Positions 1 through 47,628 of a stretch of DNA of 47,628 bases are shown here, in pieces; positions within the stretch are counted from its first letter, which is position 1, and the number at the start of each line of letters is the position of its first letter. Below the pieces are notes generated by a model that was not told the origin of the DNA, did not search any database, and worked only from the letters and a program-made list of their open reading frames with translations. Both the position numbers and the translations under genes were made by a program. Source of the DNA: a virus; the IMG/VR virus record IMGVR_UViG_3300029258_001468, one strand, 5' to 3'.

Positions 1-144
1 CGATGTCAAGTACCCGGAGTACAAGGCCACACGGCTCATCCCCGTCAGCGGTGATGCTGGTCCCGGAGCAAGGACCATCACCTACCGTCAGTTCGACTCT
101 GTCGGTGTTATGAAGATCATCGCCGACTACGCGACCGACCTTCC
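1..144. repeat. Terminal overlap: bases 1-144 are identical to 47485-47628 (circular closure or permutation of the contig)
   Basis: Direct string comparison of both window ends. The overlap lies inside the capsid ORF and keeps its reading frame. Confidence 0.95.
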
Positions 145-856
145 CCGTTCTGACGTAAAAGGGAAGGAGTTCACATCACCCGTCCGTTCTCTCGGAGGCA
201 GCTACGGCTACTCGATTCAGGAAATCCGGGAAGCTCAGATGGCAAACCGTCCTCTCGAACAGCGTAGAGCGAACGCGGTCCGGCGTGCAAACGAGCAAGC
301 CGTCAACCGCATCGCGTGGCTGGCAAAGACGGACGACGGAACAAACGGCGGACTGCAGGGACTGCTGTACAACCCGAACGTCACCAGTGGCGCTGCCACG
401 ACCGGCGATTGGGCGACAGCTACACCGGCAGAAATCCTCGCCGACATGAACAAAGCGGTCCGGGACATGCTCGTCCTCACAAAGGGCGTAGAGGTTCCCG
501 ACACCGTGCTGCTCCCGGTCGACCAGTTTGCGCAGATTCAGCAGACACGGCTTGACAGCGGAACAGACACGACCATCATGGAGTTTTTCCTCAAGAACAA
601 CCCCTCCATCACCTCGATAGAGTGGGTCAATGAGCTTGCAGGTCTGAACCCGAAACCGAGTGGTGCTGCTTCGGCCACCGACGTGATGGTGCTTTACAGG
701 CGCAGTCCCGACGTTCTCACCCTTGAGATACCGCAGGACTACGAGCAGTTCCCGGCACAGGAGAAAGGGCTGGCCTTCATGGTCCCGGCTCACTCCCGTA
801 TCGGTGGCGTCATTGTCTACTATCCGCTGGCAATCAGCATCGTAGAAGACATCTAA
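1..856 (+). CDS. Major capsid protein, 3' portion (HK97-fold, DUF2184-like). The gene starts at 47396 and wraps around.
   Basis: The frame is open from base 2 to TAA 854-856, in frame with GTG 47396 via the 144-bp overlap (314 aa in total). It follows the scaffold and decoration genes and is followed by a terminator hairpin. Confidence 0.85.
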   Translation, partial: DVKYPEYKATRLIPVSGDAGPGARTITYRQFDSVGVMKIIADYATDLPRSDVKGKEFTSPVRSLGGSYGYSIQEIREAQMANRPLEQRRANAVRRANEQAVNRIAWLAKTDDGTNGGLQGLLYNPNVTSGAATTGDWATATPAEILADMNKAVRDMLVLTKGVEVPDTVLLPVDQFAQIQQTRLDSGTDTTIMEFFLKNNPSITSIEWVNELAGLNPKPSGAASATDVMVLYRRSPDVLTLEIPQDYEQFPAQEKGLAFMVPAHSRIGGVIVYYPLAISIVEDI

Positions 857-883
857 GGCGTCAATTGACAAACGATAACCCGG

Positions 884-912
884 ACCCCGGTGTCAAAGCC
901 GGGGTTCTTTTT
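884..912 (+). terminator. Rho-independent terminator after the capsid gene
   Basis: 7-bp stem ACCCCGG/CCGGGGT, 8-nt loop, then TCTTTTT. It lies 28 nt after the capsid stop codon. Confidence 0.7.
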
Positions 913-935
913 CACTTTCCGACAGGAGAAGAAAG

Positions 936-1340
936 ATGCTCATCAAGAACGCTGCAGCACGAGTTTTCGTAGCACCGACAGCAGCACGGGTGTTTCTTGT
1001 TCCCGGTGTGACGACCGTCGACGACAAGGTCGCGAAGGAAATCGTCAACCACAAGTGGTTCAAGGAGAACCCGAACCTGTCCGTTGTTGACGGCACCGAA
1101 GCTCCGGCTTCCGCTAAGGACGACGACAAGGACACCGGCGGTGGCGACTTCACCGAGCTTTCCAAGCTCAACGTAAAACAGGCGAAGAAGGTCATCGCCG
1201 ACATTCAGTCCATCGAACAGCTCGAAAAGATACTCGAAGTTGACGACCGTAAAGGAGTACAGGAAGCGGTCGAGGCTCGTATCGATGAGATAAACGCTGC
1301 CCTCGAAGCGCAGAAAGACGAAGAGGGAGAAGGAGAATAA
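936..1340 (+). CDS. Hypothetical head-associated protein with an acidic coiled-coil C-terminus
   Basis: ATG preceded by GGAGAAGAAAG. Sits in the head/neck module. No family recognised. Confidence 0.7.
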   Translation: MLIKNAAARVFVAPTAARVFLVPGVTTVDDKVAKEIVNHKWFKENPNLSVVDGTEAPASAKDDDKDTGGGDFTELSKLNVKQAKKVIADIQSIEQLEKILEVDDRKGVQEAVEARIDEINAALEAQKDEEGEGE

Positions 1341-1342
1341 AC

Positions 1343-1717
1343 ATGCCTGTGACCACTGCGAAAGAGATAGTCCTCGTCCGAGACCCCGACATTCCGGACG
1401 ACCAGCAATTGACAGACAGGATAGCACTTGCCACGGCTCGCACCGGTGACGAGTGGGGCGACCAAAAGAACGAGGCTATCGCACTGCAGGTGTTGCACAT
1501 GTATGCTCTTGATAGCCGGGGTTCCGCTGCCTCAGGTGGCGGAATCGCCGGTCCATTGACAGGAGAGAAGGAAGGGCGCGTGTCCCGGCAGTACGGTGGC
1601 TCGCTCCTCAACTCACTGAGTGCGAAGGACATACCGTGGGCGCAGACGTCTTACGGGCTGGAGTACCTAGCCCTACGACGGATGTGCATCATGGGCGTAA
1701 GAACAAGGAACCTTTAA
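1343..1717 (+). CDS. Head-tail connector/adaptor candidate
   Basis: Starts 3 nt after the previous stop and is TAATG-coupled to the next gene. Call rests on its position between head and neck genes and its size of about 120 aa. Confidence 0.5.
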   Translation: MPVTTAKEIVLVRDPDIPDDQQLTDRIALATARTGDEWGDQKNEAIALQVLHMYALDSRGSAASGGGIAGPLTGEKEGRVSRQYGGSLLNSLSAKDIPWAQTSYGLEYLALRRMCIMGVRTRNL

Positions 1718-2190
1718 TGGCTGCTGTGATTGACAGGGACAAAGGCTGGAACCGCATCAAGCGCGACCTCAAGCGACTTGACAAGAGCTACTCCAAGGTC
1801 GGTCTTCCTAAGGAGGCCCAACCTAAGAGCGGACACCTGTCGTCTATGAGCGACCTTGTAATCGTCGGCGCGGTGCACGAGTTCGGTGCTCCAAGAGTTG
1901 GAGTTCCACAGCGCTCGTGGCTCCGGACCGGTGCAGACGAGGCGAAACCGGCACTCAACAAGCTGATACAGAAGCAATACGACGCCGTCCTCCGAGGACA
2001 GACCAGCGTACACCTAGCACTACGGACGCTAGGCGTCTTTATGACCGGGCGCATCAAGCGGAAGATACGGAACCTCAAGTTCCCTCCGAACGCGCCGTCC
2101 ACGATACGAAAGAAAGGAAGCGCGAATCCGCTAATTGACACCGGTCAAATGGTCCAGTCCATAACGAACGTCGAGGTCATTAAAGGATGA
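1717..2190 (+). CDS. Neck/head-tail joining protein (HK97 gp10-like)
   Basis: ATG overlaps the upstream TAA. Contains a VGAVHEFG motif resembling the gp10-family HEFG signature. The longer upstream ORF start at 1636 was rejected. Confidence 0.55.
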   Translation: MAAVIDRDKGWNRIKRDLKRLDKSYSKVGLPKEAQPKSGHLSSMSDLVIVGAVHEFGAPRVGVPQRSWLRTGADEAKPALNKLIQKQYDAVLRGQTSVHLALRTLGVFMTGRIKRKIRNLKFPPNAPSTIRKKGSANPLIDTGQMVQSITNVEVIKG

Positions 2191-2531
2191 GCCTGAGAAA
2201 CCGAACACTGACGATATCCCGGCTAGGCTCCGGAGGATACGACGCTAGCGGAAAATACGTACCGGACGCTTCGCCGTCCGAGTTCGACATCAAGTGCAGC
2301 GTGCAACCGCTCGCCGGGGAAGAGGTTAATCTCCTCCCGGAAGGAAGACGGGAGAACGCTGCTTACCGCGTGTACACCGACACTCTCTTGAGAACGGCCA
2401 AGAGGGGGAGCAGTGGACACAACGCGGACCAAACGACAATTGACGGGGAAGAATTCGAGTGTCTCCGAGTCGAGGTGTGGCAGAACTCGATCATCCCCCA
2501 CTACGAAGCCGTATTTGCACTTAAGGTATGA
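2187..2531 (+). CDS. Head-closure/neck protein candidate
   Basis: ATGA overlaps on both sides, 114 aa, sits in the neck gene block. Confidence 0.5.
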   Translation: MSLRNRTLTISRLGSGGYDASGKYVPDASPSEFDIKCSVQPLAGEEVNLLPEGRRENAAYRVYTDTLLRTAKRGSSGHNADQTTIDGEEFECLRVEVWQNSIIPHYEAVFALKV

Positions 2532-3058
2532 GTATAAACATCGACAGCATATACACCGCTCTCAAGTCGTGGTGTGACACGGCGACAGGGCTGACGACCA
2601 TCCGGGCTGAACAGAACGGAGAAGCGCCGAACGAGCCGTACTTTACAATGCGGATTGCGACGAAGACGCGCATCGGGGAGGACTACTTCGGCAGCAGCTC
2701 GAACATGGGCGTCATTCAGATAGTCGGAAATCGCGACTTGACAGTTGAAATGCAGGGCTACGGAAACGGCGTGACCGAGAAGATGGAAGACCTCGTGCAG
2801 TCGCTCCGCAAGCCGTCTGTTCAGTTGACGTTTCGACAAGCCGGTATCGCCATCGTCGATTCCGAACCGGCCTTAAACATAACAGGTCTTGACGGCACCG
2901 AGTTTGAAGAACGGGTGTCGTGCGACTTCATTTTTCGGGTTGCGTCCGTGACTACCGACGAGGTCAGCTACATCGACACGTCCGTTGTCGAGGGTACCTC
3001 CCTCGGACCGGACCTCAACACGATTTCAATAGATACGGTAACAATCACCTCAACCTAA
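2528..3058 (+). CDS. Tail terminator/neck protein candidate
   Basis: ATGA coupling, 176 aa, lies immediately upstream of the sheath gene. Confidence 0.45.
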   Translation: MSINIDSIYTALKSWCDTATGLTTIRAEQNGEAPNEPYFTMRIATKTRIGEDYFGSSSNMGVIQIVGNRDLTVEMQGYGNGVTEKMEDLVQSLRKPSVQLTFRQAGIAIVDSEPALNITGLDGTEFEERVSCDFIFRVASVTTDEVSYIDTSVVEGTSLGPDLNTISIDTVTITST

Positions 3059-3068
3059 GGAGTACCAC

Positions 3069-4139
3069 ATGTCTCTTGAAGACATCGTCAATGTTCAAAT
3101 CAGTCGGAACACGGTCTCCGTGTCGAGGGCTGGCTTTGGTACTGCGCTCATCGTAGGGCCGAACGCTCCGTACTCGACCGCACGGACTGCCGTGTACACC
3201 AGTATCGCTGCGATGGTTAGCGCCGGATACGCTACCACCGACGAGGAGTACATAGCAGCCTCGAAGCTCTTCGCTCAGAATCCGAGTCCCACACGGGTCA
3301 AGACCGGGCGAATTGACGTCGGAGACGCAGACCTCACAGCGACACTCAACGCCATCGTTAACGAAGATAACGACTGGTACGCTCTTATCGTGACGGACCA
3401 CACGAAGGCCAACCAGCTTCTTGCTGCAGCGTGGACCGAAACGCAGAGGAAGATTTACTGCCTGTCAAGTGACGAAGCTGCAATCGTCGACACGACAGAC
3501 GGAGCAGACTCGACCTCTATCGCTGCGCAGCTTAAAGCGTCGTCGTACCTGCGTTCTTGCCTCCTCTACTCGGCAGTTGCCGATACGCAGTTCCCGGAGG
3601 CAGCAGCGCTCGGTCGTATTCTTCCTCTCGACCCCGGCTCCTACACGCTCAAGTTCAAGACGCTGGCAGGTATCACCGTCGACAGCTTGACAGCTACACA
3701 AAAGACCAACGCTCTCGCGAAGTACTGCAACACGTACACCACCATCGGTGGGGTCAACATCGTGGAAGAAGGAAAGGTTTCCGGGAACGAGTGGCTCGAC
3801 ACTATCGTCTTCATTGACTGGTGTCAAGCACGTATCACCGAGGGTGTTTACGGCGTCTATGTCAACAACGACAAGCTGCCCTACACCGACGCTGGTATCG
3901 CTGCCCACGAAGCCGAAATCGCTAAGGTCGGCGATCAGGGCATTGCACAGGGAGGAGTATCACCCTACGCAGAGGACAGCGACGGAAACCAGATAGGCGG
4001 ATACTTCATCGTGCTGCCTAAGCTGGAAGACATATCAGCAGCAGACAAGAACAACCGGATTTTGAACGGCGTCAAGTTCACCTTCTACCTTGCAGGTGCC
4101 ATTCACGCGTCGGTCATCAACGGAATCGTGACGGTATAA
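3069..4139 (+). CDS. Contractile tail sheath protein (DUF3383-like)
   Basis: AAGGAG RBS, 356 aa. N-terminus (VQISRNT.SVSRAGFG..LI) and the sheath-tube-chaperone-tape measure gene order are typical. Confidence 0.7.
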   Translation: MSLEDIVNVQISRNTVSVSRAGFGTALIVGPNAPYSTARTAVYTSIAAMVSAGYATTDEEYIAASKLFAQNPSPTRVKTGRIDVGDADLTATLNAIVNEDNDWYALIVTDHTKANQLLAAAWTETQRKIYCLSSDEAAIVDTTDGADSTSIAAQLKASSYLRSCLLYSAVADTQFPEAAALGRILPLDPGSYTLKFKTLAGITVDSLTATQKTNALAKYCNTYTTIGGVNIVEEGKVSGNEWLDTIVFIDWCQARITEGVYGVYVNNDKLPYTDAGIAAHEAEIAKVGDQGIAQGGVSPYAEDSDGNQIGGYFIVLPKLEDISAADKNNRILNGVKFTFYLAGAIHASVINGIVTV

Positions 4140-4197
4140 CCCGATTGACAAGTGCAAATCGGATAGCCAATTGACAAACACAAATAAGGAGTGAGAC

Positions 4198-4629
4198 ATG
4201 CCAGTAAGAACCTATGACCCCAAAGCGATAGCGCTGACGGTCGGTGGTGTGCCTATCACCGGGTTTGCCGACGGCACCTTCGTTCTCGTTGAACGCGCTA
4301 ACGACTCTTTTACGAAAGTAGTCGGTGCAGACGGCGAGACCAGCAGGGCCAAGTCGCAGGACCGGAGCGGTCGTATCACCATCACGCTCGCACAGACGAG
4401 TAACTCGAACGACTACTTGTCCTCTGTCATGAAGAGGGACGAGGAGTTCAACGCCGGTGTCGTGCCGATTCAGGCGAAGGACGTGACCGGAGCATCGACG
4501 GTGTTCTCCGGGAGCGGATGGGTCGTGAAACCGCCCAACGTCGAATACGGCAAGGAAATCAACAACCGGGAGTGGATGTTCGACTGCGCCGACCTCACGA
4601 TGTTCGTCGGAGGGAACGTACCGCTATAA
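4198..4629 (+). CDS. Tail tube protein (DUF3277-like)
   Basis: AAGGAG RBS, 143 aa, directly after the sheath gene, followed by a strong hairpin. Confidence 0.7.
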   Translation: MPVRTYDPKAIALTVGGVPITGFADGTFVLVERANDSFTKVVGADGETSRAKSQDRSGRITITLAQTSNSNDYLSSVMKRDEEFNAGVVPIQAKDVTGASTVFSGSGWVVKPPNVEYGKEINNREWMFDCADLTMFVGGNVPL

Positions 4630-4637
4630 GCCACGAC

Positions 4638-4742
4638 GAGGTATCTTCCGTCCGTCCGGGGAGGGGGGAGGGCCTAAGGGCTTACTCTCGGCCTCAGAGT
4701 GGACGGACGATACCTCCCCGGCGCTTCCTAAGCGCTTAAATT
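4638..4742 (+). repeat. GC-rich structured repeat, copy A (long hairpin plus TAAGCGCTTAAA box); probable terminator after the tube gene
   Basis: Arms GAGGTATCTTCCGTCCGTCC (4638-4657) and GGACGGACGATACCTC (4701-4716). The 3' part GATACCTC...GCGCTTCCTAAGCGCTTAAATT is shared with 31487-31520. Confidence 0.7.
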
Positions 4743-4762
4743 AACCACAGCAGGAGGAGAAC

Positions 4763-5245
4763 ATGCAGGACCTAAAAGACAAGATACGGGAGAAGGAGAT
4801 CGACGGCGACGTGTACACCGTCACGCCCTTCCTCGGAGTGGAGGGCTTCAAAATCAAGACGAAGCTCCTCGCGACGCTCGCGCCATCGGTGGGCAGCGCT
4901 CTCGGAAGCGTACCACCCGGCGCTAAGAGTGTACAGGACGTCGATATCAGCAACGTCCTTGGTATTGACACGATGGACCGTCTAGCGAAGGTACTTGACG
5001 AGCGAGAATTGACAGAGTTCATACTCCGTCTTCTCAAGAGCACGCAGTGCAACCGGCAGGAGATAAACAAGGAGTTCTTCGACCGGCACTTCGCAGCAGC
5101 GTATCACACGATGTGGAAGGTCGTCATGTTCGTACTGGAGGTGAACTACGGCTCTTTTTTCGGGGAAGACGGTATTGGAACGCTCCTAGTGGCAGCGGTG
5201 ACTCCGGGTTCCAGTCCGTCTACGACGAGTGCAGAGGGTACTTAA
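4763..5245 (+). CDS. Tail assembly chaperone (gpG-like, zero-frame product)
   Basis: GGAGGAG RBS. Lies between tube and tape measure genes. Overlapped by a -1 frame ORF that ends at the tape measure start. Confidence 0.75.
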   Translation: MQDLKDKIREKEIDGDVYTVTPFLGVEGFKIKTKLLATLAPSVGSALGSVPPGAKSVQDVDISNVLGIDTMDRLAKVLDERELTEFILRLLKSTQCNRQEINKEFFDRHFAAAYHTMWKVVMFVLEVNYGSFFGEDGIGTLLVAAVTPGSSPSTTSAEGT

Positions 5246-5430
5246 GCGAAGAGCTACACGACGAAATCGAGTGCTGGATGCTGGTCCTCAACGGAGTGTG
5301 TAGCTGGCAAGAGCTGAACTCGTTTTGGAGCTTTGAGGATATACGCAAATGCGCTGCGATGCTGGAGTACAAGGGCTTGACAGATAAGAAGGTGGAGAAG
5401 CTGATACGGGATAAACAAGGGAGAAATTGA
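4763..5430 (+). CDS. Tail assembly chaperone, -1 frameshift fusion product (gpGT-like)
   Basis: Slippery T-TTT-TTC at 5155-5161 in the zero frame. The -1 frame stays open to TGA 5428-5430. Confidence 0.6.
5155..5161 (+). other. Programmed -1 ribosomal frameshift slippery heptamer (T TTT TTC)
   Basis: X XXY YYZ pattern in the correct phase of the 4763 ORF, at the canonical G/GT position. Confidence 0.6.
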
Positions 5431-5432
5431 CA

Positions 5433-7046
5433 GTGGTCATAAGAGAGCTGATAACAAGAGTCGGATTCCAAGTCGAAAACAGCAAGCTGGCTGCGTTTGA
5501 CCGGGACATTGGAACTCTCCGTGGCAAGCTAGGTGCAATGACCGGGAACATCGACGCCGTGGCGAACAAGCTCATCGGTATCGGCGGTATGTTGACCGCT
5601 GCTGTTTCCCTTCCTATTGGCTTGATAGGTGTCTCCTCCCTCAAGGCAGCGTCGCAGGTCGAACAGCTCGATATCGCGTTGTCTACGATGCTTGGCTCGC
5701 AGGAAAGAGCGAACAAGCTGATTTCCGACATGATGGCCTTCACTGAACGGACCCCGTTCAAACTCGAAGGTCTACAGCAGACGGTGAAGCAGCTCATCGG
5801 TATGGGCTTTGAAGTAGACACCGTACTTGACACAGTAGAAAACCTCGGCAACGTTTCATCCGGTACCGGTGCCGACCTCCAGCGCATGGCGCTCAACCTC
5901 GCACAAGTCAAGCTACAAGGAAAACTTACCGGACGCGACCTCAAGGACTTTGCAGCGCAGGGTGTTCCTATCCTTGCACAGCTAGCAAAACAGCTCGGCG
6001 TCACGGAAAAGGAAATCTCAAAGATGGTGGAGGGTAGGAAGATCACCTTTGACGACGTGATGGAAGCTTTCAGGGCGATGAGCGGTGAGGGAGGTCGATT
6101 CCAAGGTCTGATGGAGAAGCAGTCGAAGACGCTCGGCGGTCTGTGGTCCATCTTCCTCGACAAGCTGTTCCGCGTTCGTATCGAACTTGGAAAGATGCTG
6201 GTCGAGCAGCTGCGACTTGACAAGGTTCTACGTAAGGTGTTTAAGGTGCTGGACGTCATCATCAAGGTGTTGACCAAGATGCCGAAGCCTCTCAAGCTCA
6301 TATTGGTCGTCATGGTCGGTCTTGCTGCAGTGCTAGGTCCGGTGCTCATCGGTGTCGGCCTCTTGATTAAAGGCTTCCTCCTTTTAAAAGCGGTCTCAAT
6401 CATCACCGGGATAGCGATGGGCACGATAACGGCTCAGCTCCTCATTTGGCCAGCAGCGATACTGGCGGTCATGGCTGCGTTGTTCCTCTTGATAGACGAC
6501 TTTAAGACGTGGCAGAAGGGAGGACGCTCCGTCCTCGGCATGTTCCTTGACGGATGGAAAGACCTCGTCGAGGGCATCAAGGAGATATGGCGCGGTCTTA
6601 AGGGCTTTTTCAAGGCTATCATCGCGAAAGACTTCGAAGAAATCAAGCGGATGTTCGACCTCTTCAAAAAGACGAACGCCGTCTTCCTGCACGATGTGTT
6701 TGGCATCGGTGCCGACCCGACTGCAATGCCAGCGAAACCGAGAGTGAAGCTGAACCAACTGGAGCAGGACGTTTTCAACTTTGTCAAGAACTTGACACCT
6801 GCAAATAGGAATGCCTTCTTAAGCTCTCTGCAGGGAGCGGACTCGGCGCAGGTAGCAGCTCTCCTCGCTACGGCAAGAGCGGACCAGCAGATAGCCGGGG
6901 TACGCAGGAACGTGATACAGATGCAGAACGAGTTCGTGGTGCAGGTACCGGAAGACACGACGCAGAACCAAGCAAAGAAACTAACAACGGAAGCTGCTGC
7001 CCTCATGGGAGAGGAAGCAGAGAACGTGATAGCGAACAACCAGTAG
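5433..7046 (+). CDS. Tape measure protein
   Basis: About 537 aa, follows the chaperone pair, helical with a hydrophobic central segment. GTG 5433 lies 9 nt after GGGAG; the alternative is TTG 5427. Confidence 0.85.
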   Translation: MVIRELITRVGFQVENSKLAAFDRDIGTLRGKLGAMTGNIDAVANKLIGIGGMLTAAVSLPIGLIGVSSLKAASQVEQLDIALSTMLGSQERANKLISDMMAFTERTPFKLEGLQQTVKQLIGMGFEVDTVLDTVENLGNVSSGTGADLQRMALNLAQVKLQGKLTGRDLKDFAAQGVPILAQLAKQLGVTEKEISKMVEGRKITFDDVMEAFRAMSGEGGRFQGLMEKQSKTLGGLWSIFLDKLFRVRIELGKMLVEQLRLDKVLRKVFKVLDVIIKVLTKMPKPLKLILVVMVGLAAVLGPVLIGVGLLIKGFLLLKAVSIITGIAMGTITAQLLIWPAAILAVMAALFLLIDDFKTWQKGGRSVLGMFLDGWKDLVEGIKEIWRGLKGFFKAIIAKDFEEIKRMFDLFKKTNAVFLHDVFGIGADPTAMPAKPRVKLNQLEQDVFNFVKNLTPANRNAFLSSLQGADSAQVAALLATARADQQIAGVRRNVIQMQNEFVVQVPEDTTQNQAKKLTTEAAALMGEEAENVIANNQ

Positions 7047-7055
7047 GAATTGACA

Positions 7056-7631
7056 ATGGTCACACTGATATCAAAGAACTCGGACGGCGTGGATGTCGGC
7101 TTTTTGGAGCTGGACGCGACACCAAGCGAAACGCACGTTTACGAAAGCCGACCGACGAACTACCCGGTTGAAACTGGAGTGCTCATTACCGACCATATAC
7201 GGCGCGAACCGGAGCAGCTGAGGCTCGACGGGTTCATCACGAACTCACCGACCGACTTGGCTACCCCGGCAGTCCCGTTTACCAGCGACCTCGCACAGCT
7301 AGCGTTTGACTTCTTGGAGGAGGTTTACAAGGAACGACACCTCGTCGACGTGGTGACACGATTCAAGACGTATTTCGACATGGCGATGTCTCGCCTGTCA
7401 ATTCCGCGTACGAACAGAACCGGTGACGCTCTCGCCTTCTCTTGTTCGTTCGTGCGGATAGTCAAGGTTTCGACCGAGCTGGTCACGGCTCCCAACCTGT
7501 CAACCGCCACGAGCGGACCGGCAGGAGGAACGAATAAACAGGCAACGACAGACGTTAAAAAAGGAAAACAACCGGTGCCCGATTCGGCGCTTTACGACCT
7601 CGGACAGGTCGCCGGTTTTATACCACAGTGA
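7056..7631 (+). CDS. Tail/baseplate-associated protein (function unknown)
   Basis: ATG 7056 after AGGAA (alternative TTG 7050). Lies directly after the tape measure gene. Confidence 0.6.
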   Translation: MVTLISKNSDGVDVGFLELDATPSETHVYESRPTNYPVETGVLITDHIRREPEQLRLDGFITNSPTDLATPAVPFTSDLAQLAFDFLEEVYKERHLVDVVTRFKTYFDMAMSRLSIPRTNRTGDALAFSCSFVRIVKVSTELVTAPNLSTATSGPAGGTNKQATTDVKKGKQPVPDSALYDLGQVAGFIPQ

Positions 7632-7637
7632 GGACTT

Positions 7638-7973
7638 ATGCTGACGATACCGTGGTCTGACTTCCCGTCTTTTTCGCAAGAGTGCACGCTCGACGGCGTG
7701 GTCTACCGGTTCCGCTTCAAGTGGAACTACCGTGGTCAATATTGGACGATGGACCTGCACGACCGGGACCAAAACCCGATACTCTTAGGTGTCAAGCTGG
7801 TCGTGCGATTCGACCTTGTCAAGCACTACCCCGGACGAGCGGTACCACCGGGCGTGTTCGTTGTGACGGACCCGAAGGGAGAAATTGACAGAGTAGAAGA
7901 AGGTGACATGGGAGTCAATACGCAGTTAACGTACTTTACAGAGGCGGAAGCCGAAGCGCAGGGCCTACGATGA
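7638..7973 (+). CDS. Hypothetical tail/baseplate protein
   Basis: GAGGA RBS, ATGA-coupled to the next gene. Confidence 0.6.
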   Translation: MLTIPWSDFPSFSQECTLDGVVYRFRFKWNYRGQYWTMDLHDRDQNPILLGVKLVVRFDLVKHYPGRAVPPGVFVVTDPKGEIDRVEEGDMGVNTQLTYFTEAEAEAQGLR

Positions 7974-8821
7974 GCCAGTTTGACCGAATAGCGTCCCTCA
8001 TCATTGGTGAGGAAGGAAGCTCCGAAGCGATTCAGGTACAGGACCTCCGTATCGGCTTTTCAGTTACGAAGACGAACGACAAGACGACGAACAAAGGACA
8101 GGTGACGGTGTACAACCTGAACTTGGACACGCAGAACAAGCTTGACAGGATAGAAGGCTTTGTCACTTTACAGGCGGGATATGTGCAGGGCGACGGTCTA
8201 CAGAACGTGTTCACCGGCGACATCACCGTGGTGTCTACCCGGTACGAACCACCGGACGTCATCACGACGATTCAGTGCAACGACGGCTTCCGCAAGCTGC
8301 GCGATTCGAGAGGTGCTTTTTCCTACGCTGCCGGTACGAAGGTACAAGACGTGCTAAGCGACCTGCTCTCTCGCTTCAACATAGCCCGGAAGTCGAACAG
8401 CATCGACGTACCGGACTTCGAATACGTTAACGGAGTTTCGTTCGGCGGACCGGTCAAGACGCTCCTCGACAAGCTTATGGGCACGGTCGGGTACGTTTGG
8501 TCGTTTCAAGACGGAGAGTTGAAGTTTTACCCGAAGAACGAAGAGGACCAAACCGAGGCATTCCGCTTGACAAGTGAGACTGGACTGATAAAGGCACCGG
8601 AGAAGGTAAGCGACGTGTCCGGTCAATCGAAAGACGCAGGAGCGAAGCCGGGGTGGAACGTGATGTCGGTGCTCTTGCCGAGCATAGAACCGGGAAATCC
8701 GGTGCGGATATCGAGCATTGCACTACCGACCCCGACCAACTTCGTGGTAGAAAGAGTCGAACACCGGGGTGACACGTGGGGAGCGGAATACGTGACCTCG
8801 CTACTAGTGAAGGAACTATGA
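7970..8821 (+). CDS. Baseplate hub protein candidate (P2 gpD / XkdQ-like)
   Basis: 283 aa. Call rests on its position between the tape measure and spike genes and an N-terminal pattern reminiscent of gpD-type hubs. Confidence 0.5.
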   Translation: MSQFDRIASLIIGEEGSSEAIQVQDLRIGFSVTKTNDKTTNKGQVTVYNLNLDTQNKLDRIEGFVTLQAGYVQGDGLQNVFTGDITVVSTRYEPPDVITTIQCNDGFRKLRDSRGAFSYAAGTKVQDVLSDLLSRFNIARKSNSIDVPDFEYVNGVSFGGPVKTLLDKLMGTVGYVWSFQDGELKFYPKNEEDQTEAFRLTSETGLIKAPEKVSDVSGQSKDAGAKPGWNVMSVLLPSIEPGNPVRISSIALPTPTNFVVERVEHRGDTWGAEYVTSLLVKEL

Positions 8822-9318
8822 ACAAACCGACCTTGACACAGGCGATAAACGCAGCAATCGAGTACGCTTTGAAGCAGATACACGTCTGTCTTCCGGGCCG
8901 GATAGAGGAATACGACTTTACAGAGCAGAAGGCGAGCGTGACTCCTCTTCTGTCAATCGCGTATGACGACGGCACCACGGTTGATATGCCAATCGTGCAG
9001 AACGTCCCGGTCGTTTTCCCGGCTGGAGGAGGAGCGTCAATCACGTTTCCCCTCCGTCAAGGCGACGGCGTGCTGCTCGTCTTCTCGGAACGGTCGATTG
9101 ACCAGTGGCTATCTCTTGGTGGCGTGGTCGTCCCGGACGACCCTCGCACGTTCGACCTGTCGGACGCAATAGCGATACCGGGACTGAACCCGTTCAGAGG
9201 GAACGGGCTAGCGCAGGACAACGACAGCGTGTACATCACGTACAACGACGCTACGATAAAGATCGGTGACGACGGAACCGTGGATATAAACGACGGCAAC
9301 TTGACGGTGGAGACATGA
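8818..9318 (+). CDS. Baseplate spike protein (gpV / Mu gp45-like)
   Basis: ATGA overlap. The sequence CLPGRIEEYD...VPVVFP...GDGVLLVF.ERSID.W resembles the spike OB-fold N-domain. The upstream ORF start at 8776 was rejected. Confidence 0.65.
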   Translation: MNKPTLTQAINAAIEYALKQIHVCLPGRIEEYDFTEQKASVTPLLSIAYDDGTTVDMPIVQNVPVVFPAGGGASITFPLRQGDGVLLVFSERSIDQWLSLGGVVVPDDPRTFDLSDAIAIPGLNPFRGNGLAQDNDSVYITYNDATIKIGDDGTVDINDGNLTVET

Positions 9319-9764
9319 GCGAACTGATAGCGAACGACGGAATGCAAATATCGGCGACCTCACTTGGAGCGTGGATACCGGGCGACCCGAATTTGCCGGT
9401 TGATATGTCGCTTGTCAAGACACCGGCTGACGCTGCTGACTGCCCGGACGGAGAAGACGTATTGACAAAGGAGATTTCGTGGACCGTGGTGCCAGCAGCA
9501 TGCGTCTTGGCAGGAAACACGCACGTTGGAGGTAGCTCCTCCCCGATACTGCCACCGGGACCGGGAACAGGAGCACCAATCGAGGCCACAGCGCAGAAGG
9601 TGAAGTGTAAGGCCCTCGGCTCCCCGGAAGCTGTCCTCCGGAAGGGAGACACCGGGAAGTGCAACGGGTCTTTTACGCTGAACGTGTCGCCGTTTACGAC
9701 GACGTACTGCCAGTGCGACTTCGAGATAACAGACGCGAACCAAACGAAAGCGAAGGCTGAGTGA
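9315..9764 (+). CDS. Hypothetical Cys-containing baseplate protein (possible spike-tip protein)
   Basis: ATGA-coupled after the spike gene, 149 aa. No family recognised. Confidence 0.5.
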   Translation: MSELIANDGMQISATSLGAWIPGDPNLPVDMSLVKTPADAADCPDGEDVLTKEISWTVVPAACVLAGNTHVGGSSSPILPPGPGTGAPIEATAQKVKCKALGSPEAVLRKGDTGKCNGSFTLNVSPFTTTYCQCDFEITDANQTKAKAE

Positions 9765-10129
9765 TGGCGGAAATAAAAGACCTTAAGCTATCGGACGACT
9801 TGCACGACCTCGTGTTCGAGGACTACGACTTGTCGTTCGTATCCGGACTTGACAGGGTAAAACAGAACATGAGAATCCGGCTTTGGACTTTTGCCGAGGA
9901 GTGGTTCCTCGACACGTCGGTCGGTTTGCCGTGGTTCACCGAAATCAACGTCAAGGCACCGAATTTACAGGCAATAGACGCACTCCTCCGGCGCGAGATT
10001 CTCGCTGTACAGGACGTGCTTGAGATAGTGGAGTTCACCTTAGACTACAACGCTGCTGCTCGAACCATGCAGGTCGACTTTAAGGCGAAGACCAACTTCG
10101 GCGAGCTAAGCGTAAGAGAGGCGATATGA
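9764..10129 (+). CDS. Baseplate wedge protein (gpW / gp25-like)
   Basis: TGATG coupling, about 121 aa, immediately upstream of the Baseplate-J-like gene. Confidence 0.55.
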   Translation: MAEIKDLKLSDDLHDLVFEDYDLSFVSGLDRVKQNMRIRLWTFAEEWFLDTSVGLPWFTEINVKAPNLQAIDALLRREILAVQDVLEIVEFTLDYNAAARTMQVDFKAKTNFGELSVREAI

Positions 10130-11646
10130 CTTTCGGATTGACAAACGACGGTTTCACGTTAAAGCGACTGGCCGACATTCGCACCGAGATAGAGGACGCT
10201 TTCAAATCTCAGTGGGGAGAGGTCAACGTCGGAGCGGACTCGGTAAACGGTCAGCTCATCGGTGTTTTCTCGAAGCCACTGGCCGACGTGTGGGAACAGC
10301 TGGAAAAGGTGTATCTGAGTCAAAAGCCCTCCGCGTCGGAGGGGGTTTCCCTTGACGACATCGTGCAATACCTCGGCATTCTCCGCACCGCTGCTACCAA
10401 CGCAATCGCGACGGTCGCGTGCGAAGGAAACCACGGGGTTGTCATCCCGGCTGGCAACAGGGTTCGGGCGTCGGAAACACTGGAGGAGTGGGAAGCTGCT
10501 TCGGCTATCACCATCAGCCGACTTAACATGCTCCGCTCCACGTTCGAAATCGTGACGGCGAACGACAGCACGTCCTACTCGGTGACGATAAACTACCCGG
10601 TAGGAGGAGCGCCGGTCGTCAGCAACTACACGTCCGGAGTGGGACAGACCAAAGAGGCGATTGCCACGGCTCTCGCTGCCGTCGTTGCGTCGGACCACAC
10701 CGGCGATTTGACGGTGGTTGACAACTTAGACGGAACCTTCACGGTCACAGCTACTGACTTGACAACCGAATGGGCCGGGTCGATTTCCGGCGCAGACACT
10801 GACCAACCGGCAATATGGACGCCGGGTTCTTTCCTGTCAATCAACACTGGAGCCATCACCGCTCCGGCTGGAGCCATCGACACGATAGTCAACGCGGTGT
10901 CGAACTGGCGCGACGTAGAGAACCTCATCGCTGCGACACCGGGGACGGCAACCGAGACAGATACAGCTTTACGGGCAAGAAGAGAGGAGTTCATTTCGTC
11001 GGTCGGCGCTGCTACCGTCCCGAAGATAGAGTCGCGCATCCTGCAGGAAGTTGACGACGTGTCAAGCGTCTTTGTAGTCGAGAACAGGAGCAGCGTCACT
11101 GACGGTGCCGGTCGTCCTCCGCACTCGTTCGAAACCGTGGTGCAGGGAGGTCTAGACCAAGACGTCGCCGACAAGATTTGGGAGGTGAAGCCAGCCGGTA
11201 TCGCCACCTTTGGAAACGTGAACGGAGGGTCCGGTGTTGCGGTCATCGACTCGCAGGGCAACCAACAGTTCATGAAGTTCTCCCGACCGATACCGCTGTA
11301 CATCTGGTGCTACGTGGAGTTTGTCAAGTACGACGAAGAGGTCTTCCCGGCTGACGGCGTCAACCTCATAAAGGAAGCGATACGCGATTGGGGCAACGCT
11401 CTTGGCATCGGGGTCGATGTCATCCGTCAACGAATAGCGATACCGATTTACACGATACCGGGAGTCGGGACCATCGACGTGTGGCTTTACAGCAACACTG
11501 TGTCGACGTCAACTCCGGTGAGGCCCGTGCCTCCGACCGGGAACGACTACGACCAGCTGGACCACGAGGTTGCAGCGAACGAAATCTCGACGTGGACGAA
11601 CGTCGACGACGTCAACAACATCGAGGTCGTGGATATCACACCATGA
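10126..11646 (+). CDS. Baseplate J-like wedge protein
   Basis: 506 aa, with an N-terminus typical of gpJ/gp47 family proteins (GFT.KRLADIR.EIE..F...G). ATGA coupling on both sides. Confidence 0.75.
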   Translation: MTFGLTNDGFTLKRLADIRTEIEDAFKSQWGEVNVGADSVNGQLIGVFSKPLADVWEQLEKVYLSQKPSASEGVSLDDIVQYLGILRTAATNAIATVACEGNHGVVIPAGNRVRASETLEEWEAASAITISRLNMLRSTFEIVTANDSTSYSVTINYPVGGAPVVSNYTSGVGQTKEAIATALAAVVASDHTGDLTVVDNLDGTFTVTATDLTTEWAGSISGADTDQPAIWTPGSFLSINTGAITAPAGAIDTIVNAVSNWRDVENLIAATPGTATETDTALRARREEFISSVGAATVPKIESRILQEVDDVSSVFVVENRSSVTDGAGRPPHSFETVVQGGLDQDVADKIWEVKPAGIATFGNVNGGSGVAVIDSQGNQQFMKFSRPIPLYIWCYVEFVKYDEEVFPADGVNLIKEAIRDWGNALGIGVDVIRQRIAIPIYTIPGVGTIDVWLYSNTVSTSTPVRPVPPTGNDYDQLDHEVAANEISTWTNVDDVNNIEVVDITP

Positions 11647-11915
11647 AGCTCCTAGAACGAATAAAGCTCTACGGAGAAGTCGTCATGGTTTGCGGTGCGG
11701 TCATGGGTGGTGCTCTTGCTCTGTTCTCGAAGTTCTACCTCTTGCCGTTGATAAAGGAGGAGCTGGTCTACGTTATCTACTGTCAAGAAGAGTTGTTGAC
11801 TCGAAAACAGACGATAGACGCACTTGACAGATGGGAATTGTACAAAAAGACCGGCCAATACGTACCACCGAAAAAAGGAGAAGACGATGCCGAAGACAGG
11901 CGCGGAACTGATTGA
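11643..11915 (+). CDS. Hypothetical protein with one predicted TM helix
   Basis: ATGA overlap with gpJ. Hydrophobic stretch VVMVCGAVMGGALALF. Confidence 0.55.
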   Translation: MKLLERIKLYGEVVMVCGAVMGGALALFSKFYLLPLIKEELVYVIYCQEELLTRKQTIDALDRWELYKKTGQYVPPKKGEDDAEDRRGTD

Positions 11916-12141
11916 ACTAAACGGAGGCGTGAATCCTCTTAACGCCATCGACCCGGAGAAGACCTACGTTGGTCACTCAAGACGGGTTCGGGTAGCGATG
12001 CGGTACCCCGTTACTGGCGAAGACGGAAAGAAGATTCGCCTCAACTTCGACGCGGTCCTCGACGAGGCAGCGTTCGAGGAGCTGGCTGCACCGGCACGAG
12101 AGTTTCTTATTAAGTGGATAGAAAAACACTTGACACCGTAG
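11887..12141 (+). CDS. Hypothetical protein
   Basis: ATG after AAAAAGGAGAAG. The longer ORF from 11824 was rejected. Confidence 0.5.
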   Translation: MPKTGAELIELNGGVNPLNAIDPEKTYVGHSRRVRVAMRYPVTGEDGKKIRLNFDAVLDEAAFEELAAPAREFLIKWIEKHLTP

Positions 12142-12153
12142 AGAGATACGAAT

Positions 12154-14358
12154 ATGGCCTCATATACAGTAGCACAAGCTGGCGATTGGGACGACACGAA
12201 CACGTGGAACGAGTCCGGTACGCCGGGTTCGGGCGACGACGTCACAATTGACAACTACAAAGTAACGATGACACAGGCGGAGACGGCTGGTTCAGTCGTC
12301 ATTGACGGAGGAGAACTTGACCAAGACGGGTACAAGTTGACACTCGACAACGACGTAGCAGACGCTGACCTGTTCATCATCGCAAACGTGCAGGACATCT
12401 ACACACCGAACGGTGGCGAAGTCGAGCTTACCGGTTCCGGTAACGTGGAAAATCCGCACTGGTCCAACGACATCGACAAACTGACGATGGCTGCGAACGG
12501 AAAAACGAACGACGTGACAGGTGACTGCCGGGTGAGCGTCCTCGTCGTCGGCACCGGGACGGTTGACATCCACAGTGGTGTGTCGTTGCAGCCGGGGCAG
12601 GGAGCTTCCGGTGGAACGCAAATCTACTACGACTCCGGGTGCACGTACACCGGTTGGGGGGAGATATTCTTCTACACGCAGAGCACCGGGACGCAGACCG
12701 TCGCCGGTTTTGACGCTGGTGGCATCGGTATCAGCTGGTTCGGCTCAGGCTCCGGCAGCTTTCAGATACTAGGCAACTTCGAGACTACAGGCGGATGCTG
12801 GATGTGGCACTACGGGGATTTCGACACCAACGGATACAACACGGAATCGGACGGACTCTACCTCAACGACTGCACGTTCCGGTGCCGAACCGGGACGCAC
12901 GACCACGGCTCCGTCACAACGTTCTCGGCTGGTGTCGATTTCGAACTTGACAGCTGCACTTTCAAGTGTGCAGGTACCTTTGACCTCGGCTCCGGCTCGA
13001 ACATCGACAACACCAAGGAAACCGGCTCGTGGTCGACTCTCATCTTTGACGGCTCCGGCGCTCAGTCGTTCGACCCACACGGCGACGACATCGGCCACAT
13101 CGAGATTGACAAGAGCGGAGGCACGTTGACGATGCAGGACCAGCTCGGCTGCGTCGACTTTACAAACACAGCTGGAACGTTCGACTCCGGCTCTAACTAC
13201 GCAATAGACATCGACGGCGACTTCTCACTTGACGGCGGTACTGTCGATTTTAACACTTCTACTCTGACAATAGCAGGTGGATACGACCGGGCGAGCGGAA
13301 CGACGTTGACGGCAGACGGCTCGCTCACTTTTGACGGCACCTCCGGCACGCACACCATCAACTCCGGCACCGGTCTTTTCCCGAACTTCACGGTCAACGG
13401 CACCGGTGGAACGTGGGAGTGGTCCGGGACAGGAGGCTTCGACGAAGTGACGGTGACGAATGGGACTCTCGACCTCGTTGGTTCGAGCAGCACTTCGTGG
13501 ACCTCCCTAACCGTCAACGCAAACGGCATCTTCCGAGGAGGCTCCGCTACACTGGAGGTCTACGGCAGTGTCGTCATCAACTCGTCTTCAAACACAGACT
13601 TCGAGACCAGCACCGTCTTGATGGCTGGTTCTTCGACGTCAATCACGAACACCGCGTCCGGGAACGCGTTTTACAACCTCGAAATCAACTCCAGTGGAAC
13701 ACCGAGCACGACCGGCGCGTTCTACGTAGACAACGAGTTCTTAATCACAGCAGGTACGTTCGACCTGAACGGCCACAACATGACGACCCACGACTTCACG
13801 CTCGACGGAGGGACGTTTGACGCTTCTGATGGAACACCGAGTATCAACATATCCGGGGACGTAGACGTCGCCGGTGCAGCGACCATCAACGAAGGCTCTT
13901 CGAAGTTCGTTCTTGACGGGGACACTGCGCAGTCTATCGATTGGGGCGACGAGGACATAAACGACCTCGACGTGACCAACGTTGTCGGAACCGTGAGCTT
14001 CACATCCCGGCTCGACGTGAAGGGAACGTTCGCTCCCGGAAACGGCGCTGCTACAGTCCGCTGCGAATTCGCAACATCCGGTTCGCACTACTGGAACGCG
14101 ATTGACACCTCCGGCGCTAGCGGAACTGGAAGCGTTGAGATTGACAGCATAGGAGGCGTCAGCCAGTTCGCGCTCACGATAGGAAGCAATCAAACCGTCA
14201 CATCGGTTGACGTTTCACAAAGTAACTTGACAGGGTTCACAATCGACGCTACCGACCCGACGAATATCGACAGCGGTAGCAACTCGTCGAATTGGCTCTT
14301 TAGCGGTGGAGACAGTGTTCCTCAGAAAATCTATAACTACAGAAGGAGACGTGTATGA
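12154..14358 (+). CDS. Tail fibre/spike protein with beta-helix-like degenerate G/T/D-rich repeats
   Basis: 734 aa. Recurrent ...GGT.D..G....TL.G... segments. Sits in the tail-fibre block. Confidence 0.65.
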   Translation: MASYTVAQAGDWDDTNTWNESGTPGSGDDVTIDNYKVTMTQAETAGSVVIDGGELDQDGYKLTLDNDVADADLFIIANVQDIYTPNGGEVELTGSGNVENPHWSNDIDKLTMAANGKTNDVTGDCRVSVLVVGTGTVDIHSGVSLQPGQGASGGTQIYYDSGCTYTGWGEIFFYTQSTGTQTVAGFDAGGIGISWFGSGSGSFQILGNFETTGGCWMWHYGDFDTNGYNTESDGLYLNDCTFRCRTGTHDHGSVTTFSAGVDFELDSCTFKCAGTFDLGSGSNIDNTKETGSWSTLIFDGSGAQSFDPHGDDIGHIEIDKSGGTLTMQDQLGCVDFTNTAGTFDSGSNYAIDIDGDFSLDGGTVDFNTSTLTIAGGYDRASGTTLTADGSLTFDGTSGTHTINSGTGLFPNFTVNGTGGTWEWSGTGGFDEVTVTNGTLDLVGSSSTSWTSLTVNANGIFRGGSATLEVYGSVVINSSSNTDFETSTVLMAGSSTSITNTASGNAFYNLEINSSGTPSTTGAFYVDNEFLITAGTFDLNGHNMTTHDFTLDGGTFDASDGTPSINISGDVDVAGAATINEGSSKFVLDGDTAQSIDWGDEDINDLDVTNVVGTVSFTSRLDVKGTFAPGNGAATVRCEFATSGSHYWNAIDTSGASGTGSVEIDSIGGVSQFALTIGSNQTVTSVDVSQSNLTGFTIDATDPTNIDSGSNSSNWLFSGGDSVPQKIYNYRRRRV

Positions 14359-16418
14359 CATTCCTCAAAGCAAACACCTCAGCGGTGCTGCAGATGGGGC
14401 CTTTCCTCGACGAGGACGACGGGAAAACCCCGGAGACGACGTTGACTATCAATACGTCCGACGTTCGTCTCAGTAAAGGCGGAAACGACTTCGCAGCCAA
14501 GACCAGCGCTACGGCGACGACTCATGACGAAAACGGGTGGTACAAGGTTACGCTAAGCGCGTCGGACCTCAACTTTGCCAACGGTAGACTCATCGTGTCA
14601 ATCGACGTAGCCGGTGCTCTCCCAGTATGGCGCGAGTTTCAGGTAGTCGACGCTCAGGCGTACGACTCGCTGTACGCGAATCAGGGCGACAAGCTGGAAG
14701 TCGACCTCGTCAAGATTGACGGGCAAGACACCGATGGCAACAACGCGACGTTGAACCTCAAGCAGCTTAACTGTCAGAACGCAGACGGCGACGCAATCGT
14801 AGCGTTCAGCACTGACGTCGGCTCTCACGGTTTACACACGAGAGGTGGACAGAACGGAGCAGGGCAGTACAACGAAGGAAACGCCTCCGGTGGAAAGGGC
14901 ATGCACAACCAAGGACGTATCAGCCAGCCCGGTATGCAGAACAACGGAGTCAACTCCCACGGTATGTACAACCAAGGAAACGGTTCCGGCCACGGACAGT
15001 ACAACTACGGTGGTGCTGGTGGCGACGGGCAGAACAACCTCGGTGGCGCCACCTCCGGGAATGGCGCGACCTTTCAGAAGGGTGCCGGTGGTTCATACGA
15101 CATTGACGCCGACGAACTCCAAAACATCCCGTCCGCAGCCGACAACGCGGATGCCGTTTGGGACGAGCCGATCGCCGGTCACACTACCGGGACCACATTT
15201 GGTGGCAAGAATCAGAAGGTCGTTCCTTCCGAGACCATCAACGACTACAAGGCCGACGTTTCCGGCCTGTCAACTTTTGACCATACGACGGACGAAGTCG
15301 ATATCGGTGCCGTCAAAGGCGCTGGTGTCACTGGCGTTAACGACTTCAAAGCCGACGTATCCGGTCTTTCGACGTTTGACCACACGACGGACGAGGTCGA
15401 CATCGGCGCTGTGAAGGGCGCTGGAGTGACAGGTGTCAATGATTTCAAAGCGGATGTTTCCGGTCTGTCAACTTTCGACCATACAACCGACGAAGTAGAC
15501 ATCGGCGCTGTGAAGGGCACCGGCGTGACAGACGTCGACGATTTCAAGGCGGACGTGTCCGGCCTGTCGACATTCGACCCGTCGACCGATGAGGTTGACA
15601 TCGGTAAAGTGAAGGGCGCGGGCGTCACCGGGGTCAACGACTTCAAGGCCAATGTGTCCGGTCTTTCCACCTTTGACCCGGCCACAGACGAAGTTGACGT
15701 CGGTAAAGTGAACGGTGCTACCGTCACCGGTGTGAACGACTTCAAGGCTGACGTGTCGGGCCTCTCCACCTTCGACCACACCACCGACGAGGTGGATATC
15801 GGAGCAGTGAAGGGAGCAGGTGTGACAGGCGTCAATGACTTCAAGGCAGACGTTTCAGGACTCTCGACCTTTGACCCGTCCACGGACGAAGTAGACGTCG
15901 GAGCTGTTAGCGGAACACCGGTTTCTTCGGTTAACGACTTCAAGGCGGATGTCTCAGGTCTTGGAACGTTGGCAGGTCAGGCCACCATTAACAACAACGT
16001 CCTAGCAAACAACGTCGATATCGGCGTCGTAGACGGCAAGGTTGACACTCTGCAAACCGACATTGACGACATCCAGCTCTCGCTCGTCACCATCACTAAT
16101 GACATTGACCAGATATTGGTCGACACGACATCGCTGACTGCTGGTGTGCAGCTGTCAACTCAGGGTAAGGCCGACGTGAAAGATCAGGTCGACACCGCAT
16201 TGACAAGCGACACTGTGGCGCAGAATCCTCCGGGAGCACCGGCAGCGACACCGACCGTTCACGGTCTACTGTCGTTCCTCTACGCTGGCCGGGCCTTCGA
16301 GGTAGAGCAGACACAGACGAAAACGACAATGAAGAACAGCTCAGGAACCCCAATACACGAAGCCGACTTCTTCGAGGACGACACCGTCACGAGAAGCGGT
16401 AAGTTTGGAGCACCTTAA
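14355..16418 (+). CDS. Tail fibre protein with Gly-rich segment and 33-aa tandem repeats
   Basis: ATGA coupling, 687 aa. Contains a (G/N/Q)-rich stretch followed by 7.4 copies of NDFKADVSGLSTFDHTTDEVDIGAVKGAGVTGV. Confidence 0.7.
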   Translation: MTFLKANTSAVLQMGPFLDEDDGKTPETTLTINTSDVRLSKGGNDFAAKTSATATTHDENGWYKVTLSASDLNFANGRLIVSIDVAGALPVWREFQVVDAQAYDSLYANQGDKLEVDLVKIDGQDTDGNNATLNLKQLNCQNADGDAIVAFSTDVGSHGLHTRGGQNGAGQYNEGNASGGKGMHNQGRISQPGMQNNGVNSHGMYNQGNGSGHGQYNYGGAGGDGQNNLGGATSGNGATFQKGAGGSYDIDADELQNIPSAADNADAVWDEPIAGHTTGTTFGGKNQKVVPSETINDYKADVSGLSTFDHTTDEVDIGAVKGAGVTGVNDFKADVSGLSTFDHTTDEVDIGAVKGAGVTGVNDFKADVSGLSTFDHTTDEVDIGAVKGTGVTDVDDFKADVSGLSTFDPSTDEVDIGKVKGAGVTGVNDFKANVSGLSTFDPATDEVDVGKVNGATVTGVNDFKADVSGLSTFDHTTDEVDIGAVKGAGVTGVNDFKADVSGLSTFDPSTDEVDVGAVSGTPVSSVNDFKADVSGLGTLAGQATINNNVLANNVDIGVVDGKVDTLQTDIDDIQLSLVTITNDIDQILVDTTSLTAGVQLSTQGKADVKDQVDTALTSDTVAQNPPGAPAATPTVHGLLSFLYAGRAFEVEQTQTKTTMKNSSGTPIHEADFFEDDTVTRSGKFGAP
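15240..15968 (+). repeat. 99-bp in-frame tandem repeat, about 7.4 copies, inside the tail fibre gene
   Basis: Exact 99-nt periodicity (units start at 15240, 15339 and so on to 15933). Peptide units are nearly identical; the DNA units differ mainly at third codon positions. Confidence 0.95.
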
Positions 16419-16630
16419 TGGCTGCTGATACGAAACCAAAACGACTCAACGCCTTGGTCTTTCGGGTGGGCCTTCGGGTCCTCCCGATTCCCAATGGCGA
16501 AACCGACAACCGGGACCGGGCGGTCATGTTGGAGCGGTACACCGTCTTGACAAGCGGTAGCTACATCAGCGACCACGTCGACCGGGCGAAAGCGCTCCTC
16601 ATCGAGCAGTTTCGGTCGGACAGACCGTAG
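16418..16630 (+). CDS. Hypothetical protein
   Basis: TAATG coupling to the fibre gene, 70 aa. Confidence 0.5.
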   Translation: MAADTKPKRLNALVFRVGLRVLPIPNGETDNRDRAVMLERYTVLTSGSYISDHVDRAKALLIEQFRSDRP

Positions 16631-16642
16631 GGAGATTGACAG

Positions 16643-17179
16643 ATGGCACAAAACCTCAAAGCGATGGTCGGCATCCTCGTTTCTCAGGTGCAGGAGCTAG
16701 AAAACCAGCTCTCCCTGTTGGACACCAAGCGCCGAATAAACACCGCGCTAGGCGACCAGCTTGACACGGTCGGCGAGATAGCCGGGGAGCCTCGTCTCGG
16801 TCGCGACGACGAAGAGTACCGCTCCGCTATCAAGTCGCGTTTACTGGTCAACCAAGGAAGCGGAACTCCGGAAGAGCTGCTCACCGCGTTGCAGTTTCTC
16901 ACACAGGCGACGAACATGAGCGTCGTCGAGGTGCAACCGGCGACCGTCATCCTCTACACGGACGGAACGGAAATAGCGCCGACGCTGACCACCGACATGC
17001 TCAAGCTTAAACCTGCAGGCGTCAATTTACAGATACAAATCATAGCTGGTGGTATACCGTTCTCGTTCGACGACGAGGGAGGGGTACCGCGTCCACCGGA
17101 AGGTAAGAGCTTCTCCGAGTACAACTACACGGAGGGTGGAGCGCCGGTCGGAGGTCAGTTTACAGAGGCACTTCTATAA
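16643..17179 (+). CDS. Baseplate/tail-fibre-associated protein (DUF2612 / gpI-like candidate)
   Basis: GGGAG RBS. The LD.VGEI.GE.R motif resembles DUF2612 proteins. Confidence 0.45.
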   Translation: MAQNLKAMVGILVSQVQELENQLSLLDTKRRINTALGDQLDTVGEIAGEPRLGRDDEEYRSAIKSRLLVNQGSGTPEELLTALQFLTQATNMSVVEVQPATVILYTDGTEIAPTLTTDMLKLKPAGVNLQIQIIAGGIPFSFDDEGGVPRPPEGKSFSEYNYTEGGAPVGGQFTEALL

Positions 17180-17193
17180 AAGGAGATTGACAG

Positions 17194-18285
17194 ATGCCAT
17201 ACACACGTCCAACTAAGCTACCAAGGTACACGTTCCTCGACGACGGGAACGGAACAGACAACGACGTCGTCAACCCGACGTCCGGTCAGAACAACGTAGT
17301 CGAACCGAGCGAAGCGAAAAAAGACCTCGGTTGGGACTTTAAGGAGTTCCCTCCCCGGAACTGGATGAACTGGCTACACCGGTTGACCGGTCAGTGGCTC
17401 GGCTTCCTCAACCAACAGGAACAGGACCACGAAACCCGGATAACCCTCGGCGAGGTATTCGACACTGCCTACGCTGCAGCAGTAGCCGAAAACGCTAACA
17501 CCAGCAATCTGTACTTCTCACTACAGGCAATGAGCGCCGACTACATCGCCGGGATGAGGCTACGAAAGACCGGCACTTTACGGTTGTCAATCGACCCCGG
17601 CTCCGTCGCCGTTCAACGGACGACCGCTTTTAATGGAACCGTCATTTCCACCGTACCTAATACAGTAGACCAACTACTGGCAGACTGGCTAACCGCTTCG
17701 CATCCTGCTCCAGCAGCGAACACGTGGTACCACCTTTTCTACTGCATCGACACGACGAAAACGACGAGTTGGTCCTACAAAGCCGACACCGACATCGGTG
17801 GTGCGACGATTCTTGGGGACACGACGTACACCCACCTTCGCCGTATCGGGTCCGTATTGACAGATGCAACACCGGAGATCATCGACTTCTTTCAGAGGGG
17901 CGACATGTTCTACTGGAAGGACAACGTGAAGGACGTCAACGGCGTCGCTGTTCCGTCGTCCTACCCAATGACCGCCTACGGTTTGACAACACCGGAAGAC
18001 GTAGAGGTTGATGCGTTTGTCAATATCCGTGTTAACGCTACCGGCAGCGCACAGTGGAATTGGGTCATGGATGGGATACAAAACCCGGCTTCCGGCCCGA
18101 ATCCAACCATCGCGAGGCAGATAACAGCAGCAGGAGGAAACTCGGCGCACATTGAAACCGCCGTGAGAACCAACCTCGACCGGGAGATATACCTGCGGTC
18201 CGGAGGTGGTGCAGGGTCCAACACGACAGACCTTTACACCATCGGGTGGAAGGACCCACGTGGCAGAAAAGAGCTAGAAGCCTAA
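17194..18285 (+). CDS. Tail fibre / receptor-binding protein candidate
   Basis: AAGGAG RBS, 363 aa, last structural gene before the lysis genes. Confidence 0.5.
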   Translation: MPYTRPTKLPRYTFLDDGNGTDNDVVNPTSGQNNVVEPSEAKKDLGWDFKEFPPRNWMNWLHRLTGQWLGFLNQQEQDHETRITLGEVFDTAYAAAVAENANTSNLYFSLQAMSADYIAGMRLRKTGTLRLSIDPGSVAVQRTTAFNGTVISTVPNTVDQLLADWLTASHPAPAANTWYHLFYCIDTTKTTSWSYKADTDIGGATILGDTTYTHLRRIGSVLTDATPEIIDFFQRGDMFYWKDNVKDVNGVAVPSSYPMTAYGLTTPEDVEVDAFVNIRVNATGSAQWNWVMDGIQNPASGPNPTIARQITAAGGNSAHIETAVRTNLDREIYLRSGGGAGSNTTDLYTIGWKDPRGRKELEA

Positions 18286-18309
18286 TTGACAGAGTAGAAA
18301 GGACACAAG

Positions 18310-18579
18310 ATGACTGCACTCCAGTTTCTCAACCAGCCGATCGTGGTAGCGTTTCTCACTGCCGGTGTTGTGCTGTTGGGCTACTGGTTGAACGCTAAGA
18401 AAGACAGCAACCAACGAGTAGGAAACAAGGTAGACAAGGCCAGCTGCTCAGCCTTCCGGAAGAGGATAGGCAAGGAGGTGGAAGACGTACAGCACGAAAC
18501 CGAAGTGGTTAAAAAGGCGCTGGTGTTCATCGTCGCGAAAATGGACGGCGACCCACGTGAACTTGGACTTATTGATTGA
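18310..18579 (+). CDS. Holin candidate (single N-terminal TM helix)
   Basis: TM segment PIVVAFLTAGVVLLGYWL followed by a charged tail. Lies immediately upstream of the lipase and peptidase genes. Confidence 0.45.
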   Translation: MTALQFLNQPIVVAFLTAGVVLLGYWLNAKKDSNQRVGNKVDKASCSAFRKRIGKEVEDVQHETEVVKKALVFIVAKMDGDPRELGLID

Positions 18580-18593
18580 CAAAGGAGAAGACC

Positions 18594-19262
18594 ATGAGAC
18601 CAATCCCCGACATGTGGCGGTATGCGGAAGCTGCGTACAAAGAACCAACCGGGCTTGACTTCGTAGATACGAAGGAGTTCGCCTACCGGCAGACAGACGA
18701 CGACTTCGCGTTCGCCTCGATAGAGGAAAAACGCGTGGTGCTCGCTTTCCGGGGAACGGACGGCGACGTCGGCGCGTGGTTGACGAACTTCCTCGCTATA
18801 CCAAGTGGCGACGGCCTCATACATAAGGGCTTTTACGAAGCGTGGCGTCCTTTCAAGGACATGGTCGACGAGGTCATGGCGAAGTATCCACCGGCACTAC
18901 ACGAATATTGGGTCACCGGGCACTCAAGAGGAGGAGCGACCGGGACCATCTGTGCACGGCACCTCGCAAAGAACCGACGTCTTCCATGTCGTTGTATCAC
19001 CTTCGGGTGTCCGGCTCAAGGAGGGAAGCGGTACCGGGAACAGATGAACCTCCTGCCGGTCGACTTGACAAACGTCATAAACGGGTACGACATCGTCTGC
19101 ACGCAGCCACCAAGGACCCTCGGCTACCGTATCGCCGGGAAGATACACCGGTTGAAACAACCGTGGTGGCACGCTCTTGTGCACAAGATACGGGACCACT
19201 ACCAAAAGAACTACCGCAAGGCGATTGCGAAGCGGTTCGGAAAGGACTGTTATGTTCGTTGA
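18594..19262 (+). CDS. Class-3 lipase-family serine hydrolase (lysis-associated esterase candidate)
   Basis: AFRGT block and GHSRGG nucleophile elbow (GxSxG). ATG after TTGACAAAGGAGAAG. The TTG 18576 start was rejected. Confidence 0.7.
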   Translation: MRPIPDMWRYAEAAYKEPTGLDFVDTKEFAYRQTDDDFAFASIEEKRVVLAFRGTDGDVGAWLTNFLAIPSGDGLIHKGFYEAWRPFKDMVDEVMAKYPPALHEYWVTGHSRGGATGTICARHLAKNRRLPCRCITFGCPAQGGKRYREQMNLLPVDLTNVINGYDIVCTQPPRTLGYRIAGKIHRLKQPWWHALVHKIRDHYQKNYRKAIAKRFGKDCYVR

Positions 19263-19692
19263 AGACTTCTCCGTTCACGACATCGCCGTGTGCACGCCGA
19301 ACGACATCGAGGCGACCGGCGCGAACTTGAAAGACGTCGAGCTTGAGACCATCCTCCTGCTCAACCAGTACTACCTGCTCGTGAAGAGGAAAATCGTCCT
19401 GCTGCCGAACGGATTGACAAGTGGGAAACACATGTCTATTAACCACCCACGGGGTCGAGCGGTAGACATCGCGTTTGCCGACACGGAAGGTCCGCTCAAC
19501 ATCTACAAGGCGTGGAAAAAGGCAATACAGGCAGGGTGGACTGGAATCGGTATCTACTGGAATGGAACTGCCTACTCGATGCACCTTGACAGGCGCAAAG
19601 ATGTGGCTTTTTGGGCTGGAACTAAAGCGCATCGGGAAAAGAACTGGCGCTACGTTTCGGTCTTTCAGGACCCGAAGAACCTAGAGTCTTAA
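19252..19692 (+). CDS. Peptidase M15-type endolysin (Zn D,D- or L-Ala-D-Glu peptidase fold)
   Basis: H-x6-D (HPRGRAVD) and the SMHLD motif. ATG 19252 overlaps the lipase gene end. Confidence 0.7.
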   Translation: MFVEDFSVHDIAVCTPNDIEATGANLKDVELETILLLNQYYLLVKRKIVLLPNGLTSGKHMSINHPRGRAVDIAFADTEGPLNIYKAWKKAIQAGWTGIGIYWNGTAYSMHLDRRKDVAFWAGTKAHREKNWRYVSVFQDPKNLES

Positions 19693-19892
19693 CCTCCCTT
19701 TCTCTTCCTTCTCCTGCGGAAAGGGAACCGGGGCGATGCTGGCTGAGGTCGGTGTCGCCCTACCTATATCCGGGGTCGGGAAGCCTAATGGCTTCGGAAA
19801 AAGTAACGACTCCCACCAACACTCAGTTTCACACCTCGGCATGAAACCCGGCTTTTTGCTAACTCGTTATAGTTAGTAAGGAGGGTACTACC

Positions 19893-20489
19893 ATGCTGAC
19901 TACAAACTTGACAGGTGCAATACGCACCGCACTACAGGACGAATACGAGGTTCAGGTCGCCCGTCGCCGAGGGATGCGCAAGTGGTCGCTTCCGACGAAG
20001 TGGCGTCCGGAGGTCGGTCGTCTTGCCGATTTTCTGATGGACCGGGGAGTCAACAGTGTATCTGCAGCACGGGAGTTCATCGCTGCTCAGTTTAACTTCT
20101 TGTCGAAGAGGTTCTGCACCGACGTGTTCAAGCTCACCTATCCACCACTGCCGGTCTTTTACACCTACCACTCCCGGCTACGACACAACAAGACCCAGCT
20201 GGTACGCGAGTCCTTCAAATTGACAACCGACAATGAGAAGATAAAGAAGACGCTGGTCTCGGAGCTGGCGTCAATCGCTGGTACCGAGCTTGACAGGCCT
20301 CGCCTCCAGTTCGCGCTTTGCAGTGGGGTGATAGGGTACCACACACTGGCCTACCTCTCTCTTTCGGACAAGATAACGAGCGACCTAGCAGGTGCCGTCA
20401 TCCGTCTGCACACAGCAGTCGACGGGGACGCGGAGTCGAAGTTCATCGACGCGCTGCGAGTCGTCAAAAAGATAGGAGCAGGAGAATGA
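19893..20489 (+). CDS. Hypothetical protein (first gene after the 200-bp structured intergenic region)
   Basis: AAGGAGGG RBS, 198 aa, ATGA-coupled downstream. Confidence 0.7.
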   Translation: MLTTNLTGAIRTALQDEYEVQVARRRGMRKWSLPTKWRPEVGRLADFLMDRGVNSVSAAREFIAAQFNFLSKRFCTDVFKLTYPPLPVFYTYHSRLRHNKTQLVRESFKLTTDNEKIKKTLVSELASIAGTELDRPRLQFALCSGVIGYHTLAYLSLSDKITSDLAGAVIRLHTAVDGDAESKFIDALRVVKKIGAGE

Positions 20490-21349
20490 CACTTCGTCAC
20501 CTCGCCGGGAAGAAACCGGCATCAAAGAAGAAAAAGGTCTCGCCTGTCAAGGGCAAGGCTCTGCGGTTGGTAGATATACCGGAAGACCCGGACCTGCCAC
20601 GTGGACACCTGTCCGTTTCACAGGTCGAAATGTACCTCCGCTGCCCGAAACAGTACGAATACCGGTACGTTGACGGGCTGGTCCTTCCTCCCGGTGTAGC
20701 GCTCATCGAGGGAGGAACACACCACGACACGGTCGAGTTCAACAACATCTGCAAGGTTGACAGCGGAGAAGATGAGGACGTGGACACCGTCATCGAGTTC
20801 TTTGAGGATATGTTCGACACCAACTCAAAGGAGCTGACGAAGGCAGCGTGGAAGCAGTCCGGCGACAAGAAGGACAACGTCATCAGCCGTGGCCGGACGT
20901 TCCTCAAAAACTACATGGAGGGCCTCGCTCCGAAAATCAAACCGGCGTGCAAGCCGGAGCAGCAAATCGAGCTGATGCTCGGCGACGTCCCGGTCCTCGG
21001 CTACGTCGATTTACAGGAGAAAAAACAGGTGTGGGACTACAAGGTCGTCAAGTCAGCGAAGTCGCAAAACGACGCCAACAACGACCTGCAGCTGACCGTG
21101 TACTCCGAGGCTACCGGCCTCCGGAAGGTCGGCTTCATCTGCTTTACAAAAGGGAATGGCGCTGTCAAGGTGATAGAGTCCGAACGCGGTGAGGGGGACA
21201 CCAAGGCAGCAGCCGTTCTCTTTTCTTCCGTGTCAAGCTCCATCAAGAAAGGAGCGTTCCCTCTGTGCAACCCGACGAACATCTTCCCTTGTAGCCGGAA
21301 GTGGTGTGGTTACTGGAACAAGTGCCGAGGGAGACACATCAAGTGGTAG
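20486..21349 (+). CDS. PD-(D/E)XK nuclease, Cas4/RecB-like exonuclease with Cys cluster
   Basis: N-terminal LRCPKQYEYRY, VDLQE...WDYK nuclease core, C-terminal C..C.....C cysteines. The longer ORF from 20318 was rejected. Confidence 0.7.
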   Translation: MTLRHLAGKKPASKKKKVSPVKGKALRLVDIPEDPDLPRGHLSVSQVEMYLRCPKQYEYRYVDGLVLPPGVALIEGGTHHDTVEFNNICKVDSGEDEDVDTVIEFFEDMFDTNSKELTKAAWKQSGDKKDNVISRGRTFLKNYMEGLAPKIKPACKPEQQIELMLGDVPVLGYVDLQEKKQVWDYKVVKSAKSQNDANNDLQLTVYSEATGLRKVGFICFTKGNGAVKVIESERGEGDTKAAAVLFSSVSSSIKKGAFPLCNPTNIFPCSRKWCGYWNKCRGRHIKW

Positions 21350-21543
21350 GGCCGAGTGGACCGATTTACGGAGAGAACGGTGACGGTTGTCAATACATCG
21401 CTGCCGAATCTATGCGCTGCCCGGAGTGCCACAACGAGGAGTTTAACAACCTACGACAACAGACCGAGAAAGGCGTCGTCTTCTTGTCCCGGTGCACGGT
21501 ATGTAAGACGGTCATCACGGTGATAGAAGGAGTGAAGCTATGA
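21301..21543 (+). CDS. Small zinc-ribbon protein (start uncertain)
   Basis: CPEC...CTVC pairs. The 5' end overlaps the nuclease gene, so the true start may lie further downstream. Confidence 0.4.
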   Translation: MVWLLEQVPRETHQVVGPSGPIYGENGDGCQYIAAESMRCPECHNEEFNNLRQQTEKGVVFLSRCTVCKTVITVIEGVKL

Positions 21544-22130
21544 AAATCGGGTACGACCTAGACTGGACGTTGACAACGTGGAAGACTCCGCCGTGGAACT
21601 TCGCCAGCCAGCTAATTGACAGGCGAGACTGGATAGGCGAACCACCTTCCGAGTACGGGCTGCACGTCTTTTCTCCTCAGACACGGGAGGTGCTGATTCA
21701 GCTCTTCAATAGCGACTTCTACATGAACCAGTGTCCTGTTCCGCGTTTTTACTCTCAAAACCTCTTAACTCAGCAACACGTCGCCGGGAACCGGCAGTTT
21801 ATCATCACAGCCCGTGCAGCGCACATCCGACCCGGTACTATCTCACTTGTCAATCGGTTTTTCCCGGAGGTGGAGGACGTCTTGTTCGTTGACCCCGGTC
21901 ACAGCAAGGCGAGCACGATTGACGGACTCGGCCTCGATGTTTGGGTTGACGACGACCCGAACGAACTGGCGCGTGCCGGTGCTGCCGGTCTTCCGACCAT
22001 CATCGCAGAGGCACCGTGGAACGAAACGAACTGGCCACACGCTCGACGAGCGTCGGACTGTTTACAGATAGCCATGTACCTTGACAAACTAAAGGAGGAC
22101 TTACTGTACTATGGGAAAATCCAGTCGTGA
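21540..22130 (+). CDS. HAD-superfamily 5'(3')-deoxyribonucleotidase-like phosphatase
   Basis: N-terminal DLDWT (DxDxT) and C-terminal VWVDDDP motifs. About 196 aa. Confidence 0.65.
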   Translation: MKIGYDLDWTLTTWKTPPWNFASQLIDRRDWIGEPPSEYGLHVFSPQTREVLIQLFNSDFYMNQCPVPRFYSQNLLTQQHVAGNRQFIITARAAHIRPGTISLVNRFFPEVEDVLFVDPGHSKASTIDGLGLDVWVDDDPNELARAGAAGLPTIIAEAPWNETNWPHARRASDCLQIAMYLDKLKEDLLYYGKIQS

Positions 22131-22653
22131 CAAAGGAGCACGCTTTGAGCGTGCAGTAGCCAAGAAGGTCGGCGACGTTTTCGAGCGTCAACTCCGTCGT
22201 GTTCCGATGAGCGGAGGACTCGACATCAAGTGCGACATCTACGACCCGACCGATGACAGCTTCCCGTTGTTCATCGAGTGTAAGCACCGGGAGGAATACC
22301 GGTGGTCGACGCTGTGGTCCGGCGACTCGCCGTTATACGGCGTTATGCAATTGACACAGAAGAAAGCACGGGAGTCGTATCTTTGGAACAAGTACGAACG
22401 CGGACCGTGGCCACTGGTCATCTTCAAGGGAGGCGACTTCGCAGAGCCGTTTGTGATGTTTACGCTCCAGCACGAGCTTATAGCGCTCGAAGACCACGTC
22501 GCGACCTTGATGCCACCATTGCTCCACTGCCGTCCTGCAGGGAAGGTCATCCACTACCGCGTCATGCGACTGGATGACTACCTGCTCGTCGTTGACACCA
22601 GCCCTCTCAAGGTGGGCTACCAAGTAGGACAAGAAGATGACGGCGAGTACTAG
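22111..22653 (+). CDS. Holliday-junction resolvase-like nuclease (archaeal Hjc-type PD-(D/E)XK)
   Basis: KGARFERAVAKKV ... SGG.D ... IECK arrangement. Confidence 0.55.
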   Translation: MGKSSRDKGARFERAVAKKVGDVFERQLRRVPMSGGLDIKCDIYDPTDDSFPLFIECKHREEYRWSTLWSGDSPLYGVMQLTQKKARESYLWNKYERGPWPLVIFKGGDFAEPFVMFTLQHELIALEDHVATLMPPLLHCRPAGKVIHYRVMRLDDYLLVVDTSPLKVGYQVGQEDDGEY

Positions 22654-23179
22654 CGACCTGTATCGGTACGTCCGGGAGCACCTGCGCTCCGTTCCTCCGG
22701 TTTTCTACGACCGGGTGCGGACAGCGCTCCTGCTCAAAGGTGTCGACCTATTAGGGGAGGACCAAGACCTCATGTTCGTCGCCCTACGAAACAAGAAGAT
22801 CGACACGTTGCGCTCCTGCAAGCGCGACCGGGTGACAATGAACTCTGTCAAGACGTCGGACGTTACCGAAAGTGAGCTGCTCCCTACCAACGGGAAGACT
22901 GACATGCGTTCGTTCCTTGAGATTCTGTACATCACGTTCTTGCGTGTCAATCCACCACACCAGCGCTACCTCTCGCTCTACATTCGAGCGGTGGCGAACG
23001 GGAAGCAGCCGACGAATGAACACATCAGCTTCCTCGCCGGGTTTAACGGGAAACGAGGCTCGGTCATATGGAAGAAAATCAAGGAAACCGCTTTACAGGT
23101 GCAAAAAGAAGGAAGGGCCTATGAGCTGTACAGAGTGCGAGACCTATCAGACCTGCTGCGACGCGTACGCCTCCAGTAA
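22637..23179 (+). CDS. Hypothetical protein
   Basis: 180-aa ORF. Its 3' end overlaps the polymerase start by 59 nt. Confidence 0.55.
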   Translation: MTASTSDLYRYVREHLRSVPPVFYDRVRTALLLKGVDLLGEDQDLMFVALRNKKIDTLRSCKRDRVTMNSVKTSDVTESELLPTNGKTDMRSFLEILYITFLRVNPPHQRYLSLYIRAVANGKQPTNEHISFLAGFNGKRGSVIWKKIKETALQVQKEGRAYELYRVRDLSDLLRRVRLQ

Positions 23180-25535
23180 GCCTGTAGACGTCCTGTTCGT
23201 GCAGGACATCGTGAAGACGTACAACGGAGTCCGAGGCTACAAGACGGAGACGATGACCAAGCTGCGTCACTCGCTCCGGACGGTCTACAACTCCGGAATG
23301 AGCGTCGAGTATGTGAACCTTGTCAACTACATGCTGCCGGAGGGCAAAAAGCCGGTGAAAAAGGACATCACCGCGTGCGCCGGGTTCACTAAGCGGATGA
23401 TTGACAAGTGCAAACCACAGTATATCGTCGCTCTCGGTGCTGCCGTGTTCACCGCATTGACAGGCAAGAGTCAGTTCAAGAAGTGGGTCGGTCGGACCGT
23501 CGAGCACGAGGGGTACACGGTCATCCCGATGTTTCACCCGGATTACGCCACCAAGAATAAGGCACGGGAGCGAGAGTACGACGCGCAGTTGAAGAACATC
23601 ACGAACCAGCTGCTCGGTAAACACTCCGTCCTCGACGACAGCCGATACGAGCTTATCACCGAGGAGAAGGACATCTACAACAGGCTGCACGACCTGCGGA
23701 CGAGGGAGTGCGACACGATTCAAGCATTCGACTACGAAACGACCGGCCTCATCCCCGGAGAAGGACTGCCAGTGTGCCTGTCAATCTCGTTCGAGCACGG
23801 GCAAGCGTACTGCTTCTACTTCTTCGACCGGGACGAATACGAAGACACCGGTACGAACTCCGGATTGACAAAGACAATAAAGGAAGCGGTACGGGCGTGG
23901 ATGGAGTCGGACGTCCCGAAGGTCGCGCAGAATGCCAAGTTCGAAATCAAGTGGACGATGCGTCACTTCGGCTGCGAACCGAACAACATCGTCGGCGACA
24001 CGAAGCAGATACACCACCTCCTCCATGAGGCGAGCGATTCTTCCCTGTCAAACTTGGCCTACCAGTACACCGATATGGGAGGGTACGACACGCCGATGGT
24101 CGAGTTCCTCGCTGAAAACGGCGAAGGCTCTCACTGGAAGGCCGACCCGGAGACGATGCGTATTTACAGCTGCGGAGATTCCGACTGTACCCGGCGTATC
24201 TACGTCGAGCAGATAGAAACGCTCTTCAAGGACGCTGGCCTCAAGTGGCTGTACCGGAACGTAGTGCACCCGTCAATCTACACGCTGGCCCGTATCGAGG
24301 AACGCGGTATGCAAATCGACGTCAACCGCCTCTACGAGGTGCAGCAGGAATTGACAAAGAAGATAGCCGACACCAAGGCAGAGCTGGACGACATGCCGGA
24401 GGTGCGGAGGACGCTAGCCCGGTTCAAGAAGACGAACAAGAAGTTGACGGAGGTCAACTACGGCTCTTCTTCTCAGATGCAGCACCTCCTCTACCACGAG
24501 TGCAAGCTCCCGGTGCTCAAGACCAGCAAGAAGTCGAAGAAACCGTCGACCGGGGCGAAGGTCCTTGACAAGCTCAAATCGAAGCACCGCGTCGTGCAGC
24601 TCATCTGCAACATTCGTAGCTACACGTACCAACTCGGCGACATCGAGCAGATAGGCGACCGGTTGTCCGAAGAGGAAACCGTCTTTTCAGACTTGGTGCA
24701 GGACTACGTGGTGACCGGTCGTCTTTCCTCCCGGTCCCCGAACCTGCAGAACATCAAGGGAGGAACGGACGAAGAGCCGTCGCTCGTCAAGGAGTGTTTC
24801 GTGTCCCGGTTTGACAAAGGAGAACTCCTGCAGGTCGACTTCTCTCAGCTGGAGCTTAGGCTGGTCGGCAGCGAAGCCAACGAGCCGAAGTTCATCCGGG
24901 CCTTCAAGGACGGTACCGACATGCACACGTTGACCGCCAGCGAAATCAACAAGGTACCGCTTGACAAGGTAGAAAAGAAGCAAAGGACGTACGCGAAGCG
25001 CGTCAACTTCGGCTCCGTCTACGGCATCACCGAACACGGGCTGGCCGAGCAGCTCGATTGCAGCGAGAAGGAAGCGAAGAAGCAGCTCGACGCCTATTGG
25101 GAGTCATACACCGCTATCCGGGCGTGGACGAAACGGAACATCCGCGAAGCGCTGGAAACTTTACAGGTGAGAAACCGGCTCGGTCGCATACGGCATCTGC
25201 CGGACATCACCTCGAACCAGTGGTGGAAGCGCGAATCGGCAGAGCGCCAGTCCTCGAACTTCAAGATTCAGAGCCTCGGTGCGGACATCAACATGTGGAG
25301 CATGGCGAACATTGACCGGTACTTGACAAGGAAGAACTACGACAGCATCGTCATCGGACAGATTCACGACTCGGTACTGATAGACTGCCACCCGGACGAG
25401 AAGGACGAGGTCATTGCGCTTGTCAAGTGGGTCATGACCGAAAAGGCGATGGACCTGTTCACCTTCCTACGCATACCGCTCAAGGTGGACGTCGAAACCG
25501 GACCCCGGTGGTCCGAAATGAGGAACGTAGCGTGA
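23121..25535 (+). CDS. Family A DNA polymerase with 3'-5' exonuclease and N-terminal UDG-like (family-4-like, degenerate) domain
   Basis: Exo I FDYETTG, Exo III YSCGD. Pol motif A DFSQLELR, motif B RTYAKRVNFGSVYG, motif C QIHDS. The N-terminal Cys cluster and FHPDY resemble family-4 UDG. ATG 23121 follows GAAGGAAGGG. Confidence 0.9.
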   Translation: MSCTECETYQTCCDAYASSKPVDVLFVQDIVKTYNGVRGYKTETMTKLRHSLRTVYNSGMSVEYVNLVNYMLPEGKKPVKKDITACAGFTKRMIDKCKPQYIVALGAAVFTALTGKSQFKKWVGRTVEHEGYTVIPMFHPDYATKNKAREREYDAQLKNITNQLLGKHSVLDDSRYELITEEKDIYNRLHDLRTRECDTIQAFDYETTGLIPGEGLPVCLSISFEHGQAYCFYFFDRDEYEDTGTNSGLTKTIKEAVRAWMESDVPKVAQNAKFEIKWTMRHFGCEPNNIVGDTKQIHHLLHEASDSSLSNLAYQYTDMGGYDTPMVEFLAENGEGSHWKADPETMRIYSCGDSDCTRRIYVEQIETLFKDAGLKWLYRNVVHPSIYTLARIEERGMQIDVNRLYEVQQELTKKIADTKAELDDMPEVRRTLARFKKTNKKLTEVNYGSSSQMQHLLYHECKLPVLKTSKKSKKPSTGAKVLDKLKSKHRVVQLICNIRSYTYQLGDIEQIGDRLSEEETVFSDLVQDYVVTGRLSSRSPNLQNIKGGTDEEPSLVKECFVSRFDKGELLQVDFSQLELRLVGSEANEPKFIRAFKDGTDMHTLTASEINKVPLDKVEKKQRTYAKRVNFGSVYGITEHGLAEQLDCSEKEAKKQLDAYWESYTAIRAWTKRNIREALETLQVRNRLGRIRHLPDITSNQWWKRESAERQSSNFKIQSLGADINMWSMANIDRYLTRKNYDSIVIGQIHDSVLIDCHPDEKDEVIALVKWVMTEKAMDLFTFLRIPLKVDVETGPRWSEMRNVA

Positions 25536-25580
25536 AACCTAGCTCTTTGAAGGAGCGTTATCACCATAAAAGGAGGTGCT

Positions 25581-25847
25581 ATGGCAGAGGTAGCCACAGT
25601 CCACGTGTCAAAAGGCGTCACGGTGTCGGTCGGCAAGTTCGAGTCCGTCCGTATTGACGCCACCGTTGAAGTTCGGGCCGAAAAAGGCGAAGACCCGGAC
25701 GACCTTTTCGACATCGGCTTCGAGTCGGTGGACGAGCAGGTAAACAAGCAGCTCGCCGAGATTCAGGACATCGTCACCGAAGGGTCGGTGTTTAACATGG
25801 CCAGCGCCGGAGGTTCAAGGGCGCAGAAGAGTCGTAAACGCAAATAG
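25581..25847 (+). CDS. Hypothetical protein
   Basis: AAAGGAGG RBS, 88 aa. Confidence 0.7.
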   Translation: MAEVATVHVSKGVTVSVGKFESVRIDATVEVRAEKGEDPDDLFDIGFESVDEQVNKQLAEIQDIVTEGSVFNMASAGGSRAQKSRKRK

Positions 25848-25876
25848 CAGTTTCACTTTACAAAGGAGAAGGAGCT

Positions 25877-26899
25877 ATGGCTCTCAACAAAAGACGACTG
25901 GAGCGGTCGAAGAATCGCTCACGCGGTGGAGGAGGAGGAAACTTCCACCGGCTACGCGACGGACGCAACCTCGTCCGCATCTTTTCTTTCCCTCACGAGG
26001 TAGCGGAGGAAGACTTCACCAAGGGCATCTACAAGAAAGGCGAAGTCGAGGTCGGCGACACGTTTGACGAAGTAGAACGCGAGGTCGCCAGCCATTTCCT
26101 CGACGACGGTTCCCTCAACTGCATCGGTTCCGGATGTGAGCACTGCGCGGAAGCGAAGAAGCTCTCCGGTTCGAAGAGCAAGAGCGACCAAAAGCTCGGA
26201 CGGCAGCTGTCCGCACGTCGCCGGTTCTACGTCAACCTAGTTGACATCGAAGAATCCGACGCCGGGGTGCAACTCTCTGCTCTTCCTCAGTCGGTGTTCA
26301 ACGCGGTGTTGAACTACATCATGGACCCCGATTTCGGGGAAGAGATACTCGGCCCGGAGGGGCGCGACTTCATCATTGACAGGGACAGCAAGGAGTCGCC
26401 TGACAAGATGTACGCGGTCCGCTTGCGCGACGAAAAGAAGTGCGAGGAACTGAGTGCCGACCTGCAGGACGACGTCACCGACCTTTTCACCTGTAAAGCG
26501 CTCGAACCGGGATGGTCCAGCAACTCCGACCTGAACGAGGCCGAAGAGAAGGACGACGAAACCAAGAAGGAACAGACTCGTCGCTCCAGCCGGGCGCGTG
26601 ACAAGGACGACGACGAACCGAAGAAGTCGGGCAAGAGGTCGAGCAAGAAGAAGGACAACGACTTCGAAGACGACGACACCTCCGGCGACAAGGCTCCGTG
26701 GGACGAGGGGAAAGAGGACGCTCCTGCCTTCAAAGAGAAGGACAAGGTCACGTTCGAGGACGCCGGTGAGACATTGACAGGTAAGATCGTCGAGTTTGAC
26801 GACTCCGGCGATGTTGCTGCGGTCGAAGTCGGCAACGAAATCTACGACATACCAGTAGTCGAATTGACAGCTGCGAAAAAGAGCAGCAGACGCAGATAA
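25877..26899 (+). CDS. ssDNA-binding protein candidate (gp32-like Zn-containing core, acidic/Lys-rich linker, small C-terminal domain)
   Basis: Basic N-terminus, H-x8-C-x5-C-x2-C, then a long D/E/K-rich region. Sits in the replication module. Confidence 0.45.
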   Translation: MALNKRRLERSKNRSRGGGGGNFHRLRDGRNLVRIFSFPHEVAEEDFTKGIYKKGEVEVGDTFDEVEREVASHFLDDGSLNCIGSGCEHCAEAKKLSGSKSKSDQKLGRQLSARRRFYVNLVDIEESDAGVQLSALPQSVFNAVLNYIMDPDFGEEILGPEGRDFIIDRDSKESPDKMYAVRLRDEKKCEELSADLQDDVTDLFTCKALEPGWSSNSDLNEAEEKDDETKKEQTRRSSRARDKDDDEPKKSGKRSSKKKDNDFEDDDTSGDKAPWDEGKEDAPAFKEKDKVTFEDAGETLTGKIVEFDDSGDVAAVEVGNEIYDIPVVELTAAKKSSRRR

Positions 26900-26904
26900 A
26901 CACA

Positions 26905-26990
26905 GAGCGAAGGGACCCCGAAGGGCGTTTCATGGCTGCTACGTCCTACTGCCACAGGGAGGACACCAATCGTCTTCCCTCCCTTCGCTC
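26905..26990 (+). promoter_or_regulatory. Structured intergenic element (11-bp perfect inverted repeat enclosing 64 nt) upstream of the PurZ-like gene
   Basis: GAGCGAAGGGA (26905-26915) pairs with TCCCTTCGCTC (26980-26990). There is an internal GTCCT/AGGAC hairpin. Confidence 0.4.
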
Positions 26991-27011
26991 GTTAACTATG
27001 GGAGTTTACAG

Positions 27012-28103
27012 ATGATAAAAGGAAAAGCGAACATCGTCCTTGACGGTCAGTGGGGTTCGACCGGGAAAGGTAAGCTCATCGGGTACTTAGCGCTAGCACA
27101 CGACGTGTCGCTGGCGACGTGCGACTTCATGAGCAACGCCGGACACACCTTCGTCGACGACGATGGAAAGAAGTATGTCAGCTGTCAAGTGCCTACCTCG
27201 TTCGTGAACACGGACTGCGAGCTGGCAATCAACGCCGGTGGAGCGGTCACGATAGATAGACTCCTCAAAGAGATAGAGGAGTTCGACGTCGCCGACCGCC
27301 TCACGATTCATCCGCACTGCGCCGTCATCACAGAGGAAGACCGGGACCACGAAGCGAAGGTGCTCGCCCGGATAAGCAGCACGTTGAAAGGCTGCGGAGG
27401 TTCTCTCTCCCGTAAAGTGATGCGAGTCGCAAAACTGGCGAAGGACGAGCCGAAGCTTAAACAGTGGATAGGCGACACCACCGCGTTGACTCAGAAGCAC
27501 CTGTCAATCGGTGGAACCGTGCTGGTCGAGGGAGCGCAGGGATTCGACCTCTCATTGAACCACGGGCACGAGTACCCGTTCGTCACGAGCAGGGATGTCA
27601 CGACGATGTCGATACTGAACAACGCGTGTATTCCTCCGCTGTGGCTCGGCGACGTGTACGGCTGTCTTCGCACGTACCCGATTCGAGTCGGGAACATGTT
27701 CGACGGAGAGGGCAACCAAATCGGCCATTCCGGTCCGTGGTACGACGACCACGAAGAGATCGATTGGGACAAGCTCAAGGCAACGTCCGGTTCCGACATC
27801 GACTTGACAGAGAGGACAACGGTCACGAACAAGGTCCGACGCCTCTTCACGTTCAGCCACTACCAAGTCCGCAAGTTCATAAGGGCCTGTGCACCGACCA
27901 AGCTGTTTGTGAACTTTGTCAATCACCTCTGCGCTGCCGACGTCGGAAAGACCGAGTTGGACGACCTGTCGGTGGAAACACGTATCTGGCTCAACGAGCT
28001 ACAGGAAACAGTCGGTGACGAGTGGATATCCGACGTCAAGTACAAACCCGAAATCAGCCACCTCGGAACCGGAGCGAAAAACGGCGACATGGTGGTGCTA
28101 TAA
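27012..28103 (+). CDS. purZ: PurZ-like adenylosuccinate-synthetase homologue (candidate N6-succino-2-amino-2'-deoxyadenylate synthase)
   Basis: PurA core motifs are present (GQWGSTGKGK, NAGHT, EGAQG, YPFVTS). It has only 363 aa, Ser-Thr replaces the PurA Asp-Glu pair, and the substrate loops are divergent. Phage context. Confidence 0.7.
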   Translation: MIKGKANIVLDGQWGSTGKGKLIGYLALAHDVSLATCDFMSNAGHTFVDDDGKKYVSCQVPTSFVNTDCELAINAGGAVTIDRLLKEIEEFDVADRLTIHPHCAVITEEDRDHEAKVLARISSTLKGCGGSLSRKVMRVAKLAKDEPKLKQWIGDTTALTQKHLSIGGTVLVEGAQGFDLSLNHGHEYPFVTSRDVTTMSILNNACIPPLWLGDVYGCLRTYPIRVGNMFDGEGNQIGHSGPWYDDHEEIDWDKLKATSGSDIDLTERTTVTNKVRRLFTFSHYQVRKFIRACAPTKLFVNFVNHLCAADVGKTELDDLSVETRIWLNELQETVGDEWISDVKYKPEISHLGTGAKNGDMVVL

Positions 28104-28112
28104 GGAGGCACC

Positions 28113-29255
28113 ATGCTTTACGGAGACAAAAAGAACGTGGTGTGGGTCATCGGTCGCCTTGCTGCCGGGAAAACGTCGCATATCCGTGGCATCATCGAAA
28201 CGGACCCGGACAAGCTCATGGCCGTTTTCCCCGGTCAAGCGTGCCGGGAGCACTTCGGTGCGCAGACCATGGCCGAATGTGAGAACCCGACCGCGCCCGA
28301 AATGACGGAGTCGTTCGTACGAAACCTCATCTGTGATGCAGTTGACAGGATAGAACCGGGCATGACGCTCTTCGTCGACGGTTTCCCTCGCACGCCGAAT
28401 CAGGTAGAGTGGCTGTACGACCAGTTCGTTCGGAACTCCGGGTTGGCGTGTATGTTCCTCGTTTACACCTGCGATGACGTAGTCCGCAAGGCGCGAGCGT
28501 TGAAGCGCGACGAGGGAACGAAGAACGAGTCGCTCATGAACGCTCGGCTCATCACCGACGACCGGAACCAGCTGCGCGTCCTCGAAGAGATTCTGATGCG
28601 GAACGCGTACGCAGTTGCCAACAAACGGCGGTCCGTACCGCTCACGCTCATTGACAACACCAAAGACATACCGCACATCGCCGGGATGCCTCCCTTCGTT
28701 CCTACTCAGTACGTGCCAATTGACGGGCGCATTGAACGAGCGATGGAGGACCTACGCGATGCGCCGGAGGTCGCCGGTATCTCGTTCGACGACCGGAACC
28801 TCGCGACGATGATGGCGTGCAACGCTACGCTGTCGGACCAAACGCTCGCTCCGCTGAACTTGACAATGGAGAAGCTGCGGTCCGAAGCGGTGCAGCACAA
28901 CGAAATGCCGTTGATGGCGACCCCGGTCGACTGGACCCGGCGCTTCGTGTCGCGTGCAATCGAGGAGCTGAACGAGCTACTGGAGCAGCTGCCGGAAACG
29001 TGGTGGTCGAAGGAGCTGGCCGACATCAGAAAGGCGCGTGTCGAGTTGATAGACGCGTGGCACTTCATGATGTCCGCGTCGCAGTCGCTCGGCATGGACG
29101 CGACGTTCTTCGCCCGGACGTACTACGCGAAGCTCAAGGTCAATCTCAAGCGTCAAGCGAACGGGTACGACAAACGTGTAAAGAAGAAAGGCGACGACAA
29201 CCACGTCGGCGTGGCTACTCGTCCCGGTAACGGGGAGGAGTCGACCGGCGAATGA
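28113..29255 (+). CDS. Fusion protein: adenylate-kinase-like NMP kinase (N-terminal) + all-alpha NTP pyrophosphohydrolase (MazG / dimeric-dUTPase / DUF550-like, C-terminal)
   Basis: P-loop GRLAAGKT and DGFPRT (adenylate kinase signature) within aa 1-185. AIEELNELLEQLPETWWSK ... VELIDAWHF (ExxE...ExxD metal motifs) within aa 270-320. Confidence 0.65.
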   Translation: MLYGDKKNVVWVIGRLAAGKTSHIRGIIETDPDKLMAVFPGQACREHFGAQTMAECENPTAPEMTESFVRNLICDAVDRIEPGMTLFVDGFPRTPNQVEWLYDQFVRNSGLACMFLVYTCDDVVRKARALKRDEGTKNESLMNARLITDDRNQLRVLEEILMRNAYAVANKRRSVPLTLIDNTKDIPHIAGMPPFVPTQYVPIDGRIERAMEDLRDAPEVAGISFDDRNLATMMACNATLSDQTLAPLNLTMEKLRSEAVQHNEMPLMATPVDWTRRFVSRAIEELNELLEQLPETWWSKELADIRKARVELIDAWHFMMSASQSLGMDATFFARTYYAKLKVNLKRQANGYDKRVKKKGDDNHVGVATRPGNGEESTGE

Positions 29256-30511
29256 GTGTCCTGTCCCCGGAGTTTCAGACGAACTTGACAAAGGCGATAC
29301 TGCAGGACCCGTCTTTTCTGTCAAGGTACCGGACCTACCTAGAACGCGGTATGTTCAAGGACGAAACCGAGTCCGACGTCGTGCGTCACGCATTGGAGTT
29401 CTACGACCAGTACAGTGCCACTCCGTCGCGTGACTCGTTCACGCTCTACTTGGAGAGGCAGAACTACTTGACAGAGGACATAGAGGAGTTGGTGCATCCG
29501 CTCTACGACGAGCCGGTGCTGAACATCGACTTCCTCGAAGACTCGTTGAAGGACTTCGTCAAGAAGACGCGAATCAAGGACGTGCTGTTGGAGAGTACGG
29601 TGTTGCTTGACAAGGGAGAATACGACCGCATATACGACCGCATCAAGAACACGGTGCTCTCCTTCGTGGACGGGGACGTCGGCGACCTGTTTTGGAAGGA
29701 CAAAAAGAAGGTGCTGCAGGAGCTTGACGCCGGAGAACAGTTCATTCCTACCGGCATCACCTCGCTCGACGAGAAGCTCGGTGGTGGTGCCGTGCGGAAG
29801 ACGTTGAACGTCATCGTCACTCCGCCTAACAAAGGAAAAAGCACGTCGCTGGTTAACGTCGGGAAGTACGCAGCGCTCGCCGGGTTCAACGTCGCGCACT
29901 ACACGTTCGAGCTTTCGGCGAACGTCATCAAGCGCCGGTACTTCATGGCGATGACCCGGATGAGCAAGAAGGAGCTAAAAAGGAAGAAGGCTACCGCGTA
30001 TGACAAGATACTCGACCTCGCCGACGGAATAGCGGAAGAGTCCATCATCGTCAAGCGGTACCCGGCGTACAGCTGCACGGTGCCGATGGTCCGGGAACAC
30101 ATCAACCTCGTGCGGAACAAGTACGGGTTCTTCCCGGACGTCCTCATCTTCGACTACGCGGACCTCATGCGCTCCACCAAGAGCTACGACCAGCGAAGAC
30201 ACGAGCTGTCCGAGGTCTACTACACGATGAGGGAGCTGGCCGACGAGTTCAACGCAGCAGCGTGGACCGCGTCGCAAACGAACCGGAGCGGAGCAAGCGA
30301 GGAGCTGGTCACGATGGAGGACCTCGCCGAGTGCTACGAAAAAGCAGCCTGTGCAGACGTTATGGTGTCTGTCAATCAAACTTTAGACGAAAAACGGTCT
30401 CGGCCACAGACGGCCCGGCTGTTCCTCGCTAAGAACCGGGACGACGTGTCCGAGGTGACGGTAGAGGTCGAGACCGATTGGGAGAGGGCATGGATAGGAA
30501 ACTTACTTTAG
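29252..30511 (+). CDS. DnaB-like replicative helicase (RecA-fold)
   Basis: GITSLDEKLGGG, Walker A PPNKGKST, Walker B LIFDYADL, and SQTNR. Confidence 0.8.
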   Translation: MSVLSPEFQTNLTKAILQDPSFLSRYRTYLERGMFKDETESDVVRHALEFYDQYSATPSRDSFTLYLERQNYLTEDIEELVHPLYDEPVLNIDFLEDSLKDFVKKTRIKDVLLESTVLLDKGEYDRIYDRIKNTVLSFVDGDVGDLFWKDKKKVLQELDAGEQFIPTGITSLDEKLGGGAVRKTLNVIVTPPNKGKSTSLVNVGKYAALAGFNVAHYTFELSANVIKRRYFMAMTRMSKKELKRKKATAYDKILDLADGIAEESIIVKRYPAYSCTVPMVREHINLVRNKYGFFPDVLIFDYADLMRSTKSYDQRRHELSEVYYTMRELADEFNAAAWTASQTNRSGASEELVTMEDLAECYEKAACADVMVSVNQTLDEKRSRPQTARLFLAKNRDDVSEVTVEVETDWERAWIGNLL

Positions 30512-30981
30512 GCCAACGCATAGCGAAGATGGCGAACAGACTGAACCCGAACAAAGGAGGTTTGCGCGTGTCAAGTGACAAGATGTGTGGTTGTGGAATC
30601 GAGTGTGAGTGTATAGTGGATGGAAAGTTGAAGCTGTGCGCTCCGCTCAATGTGTCGACTGTCAATTTCAAGTCGTGTCCGAATCCGGACCTGCAGCGCC
30701 CGGTAGAGCGCCCGGAGATTGAGGAAGACGTCGACAAGCTGAGAAAAGCGGTAGACGAGGTAGCCAACAAGACAAACGCCGAAGGTGAAAAGGCAGCACT
30801 AGCCGAAGGCAAGGTGGTGTACACCTGCCCGGTGCATGGCGACGCCGTTGACGCCTTGACCTTTTCCTCGCCTCAGCTCGGTGGAACGGTCGCGTATTGC
30901 ATGCAGTGCTTTGTCAAGCAGATGTCCCGAATCCTCAAACCACTGGAAACGACGAAGTGGACGCCACCGAAGAAGGATTGA
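30490..30981 (+). CDS. Hypothetical Cys-rich protein
   Basis: ORF with several CxC / CxxC pairs. Start ambiguous (TTG 30478, ATG 30490 or ATG 30529). Confidence 0.5.
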   Translation: MDRKLTLGQRIAKMANRLNPNKGGLRVSSDKMCGCGIECECIVDGKLKLCAPLNVSTVNFKSCPNPDLQRPVERPEIEEDVDKLRKAVDEVANKTNAEGEKAALAEGKVVYTCPVHGDAVDALTFSSPQLGGTVAYCMQCFVKQMSRILKPLETTKWTPPKKD

Positions 30982-31223
30982 CGGTTGTCAAGCAATACAA
31001 CCCGGTATGTTACCGGAGGGCTAGACGTGTTCCAGTTGTATCCGTCACTCAACGCCGACCAGCAGCAGCTCCCGGTAAACGACCGGCGCTAGTTGCAGCT
31101 GTAAAGCGAGTGCTGGAGAAGCTGGAACGCATCGAGCCTTTCTCCGTGCAGTGGGGTATGCTGTGCGGTATGGGGTTCGCAAGCGAACAACGACTACAGG
31201 AGTTCCTCGCATGCCACGAGTAG
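30978..31223 (+). CDS. Hypothetical small protein (TTG start)
   Basis: TTG overlaps the upstream TGA and follows GAAGAAGGA. The longer ORF from 30897 was rejected. Confidence 0.4.
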   Translation: MTVVKQYNPVCYRRARRVPVVSVTQRRPAAAPGKRPALVAAVKRVLEKLERIEPFSVQWGMLCGMGFASEQRLQEFLACHE

Positions 31224-32215
31224 ACCGTGACTACGTGTTCGAGCAGCTAGGCGATTTCCACCGTCGCAAGGAGTGGTACAACTTCCGGTGTCCGTATCAC
31301 CGAGGCGAGTCACTCAACTTCGGGGTGTCCTTCCGGGCTGGCCGGTTCCACTGCTTCTCATGTGGTGCTGCCGGTCCGCTGCCGGTCCTCCTATATGACC
31401 TGAGGGAAGGCACGGCGACGGGCTTCGGAGGCGGTCGTGGCCTCCTAGGGCCTAAGGCCCGACCCCGGCCCGGCGAGGCCAAGGAAGATACCTCGTCTGC
31501 GCTTTCTAAGCGCTTAAATTCGGGTCGGTCCGACCCCGGCCCGGAGGTGGACACCGACAGGTGGTTCCGGGACCGCTTCGAGGCCCTCCCGGAGGTGGCT
31601 GGCACGGCGCTTGCTGGTAAGATGGCGCTGGAGTACCTGCGCCGACGCGGAATACAGCTCGACCGGCTGGACGTTGGTCTACTTGACGGATACGAAGGTC
31701 GGGTGGTCTTCCCATTCTACGACCGAGGCAAGGTCGTCTTCTTTCAGGGCCGGTCATTCGTGCCGTCGCCGTTGAAGACCATCAACCCCGATGTTGAGGA
31801 CGGCTGGTATCCGAAAACCGACGTGCTCTTCCGACTTGAGTGTCTGAACGGTGGAACGGTCGTATTGACAGAGGGGATATTCGACGCCTTGAAGACGGAA
31901 CAGGCGATTGGAAGGTCACATCGAGCGAGTTGCCTACTTGGAAAGACCATCAGCCAAAGACAGATTCGGCTGCTCCGGTCTGCTGGCGTCGAGTGGATTA
32001 CCGTGTTCTTGGACGGTGACGCCAACAGGGAAGCAGCCGATCTCGCTATCAAGCTTTACAAGCACAAATTCGGCGTGCGCTTAGTCCAGTACCCTAACCA
32101 CATGCACGAAGCGGACCCCGGCTCGCTGGACGCCGGGACGATTCGCTCTCTTCTCCTTTCTGCTCGTCCTGTTGGTCCAACAACAGAGCTTGAGCTTGCT
32201 CTTTTATCCGCCTAA
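31211..32215 (+). CDS. DnaG-like primase (CHC2 zinc finger + TOPRIM) with a low-complexity insert encoded by repeat copy B
   Basis: CPYH...CFSCG zinc finger. TOPRIM motifs VLTEGIFDA and FLDGDANREAA. The linker GFGGGRGLLGPKARPRPGEAKEDTSSALSKRLNSGRSDPGPE is encoded by 31409-31545. Confidence 0.85.
   Translation: MPRVDRDYVFEQLGDFHRRKEWYNFRCPYHRGESLNFGVSFRAGRFHCFSCGAAGPLPVLLYDLREGTATGFGGGRGLLGPKARPRPGEAKEDTSSALSKRLNSGRSDPGPEVDTDRWFRDRFEALPEVAGTALAGKMALEYLRRRGIQLDRLDVGLLDGYEGRVVFPFYDRGKVVFFQGRSFVPSPLKTINPDVEDGWYPKTDVLFRLECLNGGTVVLTEGIFDALKTEQAIGRSHRASCLLGKTISQRQIRLLRSAGVEWITVFLDGDANREAADLAIKLYKHKFGVRLVQYPNHMHEADPGSLDAGTIRSLLLSARPVGPTTELELALLSA
31409..31545 (+). repeat. GC-rich structured repeat, copy B, in frame inside the primase gene
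   Basis: Shares GGGCCTAAGGCC, GGAAGATACCTCGTCTGCGCT and TCTAAGCGCTTAAATT with copies A and C. Internal 14-bp direct repeat CGACCCCGGCCCGG at 31460 and 31531. Confidence 0.7.
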
Positions 32216-32756
32216 TCTCCCTGCTGATAGTCGCTTTGCTGATGTCAAGTGACCGGGCTATCAGACTGTCCGGTATCGAGTCCGGGTTCAGGCTCATGAC
32301 GAGCTTGCCGGAGGCGCGTGCCTCCAGTTTGTGTTGCCGGACCGCCATTGACATCTGTAAAGTCTTATCGCTAGGAGCGAGCTTCTCCCGGAGTACGCGC
32401 TTGCCGAGGGCCGACAGGCGACGCTCCAGTGCTTGGATAAAGACGCGTGCCTCGACCTCGTCTTCGTGGCTGTCAATCGGAGCTTCCACGTTGTCTGAGG
32501 AAGAAGCAAACCGGGCGTGGTACCGCATCGCTTCGCGCTGCGCGTCTACGATTCTGTTGTACGCCGTCCTGCTGATGAGGCGGATGACGTCTTGCGTGCT
32601 CTTGTGTTTGTACCTGTCAATTGCGTGTAGGGCTGCGACGAGTCCTTCCTGCATGAAGTCGTGCGCTTGCAGCTGGTCGACCGCGTGCCGGTAGGCGACG
32701 ATGCGGACGCCGTTGTAAATCTTCCGGATGAACCAGCTCTTGTCAAGCATCTTCAT
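32094..32756 (-). CDS. Sigma-70 family (ECF-like) sigma factor
   Basis: Region 2 DFMQEGLVAALHAIDRY...RTAYNRIVD. Region 4 HTH LIARSLDISKATISREIRRIKEQ. Confidence 0.75.
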   Translation of the reverse strand: MKMLDKSWFIRKIYNGVRIVAYRHAVDQLQAHDFMQEGLVAALHAIDRYKHKSTQDVIRLISRTAYNRIVDAQREAMRYHARFASSSDNVEAPIDSHEDEVEARVFIQALERRLSALGKRVLREKLAPSDKTLQMSMAVRQHKLEARASGKLVMSLNPDSIPDSLIARSLDISKATISREIRRIKEQAQALLLDQQDEQKGEESESSRRPASRGPLRACG

Positions 32757-33063
32757 GGGACACCCCCATCTGCTTGTAGAGGCGCATCACGAAGGCCACG
32801 GTGTCGAAGTACTTCTTGTCTTCAACGAACCCGGAGCCTTGCAGCTTCTGCACCACCATGCGGATGACATCGGGCGGTTGACGGAGTAGACGTATCGTGC
32901 TGAGGTACGTCAGCTGAAACGAGTCTTTCCACGCGATTTCGAAGCGGTCCTCTTCTACCTTGTAAACGTTGATGATGTAGCCACGGGACGTCGTCACCGT
33001 GTAGCACTCCTTGAACTTTCCCCGGCGCAGCCGGTCCATCGTCTTTTTGAAGGCGTCTTTCAT
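32743..33063 (-). CDS. Hypothetical protein
   Basis: ATGA-coupled to the upstream gene. The longer ORF to 33138 was rejected. Confidence 0.55.
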   Translation of the reverse strand: MKDAFKKTMDRLRRGKFKECYTVTTSRGYIINVYKVEEDRFEIAWKDSFQLTYLSTIRLLRQPPDVIRMVVQKLQGSGFVEDKKYFDTVAFVMRLYKQMGVSHEDA

Positions 33064-33245
33064 TCGACCACCTCCCTCTGCAGGGCCGAAACCGTGACCC
33101 ACATCTGCCGGTTGCAACCACCGTCGTACTTCGTGCATTCTACTGTGTCAAGTACCCGAATCGGACACCGGCGACCGCAATCCTCACCGTAGCCGTCGGG
33201 GTCTTTGCACACCAGCAGCTTTTCTATCGTCTGCTTCTCGAACAT
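33060..33245 (-). CDS. Hypothetical small Cys-rich protein
   Basis: 61 aa, GAAGGAGG RBS. Confidence 0.55.
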   Translation of the reverse strand: MFEKQTIEKLLVCKDPDGYGEDCGRRCPIRVLDTVECTKYDGGCNRQMWVTVSALQREVVE

Positions 33246-33310
33246 GTGACCTCCTTCATATGGAGCGTGCCGGGCTTTCCTGCTCCCGGTACGTCCTTTA
33301 CAGGTGAGAA

Positions 33311-34378
33311 TTAGTTGTTGCTCGAAGCGTACACCATGCTGAGCATGTCGTTGATTTCGACTCGTTCTTTCATGTCAATGACCGTCGTGGTCTGCTTGGT
33401 CGGATTCGCTGCCGTCGCTTCGAGGATGGTCTCAAGCGCGACCTGCTTGTCCTTCGCTCCGCTTCCCATGAGGGCTGATTTGACGCGTGTCCGTTCCAGC
33501 TCTTCCTCGCTCCCGGACTGGTACACCTTCCGGTCGTGGTCGATGTAGTCGGTGAACGCGTTCAGCAGGGAGTACGCGGTGCCTCTCTGAGTCGGAAACG
33601 CGTTGCCGTCGTTGTCCTCGAAGTTCTCCAGCACGTTGGCTATCTTGTCCTGCACGATGGCGTTGCCGTTGTGGTTGGGGAACAGACGAGTCATGACCTC
33701 GAACGTCGACTCGTGGGTCATCTTCCGGGTGGCCAGCACGTTGAGCTTGTCCTCCAGCGTCTTGATGTTCGAGCGCACGTCGCTGAGTGCAGCAACGCTG
33801 TCGTTCATCCGCTCTTCCGCGTTCCGGGTGTGCTTGACACGCACCAATTTGCCGAGGTTCTTCGACTCGGCCATATACGCTGGCAGCTGGTTGTCGCAAA
33901 TACCGCGCACCGTGGAGATTGACACCTGAGCACAGCCCTTCTTTCCGTGGAAGGTCGTGAAGAAGAGGTAGGACTGGCTGATGTCGTCCGTGCCTTTGAT
34001 TCGAAGGTCCATCGGGACGCGAGCAAGGCACCATATCTGACGACCGTCGTCAATCGACCCGGCGAACGTGTAGTGTGCTCCGTCGACCGACTCCAGCAGG
34101 GAGTCTACGAAAGAGAACGCGAACTTGTTCTGTATCGGGGTGTAGTCTTTGCCGACCGCGCCGAGGAAAGCGTCGGTGTCCTGACGGAAGATGCCGAATG
34201 TCGGAAGTTCGAGACCTGCAGCTGTGTAGAGTGGACGCTTGTCAACCTGCCAGTCGAGTCCGGCCTTAACAATGGTCTGCTGCCATGTCTGTGCGTCGTC
34301 AACGACGGTGCCGAGCTTGTGGTAGCCTTTTCCAACTGTCATGATTTCTTCTTTTCCGTTTGTGAGTGTTGCGGACAT
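33311..34378 (-). CDS. DUF932-like (phage/plasmid-related) protein
   Basis: 356 aa from the ATG after AAAAGGAGGA. Its length and motifs (GKDYTPIQN, W.LA.., FTTFHGK...) recall DUF932/TIGR03299. Confidence 0.6.
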   Translation of the reverse strand: MSATLTNGKEEIMTVGKGYHKLGTVVDDAQTWQQTIVKAGLDWQVDKRPLYTAAGLELPTFGIFRQDTDAFLGAVGKDYTPIQNKFAFSFVDSLLESVDGAHYTFAGSIDDGRQIWCLARVPMDLRIKGTDDISQSYLFFTTFHGKKGCAQVSISTVRGICDNQLPAYMAESKNLGKLVRVKHTRNAEERMNDSVAALSDVRSNIKTLEDKLNVLATRKMTHESTFEVMTRLFPNHNGNAIVQDKIANVLENFEDNDGNAFPTQRGTAYSLLNAFTDYIDHDRKVYQSGSEEELERTRVKSALMGSGAKDKQVALETILEATAANPTKQTTTVIDMKERVEINDMLSMVYASSNN

Positions 34379-34437
34379 GAGTCCTCCTTTTACAAGGTGA
34401 TTGGTTTCGAGACCGAGCTGTGCCCGGTTCTCATTTG

Positions 34438-34698
34438 TCAATTGATGTGTAGCTGTAGCTCCCCATCGGGGTATTCGACGACCTGTCCATCTGTCAGCCG
34501 TCGTGCTGCTTCCTGCGAGAACAGCTTGTGGATCGCTTTACGCTTGCACTGCGCCGACTTGATGATGCTCTCCTCGACGCTGGTACCGAGAGCACGCCGT
34601 TTTTTCCTTTTAGTACGACGCGCCTTGTCAGCTACCAAGCCATTCCGCTCGTTTGCTGCCCGGTTCAACTTCACGTTGTCTCCTTTCTCCTCTGTCAA
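34438..34698 (-). CDS. Hypothetical basic protein
   Basis: 86 aa with an Arg/Lys-rich centre. Confidence 0.5.
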   Translation of the reverse strand: MTEEKGDNVKLNRAANERNGLVADKARRTKRKKRRALGTSVEESIIKSAQCKRKAIHKLFSQEAARRLTDGQVVEYPDGELQLHIN

Positions 34699-34713
34699 GA
34701 GGGTGGTTGGTGG

Positions 34714-35250
34714 TTAGGCTATCAGTTTATTTGCGTTCTTGGAACCGGCTCTGTAGTGCTCGTCTGCGATTTTAAACTTCCTGCTTTTCCATCCGCAGTT
34801 GGGGCACTCAATGCGCCTGTCAATTACGTTCGTGATGAGATCGTTCTCGGTGGTACCGCACTTCGGGCATATGACTTCCGACGGGTAGACCGCGTTCACG
34901 AACCCGTCGACGAAATGAGCTGCTGCCGTGACCTTGTCGAGGTACATGCGTTGGAGCTGAGCCATGAGCGGTTCGAAGACCGTGAGTTCGGTCGGAGTGC
35001 AGTATACGTATATCTGGTGCCCTTTTCCTTTGTAGTGTTTGACGCCGAGACCAAGCGAGTGGGCCAACCGTATCGCTGCCGAGTTGATGCGCCTGTTGCA
35101 CTTGATTCGGTACATGCTCTTTTCTTCTATGCTGTCAATCTGATGTTTCTCCATCAGCTTGTCAATCAGTCGCTGCGCGTTGTCGGCTTCCGGTCCGCCG
35201 GACTTCGCCATCGCTTGCAGCTTCCTGAGTTTGTCCATGATGTCGCCCAT
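34714..35250 (-). CDS. DUF2786-like protein with C-terminal zinc ribbon
   Basis: KLRKLQAMAKSGGPEADNAQRLIDKLM is typical of DUF2786. Contains CPKC...CPNC. The ATG is preceded by TTGACAAAGGAGAAGAAG. Confidence 0.55.
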   Translation of the reverse strand: MGDIMDKLRKLQAMAKSGGPEADNAQRLIDKLMEKHQIDSIEEKSMYRIKCNRRINSAAIRLAHSLGLGVKHYKGKGHQIYVYCTPTELTVFEPLMAQLQRMYLDKVTAAAHFVDGFVNAVYPSEVICPKCGTTENDLITNVIDRRIECPNCGWKSRKFKIADEHYRAGSKNANKLIA

Positions 35251-35281
35251 CTTCTTCTCCTTTGTCAATGATGGCAGAGGT

Positions 35282-36067
35282 TTATTGCCTGTCAACGGTT
35301 ATCACTTCGAGAAGGTCTTCGTCGGCTGCGTGCGCGAACCCGATGACCTTGTTCATCCGCTCTTTTCCTTTTTCGTACAGGACGCCGGAGAGGTAGCTGG
35401 TCAGCGCGTAGGCGTGAAACACGCTACCGTCGAGGACGTCGGCCAGTTTGTCGTGTAGGTTCTCGTCTTCCGTGATGCAGTCGGTCAGAAGCTCGATGAC
35501 TCGCTCCTGCTGCTCCGGGGTGATGGTCTTGGCTTCGCCTTCCGACAGCGCTTCTTTTTCCTCTTTAGCCTTGAGCCAGTCGGCGAACCTGTCGTCGTGC
35601 GCTTTCGCGTTCCGGAAGATGGAGTACAGGGCCTGAGGGTACACGTGCTCTGTTTCGAACTGTTTCTTGCCGAGTTGACGTCCGCGCATCTTGACACCGG
35701 TGGCGTCCTGCCAAATGCGGTAGACCCACAGGAAGTTCGTCTGTGCGCAGTCCCAAAGGTCGACGGTGTGGCTGTTGGTTTCGATGTACTCGTGGAGGAG
35801 GTCGTACGACTTCTGCTGCGCCTTCGTCAGCTTGACGCCCTTTTTCCTCTTTATAAGCTCGACGGTGTCTTCCGGGTTGTAGCAAAACGAGTGCAGCTCG
35901 CCACCCCGGAGGTACTTGAAGCCATGCGAGTTCGTCTTGTCCCATTCGGACGGGTTCGGTCCGAGGTCCCTCGCTTCGGAAACCTCGACGCGGAAGGTCA
36001 CGCCTTCGACCTTGATGGTGTCTCCAACCTTGACGTTCTTGGCCTTGATGCGTTTCGTGTTGGCCAT
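35282..36067 (-). CDS. Hypothetical protein (first gene of the leftward operon)
   Basis: 261 aa, AAAGGAG RBS. Confidence 0.7.
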   Translation of the reverse strand: MANTKRIKAKNVKVGDTIKVEGVTFRVEVSEARDLGPNPSEWDKTNSHGFKYLRGGELHSFCYNPEDTVELIKRKKGVKLTKAQQKSYDLLHEYIETNSHTVDLWDCAQTNFLWVYRIWQDATGVKMRGRQLGKKQFETEHVYPQALYSIFRNAKAHDDRFADWLKAKEEKEALSEGEAKTITPEQQERVIELLTDCITEDENLHDKLADVLDGSVFHAYALTSYLSGVLYEKGKERMNKVIGFAHAADEDLLEVITVDRQ

Positions 36068-36430
36068 TGTAGCTCCTTTCGTGGTGCCGGGTTCGGCAGC
36101 GCCTCCCGGTCGTTTGTTTGTTGGGTGTCGGGGTTCTCACCCCCATACGTAAAAAAAACACACGCCGGGCCTTCGCGCAACCCCAAGATATAGTGTTTAA
36201 CACGTTAAAGAAATACAACGGGTTGTATAAGAGCAAATAGCGTGCCAAATGAAGCGCTTAAAAAGACTGGCACGGCTCTTGCTGGTCAAACGTATAGAAA
36301 CAGAGCCTTTTTGGACGTTTTCATTTGTAAAGAAACGAATGTCGCCTGTCAAGGCAACGCGGTCGTTCTACTCTGTAAAGAAACGGAGTTTGTGTTCCGG
36401 TCGTTATCGTGGTTGAAGGGAGAGAACGTC
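36068..36430. promoter_or_regulatory. Divergent control region between the leftward and rightward operons
   Basis: Exact 12-mer TGTAAAGAAACG at 36326 and 36374. Hairpin 36229-36280 with AAGCGCTT at its apex. Palindrome GTGTTTAACAC. On the - strand, TTGACA-N17-TACAAA at 36352-36324. Confidence 0.5.
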
Positions 36431-36691
36431 ATGGCGATGATAGAGCTAGGCGACACGTTTTTGATGAAGGGCTACGAGTGGGAGGTCATCAAGGAGAACC
36501 AAAACCGGCAGGGCCGGTCGCACTGGTTCGTTGCCGAGAACTACGAAGGCAGCACCTGCATCTTCTTGAGCGACCACATGTACCACTGGGTCCGAAATGG
36601 AACAGCCGTCCTACTACCAAGAGGGAGGAAGAATGAACCAGCTAACAGCGAAACCGCTCGAAGCACCGGTGGGGATTGGCCCGAATCCTAA
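36431..36691 (+). CDS. Hypothetical protein
   Basis: ATG after GAAGGGAGAG. The upstream extension to 36242 was rejected. Confidence 0.55.
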   Translation: MAMIELGDTFLMKGYEWEVIKENQNRQGRSHWFVAENYEGSTCIFLSDHMYHWVRNGTAVLLPRGRKNEPANSETARSTGGDWPES

Positions 36692-36896
36692 GGTCCGAGT
36701 CATGGACGCGATTGACAAGGACCACGAGTTCGTGGCCGACGCCATCGAACGCCAGCTCATTGCGCTGGACGCTAGCGCGATGAAGTACCTCGAAAACAGA
36801 ATCGAAGACGCACGATACAGAGGAGCGTTGGACGACGGACCGCGTGACCGGGACTCGTACCACGCCTTCCACAGCTGTATCAGCTTTGCATGGTAA
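36633..36896 (+). CDS. Hypothetical protein
   Basis: ATG after GAGGGAGGAAG. Overlaps the previous gene in another frame. Confidence 0.55.
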   Translation: MNQLTAKPLEAPVGIGPNPKVRVMDAIDKDHEFVADAIERQLIALDASAMKYLENRIEDARYRGALDDGPRDRDSYHAFHSCISFAW

Positions 36897-36913
36897 TTGA
36901 CAAAGGAGAATAG

Positions 36914-37012
36914 ATGTCCACCGTCGTAGGAGCAGCTTTCGTACTCGTGGTAGTCGCACTGCTCGTGTTCGTAGTGCTGATAGAGTGGAAGCCTCCCCGG
37001 AGGTGGTGGTAG
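36914..37012 (+). CDS. Small hydrophobic (single-TM) peptide, 32 aa
   Basis: ATG after TTGACAAAGGAGAATAG. Sequence MSTVVGAAFVLVVVALLVFVVLIEWKPPRRWW. Below the ORF-track size cutoff. Confidence 0.4.
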   Translation: MSTVVGAAFVLVVVALLVFVVLIEWKPPRRWW

Positions 37013-37139
37013 AGGGGGCATGAAACTGAGTGTTTGTCTCAGACGTTACTTTTTCTGAAGCCACTCGGCTTCCCAACCCCCGGATAGCTGGACATATCGC
37101 ATAGCAGGAGTCCTTATTCACAACCCAAAAGGAGGAAGT

Positions 37140-37781
37140 ATGGCACCAACAACCTACAACCCCGGTGACGCAGTATCCGTTGACGGCGAAGGAGGGTACA
37201 CCGTTCTCAAGGTAATGAAGTCCTCTCTTAAAGTCGAAAAAGACGGCAACACCAGCATCAAGCCGATGGCTCTGTGCGAACTTGACGGAGGAGAAGCACC
37301 GGCAGAGAAACCGGCGTCTCGGAAGCGTTCGAGTAAAAAAGCAGCTCCCAAGGGAACCGGCGTAAAGGCGAAGCCACGCAGGAACCCGGTTGAGGACGCA
37401 GAGAATCCGCCTACCAAGTCACGCAAGCGGAAAGCTCCGGCAGAAAAACCGGCAGCAAGCAAGAAGTCGTACGAAAAGCGCGACAGCTCGAAGGACGGCG
37501 AGGTAGTTGACAAAGGAGAGTCGACTAAAGGAACCGCCTCGAAGCCGAAAGCAGCTCGTCCGACCAAGAAATCCGAAGCGGACCCGGTAGGCAAGGTGCT
37601 GTGGGACTGCGACACACCGACCAAGGTCGTGAACGCTGTCAAGGGACACAAGGCGTACAAGTTCGTCAACACCGACAGCTTCAAGAAGACCGTCGCTCAG
37701 AAAAACGACCTGCAGTTCGGTCTTTTCCGGATGCGAATGGGGAACCTGCTTCGGGGAGCTATCAACAGAGCTTCGAAGTAA
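37140..37781 (+). CDS. Lys/Pro/Ala-rich basic protein (possible DNA-binding / histone-H1-like) with globular ends
   Basis: GGAGGAAG RBS. About 110 aa of KKAAPK/KPRR/SKKS low-complexity sequence. Confidence 0.65.
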   Translation: MAPTTYNPGDAVSVDGEGGYTVLKVMKSSLKVEKDGNTSIKPMALCELDGGEAPAEKPASRKRSSKKAAPKGTGVKAKPRRNPVEDAENPPTKSRKRKAPAEKPAASKKSYEKRDSSKDGEVVDKGESTKGTASKPKAARPTKKSEADPVGKVLWDCDTPTKVVNAVKGHKAYKFVNTDSFKKTVAQKNDLQFGLFRMRMGNLLRGAINRASK

Positions 37782-37886
37782 AACAGCGGTGAGGGACGCT
37801 TGCCGTGGAGGGCCGGGACGTAACGTGATAGGTGATTCAAGCCTTAGAGTTTGCCCGGCCTTCTCTGTATTGAGAAAGGAGGACGC

Positions 37887-38288
37887 GTGGAACGAAAGGA
37901 AAGGCACCCGGAAGGCTTCAAGGGCTTGAGAGGGCTTAAGGGGCGACCCGGACCCGGAGAGGGCGACGGAGATACCTCGTCGGCGCTCCCGGAGGCTCCG
38001 AGAAGGCAACCGAACACGGCGCTGCTGCAGGAGCTGCTACGGATGCCGAAGGTGAACCCGAAGCTCATCACGCAGAACGACCGGCGTGCGAGTGTCGGGG
38101 AGGTGTTGGACGCTTTGCTCCCGTCAATCAACCGGGAGTTCACGGCGCTGTTCCGGGAGCACGTGAGGATGCAGCGTCAACAGTGGTTGCTCCGTCTGCA
38201 GGGCGTATACGTCGGTCCTGCAAGACGCGGAAGCAAGACGGTATACACGACGGCGAAGGGAAACCGTAAAAAGAGGAGGAAGACATGA
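37887..38288 (+). CDS. Hypothetical protein (start ambiguous: GTG 37887 or ATG 38043)
   Basis: GTG follows GAAAGGAGGA. If 37887 is used, the N-terminus is encoded by repeat copy C. Confidence 0.45.
   Translation: MERKERHPEGFKGLRGLKGRPGPGEGDGDTSSALPEAPRRQPNTALLQELLRMPKVNPKLITQNDRRASVGEVLDALLPSINREFTALFREHVRMQRQQWLLRLQGVYVGPARRGSKTVYTTAKGNRKKRRKT
37903..37995 (+). repeat. GC-rich structured repeat, copy C
   Basis: About 75% identical by eye to 31409-31505 (GGCAC..GGCTTC..GGGCTTAAGGGGCGACCCGGACCCGG..GGAGATACCTCGTCGGCGCT). Confidence 0.65.
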
Positions 38289-38524
38289 AGCACGTAGTTG
38301 GCATCCTCGCGATGCTGGTACTGGTGGTGTGGCTGGTGGGCTGTCCGGTCATCACGTTTTTCATGGTGTTGGAGGTCGGGAGCTTGAGCGAGGCGTTTAT
38401 CGTGACGTGGAAACATCCGGTGGCGTGGCTAGGAGTCAACGGGGTCGCGTTCATAGCTGGAGCGGTTATGGCGGTTTGGTGCCTGTCAATTGACGAACGC
38501 AGGAGGCGCTACTATGGCGGATAG
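38285..38524 (+). CDS. Membrane protein (2-3 TM helices)
   Basis: ATGA coupling, strongly hydrophobic over 79 aa. Confidence 0.6.
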   Translation: MKHVVGILAMLVLVVWLVGCPVITFFMVLEVGSLSEAFIVTWKHPVAWLGVNGVAFIAGAVMAVWCLSIDERRRRYYGG

Positions 38525-38720
38525 CAAGCAAAGCTGTGCATGCTGGCTGCTGTACCGCAACTCACACGTCGTCGGTGTGGCGATAGCGAGCGAGGAACGA
38601 GCGAGGGAGCTTCTCAAGGAAAAGAGGGACACGCTCAAGGGCGACTTCCCGGATATGTCCGACTCTACGTTCGACAACCTCAACATCTACCGCATCGTGC
38701 CGACCAAGATACTGCAGTGA
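38514..38720 (+). CDS. Hypothetical protein
   Basis: ATG after AGGAGG. Confidence 0.5.
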   Translation: MADSKQSCACWLLYRNSHVVGVAIASEERARELLKEKRDTLKGDFPDMSDSTFDNLNIYRIVPTKILQ

Positions 38721-38738
38721 TTGACAAAGGAGAAGAAC

Positions 38739-38957
38739 ATGCCACTACGTAGAGCTAAGCAGGTGCCACGGTCGAAGTGGGGGACCTTCGTCCTTCCCTT
38801 CGGCAAGTACCGGGGAGACACGCTGTACTCGGTGTACCTCAACGACCCGTCGTACCTCCGATATTTGGACACGATGGACCTGTACCCTAAGACGAGGGAA
38901 GCCGTCGACGCAGCGATAACACACCTGAACGAACACGGCGAAAACAGCATACGTTGA
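38739..38957 (+). CDS. DUF3820-like small protein
   Basis: FGKYRGDTL......PSYLRYL motif. ATG after TTGACAAAGGAGAAG. Confidence 0.5.
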   Translation: MPLRRAKQVPRSKWGTFVLPFGKYRGDTLYSVYLNDPSYLRYLDTMDLYPKTREAVDAAITHLNEHGENSIR

Positions 38958-39131
38958 CGCCTGTAAATCTCACCTGTCAATGAGGCCCGGTGCTCCAAAG
39001 GCGTCGGGCTTCCTCTATATAGAACAAACACGAGAACACGACGTTTGCAGAAATAAAGACGTAAATAAGTCCGCGTCGCGCGCGCGGTTTCCTTTTAGAA
39101 GTTTGAATCCCGAACATCCAAATAAACAGCT

Positions 39132-39710
39132 ATGGCAGGACGGCAAAAAAGGCGTGCCCGGCTGGAAGCAGAAAAGCGACTAGCTGAGGCGCAAAAGCGG
39201 ATTGCCGACCGAAATGCTACCGACCGAGAAGGTAGCCAGCCGACCAAGAAAGACAAGGCGATAGAGGTCGAAGTTGAGAGAATCCGTGAAGCCATCAACC
39301 AACCACACGGCGATATCACCGCAATCTGGCGCTCCGAATTTGTGGCTGTCAAGAACCCGGAGAAGCTACCGGACGAGGTGTACGTCGCTGCTGCGCTCCG
39401 CTCTTTTGGCAACGTTTCTATCATGGCACGTCTTCTCGGCTGCTACCACAAGCACATTTACAACCGCATCAACACCAGCGCTGCTCTCGCCGAGGTCATG
39501 GCCGAAGCACGCAACATGTTCATCGACCTCGCAGAAGCTCGTCTTATCGAGTCGGTGGCGAACTCCGACGATTGGGCCGTCAAGTTTACACTTGAGACCC
39601 TCGGCAAGGGACGAGGCTACACGAAAGAACACATACCGGAAGACCACAAAGGCTCTATCCTCTCCGCTATCAACCGGATGCTTGACGGCGAAACGCTCGG
39701 CGGAGCGTGA
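39132..39710 (+). CDS. Terminase small subunit candidate
   Basis: Basic coiled-coil N-terminus and an HTH-like GNVSIMARLLGCYHKHIYNRI. Lies directly upstream of the large terminase gene. Confidence 0.6.
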   Translation: MAGRQKRRARLEAEKRLAEAQKRIADRNATDREGSQPTKKDKAIEVEVERIREAINQPHGDITAIWRSEFVAVKNPEKLPDEVYVAAALRSFGNVSIMARLLGCYHKHIYNRINTSAALAEVMAEARNMFIDLAEARLIESVANSDDWAVKFTLETLGKGRGYTKEHIPEDHKGSILSAINRMLDGETLGGA

Positions 39711-39714
39711 CCGA

Positions 39715-40926
39715 ATGAAACTCCACGAGAAACAGATATGGTCGATAAGACAGGCGCGGAAGCGTCTTAACTTTTGGGAAGGAGCGGTCCGCTCCGGGAA
39801 AACGCACGCGTCTATCTTCCGTTGGATAACGTACGTCGCCGATGCTCCTCCCGGCGAGCTGCTCATGGCCGGGAAGACGACACGCTCCCTCTACCGAAAC
39901 GTCATCAAGCCGATGGGCGACCTGCTTGGTCGCGACATGAAGTACTACCCCGGTAAAGGCGAACTGGAGCTGTGGGGTCGGACCATCTTCCTCATCGGTG
40001 CAAACGACGAACGTGCAGAAGGCGTCATCCGTGGAATGACCTGCGCTGGTGCCTACCTCGACGAGATAACACTCCTGCCCGAATCCTTCTTTACAATGCT
40101 CCTGTCAAGGATGAGTGTCACCGGGGCGAAGCTCTTCGGCTCAACAAACCCGGACGCTCCGCGCCACTGGTTCAAGGTCAAGTACCTTGACAGGCGCAAT
40201 GAACTCGACATCGCCGTGTTCCGGTTCATGATAGAGGACAACCCGTCACTCGACCCGATGTACGTTTCCGCGTTGAAGATGGAGTACGTCGGTCTGTGGT
40301 ACAAACGGTACATCCTCTCTCAGTGGGTCATGGCAGAGGGAGCCATCTACGACTTCTTCGACGAGGAAGAACACTGTGTACACCGCTTCCCAAAGGCGAA
40401 GTTCCGTGTCGCTGGTGTTGACTATGGGACGAGCAACCCGACCGCATTCGGGCTTTACGGGGTGGACTTTACAAGGAAGACGAAGATTTGGAAGGAAAAG
40501 GAGTACTACTACGACCCGACGATGTCCGGGAGACAAAAGACCGACCTTGAGTTCGCACTCGACCTCCGGGACTTTGTAAAAGGAAAAAACGTCCGGCACA
40601 TCTTCGTCGACCCGTCCGCTGCGAGCTTCAAGCTCCAGTGCAAGAGGAAGGGCGTACTCGGCATCAAGGACGCAGACAACGACGTCATCGACGGAATACG
40701 CACGACGTCCAGCATGTTGAAGAACGGCTCGTACAAGATCGGTGACAACTGCAAGAAGAACATAGAGCAGAAGGGTGGCTACGTTTGGGACCCGAAGCAG
40801 CAGAAATACGGAATCGATGCGCCTGTCAAGGTGGAAGACCACACTCAAGACGAGGAACGCTACGTGCTGCATTCGATGTTCGGGACTCGGAAGTACGACC
40901 TTCTTGACAAAATGAACACGAGGTGA
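39715..40926 (+). CDS. Terminase large subunit
   Basis: Walker A GAVRSGKT, Walker B GAYLDE, and C-terminal nuclease acidic residues. The 5' ORF extension to 39274 was rejected. Confidence 0.9.
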   Translation: MKLHEKQIWSIRQARKRLNFWEGAVRSGKTHASIFRWITYVADAPPGELLMAGKTTRSLYRNVIKPMGDLLGRDMKYYPGKGELELWGRTIFLIGANDERAEGVIRGMTCAGAYLDEITLLPESFFTMLLSRMSVTGAKLFGSTNPDAPRHWFKVKYLDRRNELDIAVFRFMIEDNPSLDPMYVSALKMEYVGLWYKRYILSQWVMAEGAIYDFFDEEEHCVHRFPKAKFRVAGVDYGTSNPTAFGLYGVDFTRKTKIWKEKEYYYDPTMSGRQKTDLEFALDLRDFVKGKNVRHIFVDPSAASFKLQCKRKGVLGIKDADNDVIDGIRTTSSMLKNGSYKIGDNCKKNIEQKGGYVWDPKQQKYGIDAPVKVEDHTQDEERYVLHSMFGTRKYDLLDKMNTR

Positions 40927-40933
40927 TTGACAG

Positions 40934-42280
40934 ATGATAAACCACGTACCGACCAACTCGATGCAACTCGTCCGGTTTGACGGGTGGGAAAACCTCTTCA
41001 CCGGGCTAGGAGTAGAGAACCGGGACCCGACCGTCAGCACGCGCTACAAGAAGAGCGCTCGTCTTTCCGAATCCGAATACCGGAATCTTTACGAGGGAGA
41101 CGGCTTCGCCCGGAGGATAGTAGACCTCCCGGTAAGCGACATGACAAGAGAGGGCTTCGAGGTTGTAGGCGACGAGGAAGGCGAGATACTCGACGAGTTG
41201 AAACGGATATGCGCCGTGGAGAAGCTGTCCCGGATGCTGAAATGGGGGAGCGTCTTCGGTGGTGCTGTCGGTGTTGTGGGCCTCATGGACGGACAGGACC
41301 TCGATAAGCCTCTCAACGAGAACCGCCTCAAGAGCGTCGAGTTCATCCACGTGTTTGACCGGTTCCGGATACACTGGTCCAACGACGACCTGTACAAGGA
41401 CCCGAACGAAAAGAACTTCGGACAAATCGAGTACTACCATGTCACACCGAGGAACGGCACGATGTTCACGGTGCACGCGTCGAGGGTCCTTTCAACGGAC
41501 GGCGTCGAGATTACCGATTTCACCCGTCAAGAAAACCAAGGTTGGGGCGACTCGGTGTACAAGTCGCTTTACGACTACATTCGCCGGTTGACAAACGTCT
41601 ACGGCTCCGCTGAACACATCGTCGGCTCGTTCGTCGAAACGATGCTACAGATAGAAGGGCTGGCCGACCTCATCGCTGCAGGGAAAGAGGACGTGGTCAA
41701 GAACCGGCTGCAGATACTCGACCTCGGTCGCCACGTCATGAACACGGTGCTGATTGACAGCCAAGAAACCTACGAGAAAAAGACCGCTAACGTCACCGGG
41801 ATTGATAAACTGATAGACCGCTTCCAAATGGCGATGTCCTCCGTGACGGGCATCCCGGTCACCGTCCTTTTCGGACGGAGTGCAGCCGGGGAGAACTCCA
41901 CCGGGGAAGCCGACTTCCGCATGTGGTATGACAAGGTAGCGGACAAACAGCGTATGGAGCTGTCGCCTCTTCTCGAACCGCTCATCCGGTGGGTGCAAAT
42001 AGCGAAGCAGGGTCCGTTCCGGGGAACCGAAATTGACGGGTGGGAAATCAAGTACCATCCTCTGTGGCAACCGACCGAGAAGCAGGTAGCGGAACAACGG
42101 AAATTGACAGCTGAGAGTGACGAGATATACATCAACCAAGGCGTTCTCGCTGCGGACGAAGTCCGGGAGTCCCGGTTTGGTGGCGACGAATACAGCATGG
42201 AAACGGGCATTGAGGGAGACATCGCTCCGCTAGAGGAAGAGGACCCGGACGAAGAAGACGACTTCGGGGTTGAAGAATGA
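40934..42280 (+). CDS. Portal protein (DUF1073-like)
   Basis: 448 aa, immediately after the large terminase gene, with an acidic C-terminus. Confidence 0.85.
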   Translation: MINHVPTNSMQLVRFDGWENLFTGLGVENRDPTVSTRYKKSARLSESEYRNLYEGDGFARRIVDLPVSDMTREGFEVVGDEEGEILDELKRICAVEKLSRMLKWGSVFGGAVGVVGLMDGQDLDKPLNENRLKSVEFIHVFDRFRIHWSNDDLYKDPNEKNFGQIEYYHVTPRNGTMFTVHASRVLSTDGVEITDFTRQENQGWGDSVYKSLYDYIRRLTNVYGSAEHIVGSFVETMLQIEGLADLIAAGKEDVVKNRLQILDLGRHVMNTVLIDSQETYEKKTANVTGIDKLIDRFQMAMSSVTGIPVTVLFGRSAAGENSTGEADFRMWYDKVADKQRMELSPLLEPLIRWVQIAKQGPFRGTEIDGWEIKYHPLWQPTEKQVAEQRKLTAESDEIYINQGVLAADEVRESRFGGDEYSMETGIEGDIAPLEEEDPDEEDDFGVEE

Positions 42281-42402
42281 GCACGCAGGAAGTCCGACAC
42301 GAAGCTGAGGCCGAACAGACACCGGCCATTGACAGAGGAGAAAAGGAAGTGACAGATAAAAACGCGTACCGGGAGGACGACCATGTCGAAATCAGTGATT
42401 GA
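42277..42402 (+). CDS. Possible small acidic ORF (41 aa)
   Basis: ATGA-coupled to the portal stop and fills the only gap here. No other support. Confidence 0.3.
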   Translation: MSTQEVRHEAEAEQTPAIDRGEKEVTDKNAYREDDHVEISD

Positions 42403-42598
42403 ACACGGTGCTGACTGGTACAACAACGACGAACAGGTCGAGTGTCCTGAGTGCAGGAACGACGACTATGACAAACTACAGGTGGAGTTGGTGCACGGCT
42501 CGAAGCAGATAACACCGAACACGGTCCTCGAAGGACCCGGTGCGCTTGTCAAGTGCCTGAGCTGCCTGTGTACGTTTTTTCTTGAAAGGGACGACTGA
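42383..42598 (+). CDS. Small zinc-ribbon protein (paralogue 1)
   Basis: CPECR...C.SC.C. Confidence 0.6.
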   Translation: MSKSVIEHGADWYNNDEQVECPECRNDDYDKLQVELVHGSKQITPNTVLEGPGALVKCLSCLCTFFLERDD

Positions 42599-42801
42599 TG
42601 AGTACTGAGGTCATCAAAAGCGGAAGCAGCGAAGCAACCAGCATCGGAGCGAAGGTGTGTCCGGAGTGCCGGAGTTCGAACGTCTTGACAAAGGTACTCG
42701 CATCCGACGAGGACTACTTCGTCGAGGAAGAAGCAATCGGGCCGGGTGTCGGTGGACACTGTCAGGACTGCGGTTGCGTCTACGTTGTAAGGGAGGACTA
42801 G
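42598..42801 (+). CDS. Small zinc-ribbon protein (paralogue 2)
   Basis: CPECR...CQDCGC. TGATG coupling. Confidence 0.6.
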   Translation: MSTEVIKSGSSEATSIGAKVCPECRSSNVLTKVLASDEDYFVEEEAIGPGVGGHCQDCGCVYVVRED

Positions 42802-42802
42802 T

Positions 42803-45106
42803 GTGCCGGTCATGCGGTGTCAGCGCGGAGGGAAAAAGGGCTGGAAGGCCGGGCCTACCGGGTTTTGCTATATAGGGACCTCCGCACGTGGCAAGGCCGA
42901 AAAGCAGCTGGCTGCGATTAAGGCGTCGCAGAAGAAACGTGGCAAGATTGACAGTGAAGAAAAGAAAAAGACGCAGACGCGTCTTGACATAGACGAAGCA
43001 ACTGCTCTTTCAAAGTTAGGGTTAAGCCGGAACAGAACATCAAAGCGGAAGGTCCGCTTCAAGCGACCTCCGAAGTGGCTGCTACCGTTGGGTATTGAGA
43101 GAGAATACCAGCGCAGATTGACAGCCGTCGTCCGGGAGTGGAAAGCGGTATGTGACCGAACTCTCATGCGTCAACTTCCTGCCCTCGTTGAGGAAGGAAG
43201 GATGGAGTTCAACCTCGACGCGTTTACCGACTCGTTGGACATGCTGGTCGACAACCTCAAGCTCGAAGTCAACAAGGACAAGGAGAAATACGGGGTGGTC
43301 GCACTTGACATCGGAGAGAAGACGAAACGATGGAACGACAAGGAGTGGCGCAAGACGATGAACCAAGTCGTCGGCGTTGCTCCCTTCTCCGCTCCGGGAA
43401 CCGAGGCACTCGTCACGGACTTTACAAGTGAGAACGTTGGTCTGATAACGAAGCTCGGAGATTCCACGATGGAGGACATACGTGGCATCGTTCACCGGGG
43501 AGTCAAGCAGGGCAAACGGCACGAAGAGATAGCGAAGGAGATAACGGGCCTAGTTCCACCGGGACGCTTCAAGAAAGCGGAAACGAGAGCGAAGCTCATC
43601 GCTCGCGACCAAGTCTCCAAGCTCAACGGGCAATTGACACAGGCGAATCAGACGTCGGTCGGAGTTACCGAGTACATATGGCGCTCCTCCGACGACAGCC
43701 GGGTCCGGGCAACGCACGAGGCGAACGACGACAAGAAGTTCAAGTGGTCGAATCCTCCTGCAGCAACCGGGCATCCGGGACAGGACATCAACTGCCGGTG
43801 TTGGGCTGAGCCGGTGTTCGATGACTTAGCGGAAGCCATCAACGCCGATCCACCAGCACCTAGTGCGCCTGTCAAGGTACCAACGCCGAAGAAGACGAAG
43901 CCCGACGTAAAGACGAAAAAGCCCTTAAAGACTCAGGTGGACAAGAAGTTATCGTCCGAGTCGGTAAAGGCCACTGAGCGGTACGTATCGGACTATGAAG
44001 AGTTGAATCAACAACTCCGACTTGGGCAGGTATCCGCCAAAAACAAAAAGTTCGCTGCGTCGCTGGAGAAGGCAATTGACGAGTCAGAAGGTCTAGCGGA
44101 AGATACGGTTTTTTGGCGTGGCATGGAGTTCGAGTCAAAAAACAATCCGTTTCTCGGTAACTTTAAGAAGGGATATACGTTCAGCGATGAGGGCTTCCAG
44201 TCGATGTCGCTCGACAAAAAGGTAGCTGAGAATTTTTCGCGTGGGGGTGGGTTCGGTGACGTTGAGGTGTTAATGAAAATCAACGTACCAAAAGGGACTA
44301 AGCTAGCCAAGATACCGAGTGGGCTGGACGAGTTCATTCTACCGCCATCAAAAGGACCACAGGTGTATAAAGTCACCAAGGTCACGAAGCCGATTTCGGG
44401 TAAGCTTCTAGTGGAGGTTGACTACAGGGATATCTCGAAGGTCGCCACCAAGGGACCAAACAAAGGAGTAAAGCCGGTAGTCGCTAAACCGAAGCCACCG
44501 AAACCGGACGCATTCGACACGGCGAAGTACAACGAAATGGTGTACGATGACGAACAAAAGGAGTTTCTATTTGGAGCGAAGGAAACGCTCAAGAAGAACT
44601 CCGGGATGGACAGGCCCAAGGCGCTGCAGGACTACATCGGAAACGGCTTTACAGACGTCAATGATGAGCTTCGTGGTATGCCTGTCAATTTCGAGTACTT
44701 CAACGACTCGTTGGAGATACAGGAGGCTATTGACGATCTCGTTGACCTGTACAACCACGCTCCGAAAACACCGGAGAACCTCGTCCTTTGGAGAGGCACC
44801 GGGCTGGACCACGTGAAGAATCCTCACAAGCTCGTGGGGAAGACCATCACGGAAGACGCGTTCCTGTCAACGACGCTCAACGAACAAAAGACGAACTTCT
44901 TCATCAGTTGGGCTAAGGACCGGGACATCGAGAAGGTGGGACGAATGAAGGTATACGTTGACAAAGGAGAGGCGTTTCTCCCCGGAACAATATACGAACG
45001 GGAGGTGATATTCGAACCCGGCAGGACCCTAAGGATACTCAAGGTTGACGAGGTGAAGCCGAACGTGTTCAACATCGAAGCGCAGCTCGTAAAGGACGTA
45101 CTCTGA
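42803..45106 (+). CDS. Minor head protein (Mu F / SPP1 gp7-like) fused to two tandem ADP-ribosyltransferase (C3/VIP2-type) domains
   Basis: MuF core ...YIWRSSDDSRVRATHEANDDKKF...INCRCW. ART1 has FWRG / QSMS / LDEF. ART2 has LWRG / LSTT / YEREV (R-STT-ExE). Confidence 0.8.
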   Translation: MPVMRCQRGGKKGWKAGPTGFCYIGTSARGKAEKQLAAIKASQKKRGKIDSEEKKKTQTRLDIDEATALSKLGLSRNRTSKRKVRFKRPPKWLLPLGIEREYQRRLTAVVREWKAVCDRTLMRQLPALVEEGRMEFNLDAFTDSLDMLVDNLKLEVNKDKEKYGVVALDIGEKTKRWNDKEWRKTMNQVVGVAPFSAPGTEALVTDFTSENVGLITKLGDSTMEDIRGIVHRGVKQGKRHEEIAKEITGLVPPGRFKKAETRAKLIARDQVSKLNGQLTQANQTSVGVTEYIWRSSDDSRVRATHEANDDKKFKWSNPPAATGHPGQDINCRCWAEPVFDDLAEAINADPPAPSAPVKVPTPKKTKPDVKTKKPLKTQVDKKLSSESVKATERYVSDYEELNQQLRLGQVSAKNKKFAASLEKAIDESEGLAEDTVFWRGMEFESKNNPFLGNFKKGYTFSDEGFQSMSLDKKVAENFSRGGGFGDVEVLMKINVPKGTKLAKIPSGLDEFILPPSKGPQVYKVTKVTKPISGKLLVEVDYRDISKVATKGPNKGVKPVVAKPKPPKPDAFDTAKYNEMVYDDEQKEFLFGAKETLKKNSGMDRPKALQDYIGNGFTDVNDELRGMPVNFEYFNDSLEIQEAIDDLVDLYNHAPKTPENLVLWRGTGLDHVKNPHKLVGKTITEDAFLSTTLNEQKTNFFISWAKDRDIEKVGRMKVYVDKGEAFLPGTIYEREVIFEPGRTLRILKVDEVKPNVFNIEAQLVKDVL

Positions 45107-45300
45107 TGCAGAAAGCTAAATACGCAAGCAACCCGACGCTGGACAAAATCAGCCAGTGTATCCGGTGCAAAAACGACATCGGGAATGGTGCCTGTAAAGC
45201 GTTCCCCGACGGCATCCCGATGCAGATACTCAAAAACGAATGGGACCACCGGGAGGAGTTTCCCGGTGATAACGGTATCCAGTTCGAGGAGGAAGAATAG
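45106..45300 (+). CDS. Hypothetical small Cys-containing protein
   Basis: TGATG coupling, 64 aa. Confidence 0.6.
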   Translation: MQKAKYASNPTLDKISQCIRCKNDIGNGACKAFPDGIPMQILKNEWDHREEFPGDNGIQFEEEE

Positions 45301-46818
45301 ATGTCAAAAAGGAACGACGAGGACAAACGACGGTTTCACCGTGTCCGTGTGTTCGACCCGAAGAGGGAGCACGAGAGCACTGCAATCGTGGCCCGGTTCG
45401 CCGGGAAGATGAAGCTTCCGGAGGGAGTGCTCTCCGTGACGTACACCATCCGCTCTCCGTGGAACAACTCGACGTACGAAGCCACTCAGTCGCTTCTCTT
45501 CCCTGTCAAGTCGTATACAAGGAAGGCAGCTGAGGAGTGGGTACAGGCGAACTACTACATGGAAAAAATCGAAAGCAAGACGGTGCAGCTGACCGACATC
45601 AAGATGGACGCGCAGCCTCGGAACGACTCAGCTGGTGGCGTTGTTCGACACGACGTCGGTGAGATAGTCGGTGGGGTCGAAATGACGAGCGAGGGCTTCC
45701 TCAAGACGGACGCCGTCGTGACACGGACCGGTGTTCTCAACTACCGGAACCCGGACGGCACGCTGCGACGCGAGCTACGTCATCCCGACGATGTCTTCAA
45801 ACTTGACAGCCTTCACACCATGCGCATGATTCCCTTGACAAACGACCATCCTCGTGTTCGGCTGCTGGACAGCGAAAACGCAAAGGAGTTTCAGGTCGGA
45901 TTTACAGGTGAGAACGTTCGACCGGACGGACGTTTTGTCCGGGCACCACTGACTATAACCGACGAAGCGGTGGTCAGAGCAGTGGAGTCCGGGAAACGCG
46001 AACTCTCTCTAGGCTACCGCGTTGACCTAGTAGAGGAAGACGGAGAGTACAACGGGGAGAGGTACGACTACCGGCAGACAAACATCCGGTACAACCACCT
46101 TGCCCTCGTTGACTTTGCAAGAGCAGGAGCGGAGTCCCGAATCGAAATGGACCACGCCGATGCCGTAGAGATAGATAGCAAGAAGCAACCGCATACACCA
46201 AAACCTACAACCTCAAAAAGGAGAACAGGTATGCCTCACATTAACCTCGACAACGGTCTGTCGTACGAAGTTGACAGCGCAGAAGTGGTCGTCGCCTTCG
46301 GTCAGCTGAAAGCCGACAAAGAAGATTTACAGACGAAACTCGACGCTGCCAATGCCGAACTCGAAAAGACCAAAGCCGAACTCGACACCTCGAAGGCCCG
46401 TGTCGACGAACTCGAAAAAGTCGATGTCGCAGCCGAAGCGAAGAAACTCGCCGACGCTCGCGTAGACTGCATCACCAAGGCCAAAAAGGTCCTTGACAAA
46501 GAAGAGCTGGAGAAGCTCGACGGTGCAGCCGTAGTCGACATCAAGAAAGCCGTCATTTCGAAGCGGTTCCCGGAAGCGAAGCTCGACGACGCGACCGACG
46601 TCTACATCGACACCCGTTTCGACACCATCATCGACCTCGCTAAAGAGGACGGTGGCGACGACACCGGTGGAAACGCCGACGACGCTGCTGCACGGCAGCG
46701 GAAAGCAGTTCAGAGCCGTGGTGACTCCGGAGACAAGGGAGAACCCGACGCCGATTCAGCCCGGAAGTCGATGCAGAACTCGCGCCGGGACGCGTGGAAA
46801 AACGAAAAGAAGGACTAA
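45301..46818 (+). CDS. Prohead scaffold/protease-like protein (DUF2213-like N-domain + coiled-coil)
   Basis: The block GVLNYRNPDG...ELRHPDDVF...TNDHP...LSLGYR resembles DUF2213, followed by a long E/K/A/D coiled coil. Lies before the decoration and capsid genes. Confidence 0.65.
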   Translation: MSKRNDEDKRRFHRVRVFDPKREHESTAIVARFAGKMKLPEGVLSVTYTIRSPWNNSTYEATQSLLFPVKSYTRKAAEEWVQANYYMEKIESKTVQLTDIKMDAQPRNDSAGGVVRHDVGEIVGGVEMTSEGFLKTDAVVTRTGVLNYRNPDGTLRRELRHPDDVFKLDSLHTMRMIPLTNDHPRVRLLDSENAKEFQVGFTGENVRPDGRFVRAPLTITDEAVVRAVESGKRELSLGYRVDLVEEDGEYNGERYDYRQTNIRYNHLALVDFARAGAESRIEMDHADAVEIDSKKQPHTPKPTTSKRRTGMPHINLDNGLSYEVDSAEVVVAFGQLKADKEDLQTKLDAANAELEKTKAELDTSKARVDELEKVDVAAEAKKLADARVDCITKAKKVLDKEELEKLDGAAVVDIKKAVISKRFPEAKLDDATDVYIDTRFDTIIDLAKEDGGDDTGGNADDAAARQRKAVQSRGDSGDKGEPDADSARKSMQNSRRDAWKNEKKD

Positions 46819-46879
46819 CCCTTCAACCTTAACGCTAGATTGACAAACGAGAATCTAACACTCTAACTAAGGAGAAACC

Positions 46880-47341
46880 ATGAGCCAGACTGCCTACAAC
46901 CGCGACTTTGCCGTTGCACAGGCCGGTATGATCGCCGACCTCGGTTTCAGCGACCGCATCGAGTCCGCGTCCGCCGAAAGCGCAGTTCCTTTCGGAAAGG
47001 TCGTCGTCGCCGGGACCAACCCGGAAACACAGGTGAAGGTTGCTGCTGCCGACACGGACACCGTGGCCGGAATTGCAGTTCTCACTCACCTTGAGCAGAC
47101 CAGCGCAGGCGTTGCGCAGTACGCCGACAAGGAAACCGTGAATGTCGCCCGTAAAGCTGTAGTATGGTGCCCTGCCACGGACCCTGTGACCATCAATACC
47201 GCCGTTTATGCCGACCTCGTAACCGTAACAGGAAACGTGACCGGTGCATCGGCGAGCAACCTTGAGATTCCGACCGCCGTCTTCCGTTCTTCGAAGGACG
47301 CGACAACCGGACTCGCAAAAGTCGAAGTCAACTTGCCGTAA
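46880..47341 (+). CDS. Head decoration / cement-like protein candidate
   Basis: AAGGAG RBS, 153 aa, lies between the scaffold and capsid genes. Confidence 0.45.
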   Translation: MSQTAYNRDFAVAQAGMIADLGFSDRIESASAESAVPFGKVVVAGTNPETQVKVAAADTDTVAGIAVLTHLEQTSAGVAQYADKETVNVARKAVVWCPATDPVTINTAVYADLVTVTGNVTGASASNLEIPTAVFRSSKDATTGLAKVEVNLP

Positions 47342-47395
47342 CGGGCTTGTTTGCATTTGTCAATTTTAACCTCAACTTCAACGAAGGAGTAAGAC

Positions 47396-47628
47396 GTGAT
47401 TCAGAAAATACAGAGCGTCAACCTCGATGCGAATGAGTCTGTCTTCTTTGCTCGCGAACTTGAACACATCAAGGCTCAGTCCTACGATGTCAAGTACCCG
47501 GAGTACAAGGCCACACGGCTCATCCCCGTCAGCGGTGATGCTGGTCCCGGAGCAAGGACCATCACCTACCGTCAGTTCGACTCTGTCGGTGTTATGAAGA
47601 TCATCGCCGACTACGCGACCGACCTTCC
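47396..47628 (+). CDS. Major capsid protein, 5' portion (continues at base 1 via the terminal overlap)
   Basis: GTG after GAAGGAG. In frame with ORF ..856 when 47485 is mapped to base 1. Confidence 0.85.
   Translation, partial: MIQKIQSVNLDANESVFFARELEHIKAQSYDVKYPEYKATRLIPVSGDAGPGARTITYRQFDSVGVMKIIADYATDL
47485..47628. repeat. Terminal overlap copy (identical to 1-144)
   Basis: Exact 144-nt identity with the window start. Confidence 0.95.

Follow-up and report, generated by a model that had tools for sequence, protein, structure and literature searches.

An excess of TTGACA across a phage genome and its tentative reading as a Chi-like signal

Gene content of the phage

The window, by which we mean the whole 47,628-bp stretch of DNA that was analysed, holds the following phage genes and global features.

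20486..21349 (+): PD-(D/E)XK nuclease
22111..22653 (+): PDDEXK_15 / RusA-like junction endonuclease
27012..28103 (+): PurZ homologue (2-aminoadenine synthesis)
31211..32215 (+): DnaG-type primase (zf-CHC2 and Toprim), a candidate reader of the motif
32094..32756 (-): sigma-70-family protein (region 2 and C-terminal helix-turn-helix), a candidate reader
37140..37781 (+): Lys/Pro/Ala-rich, histone H1-like protein, a candidate reader
39592..40926 (+): large terminase, with Terminase_6N (T4-like-virus type N-terminal domain) as sole Pfam match
1..47628 (no strand): TTGACA field, 181 copies (180 unique), 13-20 per 4 kb nearly throughout
47485..47628 (no strand): exact repeat of bases 1-144, due to assembly circularisation and not to biology, which doubles one minus-strand site

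Judging from the PurZ homologue, the phage DNA probably carries 2-aminoadenine (Z) instead of A, and the motif in the virion therefore probably reads TTGZCZ. The recombination-type enzymes found are limited to the 20486..21349 nuclease and the 22111..22653 PDDEXK_15 protein; no annealase (strand-annealing protein), RecA-like protein, Gam-like protein or known RecBCD inhibitor was detected among the phage genes. A DnaB helicase is also encoded, and a single-subunit RNA polymerase is absent from the phage genes. The Terminase_6N match is a weak hint of headful packaging, with which both motif orientations would be useful.

The TTGACA excess and its extended motif

TTGACA occurs 108 times on the plus strand and 73 times on the minus strand of the window, close to the 105-110 and 70 copies counted by hand in the initial annotation. 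Bases 1-144 recur as the final 144, which makes one minus-strand copy a duplicate. Unique sites therefore number 180 over 47,484 bp, one per 263 bp (~3.8 per kb), where a spacing of about 265 bp had been given. Base composition predicts 17.6 copies with both strands summed, and the roughly ten-fold excess claimed at first stands at 10.3-fold. TTGACA is the most frequent hexamer of the window, and the top 7-mers and 8-mers all contain it.

The excess does not follow from composition or coding. Against the 181 copies observed, dinucleotide shuffles gave 24.2±5.0 (maximum 35), codon permutation 46.9±4.5 and synonymous-codon shuffles 62.7±5.5 (maximum 78), the latter being confined to the 58 called genes, with totals that include 25 fixed intergenic copies. 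Codon-preserving shuffles thus leave the counts unreproduced and, since codon usage gives far fewer copies, the codon-artefact objection raised in the initial annotation fails. Leu-Thr dipeptides are written TTG-ACA in 45 of 104 cases, where codon usage predicts 2.7 (17x). The sense copies keep essentially to the two reading frames already proposed (44 in frame 0 and 58 in frame 1, with only 2 in frame 2), while 52 copies are antisense and 25 intergenic, these last lying in the non-coding 11% of the window at a density similar to that of coding DNA. The excess is real and selected on the DNA level rather than via protein or codon usage; the earlier claim of nucleic-acid-level selection is borne out by the shuffles and by the flank that antisense and intergenic copies share, both of which contradict a protein or codon-usage origin.

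The full motif is longer than earlier described, [A/C]TT[G/t]AC[A/g]-N4-[A/C][G/A]AA, and its extended flank is identical on sense, antisense and intergenic copies. The base preceding the hexamer is A in 77, C in 74, G in 23 and T in 6 of the 180 sites; A and C do form the majority, but at 84% 'mostly' fits better than the 'nearly always' first written. The extension reaches position 14 and ends there, with a purine at position 12, A at position 13 in 134/180 sites and AGAA at positions 11-14 in 33/180 (background 0.45% per position). The near-variants TTGACG and TTTACA are likewise enriched, with the same extension; enriched variants differ only at G3 and A6, A4 and C5 being invariant. The centres of the core and the AGAA tract lie ~9 bp apart, on one helix face. 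Spacing is more even than random placement allows, the coefficient of variation (CV) of the gaps being 0.745 against 0.99±0.07, with 0/2000 simulations that low, and it is over-regular in relatives too (0.73 in L009 and 0.67 in L024). Information content is ~0 at positions 23-30 past the hexamer, where a -10 element was sought, and in 30-40 kb a scan for the consensus promoter returned a single site where 2.7 were expected. Most copies thus have no -10 partner, as had been noticed, and they are not ordinary sigma-70 promoters.

Every motif position listed earlier as lying before a gene start is present, as are both palindromic pairs. Individual sites and gaps of interest are the following.

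860..870 (no strand): head-to-head pair GTCAATTGACA
4145..4184 (+): two sites, TTGACAAGTGCAAA and TTGACAAACACAAA, 26 bp apart in a single intergenic spacer, of the N4-CAAA type
13106..14101 (no strand): largest gap between exact copies, 996 bp, in the tail-fibre gene
16636..16649 (+): core between Shine-Dalgarno sequence and ATG, ggagaTTGACAgATG, a layout that recurs at 17187 and 40927
18576..18589 (+): TTGACAAAGGAGAA, a full extended site within the spacer at a gene start, its purine tract also serving as Shine-Dalgarno sequence
35255..35268 (-): site on the minus strand, at the beginning of a gene on that strand
36897..36910 (+): full extended site TTGACAAAGGAGAA immediately 3' of the stop codon of 36597-36896
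38484..38495 (no strand): head-to-head pair TGTCAATTGACG, one core and one TTGACG variant
38721..38734 (+): full extended site TTGACAAAGGAGAA preceding an ATG
43870..44682 (no strand): motif-free stretch of 813 bp encoding an ADP-ribosyltransferase domain

The 996-bp gap contains 10 near-variants (TTGACG or TTTACA). Orientation bias is reversed in the block of minus-strand genes at 32094-36067, with 14 sense and 4 antisense copies. In composition the motif-free stretch stands out (GC 0.499 against 0.559, tetranucleotide distance at the 99th percentile), and its acquisition is probably recent.

Conservation and patchiness among relatives

At 79% nucleotide identity, 60-86% of the TTGACA sites are conserved, above background; at 40-60% protein identity only 1-3 of 14-30 sites are shared and the density is kept at 3-5 per kb. 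The enrichment is patchy among relatives, and the motif-rich phages range in GC from 38 to 59%. One PurZ phage besides that of the window shows the enrichment, as does a phage equipped with 7-deazaguanine genes; it is missing from the PurZ phages L092 (1.6x) and L093 (1.0x). The latter two encode orthologues of the primase, sigma-like and Lys-rich proteins at 33-41% identity, and motif-rich L091 stands at the same distance from the window's phage as they do. These three proteins, put forward at first as readers, are therefore insufficient. It is the structural module that connects the motif-rich L009, L055, L024 and L007 with the window, and the trait depends neither on the replication module nor on the kind of DNA modification. 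No phage gene tracking the enrichment was found among the relatives; the motif-rich ones encode, close to the terminase genes, a protein weakly resembling a clamp. An RNA-level signal, another early suggestion, is disfavoured because antisense copies share the extended flank and strand counts are equal in L009 (40/38) and L091 (28/29).

Possible readers of the motif

The closest known phenomenon to this flood of sites, and one missing from the candidates of the initial annotation, is a Chi-type signal. We infer, as a tentative possibility, that TTGACA serves as a Chi-like signal to a host helicase-nuclease of the RecBCD/AddAB type and acts through density. Such an enzyme would enter the phage DNA at a double-strand end, read the short asymmetric word and shift from degradation to recombination, which would protect injected and rolling-circle DNA, aid the circularisation of terminally redundant DNA and support recombination-dependent replication; reading might also lower CRISPR spacer capture. 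If packaging is headful, the genome would be circularly permuted with ends anywhere, and close, even, genome-wide sites in both orientations would be favoured. The nuclease domain would act at the purine tract 4-8 nt 3' of the core, as it does for E. coli Chi.

Several features support a Chi-like signal. Chi enrichment is known in host-RecBCD-reliant phages, the coliphages LLS and P1 and the Pseudomonas phage MD8 (Bobay et al. 2013; Zheng et al. 2025, PMC12315714), where Chi ranks first among octamers in frequency just as TTGACA tops the k-mers here. E. coli RecBCD cuts best with A or G at nucleotides 4-7(8) 3' of Chi, with favoured flanks such as AAAA, AAGG and AAGGAG (PMC5041463), and TTGACA likewise joins a short asymmetric core to a purine-rich 3' flank at nucleotides 4-8. 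As with Chi in phages, related words are frequent too: the near-variants carry the same extension and fill the largest gap between exact copies. Codon usage explains neither case, and the patchiness among relatives parallels the lambdoid phages, some of which are Chi-rich and others Chi-free. That no strand-annealing protein, RecA-like protein or RecBCD inhibitor was recognised among the phage genes is a further point of likeness. A density-dependent behaviour is suggested by the even spacing, the similar coding and intergenic densities and the turnover of sites at constant density, and the motif-free foreign segment at 43870-44682 fits a gradual gain of motifs after acquisition. The GC range of Proteus, Vibrio, Klebsiella and Serratia matches that of the motif-rich phages. 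RecBCD of these genera responds to E. coli Chi (PMC5041463), and the match is in that respect favourable to a Chi-like signal.

Other features weaken it. The core, of only 6 nt, is not G-rich as known Chi sequences are, and its identity with the sigma-70 -35 consensus would be mere coincidence. The density of 3.8 per kb is ~7x that of Chi in LLS or P1 (0.53 per kb), and the sites are spread evenly on both strands, unlike Chi in cos phages, which lies on one strand and clusters near one end. The purine tract sits one nucleotide farther out than in E. coli. With its own PD-(D/E)XK nuclease and junction endonuclease, the phage may not need host recombination. This genome is, moreover, probably Z-substituted; modified bases might be rejected by a single-strand reader adapted to host DNA, whereas a double-strand major-groove reader would be blind to the 2-amino group. 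The modified bases in question are the probable 2-aminoadenine and, in one motif-rich relative, those implied by 7-deazaguanine genes.

In its architecture the motif also recalls the uptake sequences of Neisseria (DUS) and Pasteurellaceae (USS). There, too, a weaker phased flank accompanies a short core, copies in both orientations are spaced more evenly than at random, sites fall inside genes in preferred frames, and density holds as positions drift. Uptake sequences, however, belong to competent bacterial chromosomes, with 9-12 nt cores at ~1 per kb, and nothing links the TTGACA phage or its host to competence.

Rather unlikely, in our view, are dense double-strand protein-binding sites, read either by host RNA polymerase via sigma region 4, as a -35 decoy or an 'antenna' concentrating or sequestering holoenzyme on phage DNA, or by a phage protein with a role in coating or compacting the genome or in labelling it as self. 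The -35 consensus and the core are the same hexamer, and TTTACA, the -35 hexamer of the lac promoter, is tolerated; core and AGAA tract face the same side of the helix, the even, orientation-neutral coverage suits coating or a sink, and the same letters in PurZ and 7-deazaguanine-gene phages suit major-groove readout. A predicted injected ADP-ribosyltransferase-MuF fusion could moreover act on host proteins, as T4 Alt modifies RNA polymerase by ADP-ribosylation. Yet no known sigma contact accounts for the conserved bases 4-8 nt past the -35 hexamer, which the sigma decoy of the initial annotation leaves unexplained, and A4 and C5 are the invariant bases here while TTG is the best-conserved part of natural -35 elements. 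The copies also differ from sigma-70 promoters in their number (~180), their conserved downstream tract and their lack of a -10 element and of a fixed position or orientation relative to genes. A universal host sigma would require a separate explanation for patchiness among close relatives; the phage sigma-like and Lys-rich proteins occur in motif-poor L092 and L093 too, and no phage gene tracks the trait.

Start sites for the phage DnaG-type primase appear quite improbable. The template would read 5'-TTCT-N4-TGTCAA-3' with a T7-type GTC, giving an 11-nt primer pppACA...AGAA over motif positions 4-14. The complement of the motif contains (T/C)TGTC, TTGTC being a known site of T7 primase, and the distance from A4 to A14, where the extension ends, equals the ~11 nt of DnaG-type primers. 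Both strands and even spacing would suit lagging-strand priming by the encoded zf-CHC2/Toprim primase and DnaB helicase. Against this, the primase orthologues of L092 and L093 (39-41% identity) are as distant as that of motif-rich L091 and come with no excess, and what ties L009, L055, L024 and L007 to the window is the structural module, their replication genes not being known to be shared. Okazaki initiation would need sites far less dense than one every 263 bp; known primases need just three specified bases, and no enrichment of primase recognition sites is known, let alone ten-fold in a phage.

Compact promoters of the T4 late kind, used by RNA polymerase together with the sigma-like factor of the phage, are more doubtful still. 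TTGACA would take the role of a -10-type element, a discriminator of 5-6 nt would come next, and transcription would begin at the purine of position 12 or 13. Start sites standardly lie seven nucleotides past a -10 element, the distance at which the conserved A of position 13 follows the hexamer; position 12 holds a purine, and the TGACA-N5-GAA spacing matches the SP6 promoter core. The clear region 2 of the sigma-family protein and the weakly clamp-like protein of motif-rich relatives would also fit. However, the 180 sites are mostly intragenic, in both orientations and, in L009 and L091, equal on the two strands; upstream of genes they are barely enriched (25 copies in the non-coding 11%), and their positions turn over freely between relatives. 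The sigma-like gene is shared with motif-poor L092 and L093, and no single-subunit RNA polymerase is encoded.

That the motif has no function, its excess arising from a bias in codon pairs or dipeptides or from mutation or repair biased by context, is scarcely credible and already largely refuted by the synonymous shuffles (63 against 181), the 17x use of TTG-ACA, the 14-nt pattern common to antisense and intergenic copies, the conservation of sites and their regular spacing. In its favour, other hexamers are in large excess in relatives, CTCGAG in L077 and GAGCTC in L090, and these excesses are mostly single-frame and look partly codon-driven.

The TTGACA word and its flank

The hexamer TTGACA occurs 108 times on the plus strand and 73 times on the minus strand of the window, against 17.6 copies expected from base composition. 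The roughly ten-fold excess on both strands that the initial annotation had put forward is a real, strong and testable feature. Its attribution to the DNA level rather than to codon usage also held when shuffle checks were run: against the 181 copies seen, dinucleotide shuffles yield 24.2±5.0, and synonymous-codon shuffles in the 58 called genes, with the 25 intergenic copies left untouched, yield 62.7±5.5. Leu-Thr pairs are spelled TTG-ACA in 45 of 104 cases, while 2.7 would follow from codon usage. No hexamer is more frequent than TTGACA, and it is part of all the most frequent 7-mers and 8-mers. Most one-mismatch variants are at expectation, the exceptions being TTGACG (100 versus 22), TTTACA (47 versus 14), TCGACA (55 versus 22) and words overlapping the motif. 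Both in being a short non-palindromic word, an asymmetric 6-mer within the 5-8 nt range, and in its over-representation beyond codon usage and top k-mer rank, the core agrees with known Chi sites.

The density is 13-20 copies per 4 kb over nearly the whole genome and is similar in coding and non-coding DNA. Spacing is over-regular, with a gap coefficient of variation (CV) of 0.745 versus 0.99±0.07 for random placement and two gaps shorter than 25 bp against an expected 16; adjacent sites show neither a favoured short distance nor helical phasing. The largest gap between exact copies contains ten near-variants, and another coincides with a compositional outlier encoding an ADP-ribosyltransferase domain. 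Both orientations occur everywhere along the genome, at about 2:1 in favour of the gene strand and with a flip in the minus-strand block, as expected if a purine-rich motif fits more easily into the purine-rich coding strand.

Alignment of all copies extends the motif to [A/C]TT[G/t]AC[A/g]-R-V-N-G-M-R-A-A. The hexamer thus stands as the core, and the extent first given to it does not, the motif running on to position 14 counted from the first base of the core. Position 13 is A in 134 of 180 sites, and positions 11-14 read AGAA in 33 of 180, with a background of 0.45% per position. Run backwards, the search finds TTGACA (33), TTGACG (8) and TTTACA (8) ahead of N4-AGAA. Since the flank is alike on sense, antisense and intergenic copies, it is not due to coding or to ribosome-binding sites.

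Genome organization and gene content

The unique length of the contig is 47,484 bp, bases 47485-47628 being an exact 144-bp direct repeat of 1-144. This repeat is the product of assembly circularisation, and the contig therefore represents a complete, circularly assembled genome; the identical contig is present in eight assemblies. The phage carries the structural gene set of an E217/Pa193-like myovirus (terminase, portal, MuF-ADP-ribosyltransferase fusion, capsid, sheath, tube, tape measure and baseplate). The replication block encodes a family A polymerase whose N-terminus is UDG-like, a single-strand binding protein of the gp32 type, PurZ, a protein with a MazG-type domain, a DnaB helicase and a DnaG-type primase. 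A short minus-strand block encodes a sigma-70-family protein together with one DUF932 and one DUF2786 protein. The features that matter here are the following.

22872-25535: family A polymerase (PolA) with a UDG-like N-terminal domain
27012-29255: PurZ and the neighbouring MazG/dUTPase_2-domain protein
36068-36596: divergent intergenic region of 529 bp, separating the minus-strand block from the small plus-strand genes
37140-37781, plus strand: 213-aa protein with a long Lys/Pro/Ala-rich middle like histone H1 and a conserved C-terminal domain
42803-45106: head protein of the MuF type with a fused ADP-ribosyltransferase toxin domain
43870-44682: transferase-domain stretch, GC 0.499 versus 0.559 for the genome, zero TTGACA copies

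The MuF-ADP-ribosyltransferase protein is probably injected together with the DNA, and the stretch encoding its transferase domain, a compositional outlier, is probably a recent acquisition. The intergenic region, with a higher A and T content as judged by eye, contains TGTAAAGAAACG twice, at about 36327 and 36374, and may be an early control region. The coding strand of the whole window has a strong A-over-T skew (AT skew +0.11 to +0.21, and -0.24 in the minus-strand block at 32-36 kb), and cumulative GC skew shows no reversal across the window.

PurZ matches phrog_1211 (E = 5.6e-62) and is itself matched by 210 phage records. The window combines it with nucleotide-pool enzymes and a family A polymerase, the gene set of Z genomes, and no DatZ-type HD domain was recognised in it. 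Because PurZ is encoded, adenine in the phage DNA is likely to be replaced by 2-aminoadenine (Z). The TTGACA excess as a general trait of Z genomes was rejected, as the PurZ phages vB_BpsS-140, K21lambda1, L092 and L093 (the last two being loci of related phages from other records) are without it.

Among cultured phages, neither megablast nor tblastn brought up a close relative (portal at most 30% and major capsid at most 42% identical), so there is no cultured model or host to work with. The sigma-like protein had one homologue only by word-indexed search, and no tRNA genes that might hint at the host were found in the window. Two scans of genome contigs for prophages or host bins gave nothing useful; the prophages matched, from Desulfobacterales, were only 33% identical and not enriched in TTGACA.

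Conservation and patchiness among related phages

Two fragments from another metagenome, 78-79% identical to the window in DNA, keep 18 of 30 and 4 of 6 window sites exactly. Counted from the side of the fragments, 18 of 21 and 4 of 4 sites recur in the window; chance sharing would be about 25%. More distant relatives have 1-3 of 14-30 window sites at the matching position and maintain the density. Positions that turn over while density stays argue for selection on number and spread, not on particular places.

Extending the count to other phages, as the initial annotation had proposed, gave a divided answer: the excess recurs in some relatives, being common to at least a dozen contigs, and is absent from others in the same range of portal identity.

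TTGACA over base composition in phages whose portals share 35-48% identity with that of the window (L091 and L094 are parts of a single contig)
L055: 8.5-fold
L094: 8.2-fold
L009: 7.7-fold
L091: 7.2-fold
L024: 5.8-fold
L007: 4.8-fold
L063, L029, L047, L075, L089: 3.4-4.0-fold
Many other portal relatives: about 1-fold, some as low as 0.2-0.3

The GC content of the motif-rich phages spans 38-59%. TTGACA exceeds synonymous shuffles in L009, L055 and L024 as well, and over-regular spacing is found again in L009 and L024. The window, L003 and L007 have a strong flank; L091/L094, L055 and L075 have a weaker one that points the same way, and that of L009 is faint. At L009 2709-4844, QueD (PTPS), QueE (radical SAM) and FolE (GTP cyclohydrolase I), which are 7-deazaguanine genes, stand instead of PurZ.

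Eight loci (L019-L023, L040, L041, L069) hold only 0.2-0.3 of the expected TTGACA copies, suggesting that those lineages avoid the word. Ten portal relatives (L077, L090, L087, L088, L028, L032, L010, L060, L066, L069) have frequent hexamers of their own, mostly palindromes (CTCGAG, GAGCTC, TCGACG, CGGCCG, TCCGGA, GCCGGC, ACCGGT, GTTAAC), at 6-17 times composition. These were not accepted as the same phenomenon: in the eight checked, all except L087 and L066, the counts exceed those of synonymous shuffles only 1.4- to 3-fold, the words lie mostly in one reading frame in five of the eight, and gap CVs of 0.87-1.27 are not over-regular.

The initial annotation had named the primase, the sigma factor and the Lys-rich protein as candidate readers of the word, and none of them is sufficient. 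L092 and L093 (54-60 kb) have the whole PurZ replication and early module of the window with its gene order unchanged, at 60-61% identity for PurZ and 37-38% for the sigma-like protein; their structural module apparently differs. They have no TTGACA excess, whereas L091, at equal protein distances, has a 7-fold one, and the C-terminal domain of the Lys-rich protein occurs in all three. No phage gene was found to track the trait in the available fragments, only structural genes being shared with the motif-rich loci. A conserved gene pair upstream of the terminase is common in motif-rich relatives, and was rejected as the determinant: the window lacks it and some motif-poor relatives have it. 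It encodes a protein of about 100 aa ending ..R(I/V)MR and one of about 245 aa weakly matching a DNA polymerase processivity factor (phrog_947, E = 0.002).

Gene pair upstream of the terminase
L055: 5467-6964
L009: 5151-6190
L029: 518-1576
L047: 524-1778
L007: 5685-6005

Candidate explanations and their significance

The asymmetry of the word, its top k-mer rank, its enriched near-variants and its even coverage argue against a regulatory site and for a genomic word that works through its density, as do its turnover at kept density, its patchiness and its absence from DNA that was probably acquired recently. Chi sites are read by RecBCD or AddAB from one side only, attenuate the nuclease and load RecA, and are enriched in the host chromosome in co-orientation with replication; in phages their orientation goes with the DNA ends. 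Our tentative preference is that TTGACA may be a Chi-like signal for the host's helicase-nuclease, a leading candidate that still falls short of being probable. A RecBCD/AddAB-type enzyme of the host would read the word on phage DNA, and the circular permutation of a genome assumed to be headful-packaged would explain both orientations and the even spacing, the packaging mode being a guess from the only Pfam match of the terminase and from the circular assembly.

Known Chi sites offer parallels to this reading. The best documented accumulation of a word in a phage is that of Chi, which is missing from some related phages (PMC12315714). Chi activity is modulated by purines shortly 3' of the core, at the place of nuclease cutting; for E. 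coli Chi these are A or G at nucleotides 4-7(8), the best being AAAA, AAGG and AAGGAG (PMC5041463), and the purine tract at flank nucleotides 4-8 in the window is a close parallel to it as a sequence pattern only. The reading is weakened by a density about seven-fold above that of known Chi-rich phages, by the coincidence of the core with the -35 consensus, by the probable Z substitution of the DNA and by the phage's own nucleases, one of the PD-(D/E)XK type and one a PDDEXK_15 endonuclease. Chi-rich phages are without a recombination module or RecBCD inhibitor of their own; in the window, where several ORFs are without any match, searches found no annealase and no RecA-like or Gam-like protein. 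In the literature we found no report of a TTGACA excess in any phage and no Chi sequence resembling TTGACA.

Double-strand binding sites for sigma region 4 or for a phage protein are a possible but doubtful alternative. Ordinary promoters are a separate matter: a sigma-70 promoter pairs its -35 hexamer with a -10 hexamer 16-18 bp downstream, and is sited upstream of transcription units and co-oriented with them. This arrangement does not apply to the window: 156 of the 181 copies lie inside genes, 52 of them antisense, and the strands are equal in TTGACA count (1:1) in L009 and L091. Aligned copies carry about zero information at the expected -10 positions and are not paired with a -10 hexamer, and a consensus promoter scan (30-40 kb) found 1 site versus 2.7 expected, in agreement with the earlier observation that most copies of this -35 consensus lack a -10 partner; canonical promoters are not in excess.

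It is unlikely, though conceivable, that the sites are -35 decoys, in which an optimal sigma region 4 hexamer with a lineage-specific flank floods the genomes of the clade and captures or redirects the host RNA polymerase holoenzyme. Replicating phage DNA would then concentrate the holoenzyme or titrate RNA polymerase off host promoters. A related reading takes the word as a genome-wide 'self' tag for a putative phage protein.

Start sites for the primase are improbable: the motif does not co-vary with this enzyme, the primases of motif-rich L091 and motif-poor L092 and L093 being alike 39-41% identical to the window's. Compact promoters serving the phage's sigma-like factor, which the motif-poor L092 and L093 also encode, are more improbable again, and a neutral bias is scarcely credible beside the shuffle results. 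The remaining probability is kept for explanations not yet conceived.

As Chi-type enrichment the TTGACA excess would be a new variant; should it prove to be a sink for RNA polymerase or a self tag, its very kind would be new. On the Chi-like reading, if true, a phage genome reveals the helicase-nuclease control sequence of an uncultured host lineage, such sequences being experimentally established for only five species, with a handful more known by one assay or prediction. Chi accumulation would then be used by lytic-type myoviruses with modified DNA, on both strands and at a density far above that of lambdoid phages. Should the reading be wrong, what is left is more unusual: an RNA polymerase sink without promoters, or a self tag spread over the genome. 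The decoys would amount to a DNA-encoded host-takeover device that works without promoters. Either way, the excess is easily tested with oligonucleotides and is a practical marker by which these phages can be grouped and a shared host range predicted.

The word also affects annotation. Mechanical ORF calling starts genes at the TTG of TTGACA at 5427, 7050, 18576 and 38721 on the plus strand and at 35268 on the minus strand, the true ATG or GTG lying 1-20 nt downstream, and automatic annotation of the clade will mis-call gene starts at the motif in the same way.

Follow-up and report, generated by a model that had tools for sequence, protein, structure and literature searches.

The 13-mer and its contexts

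Which molecule reads a 13-mer, TTGACAAAGGAGA, that recurs both before start codons and within genes of a PurZ (Z-genome) phage with a complete, circular genome (47,484 bp non-redundant)? The window, as we call the whole 47,628-nt stretch of DNA analysed, contains eight exact copies (seven on the + strand and one on the - strand; 0 expected), and not one copy was found across 100 dinucleotide-preserving shuffles. The first-pass annotation had listed eight copies as far from chance; the number and the departure from chance both stand, and its first coordinate was 10 bases off (the copy starts at 9462, not 9472).

Four copies lie upstream of genes, as had been claimed, with starts at 18594, 36914, 38739 and, on the - strand, 35250; the start codon follows 5 nt past the end of the 13-mer, placing AAGGAG at Shine-Dalgarno distance. 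In the copy at 18576..18588 (+), TGA terminates gene 18310-18579, and AAGGAG acts as Shine-Dalgarno site for a lipase-like gene at 18594; the copy at 36897..36909 (+) abuts the stop codon that ends gene 36597-36896 and precedes a small hydrophobic ORF at 36914; that at 38721..38733 (+) is intergenic and supplies the Shine-Dalgarno site for the gene at 38739; and that at 35256..35268 (-) ends 5 nt before a DUF2786/zinc-ribbon gene on the same strand, the ATG of which is at 35250. A second TTGACA (first base 35295) occurs 21 nt further upstream of this - strand copy. The other four copies are internal, and the peptides and frames assigned to them were recovered: L-T-K-E in frame 0 at 9462..9474 (+), within gene 9315-9764, and x-D-K-G-E in frame 1 at 24811..24823 (+), within the UDG-PolA gene (22872-25535), at 37507..37519 (+; V-D-K-G-E), within the gene of a Lys/Ala/Pro-rich basic protein (37140-37781) that contains VVDKGE, and at 44958..44970 (+), within the MuF-ADP-ribosyltransferase gene (42803-45106).

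When up to two mismatches were allowed, the number of sites increased to 41 (1.2 expected). A position-independent model based on the base frequencies of the family described below predicted about 0.7 exact 13-mers on the + strand, where seven were observed. The complete consensus is therefore favoured in its own right, one reason being that four copies also serve as consensus Shine-Dalgarno sites. Rather than a discrete cassette, the 13-mer is the best-matching tip, or consensus, of a TTGACA family with about 180 members.

The TTGACA family

TTGACA is the most over-represented hexamer of the window, with 181 occurrences on the two strands against 17.6 expected, an excess of about tenfold (108 on + and 73 on -; 8.5 expected per strand). 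On the 47,484-bp circle (positions 1..47628 of the window), the family comprises 180 sites, 108 on + and 72 on -, or one per 264 bp. Its consensus is V-TTGACA-R-N-N-G-N-R-A-A, with an invariant core and a weak, asymmetric extension: the logo spans positions 0-14 and holds 3.2 bits outside the hexamer, of which the A at position 13 accounts for 0.91 bit. The informative positions form two patches one helical turn apart, such that the A at positions 13-14 lies on the same DNA face as the core. TTGACG (4.5x) and TTTACA (3.4x) are enriched alongside TTGACA (10x); TTGTCA reaches 4.4x, but solely through overlap with TGACAA, and the remaining one-base variants do not exceed 2.5x, most being close to 1x. 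A palindromic or dimeric operator was ruled out, as TTGACA-TGTCAA pairs have no preferred spacing.

The sites are more evenly spaced than random placement would make them when the strands are pooled (coefficient of variation, CV, of gaps 0.745 vs 0.99+-0.07, P<0.0002; largest gap 996 bp vs 1521 for random placement). On single strands, by contrast with the pooled set, the gaps are random (CV 0.91 and 1.03) and reach 2.2-2.9 kb, at a density of one TTGACA per 440-660 nt. The extension is enriched over local background to similar extents at sense (4.6-fold) and antisense (4.4-fold) sites, and the orientation bias of the sites vanishes after correction for purine skew on the coding strand. One relative, L133, carries 40 sites on + and 38 on -, and the even spacing was reproduced in two of the seven enriched relatives tested. 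These properties point to putative double-stranded protein-binding sites that would act independently of orientation.

Selection on the DNA

Promoter-like words are normally selected against inside genes. Coding DNA of the phage nevertheless contains 103 sense and 56 antisense TTGACA, where protein-preserving synonymous shuffles yield 23+-4 and 15+-3.5, respectively (z = 19 and 12). The sense sites are divided between the two stop-free frames (50 and 53), the antisense sites among three (24, 27 and 5). Overall, about 88% of the sites are intragenic and 61, about a third, are antisense to transcription. Intergenic DNA, which makes up 5.6% of the genome, holds 21 sites, at twice the density of coding DNA. 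The words are created and kept by selection on the DNA, through synonymous codons, dipeptide choice and the few free intergenic bases. In addition, 6 of 14 sites are conserved in an 80%-portal relative (68-81% nucleotide identity), where about 18% would be expected, and we count this as support for selection probably acting on individual sites.

An origin of the excess in codon usage, amino-acid composition, base skew or faulty assembly is next to impossible: Asp is preferentially encoded by GAC, and purines predominate on the coding strand, but shuffles that keep the proteins and codon usage give four- to fivefold fewer sites, synonymous and codon-order shuffles together rule out a codon or dipeptide artefact, antisense and intergenic sites are enriched too, TTG and ACA each appear about 50 times in TTG-ACA pairs despite being minor codons, and independent assemblies in several ENA, JGI and Logan datasets gave the same contig.

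Tests of a promoter or initiation role

Exact -35 hexamers of the sigma-70 type are plentiful, with 180 TTGACA. No -10 element was found 16-18 bp downstream of them, the logo being flat to +60, and full sigma-70-type promoter matches occur at the level of chance (4 vs 5.4 expected). There is a weak downstream excess of the -10-like NANNNT (21 sites vs 9.9 expected), which stems in part from neighbouring ATTGACA sites. TTGACA is absent from the divergent non-coding region at 36068..36241, between the leftward and rightward early genes, and from 19693-19892; these are the two largest non-coding regions and presumably regulatory, and the lack of the word there is evidence against a promoter role. 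Its absence from both regions leaves no indication that TTGACA serves in the real promoters of this phage.

In the 45 nt before start codons, sense TTGACA is 2.3-fold in excess (15 vs 6.8 expected), a value equal to the general intergenic excess, and the distances to the start (7, 13, 18, 24, 27, 30, 40 and 45 nt) follow no single register. In a second gene-start arrangement, GGAGA-TTGACA-G-ATG, found at 16636..16641 (+) and also at 17187 and 40927, TTGACA fills the spacer between Shine-Dalgarno site and start. The start-adjacent copies are simply TTGACA fitted beside, or within the spacer of, a consensus Shine-Dalgarno site.

These results bear on the initial proposal of a promoter or translation-initiation cassette, tolerated inside genes, with internal copies serving as internal promoters or ribosome loading sites. 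Four exact copies do give the downstream gene its Shine-Dalgarno site, and the excess before starts and the 21 sites with -10-like hexamers point in the same direction. The cassette is nevertheless very unlikely, and largely refuted by the sequence alone: the sites lack a -10, stand at varied distances from starts and are mostly intragenic, the 61 antisense sites bear the same extension, and a -35 element abutting a Shine-Dalgarno site would put the transcript start inside the gene to be served. Internal ribosome loading would leave the antisense and hexamer-only sites unexplained.

Distribution among relatives

TTGACA is enriched 3.4- to 8.5-fold in 12 related loci from uncultivated myoviruses with 38-59% G+C, a patchy subset interleaved with non-enriched relatives in the portal tree. 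The relatives L133 and L135 display the same variant spectrum as the window, with TTTACA and TTGACG tolerated. No enrichment was found in seven prophage relatives with host flanks (Desulfobacterota, Myxococcota and an alphaproteobacterium; 0-1.3x), nor in five other PurZ phages (0.4-1.7x). Among phages with the same replication module, the primases of which are 39-41% identical to that of the window, L238 is rich (7.2x) and L239-241 are poor (1.0-1.6x), so that the PurZ/primase/sigma module occurs in rich and poor phages alike; the excess is not a general trait of PurZ phages or Z-genomes.

No phage gene tracks the enrichment among the loci compared, and no window gene is common only to enriched loci, the genomes of the relatives being sampled in part. 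A pair of de novo gene families, A and B, is present in 5 of 12 rich and 0 of 77 poor loci; both families are absent from the window and L238, and neither has a Pfam or PDB match. The genes for the basic protein, sigma, DUF932 and DUF2786 also occur in poor relatives. A scan of viral contigs for ATTGACAAAGGAGAA returned single, chance-level matches only, and, in the viral contig collection, primase matches were too distant and DUF932 had no relative. The Shine-Dalgarno usage index, a crude proxy for host type, failed to separate rich from poor loci. The use of one word across 12 loci of 38-59% G+C, interleaved with poor ones, fits convergence on a target shared by all hosts, and the target of the word looks universal. 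The prophages and three lytic-type relatives, the hosts of which presumably have ordinary sigma factors, are not enriched; any benefit is therefore not general.

The window encodes its own primase, a DnaB helicase, PD-(D/E)XK nucleases and a basic H1-like protein, and many of its early proteins are unannotated. In Pfam scans covering 40 window proteins, no repressor or integrase was recognised and many small proteins stayed without annotation; likewise, no methyltransferase, base-exchange enzyme or Gam-like gene was recognised in the window. The phage looks lytic. DNA-modification modules recorded in the lineage are PurZ in the window, 7-deazaguanine genes in L133, methylases in L134 and L135, and TAGT in L136.

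Candidate readers of the word

Our leading candidate, put forward tentatively, is that the approximately 180 putative protein-binding words of double-stranded DNA would be read by region 4 of the host primary sigma factor in the RNA polymerase holoenzyme. The variant spectrum (TTGACA, TTGACG, TTTACA) matches the specificity expected of a -35 element. The sites would be orphan -35 elements without a -10 partner, to which host RNA polymerase would bind without firing; as the phage DNA replicates in lytic growth, it would form a large sink or antenna for this enzyme. The host holoenzyme would prefer DNA with TTGACAAAGGAGAA over point-mutated versions. A broader form of this proposal, in which virulent DNA-modifying phages would independently have loaded their chromosomes with orphan -35 hexamers, at about one per 260 bp on either strand, their DNA titrating or concentrating host sigma-A RNA polymerase, is possible but rather doubtful; host take-over, or an RNA polymerase antenna, would then be encoded in the DNA and require no dedicated protein.

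Holoenzyme binding to a lone -35 hexamer is weak. Also counting against the sigma reading, the A13-14 extension matches no known sigma region 4 contact, the two largest non-coding regions are free of TTGACA, the prophages and three lytic-type relatives are unenriched, and just two of seven enriched relatives reproduce the even spacing. The beta' zipper contact with the promoter-spacer Z-element was rejected as the cause of A13-14, the position being off by about 2 bp: the extension sits 2 bp upstream of the position of the Z-element AACCT in T7A1 (PMC3173786). The phage sigma factor, named by the first-pass annotation as a possible reader, comes near the favoured reading without being the best candidate: rich and poor relatives conserve its region-4 helix equally well, and its specificity was discarded as the cause.

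A less probable reader, although still a serious one, is a DNA-binding protein encoded by the phage itself, such as a helix-turn-helix protein, either architectural and chromosome-coating or a monomeric two-module regulator like the Cluster A mycobacteriophage repressor, with a specificity that happens to include the -35 hexamer or evolved from occluding it. An asymmetric site of about 14 bp with two informative patches one helical turn apart would suit such a protein, and such two-patch reading is how the L5/TipsytheTRex repressor recognises a 13-bp site (PMC9283540). Patchiness among close relatives would follow the gain and loss of an accessory gene, the A/B pair is distributed accordingly, and the window offers candidates among its unannotated early proteins and its basic H1-like protein. 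A horizontally moving phage gene is a possible alternative cause, the relatives' genomes having been sampled in part. The absence of A and B from the window and L238, the lack of any window gene limited to rich loci and the presence of the basic protein, sigma, DUF932 and DUF2786 genes in poor relatives nevertheless argue against a phage-encoded reader, and the -35 identity, with one variant spectrum over 38-59% G+C, would have to be a coincidence or reflect deep ancestry with many losses.

TTGACA is unlikely to be the target of a sequence-specific DNA-modifying enzyme, its density raised for even protective coverage. The lineage is rich in modification modules, and even, orientation-independent spacing suits a coverage role, but no methyltransferase or base-exchange enzyme was detected in the window, PurZ works via the nucleotide pool rather than at specific sites, the enrichment follows no single modification module, and the identity of the word with the -35 hexamer would be unexplained.

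Quite unlikely, too, is a Chi-like recombination or nuclease-control signal shielding linear or rolling-circle phage DNA from a host enzyme of the RecBCD/AddAB type. High density on both strands of the whole genome, an apparently lytic phage without a recognised Gam-like gene and its PD-(D/E)XK nucleases would agree with such a signal. Chi is, however, read on one strand in one orientation, whereas the sites here are even only when the strands are pooled, and the suggestion of recombination hot spots made from the 13-mer alone fits poorly for the same reason. Known Chi words are G-rich and vary by host taxon, whereas here one hexamer is enriched across phages of 38-59% G+C; prophage relatives and flanking host DNA are unenriched.

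Recognition by the phage's DnaG-type primase is highly improbable. The template would be 5'-TGTCAA-3', with a GTC core as in T7, and the primer would run from A4 to near A14, a length of 11 nt; DnaG primers have the length of the motif. The phage has its own primase and DnaB helicase, and the density per strand is of the order of Okazaki fragments. Enrichment does not, however, follow the primase lineage (three same-module phages are poor and a fourth rich), sites on single strands are spaced no more evenly than by chance, their gaps reaching 2.2-2.9 kb, and known primases require just about 3 nt.

Comparison with known systems

The hexamer is identical to the sigma-70/sigma-A -35 element, its best-tolerated variants are functional -35 forms (TTTACA, as in lac, and TTGACG), and recognition here, too, would be by a helix-turn-helix on double-stranded DNA. 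The phage sites differ from such elements in lacking a -10, in their intragenic and partly antisense location, in their number (180 in 47 kb) and in being missing from the main non-coding regions.

The consensus of the L5 stoperator, which we take to be GGTGGMTGTCAAG, contains the -35-like TGTCAA/TTGACA. Stoperators of Cluster A phages resemble the family in being asymmetric words of 13-14 bp scattered over a phage genome, each read by a monomer via two adjacent DNA contacts (PMC9283540). Stoperators, about 20-36 in number, are well conserved and strictly oriented with transcription, occupy promoters and short intergenic gaps and serve a dedicated repressor in temperate phages, whereas the approximately 180 sites here are degenerate, mostly coding and in both orientations, in a phage with no recognised repressor or integrase. 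The start-associated sequences (SAS) of Cluster K mycobacteriophages are 13-bp asymmetric repeats with a Shine-Dalgarno core before starts, which four of the eight exact copies resemble; SAS occur almost exclusively 3-7 bp before starts, in one orientation and in the non-structural half of the genome (PMC3203893). Half the exact copies and most of the family are, unlike SAS, intragenic, genome-wide and on both strands, with neither a fixed position relative to starts nor a single mRNA-sense orientation.

Chi, DNA uptake sequences and KOPS/SRS are likewise short words raised many-fold and dispersed in coding DNA through selection at synonymous sites. They are strand- or orientation-specific and host-taxon-specific, whereas the phage word is strand-interchangeable, the same over 38-59% G+C and, unlike them, unenriched in prophage relatives and host flanks; the even coverage of each strand associated with Chi is not seen. 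In decoy or titrating arrays, non-productive sites sequester a DNA-binding factor, as in a synthetic yeast system (PMC3322331); the phage would differ in being a putative natural viral case aimed at the general transcription machinery of the host.

Implications

The general view is that coding DNA is cleared of promoter-like words because they make polymerase bind spuriously. In this phage the canonical -35 word has instead been raised to a tenfold excess, paid for in unusual codons and dipeptides, and several related phage lineages show such an excess as well. Comparable TTGACA saturation of a phage genome appears to be undescribed: the literature searched yielded no account of a phage genome in which the -35 hexamer is over-represented, which does not in itself prove novelty. 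If the sites bind host RNA polymerase, they would constitute a new and simple viral route for redirecting the host transcription machinery, and a natural, genome-scale example of decoy-site regulation. If they bind a phage protein instead, they would belong to a chromosome-coating or silencing system far denser than stoperators. In either case, the TTGACA word is a cheap sequence marker of the trait that can be searched for in all phage genomes.

The 13-mer as the consensus of a TTGACA site family

Exact searches located eight copies of the 13-mer TTGACAAAGGAGA, on the + strand at 9462, 18576, 24811, 36897, 37507, 38721 and 44958 and on the − strand at 35256-35268, and none in 100 dinucleotide-preserving shuffles. 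The first-pass annotation had counted eight copies, the first of them placed 10 bases off, at 9472, and its division of their contexts holds: four copies precede a start codon by 5 nt (18594, 36914, 38739 and, on the − strand, 35250), and four lie inside genes, where they translate as L-T-K-E or x-D-K-G-E. Directly 3′ of one copy is a small, strongly hydrophobic ORF (36914-37021; about 35 aa, MSTVVGAAFVLVVVALLVFVVL...) that is missing from the gene list and is probably a real gene.

Sites with no more than two mismatches from the 13-mer numbered 41 (1.2 expected), and nearly all retained TTGACA. This hexamer, the most over-represented of the genome, occurs 108 times on the + strand and 73 times on the − strand (8.5 expected per strand). 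Alignment of all sites, on either strand, yielded an asymmetric extension, V-TTGACA-R-N-N-G-N-R-A-A. T is nearly excluded at positions 0, 7, 8 and 12, 80% of + sites and 65% of − sites have A at position 13, and the extension carries 3.2 bits of information outside the core. The 13-mer is the consensus of this extension. The only truly enriched one-base variants were TTGACG (4.5x) and TTTACA (3.4x); TTGTCA scored 4.4x only because it overlaps TGACAA, and the remaining variants reached at most 2.5x, mostly near 1x. The same variant spectrum was repeated in two relatives, L133 and L135. A terminator-like hairpin after the capsid gene (865-910; CCCGGACCCCGG-TGTCAAAG-CCGGGGTT, then a T-run) contains TGTCAA in the loop, and a TTGACA precedes its stem by 12 nt.

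Selection on DNA and spacing of the sites

Coding DNA contains 103 sense and 56 antisense sites, as against 23±4 and 15±3.5 after within-gene shuffling of synonymous codons, and 14 and 9.5 after shuffling of codon order. The sense sites occupy the two stop-free frames, TTG-ACA (50) and xTT-GAC-Axx (53), both of which depend on minor codons (TTG, ACA and xTT codons), and frames 1 and 2 hold 24 and 27 antisense sites. Intergenic DNA (5.6% of the genome) has 21 sites, twice the coding density. The extension was found at intergenic sites and in all frame classes, with similar enrichment over local background in antisense (4.4x) and sense (4.6x) orientation; the purine richness of the coding strand, and not an orientation rule, therefore accounts for the 39:2 sense bias of the near-13-mers. 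The enrichment of TTGACA is selected at the DNA level. An RNA-level role, such as the internal ribosome loading once suggested, cannot account for the family.

The sites are spread round the entire circle, with no palindromic pairing. With the strands pooled, gaps were more regular than random (CV 0.745 vs 0.99±0.07, P<0.0002; maximum gap 996 bp vs 1521), whereas on single strands they were not (CV 0.91 and 1.03) and extended to 2.9 kb. Since only the pooled spacing is regular, sites on the two strands are interchangeable, which points to a double-stranded, orientation-independent function. Regular spacing was also present in L133 and L145, and absent in five other enriched relatives.

Distribution among relatives

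Enrichment of TTGACA was bimodal across some 90 loci that carry related portal genes. The rich loci (L157, L133, L135, L159, L001, L145, L003, L160, L155, L163 and L238/L242, the last two being parts of one PurZ phage contig) showed 3.4-8.5x enrichment at G+C contents of 38 to 59%, and about 75 further loci ranged from about 0 to 2.5x. In the portal tree, the rich loci fell within one deep clade, interleaved with non-enriched loci. No enrichment was detected in seven prophage relatives from Desulfobacterota, Myxococcota and alphaproteobacterial genomes (0-1.3x) or in five other PurZ phages (0.4-1.7x). The sigma region-4 helix was conserved alike in rich and poor relatives, and no window gene was common only to enriched loci. 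Six of 14 window sites were conserved in the closest relative, L001 (68-81% nucleotide identity; about 18% expected), with clear site turnover between the two. The flank preferences (no T at position 0, A-rich positions 13-14) were weaker in most rich relatives and strong in L003.

Upstream of the terminase, L133 (5151-6190), L135 (4971-6425), L155, L157, L159 and L003 have one or both members of an unannotated gene pair (about 100 aa; about 250 aa, the longer protein with a conserved TDGK motif). At least one member was thus present in six of the 12 rich loci, each family in five; neither was seen in the 77 poor loci, the window lacks both, and they had no Pfam or PDB match. Portal relatives also carry DNA-modification modules (L133:2709-4844, L136:2397-7180, L006:1807-3811 and L135:1628-3561), comprising 7-deazaguanine synthesis (PTPS, radical SAM, GTP cyclohydrolase I), TAGT, PAPS-reductase, radical-SAM, ThyX and C5-methylase genes, and the portal lineage seems to swap such systems freely.

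Genome and gene content of the phage

The window ends are identical over 144 bp (1-144 = 47485-47628), which shows the genome to be complete, either circular or circularly permuted, and 47,484 bp long; the major capsid gene spans the junction. Independent assemblies of this genome occur in several ENA, JGI and Logan datasets, and no nucleotide-level relative was found among 50,697 deposited phage records. The phage is of the myovirus type, with recognised genes for tape measure protein, baseplate J, terminase, portal and a MuF-like head protein fused to an ADP-ribosyltransferase toxin domain (42803-45106; 767 aa). The MuF protein of the relative L006 has 1300 aa, with weaker ADP-ribosyltransferase and faint acetyltransferase Pfam matches.

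A Z-genome replication block (22872-32215) encodes a UDG-PolA fusion, a gp32-like protein, a PurZ-type adenylosuccinate synthetase (27012-28103), a dUTPase_2/MazG-like enzyme (28113-29255), DnaB and a DnaG-type primase. This PurZ homologue matches PurZ of known 2-aminoadenine phages, the nearest in deposited phages being just 39% identical (Bacillus phage vB_BpsS-140), and the gene order of the block recurs in four metagenomic contigs (L238-L241). A small sigma-like gene on the − strand (32094-32756; Sigma70_r2 and a C-terminal helix-turn-helix) runs convergently to the primase gene (31151-32215, +), with about 120 nt of overlap at the 3′ end of the latter, an arrangement retained in these contigs. 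They also conserve the C-terminus, in TTGACA-rich and TTGACA-poor relatives, of a basic 213-aa protein (37140-37781) composed of a long Lys/Ala/Pro/Ser-rich, histone-H1-like middle and a short conserved C-terminal domain.

Palindromes are strongly avoided, although the DNA is presumably Z-modified: GATC occurs 20 times (167 expected), CCCGGG, CTCGAG, GCCGGC, GAGCTC and CGGCCG are absent (8-34 expected each), and there is a single copy each of GGCGCC and AGGCCT. Several avoided palindromes lack A, so 2-aminoadenine could not protect them. A second over-represented family is centred on CCGG (515 vs 332 in synonymous shuffles), with CCGGGA (68 vs 26) and ACCGGG (61 vs 27) enriched and the palindrome CCCGGG absent. 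The top words of L001 include ACCGGG and CCGGAC.

Possible functions of the family

We infer that the TTGACA words are protein-binding sites. One word and its variants recur across differing base compositions, patchily in close relatives and with no phage gene tracking them, a pattern that a universal host reader fits best. Only one such reader of the hexamer is known, region 4 of the primary sigma factor. The sites may thus be orphan −35 elements, a sink or antenna for host RNA polymerase, a reading that we favour tentatively. Against it, there is no sign of TTGACA in real promoters of this phage, many relatives lack the trait, and the extension matches no known sigma contact; it lies about 2 bp upstream of the β′ zipper Z-element position (PMC3173786).

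The main rival, a phage-encoded helix-turn-helix protein with an architectural or stoperator-like role (PMC9283540), is rather unlikely. Stoperators are also asymmetric 13-14-mers containing TGTCAA and scattered over a phage genome, but they number about 25, against 180 here; the present sites lie mostly in coding DNA, orientation differs, and the life style probably does. A target for DNA modification is improbable. Strand interchangeability argues against strand-specific signals (Chi, primer sites, transcription-oriented stoperators), and a Chi-like word is quite improbable: unlike Chi, uptake sequences and KOPS, the family is both strand-interchangeable and independent of host taxon.

The first-pass annotation had proposed a promoter or initiation cassette. 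Its real, non-random and possibly sigma-related element stands; the cassette is very improbable. No conserved element was found 16-18 bp downstream of the sites, complete sigma-70-type promoter matches were at chance level (4 vs 5.4 expected), and TTGACA is missing from the two longest non-coding regions (36068-36241 and 19693-19892). Weak NANNNT hexamers downstream showed a two-fold excess (21 vs 9.9), due in part to neighbouring ATTGACA sites. The word is common to the family and to −35 elements, but the sites were rejected as promoters: they have no −10 partner and also failed tests of position and orientation. TTGACA precedes start codons 15 times (6.8 expected), a 2.3-fold excess equal to the general intergenic one. 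Its register there varies; among others, GGAGA-TTGACA-G-ATG recurs three times and TTGACAAAGGAGA-N5-ATG four, the fourth at the 36914 ORF. Read most simply, the word is placed wherever constraint permits and, next to a consensus Shine-Dalgarno site, yields the exact 13-mer. A likeness to the start-associated sequences of Cluster K (PMC3203893) holds for the four gene-start copies but not for the family as a whole.

Primase sites are highly improbable; three phages with the PolA-PurZ-DnaB-primase-sigma synteny of the window, and primases 39-41% identical, were not enriched (1.0-1.6x). A compositional artefact, at odds with the shuffles, is practically negligible.

Searches of the literature turned up no account of a phage genome in which the −35 hexamer is over-represented. 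The window carries a dispersed, selected, orientation-independent family of DNA words with a −35 hexamer core, which belongs to a known kind, the selected genome-wide recognition word. If the sites are orphan −35 elements, sigma region 4 would read them and the holoenzyme would bind but not fire. At 180 sites in each of the many genome copies of an infected cell, the −35 words of the phage could outnumber those of the host, and phage DNA may become a sink, or an antenna, for RNA polymerase.

Follow-up and report, generated by a model that had tools for sequence, protein, structure and literature searches.

The window analyzed here, a single 47,628-nucleotide stretch of DNA (IMG/VR record IMGVR_UViG_3300029258_001468), holds a complete phage genome of 47.5 kb, with a G+C content of 53–58% across its length. 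The genome encodes a tail sheath protein, a baseplate hub and a baseplate wedge (Table 1) and thus belongs to a phage with a contractile tail, as the original prediction had proposed. Also in line with that prediction, a PolA gene lies upstream of a PurZ-family open reading frame (ORF), within a conserved replication and recombination module that opens with a PD-(D/E)XK exonuclease; the longest ORF for this polymerase starts at a GTG at position 22872, and its first ATG is the start given in the table. The slot between PolA and the single-stranded DNA-binding protein (SSB), which is filled here by a small ORF, accommodates ORFs of 84–92 aa in relatives of this phage, and the SSB ortholog of one relative (L013) has a weak gp32 match in Pfam. 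The order PolA-SSB-PurZ-NTP pyrophosphatase is kept in three relatives (L011–L013) with PurZ proteins 62–64% identical to that of the window, and is identical in Acinetobacter phage SH-Ab 15497. In L011, a gene with a weak match to the NDT family (PF05014, below the gathering cutoff) follows the fusion gene.

Homologs of the PurZ-family protein reside on contigs of 466 kb and 373 kb. The possibility that these contigs are bacterial chromosomes with prophages, which would have revealed hosts and pointed to lysogeny, was considered and rejected in view of their dense, same-strand small ORFs and phage-type replication genes, and both look like jumbo phages. In one jumbo-phage relative, PurZ is directly followed by a kinase of the dNK family. 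An exact-protein look-up with the window's own PurZ found no other contig.

Table 1. Coordinates and supporting evidence for the annotated genes of the window
Feature	Coordinates	Strand	Evidence and remarks
Tail sheath protein	3069..4139	+	PHROG 205, E=1.1e-97
Baseplate hub	7970..8821		
Baseplate wedge	10126..11646		
PD-(D/E)XK exonuclease, first gene of the conserved module	20318..21349	+	PF12705; PHROG exonuclease match
PolA with N-terminal UDG-superfamily and 3'-5' exonuclease domains	23121..25535	+	PF03167, PF01612, PF00476
Small ORF between PolA and SSB	25581..25847	+	88 aa; without Pfam match
gp32-like SSB, directly upstream of PurZ	25877..26899	+	PHROG 1192, E=2.3e-14
Putative PurZ-family N6-succino-2-amino-2'-deoxyadenylate synthase	27012..28103	+	363 aa; Pfam, PHROGs, alignment, trees, AF2
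NMP kinase–all-alpha NTP pyrophosphatase fusion	28113..29255	+	380 aa; Pfam, PHROGs, alignment, AF2, Foldseek, PDB profiles
DnaB-type replicative helicase	29252..30511	+	PF03796, E=2.3e-20
DnaG-type primase, zinc ribbon and Toprim	31151..32215	+	PF01807, PF13155, PF08275

Diagnostic residues of the PurZ-family protein

The ATG-to-stop frame of the PurZ-family ORF spans exactly the interval that had been predicted, and its product is 69 aa shorter than the 432-aa PurA of Escherichia coli, in accord with the predicted shortening of about 70 aa. The translation contains the motifs that had been listed for it (GQWGSTGKGK, NAGHT, EGAQG, YPFVTS, SSTLKGCGGS and TERTTVTNKVRR), with Ser-Thr aligned at the Asp-Glu of the PurA GDEGKGK, and the divergence noted for its substrate loops is apparent in the alignment, where SSTLKGCGGS is opposite E. 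coli GTTGRGIGP and TTVTNKVRR is opposite ATTGRRRR. Given the matches to PF00709 (E=5.8e-31) and PHROG 1211 (E=5.6e-62), the resemblance to PurA is not random, and the protein is a compact, archaeal-type PF00709 homolog. Its key residues include Ser16 (E. coli Asp13), Thr17, His45, Gln176, Thr269–Thr272 (TTVT) and Arg276/277, with Asn301-Phe302-x-Asn304-His305 forming the donor pocket. Across 55 relatives, the invariant catalytic residues are retained.

The AF2 model of this protein (pLDDT 95.3) superimposes on Pyrococcus horikoshii PurA (5K7X) with a TM score of 0.92 and on the PurZ of phage phiVC8 (6FM1) with 0.88, the range for the characterized PurZs being 0.83–0.88. Because these values are nearly equal, fold comparison, considered as a means to separate PurA from PurZ, is uninformative for specificity, which was judged instead on residues and phylogeny. 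The P. horikoshii enzyme (PH0438; 5K7X/2D7U) is the best overall match in sequence and fold (E=3.7e-43 by sequence, the best among solved structures) and, like the window protein, is compact and without the bacterial insertions. This match, together with the retention of Trp14 as in PurA and of an archaeal-like C-terminal segment, is what would be expected of a housekeeping-type PurA serving an auxiliary metabolic role, that is, an enzyme converting IMP, aspartate and GTP to adenylosuccinate and thereby providing more AMP and dATP for ordinary adenine DNA. Yet, the P. horikoshii protein differs from that of the window in having the catalytic GDEGKG, the GTP pocket T-M-L-D and GTVTGRRRR, and in lacking the loop insertion characteristic of PurZ.

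The substitution of Ser for Asp13 speaks against the housekeeping reading. In an alignment of 261 sequences, the column of E. coli Asp13 is occupied by Ser in 252, the window protein included, and by Asp only in the eight cellular PurAs; in a published survey, all 147 phage PurZ and PurZ0 proteins had Ser at this position, against Asp in 99% of the PurAs (PMC12884076). The PurZ-specific loop insertion after the IRV strand (S-2L A242–W250) is present as GNMFDGEGNQIGHSGPWYDDHEE, opposite the archaeal G-AGP-FPT-E, and TTVT replaces G(T/A)(V/T)T, with the Thr that corresponds to S-2L T273 and phiVC8 T262. The donor pocket, N301-F302-V-N304-H305, resembles those of phiVC8 (N294/F295/N297) and S-2L (N305/F306/Q308) and takes the place of the guanine-binding T(K/M/G)LD of PurA, to which Asp333 belongs; PurZ0 has SMADQ. 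[quoted passage not shown] All these features, along with the short length and the GSTGKG P-loop, are shared by the PurZs of phiVC8 (6FM1/6FKO/6TNH), S-2L (7ODX) and SH-Ab 15497.

Among the PurZ-discriminating positions that could be mapped, 10 of 15 are in the PurZ state (T15, P233, N294 and N297 counted), and so are S14, Y244, W252, T262, S/T273 and F295 among the 11 residues reported from metaGPA to be differentially conserved on contigs enriched for dZ. The remaining positions in that set depart from the PurZ state (W for F12, H for Y298, K for G256, T for I34 and a gap for P144); within the protein's own clade, the W variant occurs in 165 and the H variant in 58 of 247 sequences. Trp at F12 is a PurA-like state.

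Several of the same features bear on the possibility that the window encodes a PurZ0-type enzyme, a GTP-using intermediate between archaeal PurA and PurZ that would also produce dSMP and would be accompanied by Dut-like or NDT-like helpers. The PurZ0 of Gordonia phage Archimedes (7VF6), which belongs to a DutZ/DmtZ/DpoZ-1 system, likewise has Ser at Asp13, falls in the same superclade and comes from a phage devoid of DatZ, as is the phage described here. The length of the window protein and its archaeal-like C-terminal segment, which is gone from the PurZs of phiVC8, S-2L and SH-Ab, resemble PurZ0 and archaeal PurA, and the weak PF05014 gene of L011 would fit as an NDT-like helper. Nevertheless, the window protein has N-F-x-N, as in the ATP-using PurZs, in place of the guanine-type pocket S-M-x-D-Q of Archimedes, and its P-loop is the PurZ-like GST rather than the GSE of PurZ0; moreover, neither the trimeric DutZ nor DmtZ was found in the window.

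Placement among PurA, PurZ and PurZ0 proteins

Neighbor-joining (NJ) trees were constructed from 186 taxa (200 bootstraps) and 72 taxa (500 bootstraps), a distance method with only eight cellular outgroups, namely, seven archaeal PurAs and the E. coli PurA. The Ser-type set comprised the window protein, the PurZs of phiVC8, S-2L and SH-Ab, the PurZ0 of Archimedes, the homolog from Bacillus phage vB_BpsS-140 and metagenomic relatives. In both trees, all the Ser-type sequences were split from the eight cellular PurAs with 100% bootstrap support. A position inside housekeeping PurA, which would have contradicted the original prediction, was not observed: none of the bootstraps (0%) grouped the window protein with any archaeal PurA. 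All the homologs that were found in cultured phages are PurZ-type genes, too, and we regard the housekeeping PurA reading as extremely unlikely.

Within the Ser-type set, the window protein belongs to a separate uncultured lineage (97% support), and the three characterized PurZs, to which it is 34–36% identical, form a clade without it (99.6%). The branch order within the PurZ clade is poorly supported in the NJ backbone: a group of the window protein with the three PurZ references, to the exclusion of PurZ0 and PurA, received 52% support. In only 0.2% of the bootstraps did the window protein group with PurZ0 and apart from PurZ; taking this together with the pocket and the P-loop, we consider a PurZ0-type enzyme to be very unlikely. 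The sister grouping with BpsS-140 appeared in 0.4%. By the placement in the PurZ/PurZ0 clade, Ser at Asp13, TTVT, the inserted loop and an N-F-x-N pocket of the adenine-donor type, the prediction of a PurZ-like enzyme is supported, and both its family membership and its diagnostic residues are established.

The kinase–pyrophosphatase fusion and the search for other helper enzymes

The gene next to PurZ encodes, as had been predicted, a fusion of a nucleotide kinase with an NTP pyrophosphatase. The N-terminal part of this protein (about aa 1–182) is an adenylate/UMP-CMP-type NMP kinase in which, in the family alignment, the Walker A residues G14..G19-K20-T21, the motif D89-G90-x-P92-R93, Q97 and Arg128/132/145 are conserved; a disordered linker (about aa 185–225) connects it to an all-alpha domain, an NTP pyrophosphatase of MazG/dimeric-dUTPase type (about aa 225–350), with helices at 270–292, 305–325 and 330–349 in the AF2 model and with the metal ligands E285xxE288 and E311xxD314 invariant. 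Orthologs carry the ADK domain (PF00406), and the Foldseek comparison of the kinase domain gave TM scores of 0.62–0.66 to adenylate and UMP/CMP kinases alike. The pyrophosphatase matches PF08761 (27.4 bits against a cutoff of 22.9) and dUTPase/NTP pyrophosphatase PHROGs. In profile searches against the PDB, yeast uridylate kinase was the best match for the kinase (E=1.7e-10) and dimeric dUTPases for the pyrophosphatase (2e-5). By sequence and model, then, the two domains are members of the adenylate/UMP-CMP kinase family and the MazG/dimeric-dUTPase superfamily, respectively.

In S-2L and SH-Ab 15497, the gene directly 3' of PurZ encodes, respectively, MazZ and a DUF5664-DUF550 dATP/dGTP pyrophosphohydrolase, so that the fusion occupies the same location; it is also close in size to the SH-Ab protein (gp40, 385 aa), and all three belong to the all-alpha NTP pyrophosphatase superfamily with its ExxE...ExxD metal pattern. 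Membership of the fusion in the family of either S-2L MazZ or SH-Ab DUF5664-DUF550 was nonetheless rejected, the similarity being retained at the superfamily level, because alignments with these two references by BLASTP and hhalign were not significant. Unlike the SH-Ab protein, the pyrophosphatase of the window belongs to the dimeric-dUTPase family PF08761 and has an NMP kinase as the partner domain instead of DUF5664.

The helper enzymes typical of characterized Z-phages were searched for across the genome. With the sequences of DatZ, an HD-domain dATP triphosphohydrolase, from phiVC8, S-2L and SH-Ab as tblastn queries, nothing below E=0.25 was detected in the window, and no DatZ is recorded in L011–L013. 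No HD domain was present among the approximately 40 ORFs scanned with Pfam, a set that left out several small ORFs (<100 aa) and some ORFs of the structural region and in which about 25 ORFs without a match could hide a divergent or novel dATPase. DUF550/DUF5664, DutZ and DmtZ were not found in the whole genome by tblastn and among the Pfam-scanned ORFs; the Dut genes of Archimedes, used as tblastn queries for a trimeric DutZ, had no match in the window, and neither PF00692 nor PF05014 matched any Pfam-scanned ORF.

The polymerase, a replicative family-A enzyme, is likewise not of the DpoZ type, the Z-selective PolA with phiVC8-like and Wayne-like subfamilies. Of the three subfamily insertions (G349–G353, A442–P448 and P473–K491 in phiVC8), the DpoZs of phiVC8 and SH-Ab contain the first and third, neither of which occurs in the PolA of the window or in the relatives of this PolA, the second being unresolvable by sequence. 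The window PolA is 21–22% identical to DpoZ versus 27–28% to Klenow and to the PolA of Shanette, aligns with Archimedes DpoZ at 23% identity over 294 aa and has its nearest cultured relatives among SPO1-like phages. These results also show which folds the domains have, that the fusion is linked to PurZ and, within the range of these searches, that the usual helpers are missing.

These observations are relevant to the possibility that the window encodes a true PurZ, the product of which yields only partial substitution or is used outside bulk DNA, whereas the fusion is a pyrimidine enzyme (a dUTPase joined to a UMP/CMP or dTMP kinase) with no part in making Z. The failure to find DatZ or an HD domain in a complete genome, a PolA nearer to Klenow and without the DpoZ insertions, its UDG-like domain and SPO1-like relatives, and the best matches of both fusion domains, dimeric dUTPase and yeast uridylate kinase, are all compatible with such a scenario. 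Several considerations counter it. The fusion lies directly 3' of PurZ throughout L011–L013 and was found as only 11 clusters, on contigs that match in length those bearing PurZ. DatZ is dispensable in PurZ0 phages that have Z genomes and possess a Dut-like dATP/dGTP pyrophosphatase in its stead, and the full Z genome of S-2L is made with a non-selective PrimPol. The conserved Gln97 of the kinase domain, following the DGxPR motif, would correspond to the base-reading Gln of adenylate kinases. On balance, we assign a low probability to a partial or pyrimidine-directed role, although dUTP or dCTP could be an alternative substrate of the pyrophosphatase, given its best match to dimeric dUTPases, and the kinase domain, which resembles UMP/CMP kinase no less than adenylate kinase, may have another base specificity.

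A proposed route to 2-aminoadenine DNA

The reading that we favor, and consider quite probable, is that the PurZ-family enzyme of the phage is functional, that much or all of the adenine in its DNA is likely replaced by 2-aminoadenine (Z), and that the helper functions are combined in one fusion protein. From the sequences, we infer the substrate specificities of all the enzymes involved and the composition of the DNA as follows. The pyrophosphatase domain of the fusion would convert dGTP to dGMP, feeding PurZ, and probably also dATP to dAMP, lowering the concentration of the competitor; it would thus stand in for MazZ, DUF550 or DutZ and, possibly, for DatZ. PurZ would then convert dGMP and aspartate, with ATP or dATP as the phosphate donor, to dSMP, the committed step toward dZTP, and the host PurB would convert dSMP to dZMP. 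Phosphorylation of dZMP to dZDP, which has until now been attributed to the host GMP kinase, would be performed by the fused adenylate-kinase-family domain, after which the host Ndk would make dZTP, to be incorporated by the UDG-exonuclease-PolA of the phage. Because the PurZ reaction is the committed step toward dZTP, replacement of much or all adenine is the most likely outcome; with neither DatZ nor a DpoZ-type PolA, complete replacement of A by Z is something that we infer, and in the absence of the usual dATP-removing helpers and DpoZ markers, the substitution could be partial. In the sequence of a metagenomic contig such as this one, Z is read as A.

In comparison with the three characterized PurZ phages, the phage described here is contractile-tailed and without DatZ, MazZ-1/DUF550 and DpoZ, and its PurZ, in which Trp replaces F12 and His replaces Y298, represents a separate lineage. 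The closest cultured homolog is the PurA-like gene of Bacillus phage vB_BpsS-140 (MH884512; 39% identity over the full length), which also has Ser at Asp13 and a similar pocket (N-F-x-N-Y) but differs in the P-loop (GSE, not GST). In BpsS-140, a protein of the adenylate kinase family adjoins a dNTP pyrophosphatase; unlike in the window, the two are separate genes located about 9 kb from PurZ, the pyrophosphatase is a trimeric Dut (PF00692) rather than all-alpha, and no PolA is found near PurZ in the annotated region. Considering this pair in BpsS-140 and the kinase directly after PurZ in the jumbo-phage relative, the association of a kinase and a dNTP pyrophosphatase with PurZ appears to recur with non-homologous parts. 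A more far-reaching reading, possible if somewhat doubtful, is that the locus is a minimal two-gene Z module, consisting of PurZ and a bifunctional enzyme that supplies dGMP and destroys dATP, that the fusion contains the first dedicated phage dZMP kinase, and that the UDG-fused polymerase is a third, independent recruitment of a family-A polymerase to the replication of Z-DNA.

It has been well established since 2021 that phages use PurZ to replace A by 2-aminoadenine, so that the enzyme family as such is not new; the Z-phages were described as siphoviruses and podoviruses (PMC8599892, 2021). In the literature searchable here, outside which most subscription journals lie, we found no description of the fusion beside PurZ, of a dedicated dZMP kinase, of PurZ with an adenylate kinase, or of PurZ in Myoviridae or jumbo phages. 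What is new, accordingly, is the putative PurZ trait in a contractile-tailed lineage and, through homologs, in apparent jumbo phages, together with an accessory set unlike every one described, in which a conserved NMP kinase–NTP pyrophosphatase fusion is located 3' of PurZ instead. If the kinase acts on dZMP, it would fill in the one remaining step for which the pathway was believed to need a host kinase, and the two genes would make up a compact dZTP cassette for heterologous hosts that could be useful for synthetic ZTGC-DNA. More generally, a module based on such a fusion would extend the picture of 'functional convergence' in the biosynthesis of Z-DNA.

Residues and phylogeny of the PurZ-like protein

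A 363-aa ORF with an ATG start lies where the original prediction had placed a PurZ-like enzyme, its translation contains every motif quoted there, and at 69 aa less than E. coli PurA it bears out the claimed shortness of about 70 aa relative to bacterial PurA. The protein matched adenylosuccinate synthetase in Pfam (PF00709, E = 5.8e-31) and PHROGs family 1211, labeled “2-aminooxy adenylosuccinate synthetase” (E = 5.6e-62). Its top match among solved structures was a short PurA, that of Pyrococcus horikoshii (3.7e-43), followed by the PurZs of phiVC8 (3.4e-41) and S-2L (1.2e-36) and by PurZ0 (3.1e-27), the GTP-using relative from Gordonia phage Archimedes, and its high-confidence AF2 model (pLDDT 95.3) fits archaeal PurA (TM 0.92) and phiVC8 PurZ (0.88) about equally. 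Because raw similarity was indecisive between PurA and PurZ, the enzyme of the 2-aminoadenine (Z) pathway, explicit criteria were drawn from the literature. PurZ and PurZ0 form a clade apart from PurA (bootstrap 100), and Asp13, kept in 99% of PurA, gives way to Ser in each of the 147 phage sequences (PMC12884076). Residues F295, N297 and Y298 of phiVC8 and N305, F306 and Q308 of S-2L lie at the adenine of the donor ATP, and a PurZ-specific loop insertion corresponds to S-2L A242-W250 (PMC8342488, metaGPA preprint).

The window protein was aligned with 247 relatives that two database searches had drawn from metagenomes, the PurZs of phiVC8, S-2L and SH-Ab 15497, the PurA-like protein of vB_BpsS-140, PurZ0 of Archimedes, seven archaeal short PurAs and E. 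coli PurA (n = 261). The Asp13 column holds Ser in 252 of the 261 sequences, including the window protein, and Asp in the eight cellular PurAs only. The P-loop reads GSTGKG, as in the three characterized PurZs (GSE in PurZ0 and BpsS-140), the insertion after the IRV strand is present, TTVT occupies the site of PurA G(T/A)(V/T)T, and the donor pocket is N301-F302-V-N304-H305, against T-K/M-L-D in PurA and S-M-A-D-Q in PurZ0. Of 15 discriminating positions that were mapped, 10 carry the PurZ state; among the rest, F12 is replaced by Trp and Y298 by His, substitutions that are common in the window's own clade.

In neighbor-joining trees with bootstrap, all Ser-type sequences split from all PurAs at 100%. 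The window belongs to a well-supported lineage (97%) of uncultured sequences, and the PurZs of phiVC8, S-2L and SH-Ab form their own clade without it (99.6%); it joins PurZ without PurZ0 in 52% of replicates, with PurZ0 in 0.2% and with any archaeal PurA in 0%. The high score to Pyrococcus PurA is explained by an archaeal-like C-terminal segment retained in the window protein and lost in those three PurZs. The diagnostic residues and trees therefore place the protein in the PurZ group, on a deep branch of its own and with a donor pocket of the ATP type; Ser at Asp13, the insertion, TTVT, the N-F-V-N pocket and the full split from PurAs support the predicted PurZ-like identity. On these sequence features, the ORF quite probably encodes a dGMP-using PurZ.

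Genome, conserved module and relatives

The window ends overlap by exactly 144 bp, so that it is a complete, circularly closed genome of 47,484 bp, and absences from its gene set are thus meaningful. The fusion and PolA genes that had been claimed beside and near PurZ were located (see the table), and the contractile tail was confirmed by a tail sheath (E = 1.1e-97), baseplate hub and baseplate wedge.

Coordinates of features in the window and related contigs
Feature	Sequence	Coordinates	Remarks
Identical ends	window	1-144, 47485-47628	
Major head protein gene	window	ends at 856	spans circular junction
Class-3 lipase domain ORF	window	18576-19262	PF01764, E = 8.9e-20; end of tail/baseplate module
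PolA	window	23121-25535	upstream of PurZ
PurZ	window	27012-28103	+ strand
Kinase::pyrophosphatase fusion	window	28113-29255	next gene after PurZ
Minus-strand island	window	32743-36186	only sizeable minus-strand gene block; AT skew changes sign
DUF932 protein	window	33311-34441	E = 1.2e-38; in island with several ORFs without family match; gene also in L013
Head-morphogenesis (minor head) protein	window	42803-45106	C-terminal Alt-like ADP-ribosyltransferase domain, about aa 580-705
PurZ homologue	L007	10001-11704	466-kb contig
PurZ homologues	L009/L010	10001-11089	
NDT-like gene	L011	12141-12554	137 aa, after fusion gene
ADK (PF00406) and trimeric Dut (PF00692)	L017 (vB_BpsS-140)	74-1249	adjoining, unfused

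The nearest cultured homologue of the window PurZ, in Bacillus phage vB_BpsS-140, is only 39% identical, and all 210 matching phage records carry PurZ-type genes. Three metagenomic relatives (L011, L012 and L013; contigs of 45-52 kb, PurZ identity 62-64%) share with the window the module PD-(D/E)XK nuclease, UDG-exo-PolA, small ORF, SSB, PurZ, ADK::dUTPase_2 fusion, DnaB and primase. Acinetobacter phage SH-Ab 15497 has the identical order PolA-SSB-PurZ-pyrophosphatase, its pyrophosphatase being a 385-aa DUF5664-DUF550 dATP/dGTP pyrophosphohydrolase.

PurZ homologues at 58-61% identity also occur on very large contigs (up to 466 kb and 373 kb) that resemble jumbo phages; the literature searched contained no report of Z-DNA in such phages. 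In L007, a dNK-family kinase directly follows PurZ, with glycosyltransferases, ThyA and NucS around, and in L009 the homologue adjoins an IS605-type TnpB, clamp-loader genes and an intein-containing RecD-like helicase. Elsewhere in the window, the Alt-like domain on the minor head protein suggests a virion-packaged host-modifying enzyme.

The kinase::pyrophosphatase fusion and the missing helpers

Eleven clusters of the fusion protein were found, on contigs that agree in size with those bearing PurZ. In the family alignment, the N-terminal part has the core of an NMP kinase (Walker A G14..G19-K20-T21; D89-G-x-P-R93, the counterpart of adenylate kinase DGFPRT; Q97; Arg128/132/145). The C-terminal part has that of an all-alpha pyrophosphatase, in which E285, E288, E311 and D314 are invariant and make up the metal-ligand pattern of MazG/MazZ. 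The AF2 model (pLDDT 76, linker 185-225 disordered) matches adenylate and UMP/CMP kinases (TM 0.62-0.66), and in PDB the family profile picks up dimeric dUTPases (2e-5) and, more strongly, yeast uridylate kinase (1.7e-10). Membership of the pyrophosphatase domain in the MazZ or DUF550 families was rejected, since the fusion has no significant similarity to S-2L MazZ or SH-Ab DUF550; the domain is therefore a superfamily-level analogue. A kinase paired with a dNTP pyrophosphatase is a recurrent arrangement whose components are not homologous: the unfused pair of BpsS-140 parallels the fusion with a non-homologous pyrophosphatase, and in L007 a dNK-family kinase comes right after PurZ.

Three DatZ proteins, S-2L MazZ, SH-Ab DUF5664-DUF550 and the Dut-like genes of Archimedes had no significant tblastn match in the window, and no HD, NDT or trimeric dUTPase domains were detected in the other window ORFs scanned with Pfam. 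Insertions 1 and 3, the marks of phiVC8-like DpoZ (PMC8599892), are absent from the window PolA, which is 21-22% identical to DpoZ versus 27-28% to Klenow and SPO1-like PolA, and shares just 23% identity with PurZ0-associated DpoZ over 294 aa. The nearest cultured relatives of this PolA, with about 27% identity, belong to Bacillus phages of the SPO1-like type, and its N-terminal uracil-DNA-glycosylase-superfamily domain (PF03167, about aa 65-151) is kept in L011 and L012. The gene that follows the fusion in L011 is weakly similar to nucleoside 2-deoxyribosyltransferases (PF05014, 26.8 bits, under the gathering threshold) and in this is like the DmtZ/NDT component that recent work ties to Z biosynthesis; at this place the window lacks a gene.

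A possible two-gene route to Z-DNA

PurZ family membership, the diagnostic residues, intact catalytic cores and gene linkage are established, and neither DatZ nor DpoZ nor any other helper described so far was found in the window. In the proposed pathway, the pyrophosphatase domain of the fusion would make dGMP from dGTP and probably also dAMP from dATP, a role of MazZ, DUF550 or DutZ in other Z-phages; PurZ would join dGMP and Asp with ATP/dATP, host PurB would release dZMP, and the fused kinase would phosphorylate it, a step assigned to host GMP kinase in the literature. Host Ndk would then make dZTP, for incorporation by the phage PolA. Z is predicted, and likely, in virion DNA, the main uncertainty being whether dATP is sufficiently excluded for complete A-to-Z substitution without DatZ or DpoZ; precedents are the PurZ0 phages without DatZ and S-2L with its non-selective PrimPol. 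That the fusion is instead a pyrimidine enzyme (dUTPase plus UMP/CMP kinase), or that substitution is partial, is improbable even when the two are taken together.

The window PurZ is a new deep-branching member of an enzyme family that, like the Z phenomenon, is already well known. Z-phages have been described as Siphoviridae and Podoviridae (PMC8599892), whereas this phage is contractile-tailed, and its system has the conserved fusion but no DatZ, DUF550, DUF5664, DutZ, DmtZ or DpoZ. The fusion is not mentioned in a 2026 survey of Z-phage nucleotide enzymes, as the word “kinase” appears nowhere in its text, and full-text literature searches, with most subscription journals outside their coverage, returned no earlier description. 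What seems new is the accessory architecture, along with a possible phage dZMP kinase inside a two-gene Z module.

What the first reader, a model, noticed from the sequence alone, without database searches (positions are those of the whole stretch)
28113..29255. Unusual fusion of an adenylate-kinase-like NMP kinase to an all-alpha NTP pyrophosphohydrolase, directly downstream of the PurZ-like gene
The N-terminal half carries a P-loop (GRLAAGKT) and the adenylate-kinase signature DGFPRT. The C-terminal half carries the ExxE...ExxD metal motifs of the MazG / dimeric-dUTPase / DUF550 superfamily (AIEELNELLEQLPETWWSK ... VELIDAWHF).

In described Z-genome phages, a stand-alone MazZ/DUF550 enzyme supplies dGMP (and removes dATP), and host kinases are thought to phosphorylate dZMP. 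A single polypeptide combining the NTP-PPase with a dedicated NMP kinase would channel dGTP to dGMP (to PurZ) and dZMP to dZDP. I do not recognise this architecture from the described systems.
Basis: partly seen in the sequence, partly recalled or inferred. Interest (0 to 1): 0.8.

Follow-up and report, generated by a model that had tools for sequence, protein, structure and literature searches.

The report
Kinase–pyrophosphatase fusion beside phage PurZ
An uncultured phage that probably replaces adenine with 2-aminoadenine in its DNA encodes, next to the key PurZ gene, one protein joining a nucleotide kinase to a nucleotide pyrophosphatase, which suggests the phage supplies a phosphorylation step so far attributed to the host.

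Summary
Window 28113-29255 (+) is one uninterrupted 380-aa gene. It starts 9 nt after the PurZ-like gene and overlaps the DnaB start.

Residues 1-184 are a short-LID NMP kinase; the best structural relatives are uridylate kinase and AK1. Residues 226-358 are an all-alpha pyrophosphatase of the dimeric-dUTPase family (Pfam dUTPase_2, above cutoff). A disordered linker joins the two halves.

The fusion recurs in about 40 metagenomic protein clusters. It is absent from 50,697 GenBank phage records and from GTDB species genomes.

In 15 of 15 distinct loci with readable upstream sequence, PurZ lies just upstream of the kinase, usually adjacent and at most two small ORFs away. The kinase is the constant part. 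Its partner is a dUTPase_2 domain, a phrog_3301 "pyrophosphatase", a trimeric Dut-like domain (fused or as a separate gene), or dUTPase_2 plus an NDT-like domain.

All 42 kinase-fused dUTPase_2 domains lack the uracil-reading Gln; 26 of 30 free-standing relatives keep it.

The complete 47.5-kb genome shows no DatZ, MazZ, DUF550, DUF5664, Dut or NDT.

Best reading: a Z-pathway enzyme, a dATP/dGTP pyrophosphatase plus a dZMP kinase. The substrates are inferred, not shown. No searched paper describes this architecture.

The parts
27012..28103 (+). PurZ-like succino-aminodeoxyadenylate synthase gene, directly upstream of the fusion
   Evidence: Pfam Adenylsucc_synt E = 5.8e-31. PHROG 1211 E = 5.6e-62. 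NCBIfam PurZ 224.9 bits, below the 300-bit cutoff. GQWGSTGKGK with S16 equivalent to phiVC8 S14; T269, F302, W252, Y244 and P223 also match phiVC8 PurZ; W14 and H305 differ. About 35% identical to phiVC8 PurZ.
28102..28108 (+). Ribosome-binding site AAGGAGG, 4 nt before the ATG
   Evidence: Read directly from the sequence.
28113..29255 (+). Whole fusion gene (380 aa): NMP kinase, linker, all-alpha dNTP pyrophosphatase
   Evidence: Single ORF. Identical protein P0001 and full-length homologs P0002-P0011. About 40 two-domain cluster representatives.
28113..28664 (+). N-terminal short-LID NMP-kinase domain (residues 1-184)
   Evidence: Family profile against PDB: 1UKY 5e-11, AK1 3.5e-8, UMP/CMP kinase 7.5e-8. 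Foldseek TM 0.60-0.66 to AK1 and short Adk. pLDDT about 80-92. No PHROG match.
28152..28175 (+). Walker A / P-loop GRLAAGKT (residues 14-21)
   Evidence: G14, G19 and K20 invariant, T21 near-invariant, in A1/A3.
28233..28247 (+). GQACR motif (residues 41-45); R45 aligns with the NMP-phosphate Arg of AK1 (R44)
   Evidence: R45 invariant, G41 and C44 near-invariant. Alignment to AK1 and URA6.
28377..28403 (+). DGFPRTPNQ (residues 89-97): NMP-binding Arg R93 and base-contacting Gln Q97
   Evidence: D89, P92, R93 and Q97 invariant. Aligns with DGFPRKMDQ of 1UKY and DGYPREVQQ of AK1.
28494..28547 (+). Short LID region carrying invariant R128, R132 and R145
   Evidence: Invariant columns. They align with AK1 R128, R132 and R149. 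The AK1 R138 equivalent is absent because the LID is 4 residues shorter (alignment).
28665..28787 (+). Flexible interdomain linker (residues 185-225)
   Evidence: pLDDT below 50 for residues 185-225. Length-variable and poorly conserved in A1.
28788..29186 (+). C-terminal all-alpha dNTP pyrophosphatase domain of the dimeric-dUTPase (dUTPase_2) family (residues 226-358)
   Evidence: Pfam PF08761 27.4 bits, above the 22.9 cutoff. PHROG 18650 2.6e-12. Family profile against PDB dimeric dUTPases: 2CJE 8e-7, 1W2Y 1.8e-5. C-domain model pLDDT 82, five helices. Foldseek only weak, with DR2231 on top.
28821..28835 (+). Altered base-recognition motif 1: N237-A-T-L-S241, in place of the Gln14-x3-Asn18 uracil readers of C. 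jejuni dUTPase
   Evidence: Bridging alignment through stand-alone relatives. 0 of 42 fused domains have Gln; 26 of 30 stand-alone relatives do. The role of Gln14, Asn18 and Asn22 is from PMC2954211.
28965..28976 (+). Metal-binding E285-x-x-E288
   Evidence: Invariant. Aligns with ExxE of the Leishmania, T. brucei and Campylobacter dUTPases.
29043..29066 (+). Metal-binding E311-x-x-D314 followed by W316-H317-F318
   Evidence: Invariant. Aligns with ELVDIFHF and EIVDIWHF of solved dimeric dUTPases.
29130..29168 (+). Motif 5: K340...N344..R347...G351-Y352 (phosphate-binding helix)
   Evidence: Invariant. Aligns with AK..LN..RQ..GYK of solved dimeric dUTPases.
29252..30511 (+). DnaB-like replicative helicase; its start overlaps the fusion's stop (ATGA)
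   Evidence: Pfam DnaB_C 2.3e-20, PHROG 19 2.7e-66. Overlap read from the sequence. Conserved downstream neighbour in all related loci.
22872..26899 (+). Upstream part of the same replication module: UDG-like/exo/PolA polymerase, a small ORF, and a gp32-like SSB
   Evidence: Pfam and PHROG. Same order in every related locus.

Best explanation
The gene encodes a bifunctional nucleotide-pool enzyme belonging to a 2-aminoadenine (Z) DNA biosynthesis module.

Shown here:
- One polypeptide joins a catalytically intact-looking short-LID NMP kinase to a dimeric-dUTPase-type all-alpha dNTP pyrophosphatase through a flexible linker.
- It is encoded in one operon-like run with a PurZ-type synthase and the replication genes.
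- The PurZ / kinase / dNTP-pyrophosphatase trio is conserved across a whole uncultured phage lineage, whether fused or not.

Inferred:
- The pyrophosphatase half has lost the uracil-reading residues. It plays the role that DutZ, MazZ/DUF550 or DUF5664 play in described Z-phages. It would hydrolyse dATP to dAMP, which keeps A out of the DNA, and dGTP to dGMP, which feeds PurZ. It may still hydrolyse dUTP.
- PurZ plus host PurB turn dGMP into dZMP.
- The kinase half then phosphorylates dZMP to dZDP, and host Ndk completes dZTP.

The logic is the same as in phage T4, where gp56 dCTPase, gp42 and the gp1 dNMP kinase act in sequence. Here the first and last enzymes are on one chain. Because dimeric dUTPases act as dimers, the fusion would also bring two kinase domains together. 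Any actual substrate channelling is speculation.
For: (1) Domain identities are supported by Pfam, PHROG, PDB profiles and Foldseek. All catalytic residues are invariant across the family: K20, R45, D89, R93, R128, R132, R145; E285, E288, E311, D314; K340, N344, R347. Both halves are under purifying selection.

(2) PurZ lies just upstream of the kinase in 15 of 15 distinct loci with readable upstream sequence. It is usually adjacent; one small ORF intervenes in L001 and two in L016. PurZ identity to the window ranges from 38% to 89%.

(3) The kinase is the constant partner, and its pyrophosphatase partner is swapped among unrelated folds:
- dUTPase_2 (the window and about 40 clusters)
- the phrog_3301 'pyrophosphatase' (P0048, E = 6e-30)
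- trimeric Dut PF00692 fused to the kinase (L022; kinase homology by hhalign 98.5%)
- trimeric Dut as a separate adjacent gene (L038)
- a split kinase/PPase pair (L018)

(4) L022's Dut domain is closest to the Dut-like enzymes of cultured PurZ-carrying actinophages such as Goodman and Archimedes. In that group DutZ was shown to hydrolyse dATP, dGTP and dUTP (PMC12884076).

(5) Two members add an NDT-like third domain (P0034 above the Pfam cutoff). This parallels the published DmtZ-DutZ fusion.

(6) The uracil readers Gln14 and Asn18 (PMC2954211) are replaced in all 42 fused domains but kept in 26 of 30 free-standing relatives.

(7) The window is a closed, complete genome (144-nt terminal overlap). 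PurZ and this gene are its only recognisable nucleotide-metabolism genes, so the fusion is the only candidate for dGMP supply and dATP removal.

(8) The PurZ-like protein carries the decisive Ser and most other PurZ signature residues.
Against: - No substrate has been measured, and neither base specificity can be read from sequence.
- The kinase's best solved relative is a uridylate kinase. Q97 also occurs in yeast URA6. The LID lacks the equivalent of AK1 R138 / E. coli R156. The window sequence alone is below Pfam's ADK cutoff.
- All PurZ-linked loci belong to one syntenic phage lineage, so the 15 of 15 count is not 15 independent events.
- One stand-alone kinase relative (L020) follows PolA and SSB with no PurZ before it.
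- Foldseek on the C-domain alone finds no significant PDB match.
- The PurZ-like protein scores below NCBIfam's PurZ cutoff and is only about 35% identical to characterised PurZ. The polymerase shows no DpoZ affinity. That this phage really has Z-DNA is therefore itself an inference.
- Without a DatZ- or DmtZ-type enzyme, host Adk could re-phosphorylate the dAMP made from dATP.
Confidence: 0.5

Rival explanations
1. Thymidylate-branch enzyme. The C-half is an ordinary dUTPase (dUTP to dUMP, feeding thymidylate synthase and keeping U out of DNA). The N-half is a dTMP or pyrimidine (UMP/CMP-type) kinase. The position next to PurZ would simply be inherited gene order in one phage lineage.
For: - The C-half belongs to Pfam dUTPase_2, and its closest cultured-phage hits are annotated dUTPases and T4-like gp56.
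- The best solved relative of the kinase is yeast uridylate kinase.
- Microbacterium phage Eden, which has no PurZ but has ThyA and DHFR, encodes a dimeric dUTPase immediately followed by a thymidylate kinase.
- ThyA lies directly downstream of the fusion in L001, and ThyX is in the module in L002.
- Published DutZ enzymes still hydrolyse dUTP.
Against: - Every fused dUTPase_2 domain has lost the uracil-reading Gln (0 of 42, against 26 of 30 free-standing relatives). Eden's enzyme keeps it.
- The complete window genome has no thymidylate synthase.
- Eden's Tmk is unrelated to this kinase.
- Two members add an NDT-like domain. In Z-phages the NDT-family enzyme DmtZ acts on dAMP.
- A Z-phage needs a dGMP source and a dATP sink, and this genome has no other candidate.
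Confidence: 0.2
2. The pyrophosphatase half is a Z-pathway dATP/dGTPase as in the main reading. The kinase half, however, is a broad-specificity (d)NMP kinase that boosts all dNTP pools during replication (like T4 gp1, T5 dNMP kinase or T7 gp1.7) and is not dedicated to dZMP.
For: - Many phages carry general dNMP kinases (established knowledge).
- Stand-alone relatives of this kinase exist, and at least one (L020) is not preceded by PurZ.
- The NMP-site residues (R45, R93, Q97) are generic to AMP and UMP kinases.
Against: - A kinase that also phosphorylates dAMP or dGMP would undo the work of the pyrophosphatase fused to it, so some discrimination is expected.
- The kinase sits just downstream of PurZ, with overlapping stop and start codons in L003/L004, L015 and L038.
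- Where enough context is available, even a 'stand-alone' kinase (P0066) turns out to lie between PurZ and a Dut-like gene.
Confidence: 0.2
3. The kinase-like half is not an NMP kinase in vivo. It could be a nucleotide-binding regulatory domain controlling the pyrophosphatase, or an enzyme acting on a different phosphoacceptor.
For: - It is below Pfam's ADK cutoff, and homologs hit only the generic AAA_17, AAA_18 and AAA_33 models.
- The LID is shortened and lacks one catalytic Arg of true adenylate kinases.
- There is no PHROG match.
Against: - The full set of NMP-kinase residues is invariant (P-loop Lys, both NMP-site Arg, DGxPR-x3-Q, three LID Arg), and the fold matches AK1 and UMP/CMP kinase end to end.
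- dN/dS is 0.22.
- It also occurs as a free-standing gene, which is unusual for a purely regulatory appendage.
Confidence: 0.05
4. Artefact: two separate genes joined by a sequencing or assembly frameshift, or a chimeric contig.
For: One locus (L018) has the kinase and the pyrophosphatase as two overlapping ORFs in different frames.
Against: - The same continuous reading frame occurs in dozens of independent assemblies from different samples and pipelines (JGI, ENA, Logan, NCBI), at 31-77% identity.
- The linker is in frame and under purifying selection.
- The identical protein is on record from 4 contigs.
Confidence: 0.01

Closest known systems
DutZ, and the DmtZ-DutZ fusion, of PurZ0 actinophages (Gordonia phage Ghobes, Arthrobacter phage Wayne; PMC12884076)
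   Same: - A 'dUTPase-family' enzyme encoded in a PurZ cluster. DutZ was shown to hydrolyse dATP and dGTP as well as dUTP, and in Wayne it is fused to a second nucleotide-pool enzyme.
- Relatives of the window protein carry a Dut-like domain in place of dUTPase_2 (L022, L038).
- Two relatives add an NDT-like domain.
   Different: - DutZ is an all-beta trimeric Dut (PF00692). The window's domain is the unrelated all-alpha dimeric type (PF08761).
- The fusion partner here is an NMP kinase, which that paper does not mention: the word 'kinase' does not occur in its text.
- The NDT-like domain of P0034 shows no detectable similarity to any NDT/DmtZ gene in GenBank phages.
MazZ / MazZ-2 / DUF550 / DUF5664 of PurZ phages (S-2L, phiVC8 group, Acinetobacter phage SH-Ab 15497)
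   Same: They belong to the same all-alpha NTP-pyrophosphatase superfamily logic (ExxE...ExxD metal site). They are encoded beside PurZ, supply dGMP and/or remove dATP, and are sometimes fused to one another (DUF550-DUF5664).
   Different: The window protein matches none of these families in Pfam, NCBIfam or PHROGs; it matches dUTPase_2 instead. None of them is reported fused to a kinase. The window genome also lacks DatZ.
Dimeric dUTPases (C. jejuni 1W2Y; Leishmania 2CJE/2YAY; T. brucei 4DK4) and the small DR2231-type all-alpha dUTPase
   Same: The metal-binding tetrad, the WW and (W)HF aromatic motifs and the K..N..RQ..GY motif 5 are conserved. The Pfam family is above cutoff. DR2231 is the top, though weak, structural match.
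   Different: The uracil-recognition residues Gln14 and Asn18 are replaced (N237 and S241). The domain is a minimal module of about 130 aa without the mobile domain of the 230-290-aa enzymes. It is fused to a kinase.
Phage T4 gp56 dCTPase/dUTPase + gp42 dCMP hydroxymethylase + gp1 dNMP kinase (own knowledge of the T4 pathway), and the dUMP kinase induced by PBS1/2 (PMC12697855)
   Same: The pathway logic is the same. A pyrophosphatase degrades the canonical dNTP to the monophosphate, a modifying enzyme converts it, and a phage kinase re-phosphorylates the modified dNMP. gp56-like dCTPase is a detectable relative of the C-half (Acinetobacter phage 133 gp56, E = 3e-4).
   Different: - In T4 the three are separate proteins.
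- gp1 is a different kinase family.
- The modified base in T4 is a pyrimidine.
- Here the first and last enzymes are fused, and the middle enzyme is PurZ plus host PurB.
Short-LID adenylate and UMP/CMP kinases (AK1 1Z83; yeast URA6 1UKY; Dictyostelium 1QF9)
   Same: The fold is the same (TM 0.60-0.66). The P-loop, the NMP-site Arg pair, DGFPR-x3-Q and LID Arg 128/132/145(149) are present.
   Different: The P-loop is GxxGxGKT(T/S) and not GxPGxGKGT. The NMP-binding subdomain is about 7 residues shorter and the LID 4 residues shorter, without the AK1 R138 equivalent. A near-invariant Cys44 replaces the Leu that packs on the base. The window sequence is below Pfam's ADK cutoff.
Microbacterium phage Eden gp28 (dimeric dUTPase) + gp29 (thymidylate kinase)
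   Same: It is a cultured-phage example of a dimeric dUTPase_2-type gene immediately adjacent to an NMP-kinase gene. gp28 is among the best cultured-phage hits to the C-half.
   Different: Eden has no PurZ; it has ThyA and DHFR. The gene order is reversed, and the genes are separate. gp28 keeps the uracil-reading Gln. gp29 is a Tmk unrelated to this kinase.

Membership tests
Adenylate / UMP-CMP kinase family (short-LID NMP kinases) | P-loop GxxGxGK(T/S) with the catalytic Lys | tested here: met
   GRLAAGKT at residues 14-21. G14, G19 and K20 are invariant. The AK-typical GKGT is replaced by GKT(T/S).
Adenylate / UMP-CMP kinase family (short-LID NMP kinases) | NMP-site arginines (AK1 R44 and R97) and the DGFPR-x3-Q motif | tested here: met
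   R45, D89-G-F-P-R93 and Q97 are invariant and aligned to 1UKY and AK1.
Adenylate / UMP-CMP kinase family (short-LID NMP kinases) | Complete set of LID arginines (AK1 R128, R132, R138, R149) | tested here: not met
   R128, R132 and R145 are present and invariant. The LID is 4 residues shorter, and no conserved basic residue stands in for AK1 R138 / E. coli R156.
Adenylate / UMP-CMP kinase family (short-LID NMP kinases) | Pfam ADK (PF00406) score above the curated cutoff | tested here: not met
   14.8 bits against a cutoff of 26.8 for the window protein. Homologs pass only the generic AAA_17/18/33 models. The family profile nevertheless hits 1UKY at 5e-11.
Adenylate / UMP-CMP kinase family (short-LID NMP kinases) | Fold: CORE, NMP-binding and LID architecture | tested here: met
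   Foldseek gives TM 0.60-0.66 (normalised to the target) to AK1, short E. coli Adk and UMP/CMP kinases, at probability 1.00.
Adenylate / UMP-CMP kinase family (short-LID NMP kinases) | ATP:NMP phosphotransferase activity and its base specificity | not testable with these tools
   This needs an enzyme assay.
Dimeric dUTPase family (Pfam dUTPase_2, PF08761) | Pfam score above the curated cutoff | tested here: met
   27.4 bits against a cutoff of 22.9. PHROG 18650 'dUTPase' at 2.6e-12.
Dimeric dUTPase family (Pfam dUTPase_2, PF08761) | Metal-binding ExxE...ExxD tetrad and phosphate-binding motif 5 (K..N..R..GY) | tested here: met
   E285, E288, E311, D314, K340, N344, R347, G351 and Y352 are invariant and aligned to the solved enzymes.
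Dimeric dUTPase family (Pfam dUTPase_2, PF08761) | Uracil-recognition residues (C. jejuni Gln14, Asn18, Asn22) | tested here: not met
   The window has N237 and S241 at the Gln14 and Asn18 positions. 0 of 42 fused domains have Gln, against 26 of 30 free-standing relatives. It should therefore not be filed as a bona fide dUTPase.
Dimeric dUTPase family (Pfam dUTPase_2, PF08761) | All-alpha four-helix-bundle fold matching solved members | tested here: inconclusive
   The C-domain model is all-helical with pLDDT 82. Foldseek finds no hit at E of 0.001 or better; the top hits are DR2231 at TM 0.45-0.52 and probability up to 0.75.
Dimeric dUTPase family (Pfam dUTPase_2, PF08761) | Homodimeric active enzyme | not testable with these tools
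   Only monomer prediction was available.
Phage 2-aminoadenine (Z) DNA biosynthesis cluster | PurZ with Ser in place of the catalytic Asp13 of PurA (phiVC8 S14) | tested here: met
   S16 in GQWGSTGKGK is invariant in all fusion-linked homologs. T269, F302, W252, Y244 and P223 also match; W14 and H305 differ. The NCBIfam PurZ score is below its cutoff (224.9 against 300).
Phage 2-aminoadenine (Z) DNA biosynthesis cluster | A known dATP-removing or dGMP-supplying enzyme (DatZ, MazZ, DUF550, DUF5664, DutZ, DmtZ) | tested here: not met
   None of these families was detected in any ORF of the complete genome. The fusion's C-half is the only candidate substitute.
Phage 2-aminoadenine (Z) DNA biosynthesis cluster | DpoZ-type polymerase | tested here: inconclusive
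   The PolA with exo and UDG-like domains is at most 30% identical to any cultured-phage PolA and shows no specific affinity to PurZ-phage polymerases.
Phage 2-aminoadenine (Z) DNA biosynthesis cluster | Z in place of A in virion DNA | not testable with these tools
   This needs LC-MS or Z-aware sequencing of the phage DNA.
T4 gp56-type dCTPase/dUTPase | Detectable homology over the catalytic core | tested here: inconclusive
   Acinetobacter phage 133 gp56 matches 49 residues at E = 3e-4. This shows the same superfamily, but no closer relation.

The most novel reading that the evidence does not exclude
The N-terminal half is a phage-encoded kinase selective for dZMP. It would be the first viral enzyme for the dZMP-to-dZDP step that the searched Z-genome papers assign to host enzymes. 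The C-terminal half would be a further, independently recruited pyrophosphatase fold turned into a dATP/dGTP pyrophosphatase. Together with PurZ they would form a minimal two-gene Z-DNA module that works without DatZ. The kinase would be the universal partner of PurZ across an entire uncultured myovirus lineage.
Probability: 0.4. Interest if true: 0.8.

Novelty: new variant of a known kind. Interest (0 to 1): 0.68.

Why it matters
Z-DNA phages are the best-understood case of a virus rewriting the genetic alphabet, and the pathway is being ported into bacteria for synthetic biology. The Z-genome papers I could search say the phage stops at dSMP and leaves the dZMP and later phosphorylation steps to host enzymes.

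A kinase that travels with PurZ across a whole phage lineage, fused or adjacent to whichever dNTP pyrophosphatase that lineage uses, suggests some phages control this step as well. If so, it identifies a concrete, easily testable enzyme.

It would also add another unrelated pyrophosphatase fold to the published picture of functional convergence among Z-phage pool-sanitising enzymes. It would provide a compact PurZ-plus-one-gene module to try for in vivo Z-DNA production.

If the kinase turns out to be a plain pyrimidine or broad dNMP kinase, the finding reduces to an unusual domain fusion in a new PurZ-phage lineage.

Tried and rejected
- **DNA-level search in GenBank phages:** no match to the PurZ + fusion region.
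- **Protein search in GenBank phages:** only the last ~80 residues match, so no cultured phage has the fusion.
- **GTDB species genomes:** no relative, so it is not a prophage or cellular gene in that set.
- **IMG/VR scans with the family alignment and with four individual stand-alone kinases:** only already-known or no loci. An alignment of the stand-alone kinases was too diverse to make search patterns.
- **BFVD fold search:** no viral protein with the same two-domain architecture.
- **C-domain-only structure and PDB fold search:** no significant match, only weak DR2231 hits. The family assignment therefore rests on sequence profiles and motifs.
- **First guess on the uracil reader:** I first thought invariant M233 replaced the uracil-reading Gln. 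The bridging alignment through stand-alone relatives showed the Gln position is N237 and that M233 is a hydrophobic core residue.
- **P0048's C-domain:** I suspected a MazG/DCTPP1 type. The PDB match is not significant (E = 0.34) and Pfam gives nothing. Only PHROG 3301 'pyrophosphatase' is solid.
- **NDT-like third domain as a DmtZ ortholog:** rejected. It has no similarity to NDT/DmtZ genes in GenBank phages or to solved NDTs, only Pfam-level membership.
- **Polymerase as independent evidence for Z-DNA:** uninformative.
- **Closest cultured PurZ relative (Bacillus phage vB_BpsS-140):** no kinase or PPase is annotated next to purA.
- **Supplementary tables of the two key papers:** not held, or without relevant terms.
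- **Frameshift or assembly artefact:** considered and rejected.


Full report
**1. The observation**

Window 28113-29255 (+) is a single 380-aa ORF with no internal stop.
- An AAGGAGG at 28102-28108 precedes the ATG.
- The upstream gene stops at 28103.
- The ORF's TGA overlaps the ATG of the next gene as ATGA at 29252-29255.

The window's first and last 144 nt are identical, so it is a closed, complete phage genome of about 47.5 kb. It is myovirus-like, with sheath, baseplate, tape-measure, capsid, terminase and portal genes.

**2. The two halves**

*C-terminal half*
- As a single sequence it passes Pfam dUTPase_2 (27.4 bits against 22.9) and PHROG 'dUTPase' (2.6e-12).
- A 13-member profile of this half hits the dimeric dUTPases of Leishmania, T. 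brucei and Campylobacter (8e-7 to 1.8e-5). The match includes the C-terminal K..N..RQ..GYK motif.

*N-terminal half*
- As a single sequence it is below Pfam's ADK cutoff (14.8 bits against 26.8).
- A 12-member profile hits yeast uridylate kinase 1UKY (5e-11), AK1 (3.5e-8) and UMP/CMP kinases over the whole domain.

*Structure*
- An AF2 model built on the family alignment has two confident domains (pLDDT about 80-92) joined by a disordered linker, residues 185-225.
- The N-domain superposes on AK1, short Adk and UMP/CMP kinases at TM 0.60-0.66.
- A C-domain-only model is a confident five-helix domain. It finds only weak PDB matches, led by the small all-alpha dUTPase DR2231. Fold-level support for the C-half is therefore inconclusive.

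*Conserved residues across the family*
- Kinase: G14, G19, K20, R45, D89, P92, R93, Q97, R128, R132, R145.
- Pyrophosphatase: E285, E288, W297, W298, E311, D314, W316, H317, F318, K340, N344, R347, G351, Y352.

*Differences from true adenylate kinases* (alignment)
- The P-loop lacks the GKGT signature.
- The NMP-binding subdomain and the LID are shorter.
- There is no equivalent of AK1 R138.

**3. The fusion is real and recurrent, but known only from uncultured material**
- Ten further full-length homologs (35-77% identity) come from JGI, ENA and Logan assemblies.
- A profile census of 1.84 billion cluster representatives gives 46 hits at E of 1e-30 or better. About 40 of these are two-domain proteins of 300-375 aa.
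- Against the closest relative, dN/dS is 0.22 for the kinase, 0.22 for the linker and 0.12 for the PPase.
- Nothing comparable exists in 50,697 GenBank phage records, in BFVD or in GTDB species genomes. IMG/VR holds only two loci.

**4. Genomic context**

In every related locus with readable upstream sequence, a PurZ-type gene lies just upstream of the kinase and DnaB lies downstream. One small ORF intervenes in L001 and two in L016. The module has a conserved order: UDG-exo-PolA, SSB, PurZ, kinase/PPase, DnaB, primase.
- The 15 distinct loci are the window, L001, L002, L003, L005, L007, L010, L011, L013, L015, L016, L022, L035, L037 and L038.
- PurZ identity to the window ranges from 38% to 89%.
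- These loci belong to one broad phage lineage, so they are not independent events.
- One stand-alone kinase relative (L020) follows PolA and SSB without PurZ, but its contig ends 165 nt later.

**5. The kinase is the constant element, and the pyrophosphatase partner is interchangeable**

In the same PurZ-to-DnaB slot the kinase is found in six arrangements:
- (a) fused to dUTPase_2, as in the window;
- (b) fused to dUTPase_2 plus an NDT-like third domain (P0023 in L015; P0034, Nuc_deoxyri_tr2 31.7 bits against 30);
- (c) fused to a phrog_3301 'pyrophosphatase' domain (P0048; E = 6e-30);
- (d) fused to a classical trimeric dUTPase domain (L022; PF00692 at 87 bits; kinase homology by hhalign 98.5%);
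- (e) as a free-standing gene between PurZ and a separate trimeric Dut-like gene (L038);
- (f) as a kinase ORF overlapping a separate dUTPase_2 ORF (L018).

Among 1,054 phage records with a Dut homolog, L022's Dut domain is closest to the Dut-like genes of PurZ-carrying actinophages. That is the group in which DutZ was shown to hydrolyse dATP, dGTP and dUTP (PMC12884076).

This fused/unfused, partner-swapping pattern is the strongest evidence that PurZ, the kinase and a dNTP pyrophosphatase work together.

**6. The C-half is not an ordinary dUTPase**

In C. jejuni dUTPase the uracil is read by Gln14, Asn18 and Asn22 (PMC2954211).
- Free-standing relatives of the C-half carry [ML]F-x-x-Q-x-x-L-N-D.
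- The fused domains carry M[MF]-x-x-[H/N]-x-x-[LF]-[S/N/...]-D.
- At the Gln position, 42 fused domains have His 26, Asn 13, Ile 2 and Val 1, and never Gln.
- Thirty free-standing relatives have Gln 26 and His 4. One of the four His cases sits next to a kinase gene.
- Fisher's test gives p of about 1e-15, not corrected for phylogeny.
- The window has N237 and S241.
- Microbacterium phage Eden has no PurZ but has ThyA, DHFR and Tmk. Its dimeric dUTPase keeps the Gln, and its adjacent Tmk is unrelated to this kinase.

**7. The neighbour is PurZ-like, and nothing else in the genome can do the accessory jobs**
- The upstream protein has GQWGSTGKGK. S16 corresponds to phiVC8 S14, the residue whose S14D mutation abolishes selectivity (preprint 10.1101/2025.10.22.683976, section 8).
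- It also shares T262, F295, W252, Y244 and P233 with phiVC8 PurZ. It differs at F12 (Trp here) and Y298 (His here).
- It is a deep branch: about 35% identical to phiVC8 and Acinetobacter-phage PurZ, at best 39% to any cultured phage, and below NCBIfam's PurZ cutoff.
- Pfam and PHROG scans of all ORFs found no HD/DatZ, MazG, DUF550, DUF5664, Dut, NDT or thymidylate synthase.
- The polymerase is too divergent to say whether it is DpoZ-like.

**8. Mechanism proposed**

Shown: one polypeptide carries an intact-looking NMP kinase and an all-alpha dNTP pyrophosphatase with altered base-reading residues. It is co-encoded with PurZ and co-conserved with it.

Inferred:
- The pyrophosphatase hydrolyses dGTP to dGMP (substrate for PurZ) and dATP to dAMP (exclusion of A). 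By analogy with DutZ it may still hydrolyse dUTP.
- PurZ and host PurB make dZMP.
- The kinase makes dZDP, and host Ndk makes dZTP.

A kinase fused to a pyrophosphatase must discriminate against that pyrophosphatase's products, or the pair would cycle futilely. This argues for a kinase that prefers dZMP over dAMP and dGMP.

The scheme mirrors T4 gp56, gp42 and gp1 (own knowledge), and the induced dUMP kinase of PBS1/2 (PMC12697855).

Open problem: without DatZ or DmtZ, host Adk could recycle the dAMP. The NDT-bearing members would solve this only for themselves.

**9. Comparison with the literature**

The described Z-cluster enzymes are PurZ/PurZ0, DatZ, MazZ/MazZ-2, DUF550, DUF5664, DutZ, DmtZ and DpoZ.
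- The NAR 2026 survey does not contain the word 'kinase'. [quoted passage not shown] - The metaGPA preprint assigns the step to host GMP kinase.
- Searches combining PurZ, dZMP, dZTP or 2-aminoadenine with kinase terms found nothing describing a phage kinase in this pathway.
- The library covers open-access papers and bioRxiv only, so a description elsewhere cannot be excluded.

**10. Verdict**

I found no description of it. It is linked to PurZ in every readable locus.

The functional reading as a Z-pathway pyrophosphatase plus dZMP kinase is the best-supported explanation, at about 0.5. It rests on comparative inference.

The main rivals are a thymidylate-branch dUTPase + kinase (0.2) and a Z-pathway pyrophosphatase with a broad dNMP kinase (0.2).

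I rate it a new variant of a known kind, with interest 0.68.

Noticed in passing
window 22872-25535 (+): The DNA polymerase is a three-part protein: a family-4-UDG-like domain, a 3'-5' exonuclease and PolA. The same architecture occurs throughout the related lineage, yet the protein is at most 30% identical to any cultured-phage PolA. The listed GTG start at 22872 is probably too far upstream, because homologs align from about residue 85 (ATG, 'MSCTECETYQ').
   Followed up: partly
window 1-144 and 47485-47628: There is an exact 144-nt terminal overlap. The window is therefore a circularly closed, complete genome, or a terminally redundant one.
   Followed up: yes
window 42803-45106 (+): A MuF-like head-morphogenesis protein is fused to an ADP-ribosyltransferase exoenzyme domain (Pfam Phage_Mu_F 3.4e-22 and ADPrib_exo_Tox 9.9e-20). 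It may be an ejected toxin or effector.
   Followed up: no
L037 14796-16951: Three DNA methyltransferase genes sit in a row (MT-A70, a D12-class N6-adenine MTase, and an N6_N4 MTase). By its PurZ cluster this phage should have little or no adenine in its DNA. What they methylate is unclear.
   Followed up: no
L022 8994-11177: A ribonucleotide reductase with a TSCPD domain lies directly downstream of the kinase-Dut fusion. This phage therefore groups PurZ, kinase, Dut-like and RNR genes together.
   Followed up: no
L001 11023-11877; L002 14897-15583: ThyA lies directly downstream of the fusion in L001, and ThyX is in the same module in L002. The window genome has no thymidylate synthase at all.
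   Followed up: partly
P0049 (339 aa; contig of 1,978 bp): This protein has the same kinase fused to a C-terminal region of about 170 aa that matches no Pfam family. It may be yet another partner domain.
   Followed up: partly
L014 212-1615: A cellular-looking contig (thyA, rlmN, a HAD hydrolase) carries a free-standing 163-aa dUTPase_2 gene divergently adjacent to thyA. It has the canonical MQKELND uracil-reading motif. This is probably what the ancestor of the C-half looked like.
   Followed up: partly
window 33311-34441 (-): A DUF932 protein (Pfam 1.2e-38) is encoded on the opposite strand just after the replication module. A DUF932 gene is also present in related locus L002.
   Followed up: no
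window, structural region between 912 and 19262 (exact ORF not identified): One ORF in the tail/baseplate region matches Lipase_3 (Pfam 8.9e-20) and PHROG 'esterase/lipase' (4.9e-18). This suggests a virion-associated lipase or esterase.
   Followed up: no

Follow-up and report, generated by a model that had tools for sequence, protein, structure and literature searches.

The window, that is the whole stretch of 47,628 nucleotides analysed here, is a complete phage genome of ~47.5 kb. It encodes a DnaG-like primase, a DnaB-like helicase (29252-30511), a sigma-70-family protein, and a tail tube and a tail assembly chaperone protein (Table 1). The primase start at 31211 is that of the gene-caller product P0001, with alternative upstream starts at 31151 and 31163. 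The protein matches Zn_ribbon_DnaG (PF01807), DNAG_N (PF08275) and Toprim_2 (PF13155), and its cysteines as well as its EGIFD and DxD motifs are invariant in the homologues. With a CHC2 zinc ribbon, a catalytic core and a Toprim domain, the gene is of the DnaG type. A sequence-only reading had placed a structured repeat at 31409-31545, between the zinc ribbon (aa 35-75) and the Toprim domain (aa 238-317), where it encodes a low-complexity peptide; both location and peptide are confirmed. The AF2 model (mean pLDDT 84) is confident outside this linker. Residues 73-105 (nucleotides 31427-31525) have a pLDDT below 50 and lie exactly over the repeat copy, here termed c2. The linker peptide follows the motif G.GLL...E[WY]..DTSPAL.KRLN; a peptide motif is clearly conserved in many members of the clade. 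Conservation of EDTSPALLKRLN at the protein level explains part of the nucleotide similarity reported below.

The relatives are designated by L numbers; 6-21 kb of each were read, and copy counts cover those parts. A minus-strand gene likewise overlaps the primase 3' end in L001, L083-L085, L119, L121, L132 and L133, with a Sigma70_r2 match in L001, L085, L119 and L121. A DNA search for cultured relatives retrieved none, and the best protein matches had 28% identity (primase) and 41% identity (tube protein).

Table 1. Genes, repeat copies and sequence boxes in the window.
Feature	Position	Strand	Description and basis
Tail tube gene	4198-4629		Pfam DUF3383/Phage_TAC_15 and PF11681 cited for c1 flanks
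Copy c1	4631-4745	+	fills spacer between tail tube and tail assembly chaperone genes
c1 long imperfect hairpin	4638-4716	+	RNA z-scores, compensatory change
c1 3' box	4717-4742	+	GGCGCTT-CCT-AAGCGCT hairpin, box C, TTAAATT; window/L087 identity
Tail assembly chaperone gene	4763-5245		Pfam DUF3383/Phage_TAC_15 and PF11681 cited for c1 flanks
DnaG-like primase gene	31211-32215	+	Zn ribbon, linker, RNA-polymerase/Toprim core; Pfam, gene caller, AF2
Copy c2	31405-31523	+	primase inter-domain tether; nhmmer (31407-31525), repeat finder
Box A, small hairpin GGGCC-TAA-GGCCC	31448-31460	+	related GGCCTGAG boxes in L085 copies
Direct repeat CGACCCCGGCCCGG(C), first 15-nt copy	31459-31473	+	internal to element
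Box B GAAGATACCTC	31484-31494	+	GRNGATAYYTY matches
Box C CTAAGCGCTTAA, with 10-bp palindrome TAAGCGCTTA	31506-31517	+	cross-phage matches
Box B/box C stretch in primase			GAAGATACC...CTAAGCGCTTAAAT
Direct repeat, second 15-nt copy	31530-31544	+	71 nt downstream, different reading frame
Sigma-70-family gene	32094-32756	-	convergent with primase, overlaps primase 3' end; Pfam Sigma70_r2
Third genomic AAGCGCTTAA	36252-36261	+	AT-rich divergent early control region; flanked GTGCCA...TGGCAC
Copy c3	37903-37995	+	5' end of orphan ORF 37887-38288; frame of c2; without box C

An nhmmer profile finds exactly three homologous copies in the window, c1, c2 and c3, of ~95-120 nt each. The repeat finder returns one family of 57 nt with 81% and 68% identity and a second one of 74 nt with 74%. 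In Smith-Waterman searches the best genome-wide matches of any copy are the other two copies, with scores of 24-36; dinucleotide-shuffled queries score 14.6 +/- 1.3 (maximum 19), which places the copy-to-copy scores 7-16 standard deviations above the controls. Exact blocks are collinear across the copies with identical spacing, as exemplified by AGGGCYTAAGG-N29-GATACCTC in c1, c2 and c3, and all four occurrences of GATACCTC/GAGGTATC in the 47.6 kb fall within copies. The element with two further copies that had been recognised from the letters is thus borne out by all three methods, but its homology is longer than noted, covering ~31405-31523 in c2 and ~4631-4745 in c1. No other kilobase of the genome is as rich in GC as the c2 region (60%), and the peptide is of low complexity, as would be expected if the copies were merely alike by chance. 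Such a chance likeness of GC-rich, low-complexity DNA is already refuted by the distance from the shuffled controls, by the collinear and identically spaced blocks, and by an orthologous copy in L087 together with cross-genome matches. The three sequences are a dispersed repeat with coding and non-coding copies. The coding copies c2 and c3 share a reading frame; TAA codons inside the element interrupt both remaining frames. A homologue search with the orphan ORF that holds c3 matched only the ORF itself; an alternative ATG with a GGAG Shine-Dalgarno sequence near 38043-38050 means that c3 could be a 5' leader instead.

Concerning the age of the linker, all close primase homologues (~40% identity), eight or more, have a linker that matches this one in length and encodes a related peptide. 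The presence of such a linker and motif in every close homologue means that c2 is ancestral and not a recent in-frame insertion, as had been proposed. The homologues therefore have the equivalent linker that was held to speak against the element if devoid of nucleotide similarity to the other copies, but several of these linkers share nucleotide motifs with the copies, and the element is hence as old as the clade and not absent from it. The alignment shows that c2 is an ancestral, disordered tether between the zinc ribbon and the catalytic core in a clade of phage DnaG-like primases.

The small features described within c2, namely the hairpin of box A (31448-31460) and the palindrome TAAGCGCTTA (31507-31516), are present. 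A direct repeat had been described as well, 14 bp long and flanking the 3' half like a duplication. It exists, with 15 identical nucleotides, but its duplication-like character is not upheld. The two 15-nt copies are 71 nt apart and accordingly lie in different frames, so that removal of the 71-nt unit would break the reading frame. The first 15-nt copy has homologous positions in c3 and in the L087 copy (L087e) and thus belongs to the interior of the element. For both reasons a target-site duplication can be dismissed.

Comparison with the relatives indicates that the extra copies are secondary to the primase linker. L085 carries an intergenic copy of its own linker, 72% identical with 1-nt indels and scoring 35 against a background of at most 13. 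The linker of L121, a 59%-identical relative of L085, is colinear with that of L085 but shows no similarity, and L121 has no intergenic copy. As the linkers are colinear and the intergenic copy is found only in L085, the L085 copy came from the linker. This copying is independent of the window lineage. c1 and L087e match different sub-segments of c2, with 80% identity over 59 nt (E = 2.5e-8) between L087e and c2. We propose that pieces of the linker were copied ectopically to non-coding or 5'-terminal spots, in each case in the direction of local transcription. In the lineage of the window, linker DNA would have reached the spacer between tube and chaperone genes (c1) and the beginning of the orphan ORF (c3), in L085 an early intergenic region; in L084 the 3' module described below sits alone in the early control region.

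The orthologous spacers of L104, L105 and L106 do not contain c1; that of L087 does. For c1, and for c1 only, an insertion is therefore borne out; presence/absence polymorphism is seen for this intergenic copy and not for the primase linker. c1 is non-coding, with a 1-nt indel relative to L087e and no usable start codon. The peptide frame continues the tube frame through the TAA stop in L087 and is the +1 frame in the window. On the grounds of the indel and the absent start codon, translation of c1 via read-through or frameshifting from the tube gene was rejected. The conceptual c1 peptide EWTDDTSPALPKRLN nevertheless fits the clade primase consensus better than c2 does. It keeps GAGTGGACGGA / EWT..DTSPAL.KRLN as in L083, L132 and P0150, where c2 has changed. 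c1 appears to preserve an older version of the linker sequence.

The 5' arm of c1 (4635-4649) is the exact reverse complement of GGAAGATACCTCGTC in c2 (15/15 inverted match). RNA folding, suggested as a check of the element, gave a divided answer: c1 is significantly structured (z = -3.8 to -4.1), but c2 and c3 are not (-0.1 to -0.7; c2 alone -0.1 to -0.5). The hairpin of L087e reaches z = -6.1. The arms of the c1 hairpin are conserved to 88-89% and its interior to 40%, and a stem segment changes from CGTCC/GGACG to CTGCC/GGCAG. These data show conservation of the predicted hairpin with compensatory changes. The 3' box that follows ends 20 nt before the chaperone start codon and is identical at 26/26 nt between the window and L087, compared with 72-84% for the flanking genes. 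A scan for terminator consensus made no call at c1; hairpins are present and the tail reads UUAAAUU. We suggest that an inverted duplication of the box-B side gave rise to the long hairpin, which would have been kept by compensatory change, with the bipartite module directly after it.

According to the sequence-only reading, a palindromic mini-element resembling Rickettsia palindromic elements (RPEs) was inserted in frame into the primase. Expressed in full, a selfish palindromic MITE/RPE-like element would have transposed, c1 would be a fresh intact copy, and the primase copy, inserted in frame either in the ancestor of the clade or on repeated occasions, would now be decaying. The strong hairpins of c1 and L087e, whose arms are inverted copies of box B, agree with this, as do the insertion of c1 relative to L104, L105 and L106, the degenerate left arm retained in c2 and c3, an 18-bp inverted repeat in the L001 linker (z = -3.8), and linkers that are ~25-30 aa shorter in remoter DnaG-type primases. 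In-frame fusions are a hallmark of RPEs (PMC10969869). The linker is, however, ancestral, colinear in all homologues and endowed with a conserved protein motif, and hallmarks of transposition are lacking. Neither terminal inverted repeats nor a target-site duplication were found; c2 and c3 have no inverted ends, and the inverted arms of c1 are those of its internal hairpin. The ORFs scanned include no transposase, the nuclease matches being PD-(D/E)XK only, and the copies number no more than three. The proposed metagenome search brought no family members to light. Pattern scans of viral, metagenome and genome collections gave the close relative L087 and chance matches only, a scan of 185,579 species genomes for a host-derived REP or MITE gave 12 chance matches, and the 10 matches to the c1 arms in IMG/VR were, except for L087, unrelated AT-rich chance hits. 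Moreover, the L085 copying ran from primase to intergenic DNA, and c1 resembles old primase coding sequence and not an independent consensus. Hairpin formation is mixed: c1 (z = -4.1), L087e and the L001 linker fold, c2, c3 and the linkers of L083, L084 and L085 range from z = -0.7 to +2.1, and sliding-window z-scores across primase linkers reveal no consistent RNA fold. Taken together we regard a transposed element as improbable. A diversity-generating retroelement (template/variable repeat) was also rejected, as the copies do not differ specifically at adenines and a reverse transcriptase was not seen.

Three boxes recur in the copies. Both L085 copies have a GGCCTGAG box, related to box A, at an equal distance of 39-40 nt from box B. 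Apart from a single stray hit in L120, the box B pattern GRNGATAYYTY is matched only within element copies, namely those of the window, L085 and L087. Each copy has one box B, except c1 with two in inverted arrangement. The control region of L084 contains AAGATACCTC too, and the primase linker of L132, a phage of 32% GC, contains GAAGATACCTC. Box C forms with 31499-31504 the small hairpin GCGCTT-TCT-AAGCGC, followed by TTAAATT. The bipartite 3' module consists of AAGATACCTC, 12-15 nt and YTAAGCGCTTAA. When the primase genes of the window and L001 are compared, no exact match is longer than the 13 nt of TCTAAGCGCTTAA, and the next longest has 8. The L132 linker reads GAGGAAGATACCTCTCCTGCACTTCTTAAACGCTTAAAT, and CGCTTAAAT is present in L132 and L133, twice in the latter (36% GC). 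The L119 linker keeps TCTAAGTGCTTAA despite an Arg-to-Cys change, with adjacent synonymous sites unchanged. At identical residues, codons are identical in 8 of 13 cases where 3.05 are expected (p = 0.0025) and, in a second comparison, in 7 of 8 where 2.9 are expected (p = 0.0025), both for regions picked post hoc. The codons employed, those of box C among them, are rare in the respective genome, in the window GAT (11%), AAT (11%), TTA (3.8%) and TCT (8%), in L132 CGC (5.6%) and ACC (13%). These comparisons show that the putative 3' module is conserved at the nucleotide level, against codon bias, in primases of phages with 32-56% GC. The pattern GATACY-N14-16-TAARCG occurs in c1 and c2 of the window, in L087, L001 and L132 and in the L084 control region; these are few sites, some of them within primases, and every match is co-oriented with local genes. 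The module is not universal. Box C is degraded in the primase linkers of L083, L084, L085, L120 and L121. A -1 frameshift site, C_UUA_AAU, was considered and rejected, since L001 and L119 lack this string and non-coding c1 conserves it.

The copies could also be devoid of any nucleic-acid function, with a short linear motif acting at the protein level only and the other copies having arisen neutrally, through template switching or ectopic repair at a segment that is GC-rich and prone to hairpins; codon identity would then reflect chance or gene conversion. This is in line with the clear peptide motif in many clade members, with the absence of box C from c3 and from both L085 copies, with the young and lineage-specific nature of the extra copies, and with the inverted duplication in the c1 arm, which is typical of template-switch mutation. 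It does not account well for the 26/26 identity and the compensatory stem changes of non-coding c1 between window and L087, for rare-codon identities across genomes of 32% to 56% GC, for the unchanged synonymous sites beside the Arg-to-Cys change in L119, or for the recurrence of the bipartite module in L084, where it lies in non-coding control DNA. We consider an explanation by peptide motif and neutral copying rather unlikely.

Further sites lie in early control regions. The third AAGCGCTTAA of the window has a counterpart in the homologous control region of L084, which reads GATACCTC-N15-AAGCGCTT...TGGCACG and holds the module as non-coding AAGATACCTC-N-TAAGCGCTT. The match of GATACCTC and AAGCGCTT was counted because a 10-mer and a 9-mer stand at near-native spacing. 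A promoter scan and Rfam found nothing at the module or copy sites; ARAGORN detected no tRNA, and Rfam at the gathering threshold and at E <= 1 no RNA family. A tRNA, an attP site or a known RNA family as the identity of the element was rejected on these grounds.

As the best explanation of the whole, to which we give an even chance, tether DNA doubles as a cis signal and pieces of it have been copied elsewhere. The module is a putative cis-acting signal embedded in the coding linker and most likely transcription-related. The bipartite module may act at the level of transcription, as a promoter or a regulator-binding site for a clade-specific factor, which could be the sigma-70-like protein encoded convergently beside the primase; this protein is a candidate trans-factor only. 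The c1 hairpin would act on RNA behind the abundantly expressed sheath/tube genes, where it would serve termination, processing or stabilisation, and the remainder of each copy would be passenger sequence. An internal promoter within the primase gene has no obvious product, which counts against this explanation.

A more specific version appears doubtful to us. Here the tether would carry a promoter/operator for the sigma-like factor of the clade, which from within the primase gene would start or control antisense transcription into the convergent sigma gene in an autoregulatory loop, and the cassette would have been copied repeatedly and once palindromised. Its destinations would be sites before tail chaperone genes, the head of the late operon and early control regions, and at one locus palindromisation would have created a terminator-like hairpin. 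Alternatively, the element may work as RNA only, in nut/put-like antitermination, in RNase III processing or as a translational operator common to several transcripts, with the primase copy as one such site within an mRNA. All copies are oriented with transcription, c1 and possibly c3 occupy leader or spacer positions and the L085 copy lies downstream of an operator array, the G-U pairs of the conserved c1 hairpin favour the transcribed strand in the window, and L105 has a hairpin with a T-run in the same tube/chaperone spacer. Yet c2, c3 and most primase linkers have no significant or shared fold, and there is no Rfam match. The G-U asymmetry is seen in the window and not in L087, where L087e folds equally well on either strand. 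Since L001 and L119 conserve only the 3' half of the small hairpin, a duplex palindrome fits better than an RNA stem. The odds are, in our view, clearly against an RNA-only element.

Finally, the copies may be DNA sites of replication, for instance an origin, or a place where an initiator or primosome is loaded or pauses. Nucleotide conservation falls within the only constraint-tolerant segment of a replication gene, the core is palindromic with hairpin potential, and the late region has a second copy at a distance of 26.8 kb, a layout similar to that of SPP1 (PMC6316719). On the other hand, there is no iteron array, no AT-rich unwinding element beyond TTAAATT and no recognisable initiator gene, and the GC skew shows no origin signal. 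The non-coding copies are co-oriented and lie just upstream of genes, neither of which an origin needs. A role in replication therefore seems to us a poor prospect compared with a tether whose DNA doubles as a cis signal.

If the latter holds true, the disordered linker is the shared address of two codes, a peptide motif and a nucleic-acid signal, and the nucleic-acid signal survives a shift in genomic GC from 56% to 32%. Non-coding regulatory or structural elements of phages, in this case the conserved hairpin behind the tube gene, could then arise from copied coding sequence and not from mobile elements; should the more specific cassette version be true, coding sequence would seed new cis-regulatory elements in phages. 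In-frame repeats ought not to be called insertions without comparison of orthologues. The clade carries PurZ and may have 2-aminoadenine genomes. The bipartite motif offers a handle on the control of transcription or replication in these uncultured phages.

The repeat shares several properties with RPEs and in-frame MITEs: it is ~100-150 nt long, some copies lie in ORFs, where in-frame translation adds a peptide (PMC10969869), other copies are intergenic, and one copy is palindromic. In RPEs the peptide lies in a surface or linker region (PMC10969869). In contrast to RPEs, there are only three copies, which lack terminal inverted repeats and a target-site duplication. The primase copy is no insertion relative to orthologues, and the gene apparently was the source, and non-coding DNA the target, of copying. 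Conservation of the 3' module among genomes that differ widely is not what a decaying parasite would show.

The origin of phage lambda lies inside the linker of the O gene. In SPP1, oriL is inside gene 38 and oriR among late genes (PMC6316719). By analogy, a putative cis-acting DNA signal would here, too, be located in a flexible part of a replication-protein gene, and as in SPP1 a second related copy is found far off among late genes (PMC6316719). Unlike these origins, the element has no iterons, no AT-rich unwinding element and no known initiator.

The c1 hairpin resembles the stem-loops that follow strongly expressed structural genes of phages (intrinsic terminators, T7-type RNase III sites), being long, conserved and imperfect and standing directly after sheath/tube genes and before low-abundance chaperone and tape-measure genes. 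It differs from them in that it is made of recycled primase coding sequence and is followed by a conserved box that is not U-rich. Mycobacteriophage stoperators and start-associated sequences and the PeSL cassettes of T4-like phages are intergenic and numerous. Like stoperators and PeSL repeats, the present element consists of short conserved motifs reused within one phage genome and oriented with transcription; unlike them, it always keeps one copy in the coding linker of the primase and exists in very low copy number.

At about 47.5 kb the phage genome in the window is complete, since the first 144 nucleotides of the window (1-144) are identical to its last (47485-47628); this terminal overlap reflects circular assembly or else a direct repeat of the termini. 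Sheath-like DUF3383, a PF11681 tube protein and a TAC_15 chaperone form a structural module of the E217/phiTE myovirus type, and the replication module combines a DnaB-like helicase and DnaG-like primase with PolA and a PurZ-like enzyme. No cultured relative was found in the GenBank phage collection. The PurZ-like gene adjoins a kinase/MazG-like (dUTPase_2) gene and a PolA gene with an N-terminal UDG-like domain (28113-29255, 22872-25535). This trio is common to all relatives, and the DNA of the clade may be 2-aminoadenine (Z) DNA. A large ORF (14355-16418) contains seven tandem 99-nt (33-aa) repeats with 66-78% identity (15139-16029); it probably encodes a tail fibre or decoration protein in which one domain is repeated.

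The 137 nt flagged by the sequence-only reading do encode the low-complexity peptide quoted there, between both primase domains, and the element is indeed present twice more. Repeat finder, blastn-short, nhmmer and Smith-Waterman agree on three homologous copies, c1 in the tube/chaperone spacer, c2 in the primase linker and c3 at the 5' end of an orphan ORF, and by none of them was a fourth copy detected in the window. The best genome-wide matches of each copy are the other two (scores of 24-36 versus 14.6 +/- 1.3 for shuffled queries), the distance from AGGGCYTAAGG to GATACCTC is 29 nt in all three, and every genome occurrence of GATACCTC/GAGGTATC falls within a copy. Chance similarity of the copies was ruled out. 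An alternative ATG lies near 38043-38050 in the ORF of c3, so that c3 may be a 5' leader instead of being translated.

Coordinates of the repeat copies and of associated genes, motifs and control regions
Feature	Position	Description
c1	about 4631-4745	
c2	about 31405-31523	
c3	about 37903-37995	
DnaG-like primase	31211-32215	CHC2 Zn ribbon and Toprim core
PurZ-like gene	27012-28103	best NCBIfam match succino-amino-deoxyadenylate synthase PurZ, 225 bits (below curated cut-off of 300)
(A)TTGACAAAGGAGA sites	18281, 18571, 21611, 36892, 37502, 38716, 42324, 43629	
Divergent early control regions	window 36196-36280; L001 14214-14340; L121 10973-11150; L085 13729-13975	

Linkers of similar length are found in all nine primase homologues (36-42% identity) and in all further clade members retrieved by an HMM search of 1.84 billion proteins. 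Many homologues have the peptide motif G.GLL...(S/P)E[WY]..DTSPAL[LS][KN]RLN in common, e.g. SEYEEDTSPALLKRLN in the primase P0150. AlphaFold2 predicts both primase domains confidently and assigns pLDDT <50 to residues 73-105 (nt 31427-31525), which are essentially c2. Equal linker length and low pLDDT firmly support c2 as the ancestral disordered tether of the clade. The sequence-only reading had proposed a palindromic mini-element inserted in frame, as in Rickettsia palindromic elements (RPEs). The small hairpin and the palindrome on which it drew are both present; a recent insertion is contradicted by the similar linker length of the homologues. Linkers of more distant DnaG-type primases are about 25-30 residues shorter, and an ancient gain of the linker at the base of the clade is possible. 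The direct repeat regarded as a flanking duplication exists, at 15 nt instead of 14. A target-site duplication was rejected, as the first repeat copy is part of the sequence homologous to c3 and the L087 element, and as the copies are 71 nt apart, so that excision of the unit would break the reading frame. Of the ORFs scanned, none was identified as a transposase gene. When IMG/VR, JGI metagenome contigs and 185,579 species genomes were scanned for the element pattern, there was a single true relative, the 7-kb contig L087/L103 of a close relative, the rest being chance matches. A classical insertion of a miniature inverted-repeat transposable element or RPE (reference case PMC10969869) is the least consistent explanation.

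Comparison with 6-21 kb of each related phage firmly supports nucleotide-level conservation of part of the sequence, beyond the peptide alone. The longest exact match between the primase genes of the window and the related contig L001 is TCTAAGCGCTTAA (13 nt; next longest 8), and it falls in their least conserved protein segment. L119 has TCTAAGTGCTTAA, with a radical Arg-to-Cys change and all neighbouring synonymous positions the same. L132 (32% GC) reads GAG GAA GAT ACC TCT CCT GCA CTT CTT AAA CGC TTA AAT, and L133 (36% GC) ...AAC CGC TTA AAT followed 63 nt downstream by a second AAA CGC TTA AAT. Module codons run counter to genome bias both in the window (GAT 11%, AAT 11%, TTA 3.8%, TCT 8%) and in L132 (CGC 5.6%, ACC 13%). 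With expectations taken from each genome's own codon usage at identical residues, codon identity with the window is 8/13 for L132 (expected 3.05, p = 0.0025) and 7/8 for L001 (expected 2.9, p = 0.0025), both p values being indicative only as the regions were picked after inspection; the results are concordant across independent lineages. Of the small hairpin, L001 and L119 keep the 3' half alone, a pattern more in line with a duplex palindrome being recognised than with an RNA stem; a purely RNA-level element is a less probable alternative.

The L133 primase carries the RLN motif twice, 21 aa apart (LLNRLN, 10307-10318; LFKRLN, 10370-10381), each time with CGC TTA AAT, CGC being rare for Arg (5.6%) in the similarly AT-rich L132. 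In the L001 primase linker (10234-10352) the box B/C module is enclosed by an interrupted inverted repeat of 18 bp, in which ACCCGGCC..GCACGGTCCC pairs with GGGACCCGTGC GGCCGGGT (fold z = -3.8); none of the other primase linkers tested gave a significant fold.

Linker DNA was also copied in L085, whose primase is 44% identical outside the linker. A copy with 72% identity to its linker (10191-10280) lies at 13985-14073 in intergenic DNA, between an operator-like repeat array on its upstream side and a same-strand gene about 60 nt further downstream (alignment score 35 versus background <=13; three 1-nt indels). The spacing from box A, the small hairpin, to box B is 39-40 nt, as in the window. 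In L121, the closest relative of L085 (59% identical), the linker is colinear, of equal length and without nucleotide similarity, and no extra copy was found; the L085 copy is therefore young and linker-derived. This copying is independent of that in the window, and it is firmly supported that copies other than c2 are secondary ectopic duplicates of the tether. Less probably, they may be a neutral by-product of template switching.

An element orthologous to c1 (L087e) occupies the same spacer in L087, whose tube gene is 84% identical at the nucleotide level. L104, L105 and L106, whose tube proteins are 61-68% identical, have a spacer of only 25-69 nt without the element; at this place L105 shows a classical hairpin with a T-run. 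Between window and L087, the outer arms of c1 are 88-89% identical and the interior 40%, the 3' box is identical at 26/26 nt against 72-84% in flanking genes, and the stem shows a double compensatory change (CGTCC/GGACG to CTGCC/GGCAG). Folding z scores against shuffles are -4.1 for c1 and -6.1 for L087e. The 5' arm of c1, GACGAGGTATCTTCC, is the exact reverse complement (15/15) of the c2 box-B region, so the long hairpin arose through inverted duplication. That c1 is not translated follows from a 1-nt indel relative to L087e and from the absence of a start codon. Read in the c2 frame, c1 (EWTDDTSPALPKRLN) and L087e (EWQDDTSPALPKRLN) are nearer to the clade-wide primase consensus than the present c2 (EAKEDTSSALSKRLN). 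Moreover, c1 has GAGTGGACGGA in common with the L083 primase linker and matches the L132 linker at 39/49 nt; c1 and L087e match different sub-segments of c2 (L087e with 80% identity over 59 nt). Thus c1 is young and derived from primase-linker DNA, the simplest reading being that it represents a fossil of an older linker version. Its reshaping to a hairpin under selection is firmly supported; most likely, the hairpin would act at transcript level, following the abundant sheath and tube genes.

The bipartite 3' module, box B plus box C with its 10-bp palindrome, occurs in non-coding DNA in c1 and L087e. The divergent early control region of L084 contains AAGATACCTC-N-TAAGCGCTT, spaced nearly as in the native module, and after it a block TGGCACG... 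with homology to the window's control region, where the genome's third AAGCGCTTAA lies at 36252 between GTGCCA and TGGCAC. In 272 kb from the window and its relatives, the strictest form of the bipartite pattern, with box C ending CGC, matched the known module sites and one looser L084 site, all on the strand of local genes.

The divergent early control regions carry palindromes that look like operators: L001 and L121 have TGATACA-N-TGTATCA, the window has ATACAACGGGTTGTAT, and L085 has arrays of GTCACAAATTGTGAC; their GATAC half-site is similar to box B. A second repeat family (19770-19835, plus strand, and 37020-37085, minus strand; ~65 nt, 85% identity, inverted orientation) sits in non-coding DNA at module borders. 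Its hairpin GAAGCC-NNNN-GGCTTC, with differing loops, precedes AAAAAGTAACG and ACACTCAGTTTCA, with an ATG shortly after each; the repeat may be a promoter/leader or terminator cassette. At about 10 sites directly 5' of start codons, (A)TTGACAAAGGAGA joins a TTGACA-like hexamer to a Shine-Dalgarno sequence, which recalls start-associated sequences of some mycobacteriophages.

Orientation, location upstream of genes or in control regions, GC independence and low copy number suggest that the bipartite module acts in cis as a transcription-related signal, a putative promoter or regulator site. A less probable alternative is an origin-like pair of sites, modelled on SPP1 with oriL in gene 38 and oriR among late genes (PMC6316719). 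For a transcription signal, the obvious candidate reader would be the sigma-70-like protein whose gene is convergent on the primase 3' end in the window, L001, L085, L119 and L121; in L083, L084, L132 and L133 a minus-strand gene without family match lies at the same place. The primase 3' end overlaps the convergent gene by about 35-120 nt in the window (32094-32215) and these eight relatives; such an overlap is absent in L120.

Neither the reuse of phage primase linker DNA as dispersed non-coding elements nor a nucleotide-level signal conserved in a phage primase linker was found in the literature, and we know of no described case of either. The finding is a variation on known themes, namely in-frame repeats and cis-elements that reside in the linkers of replication genes.
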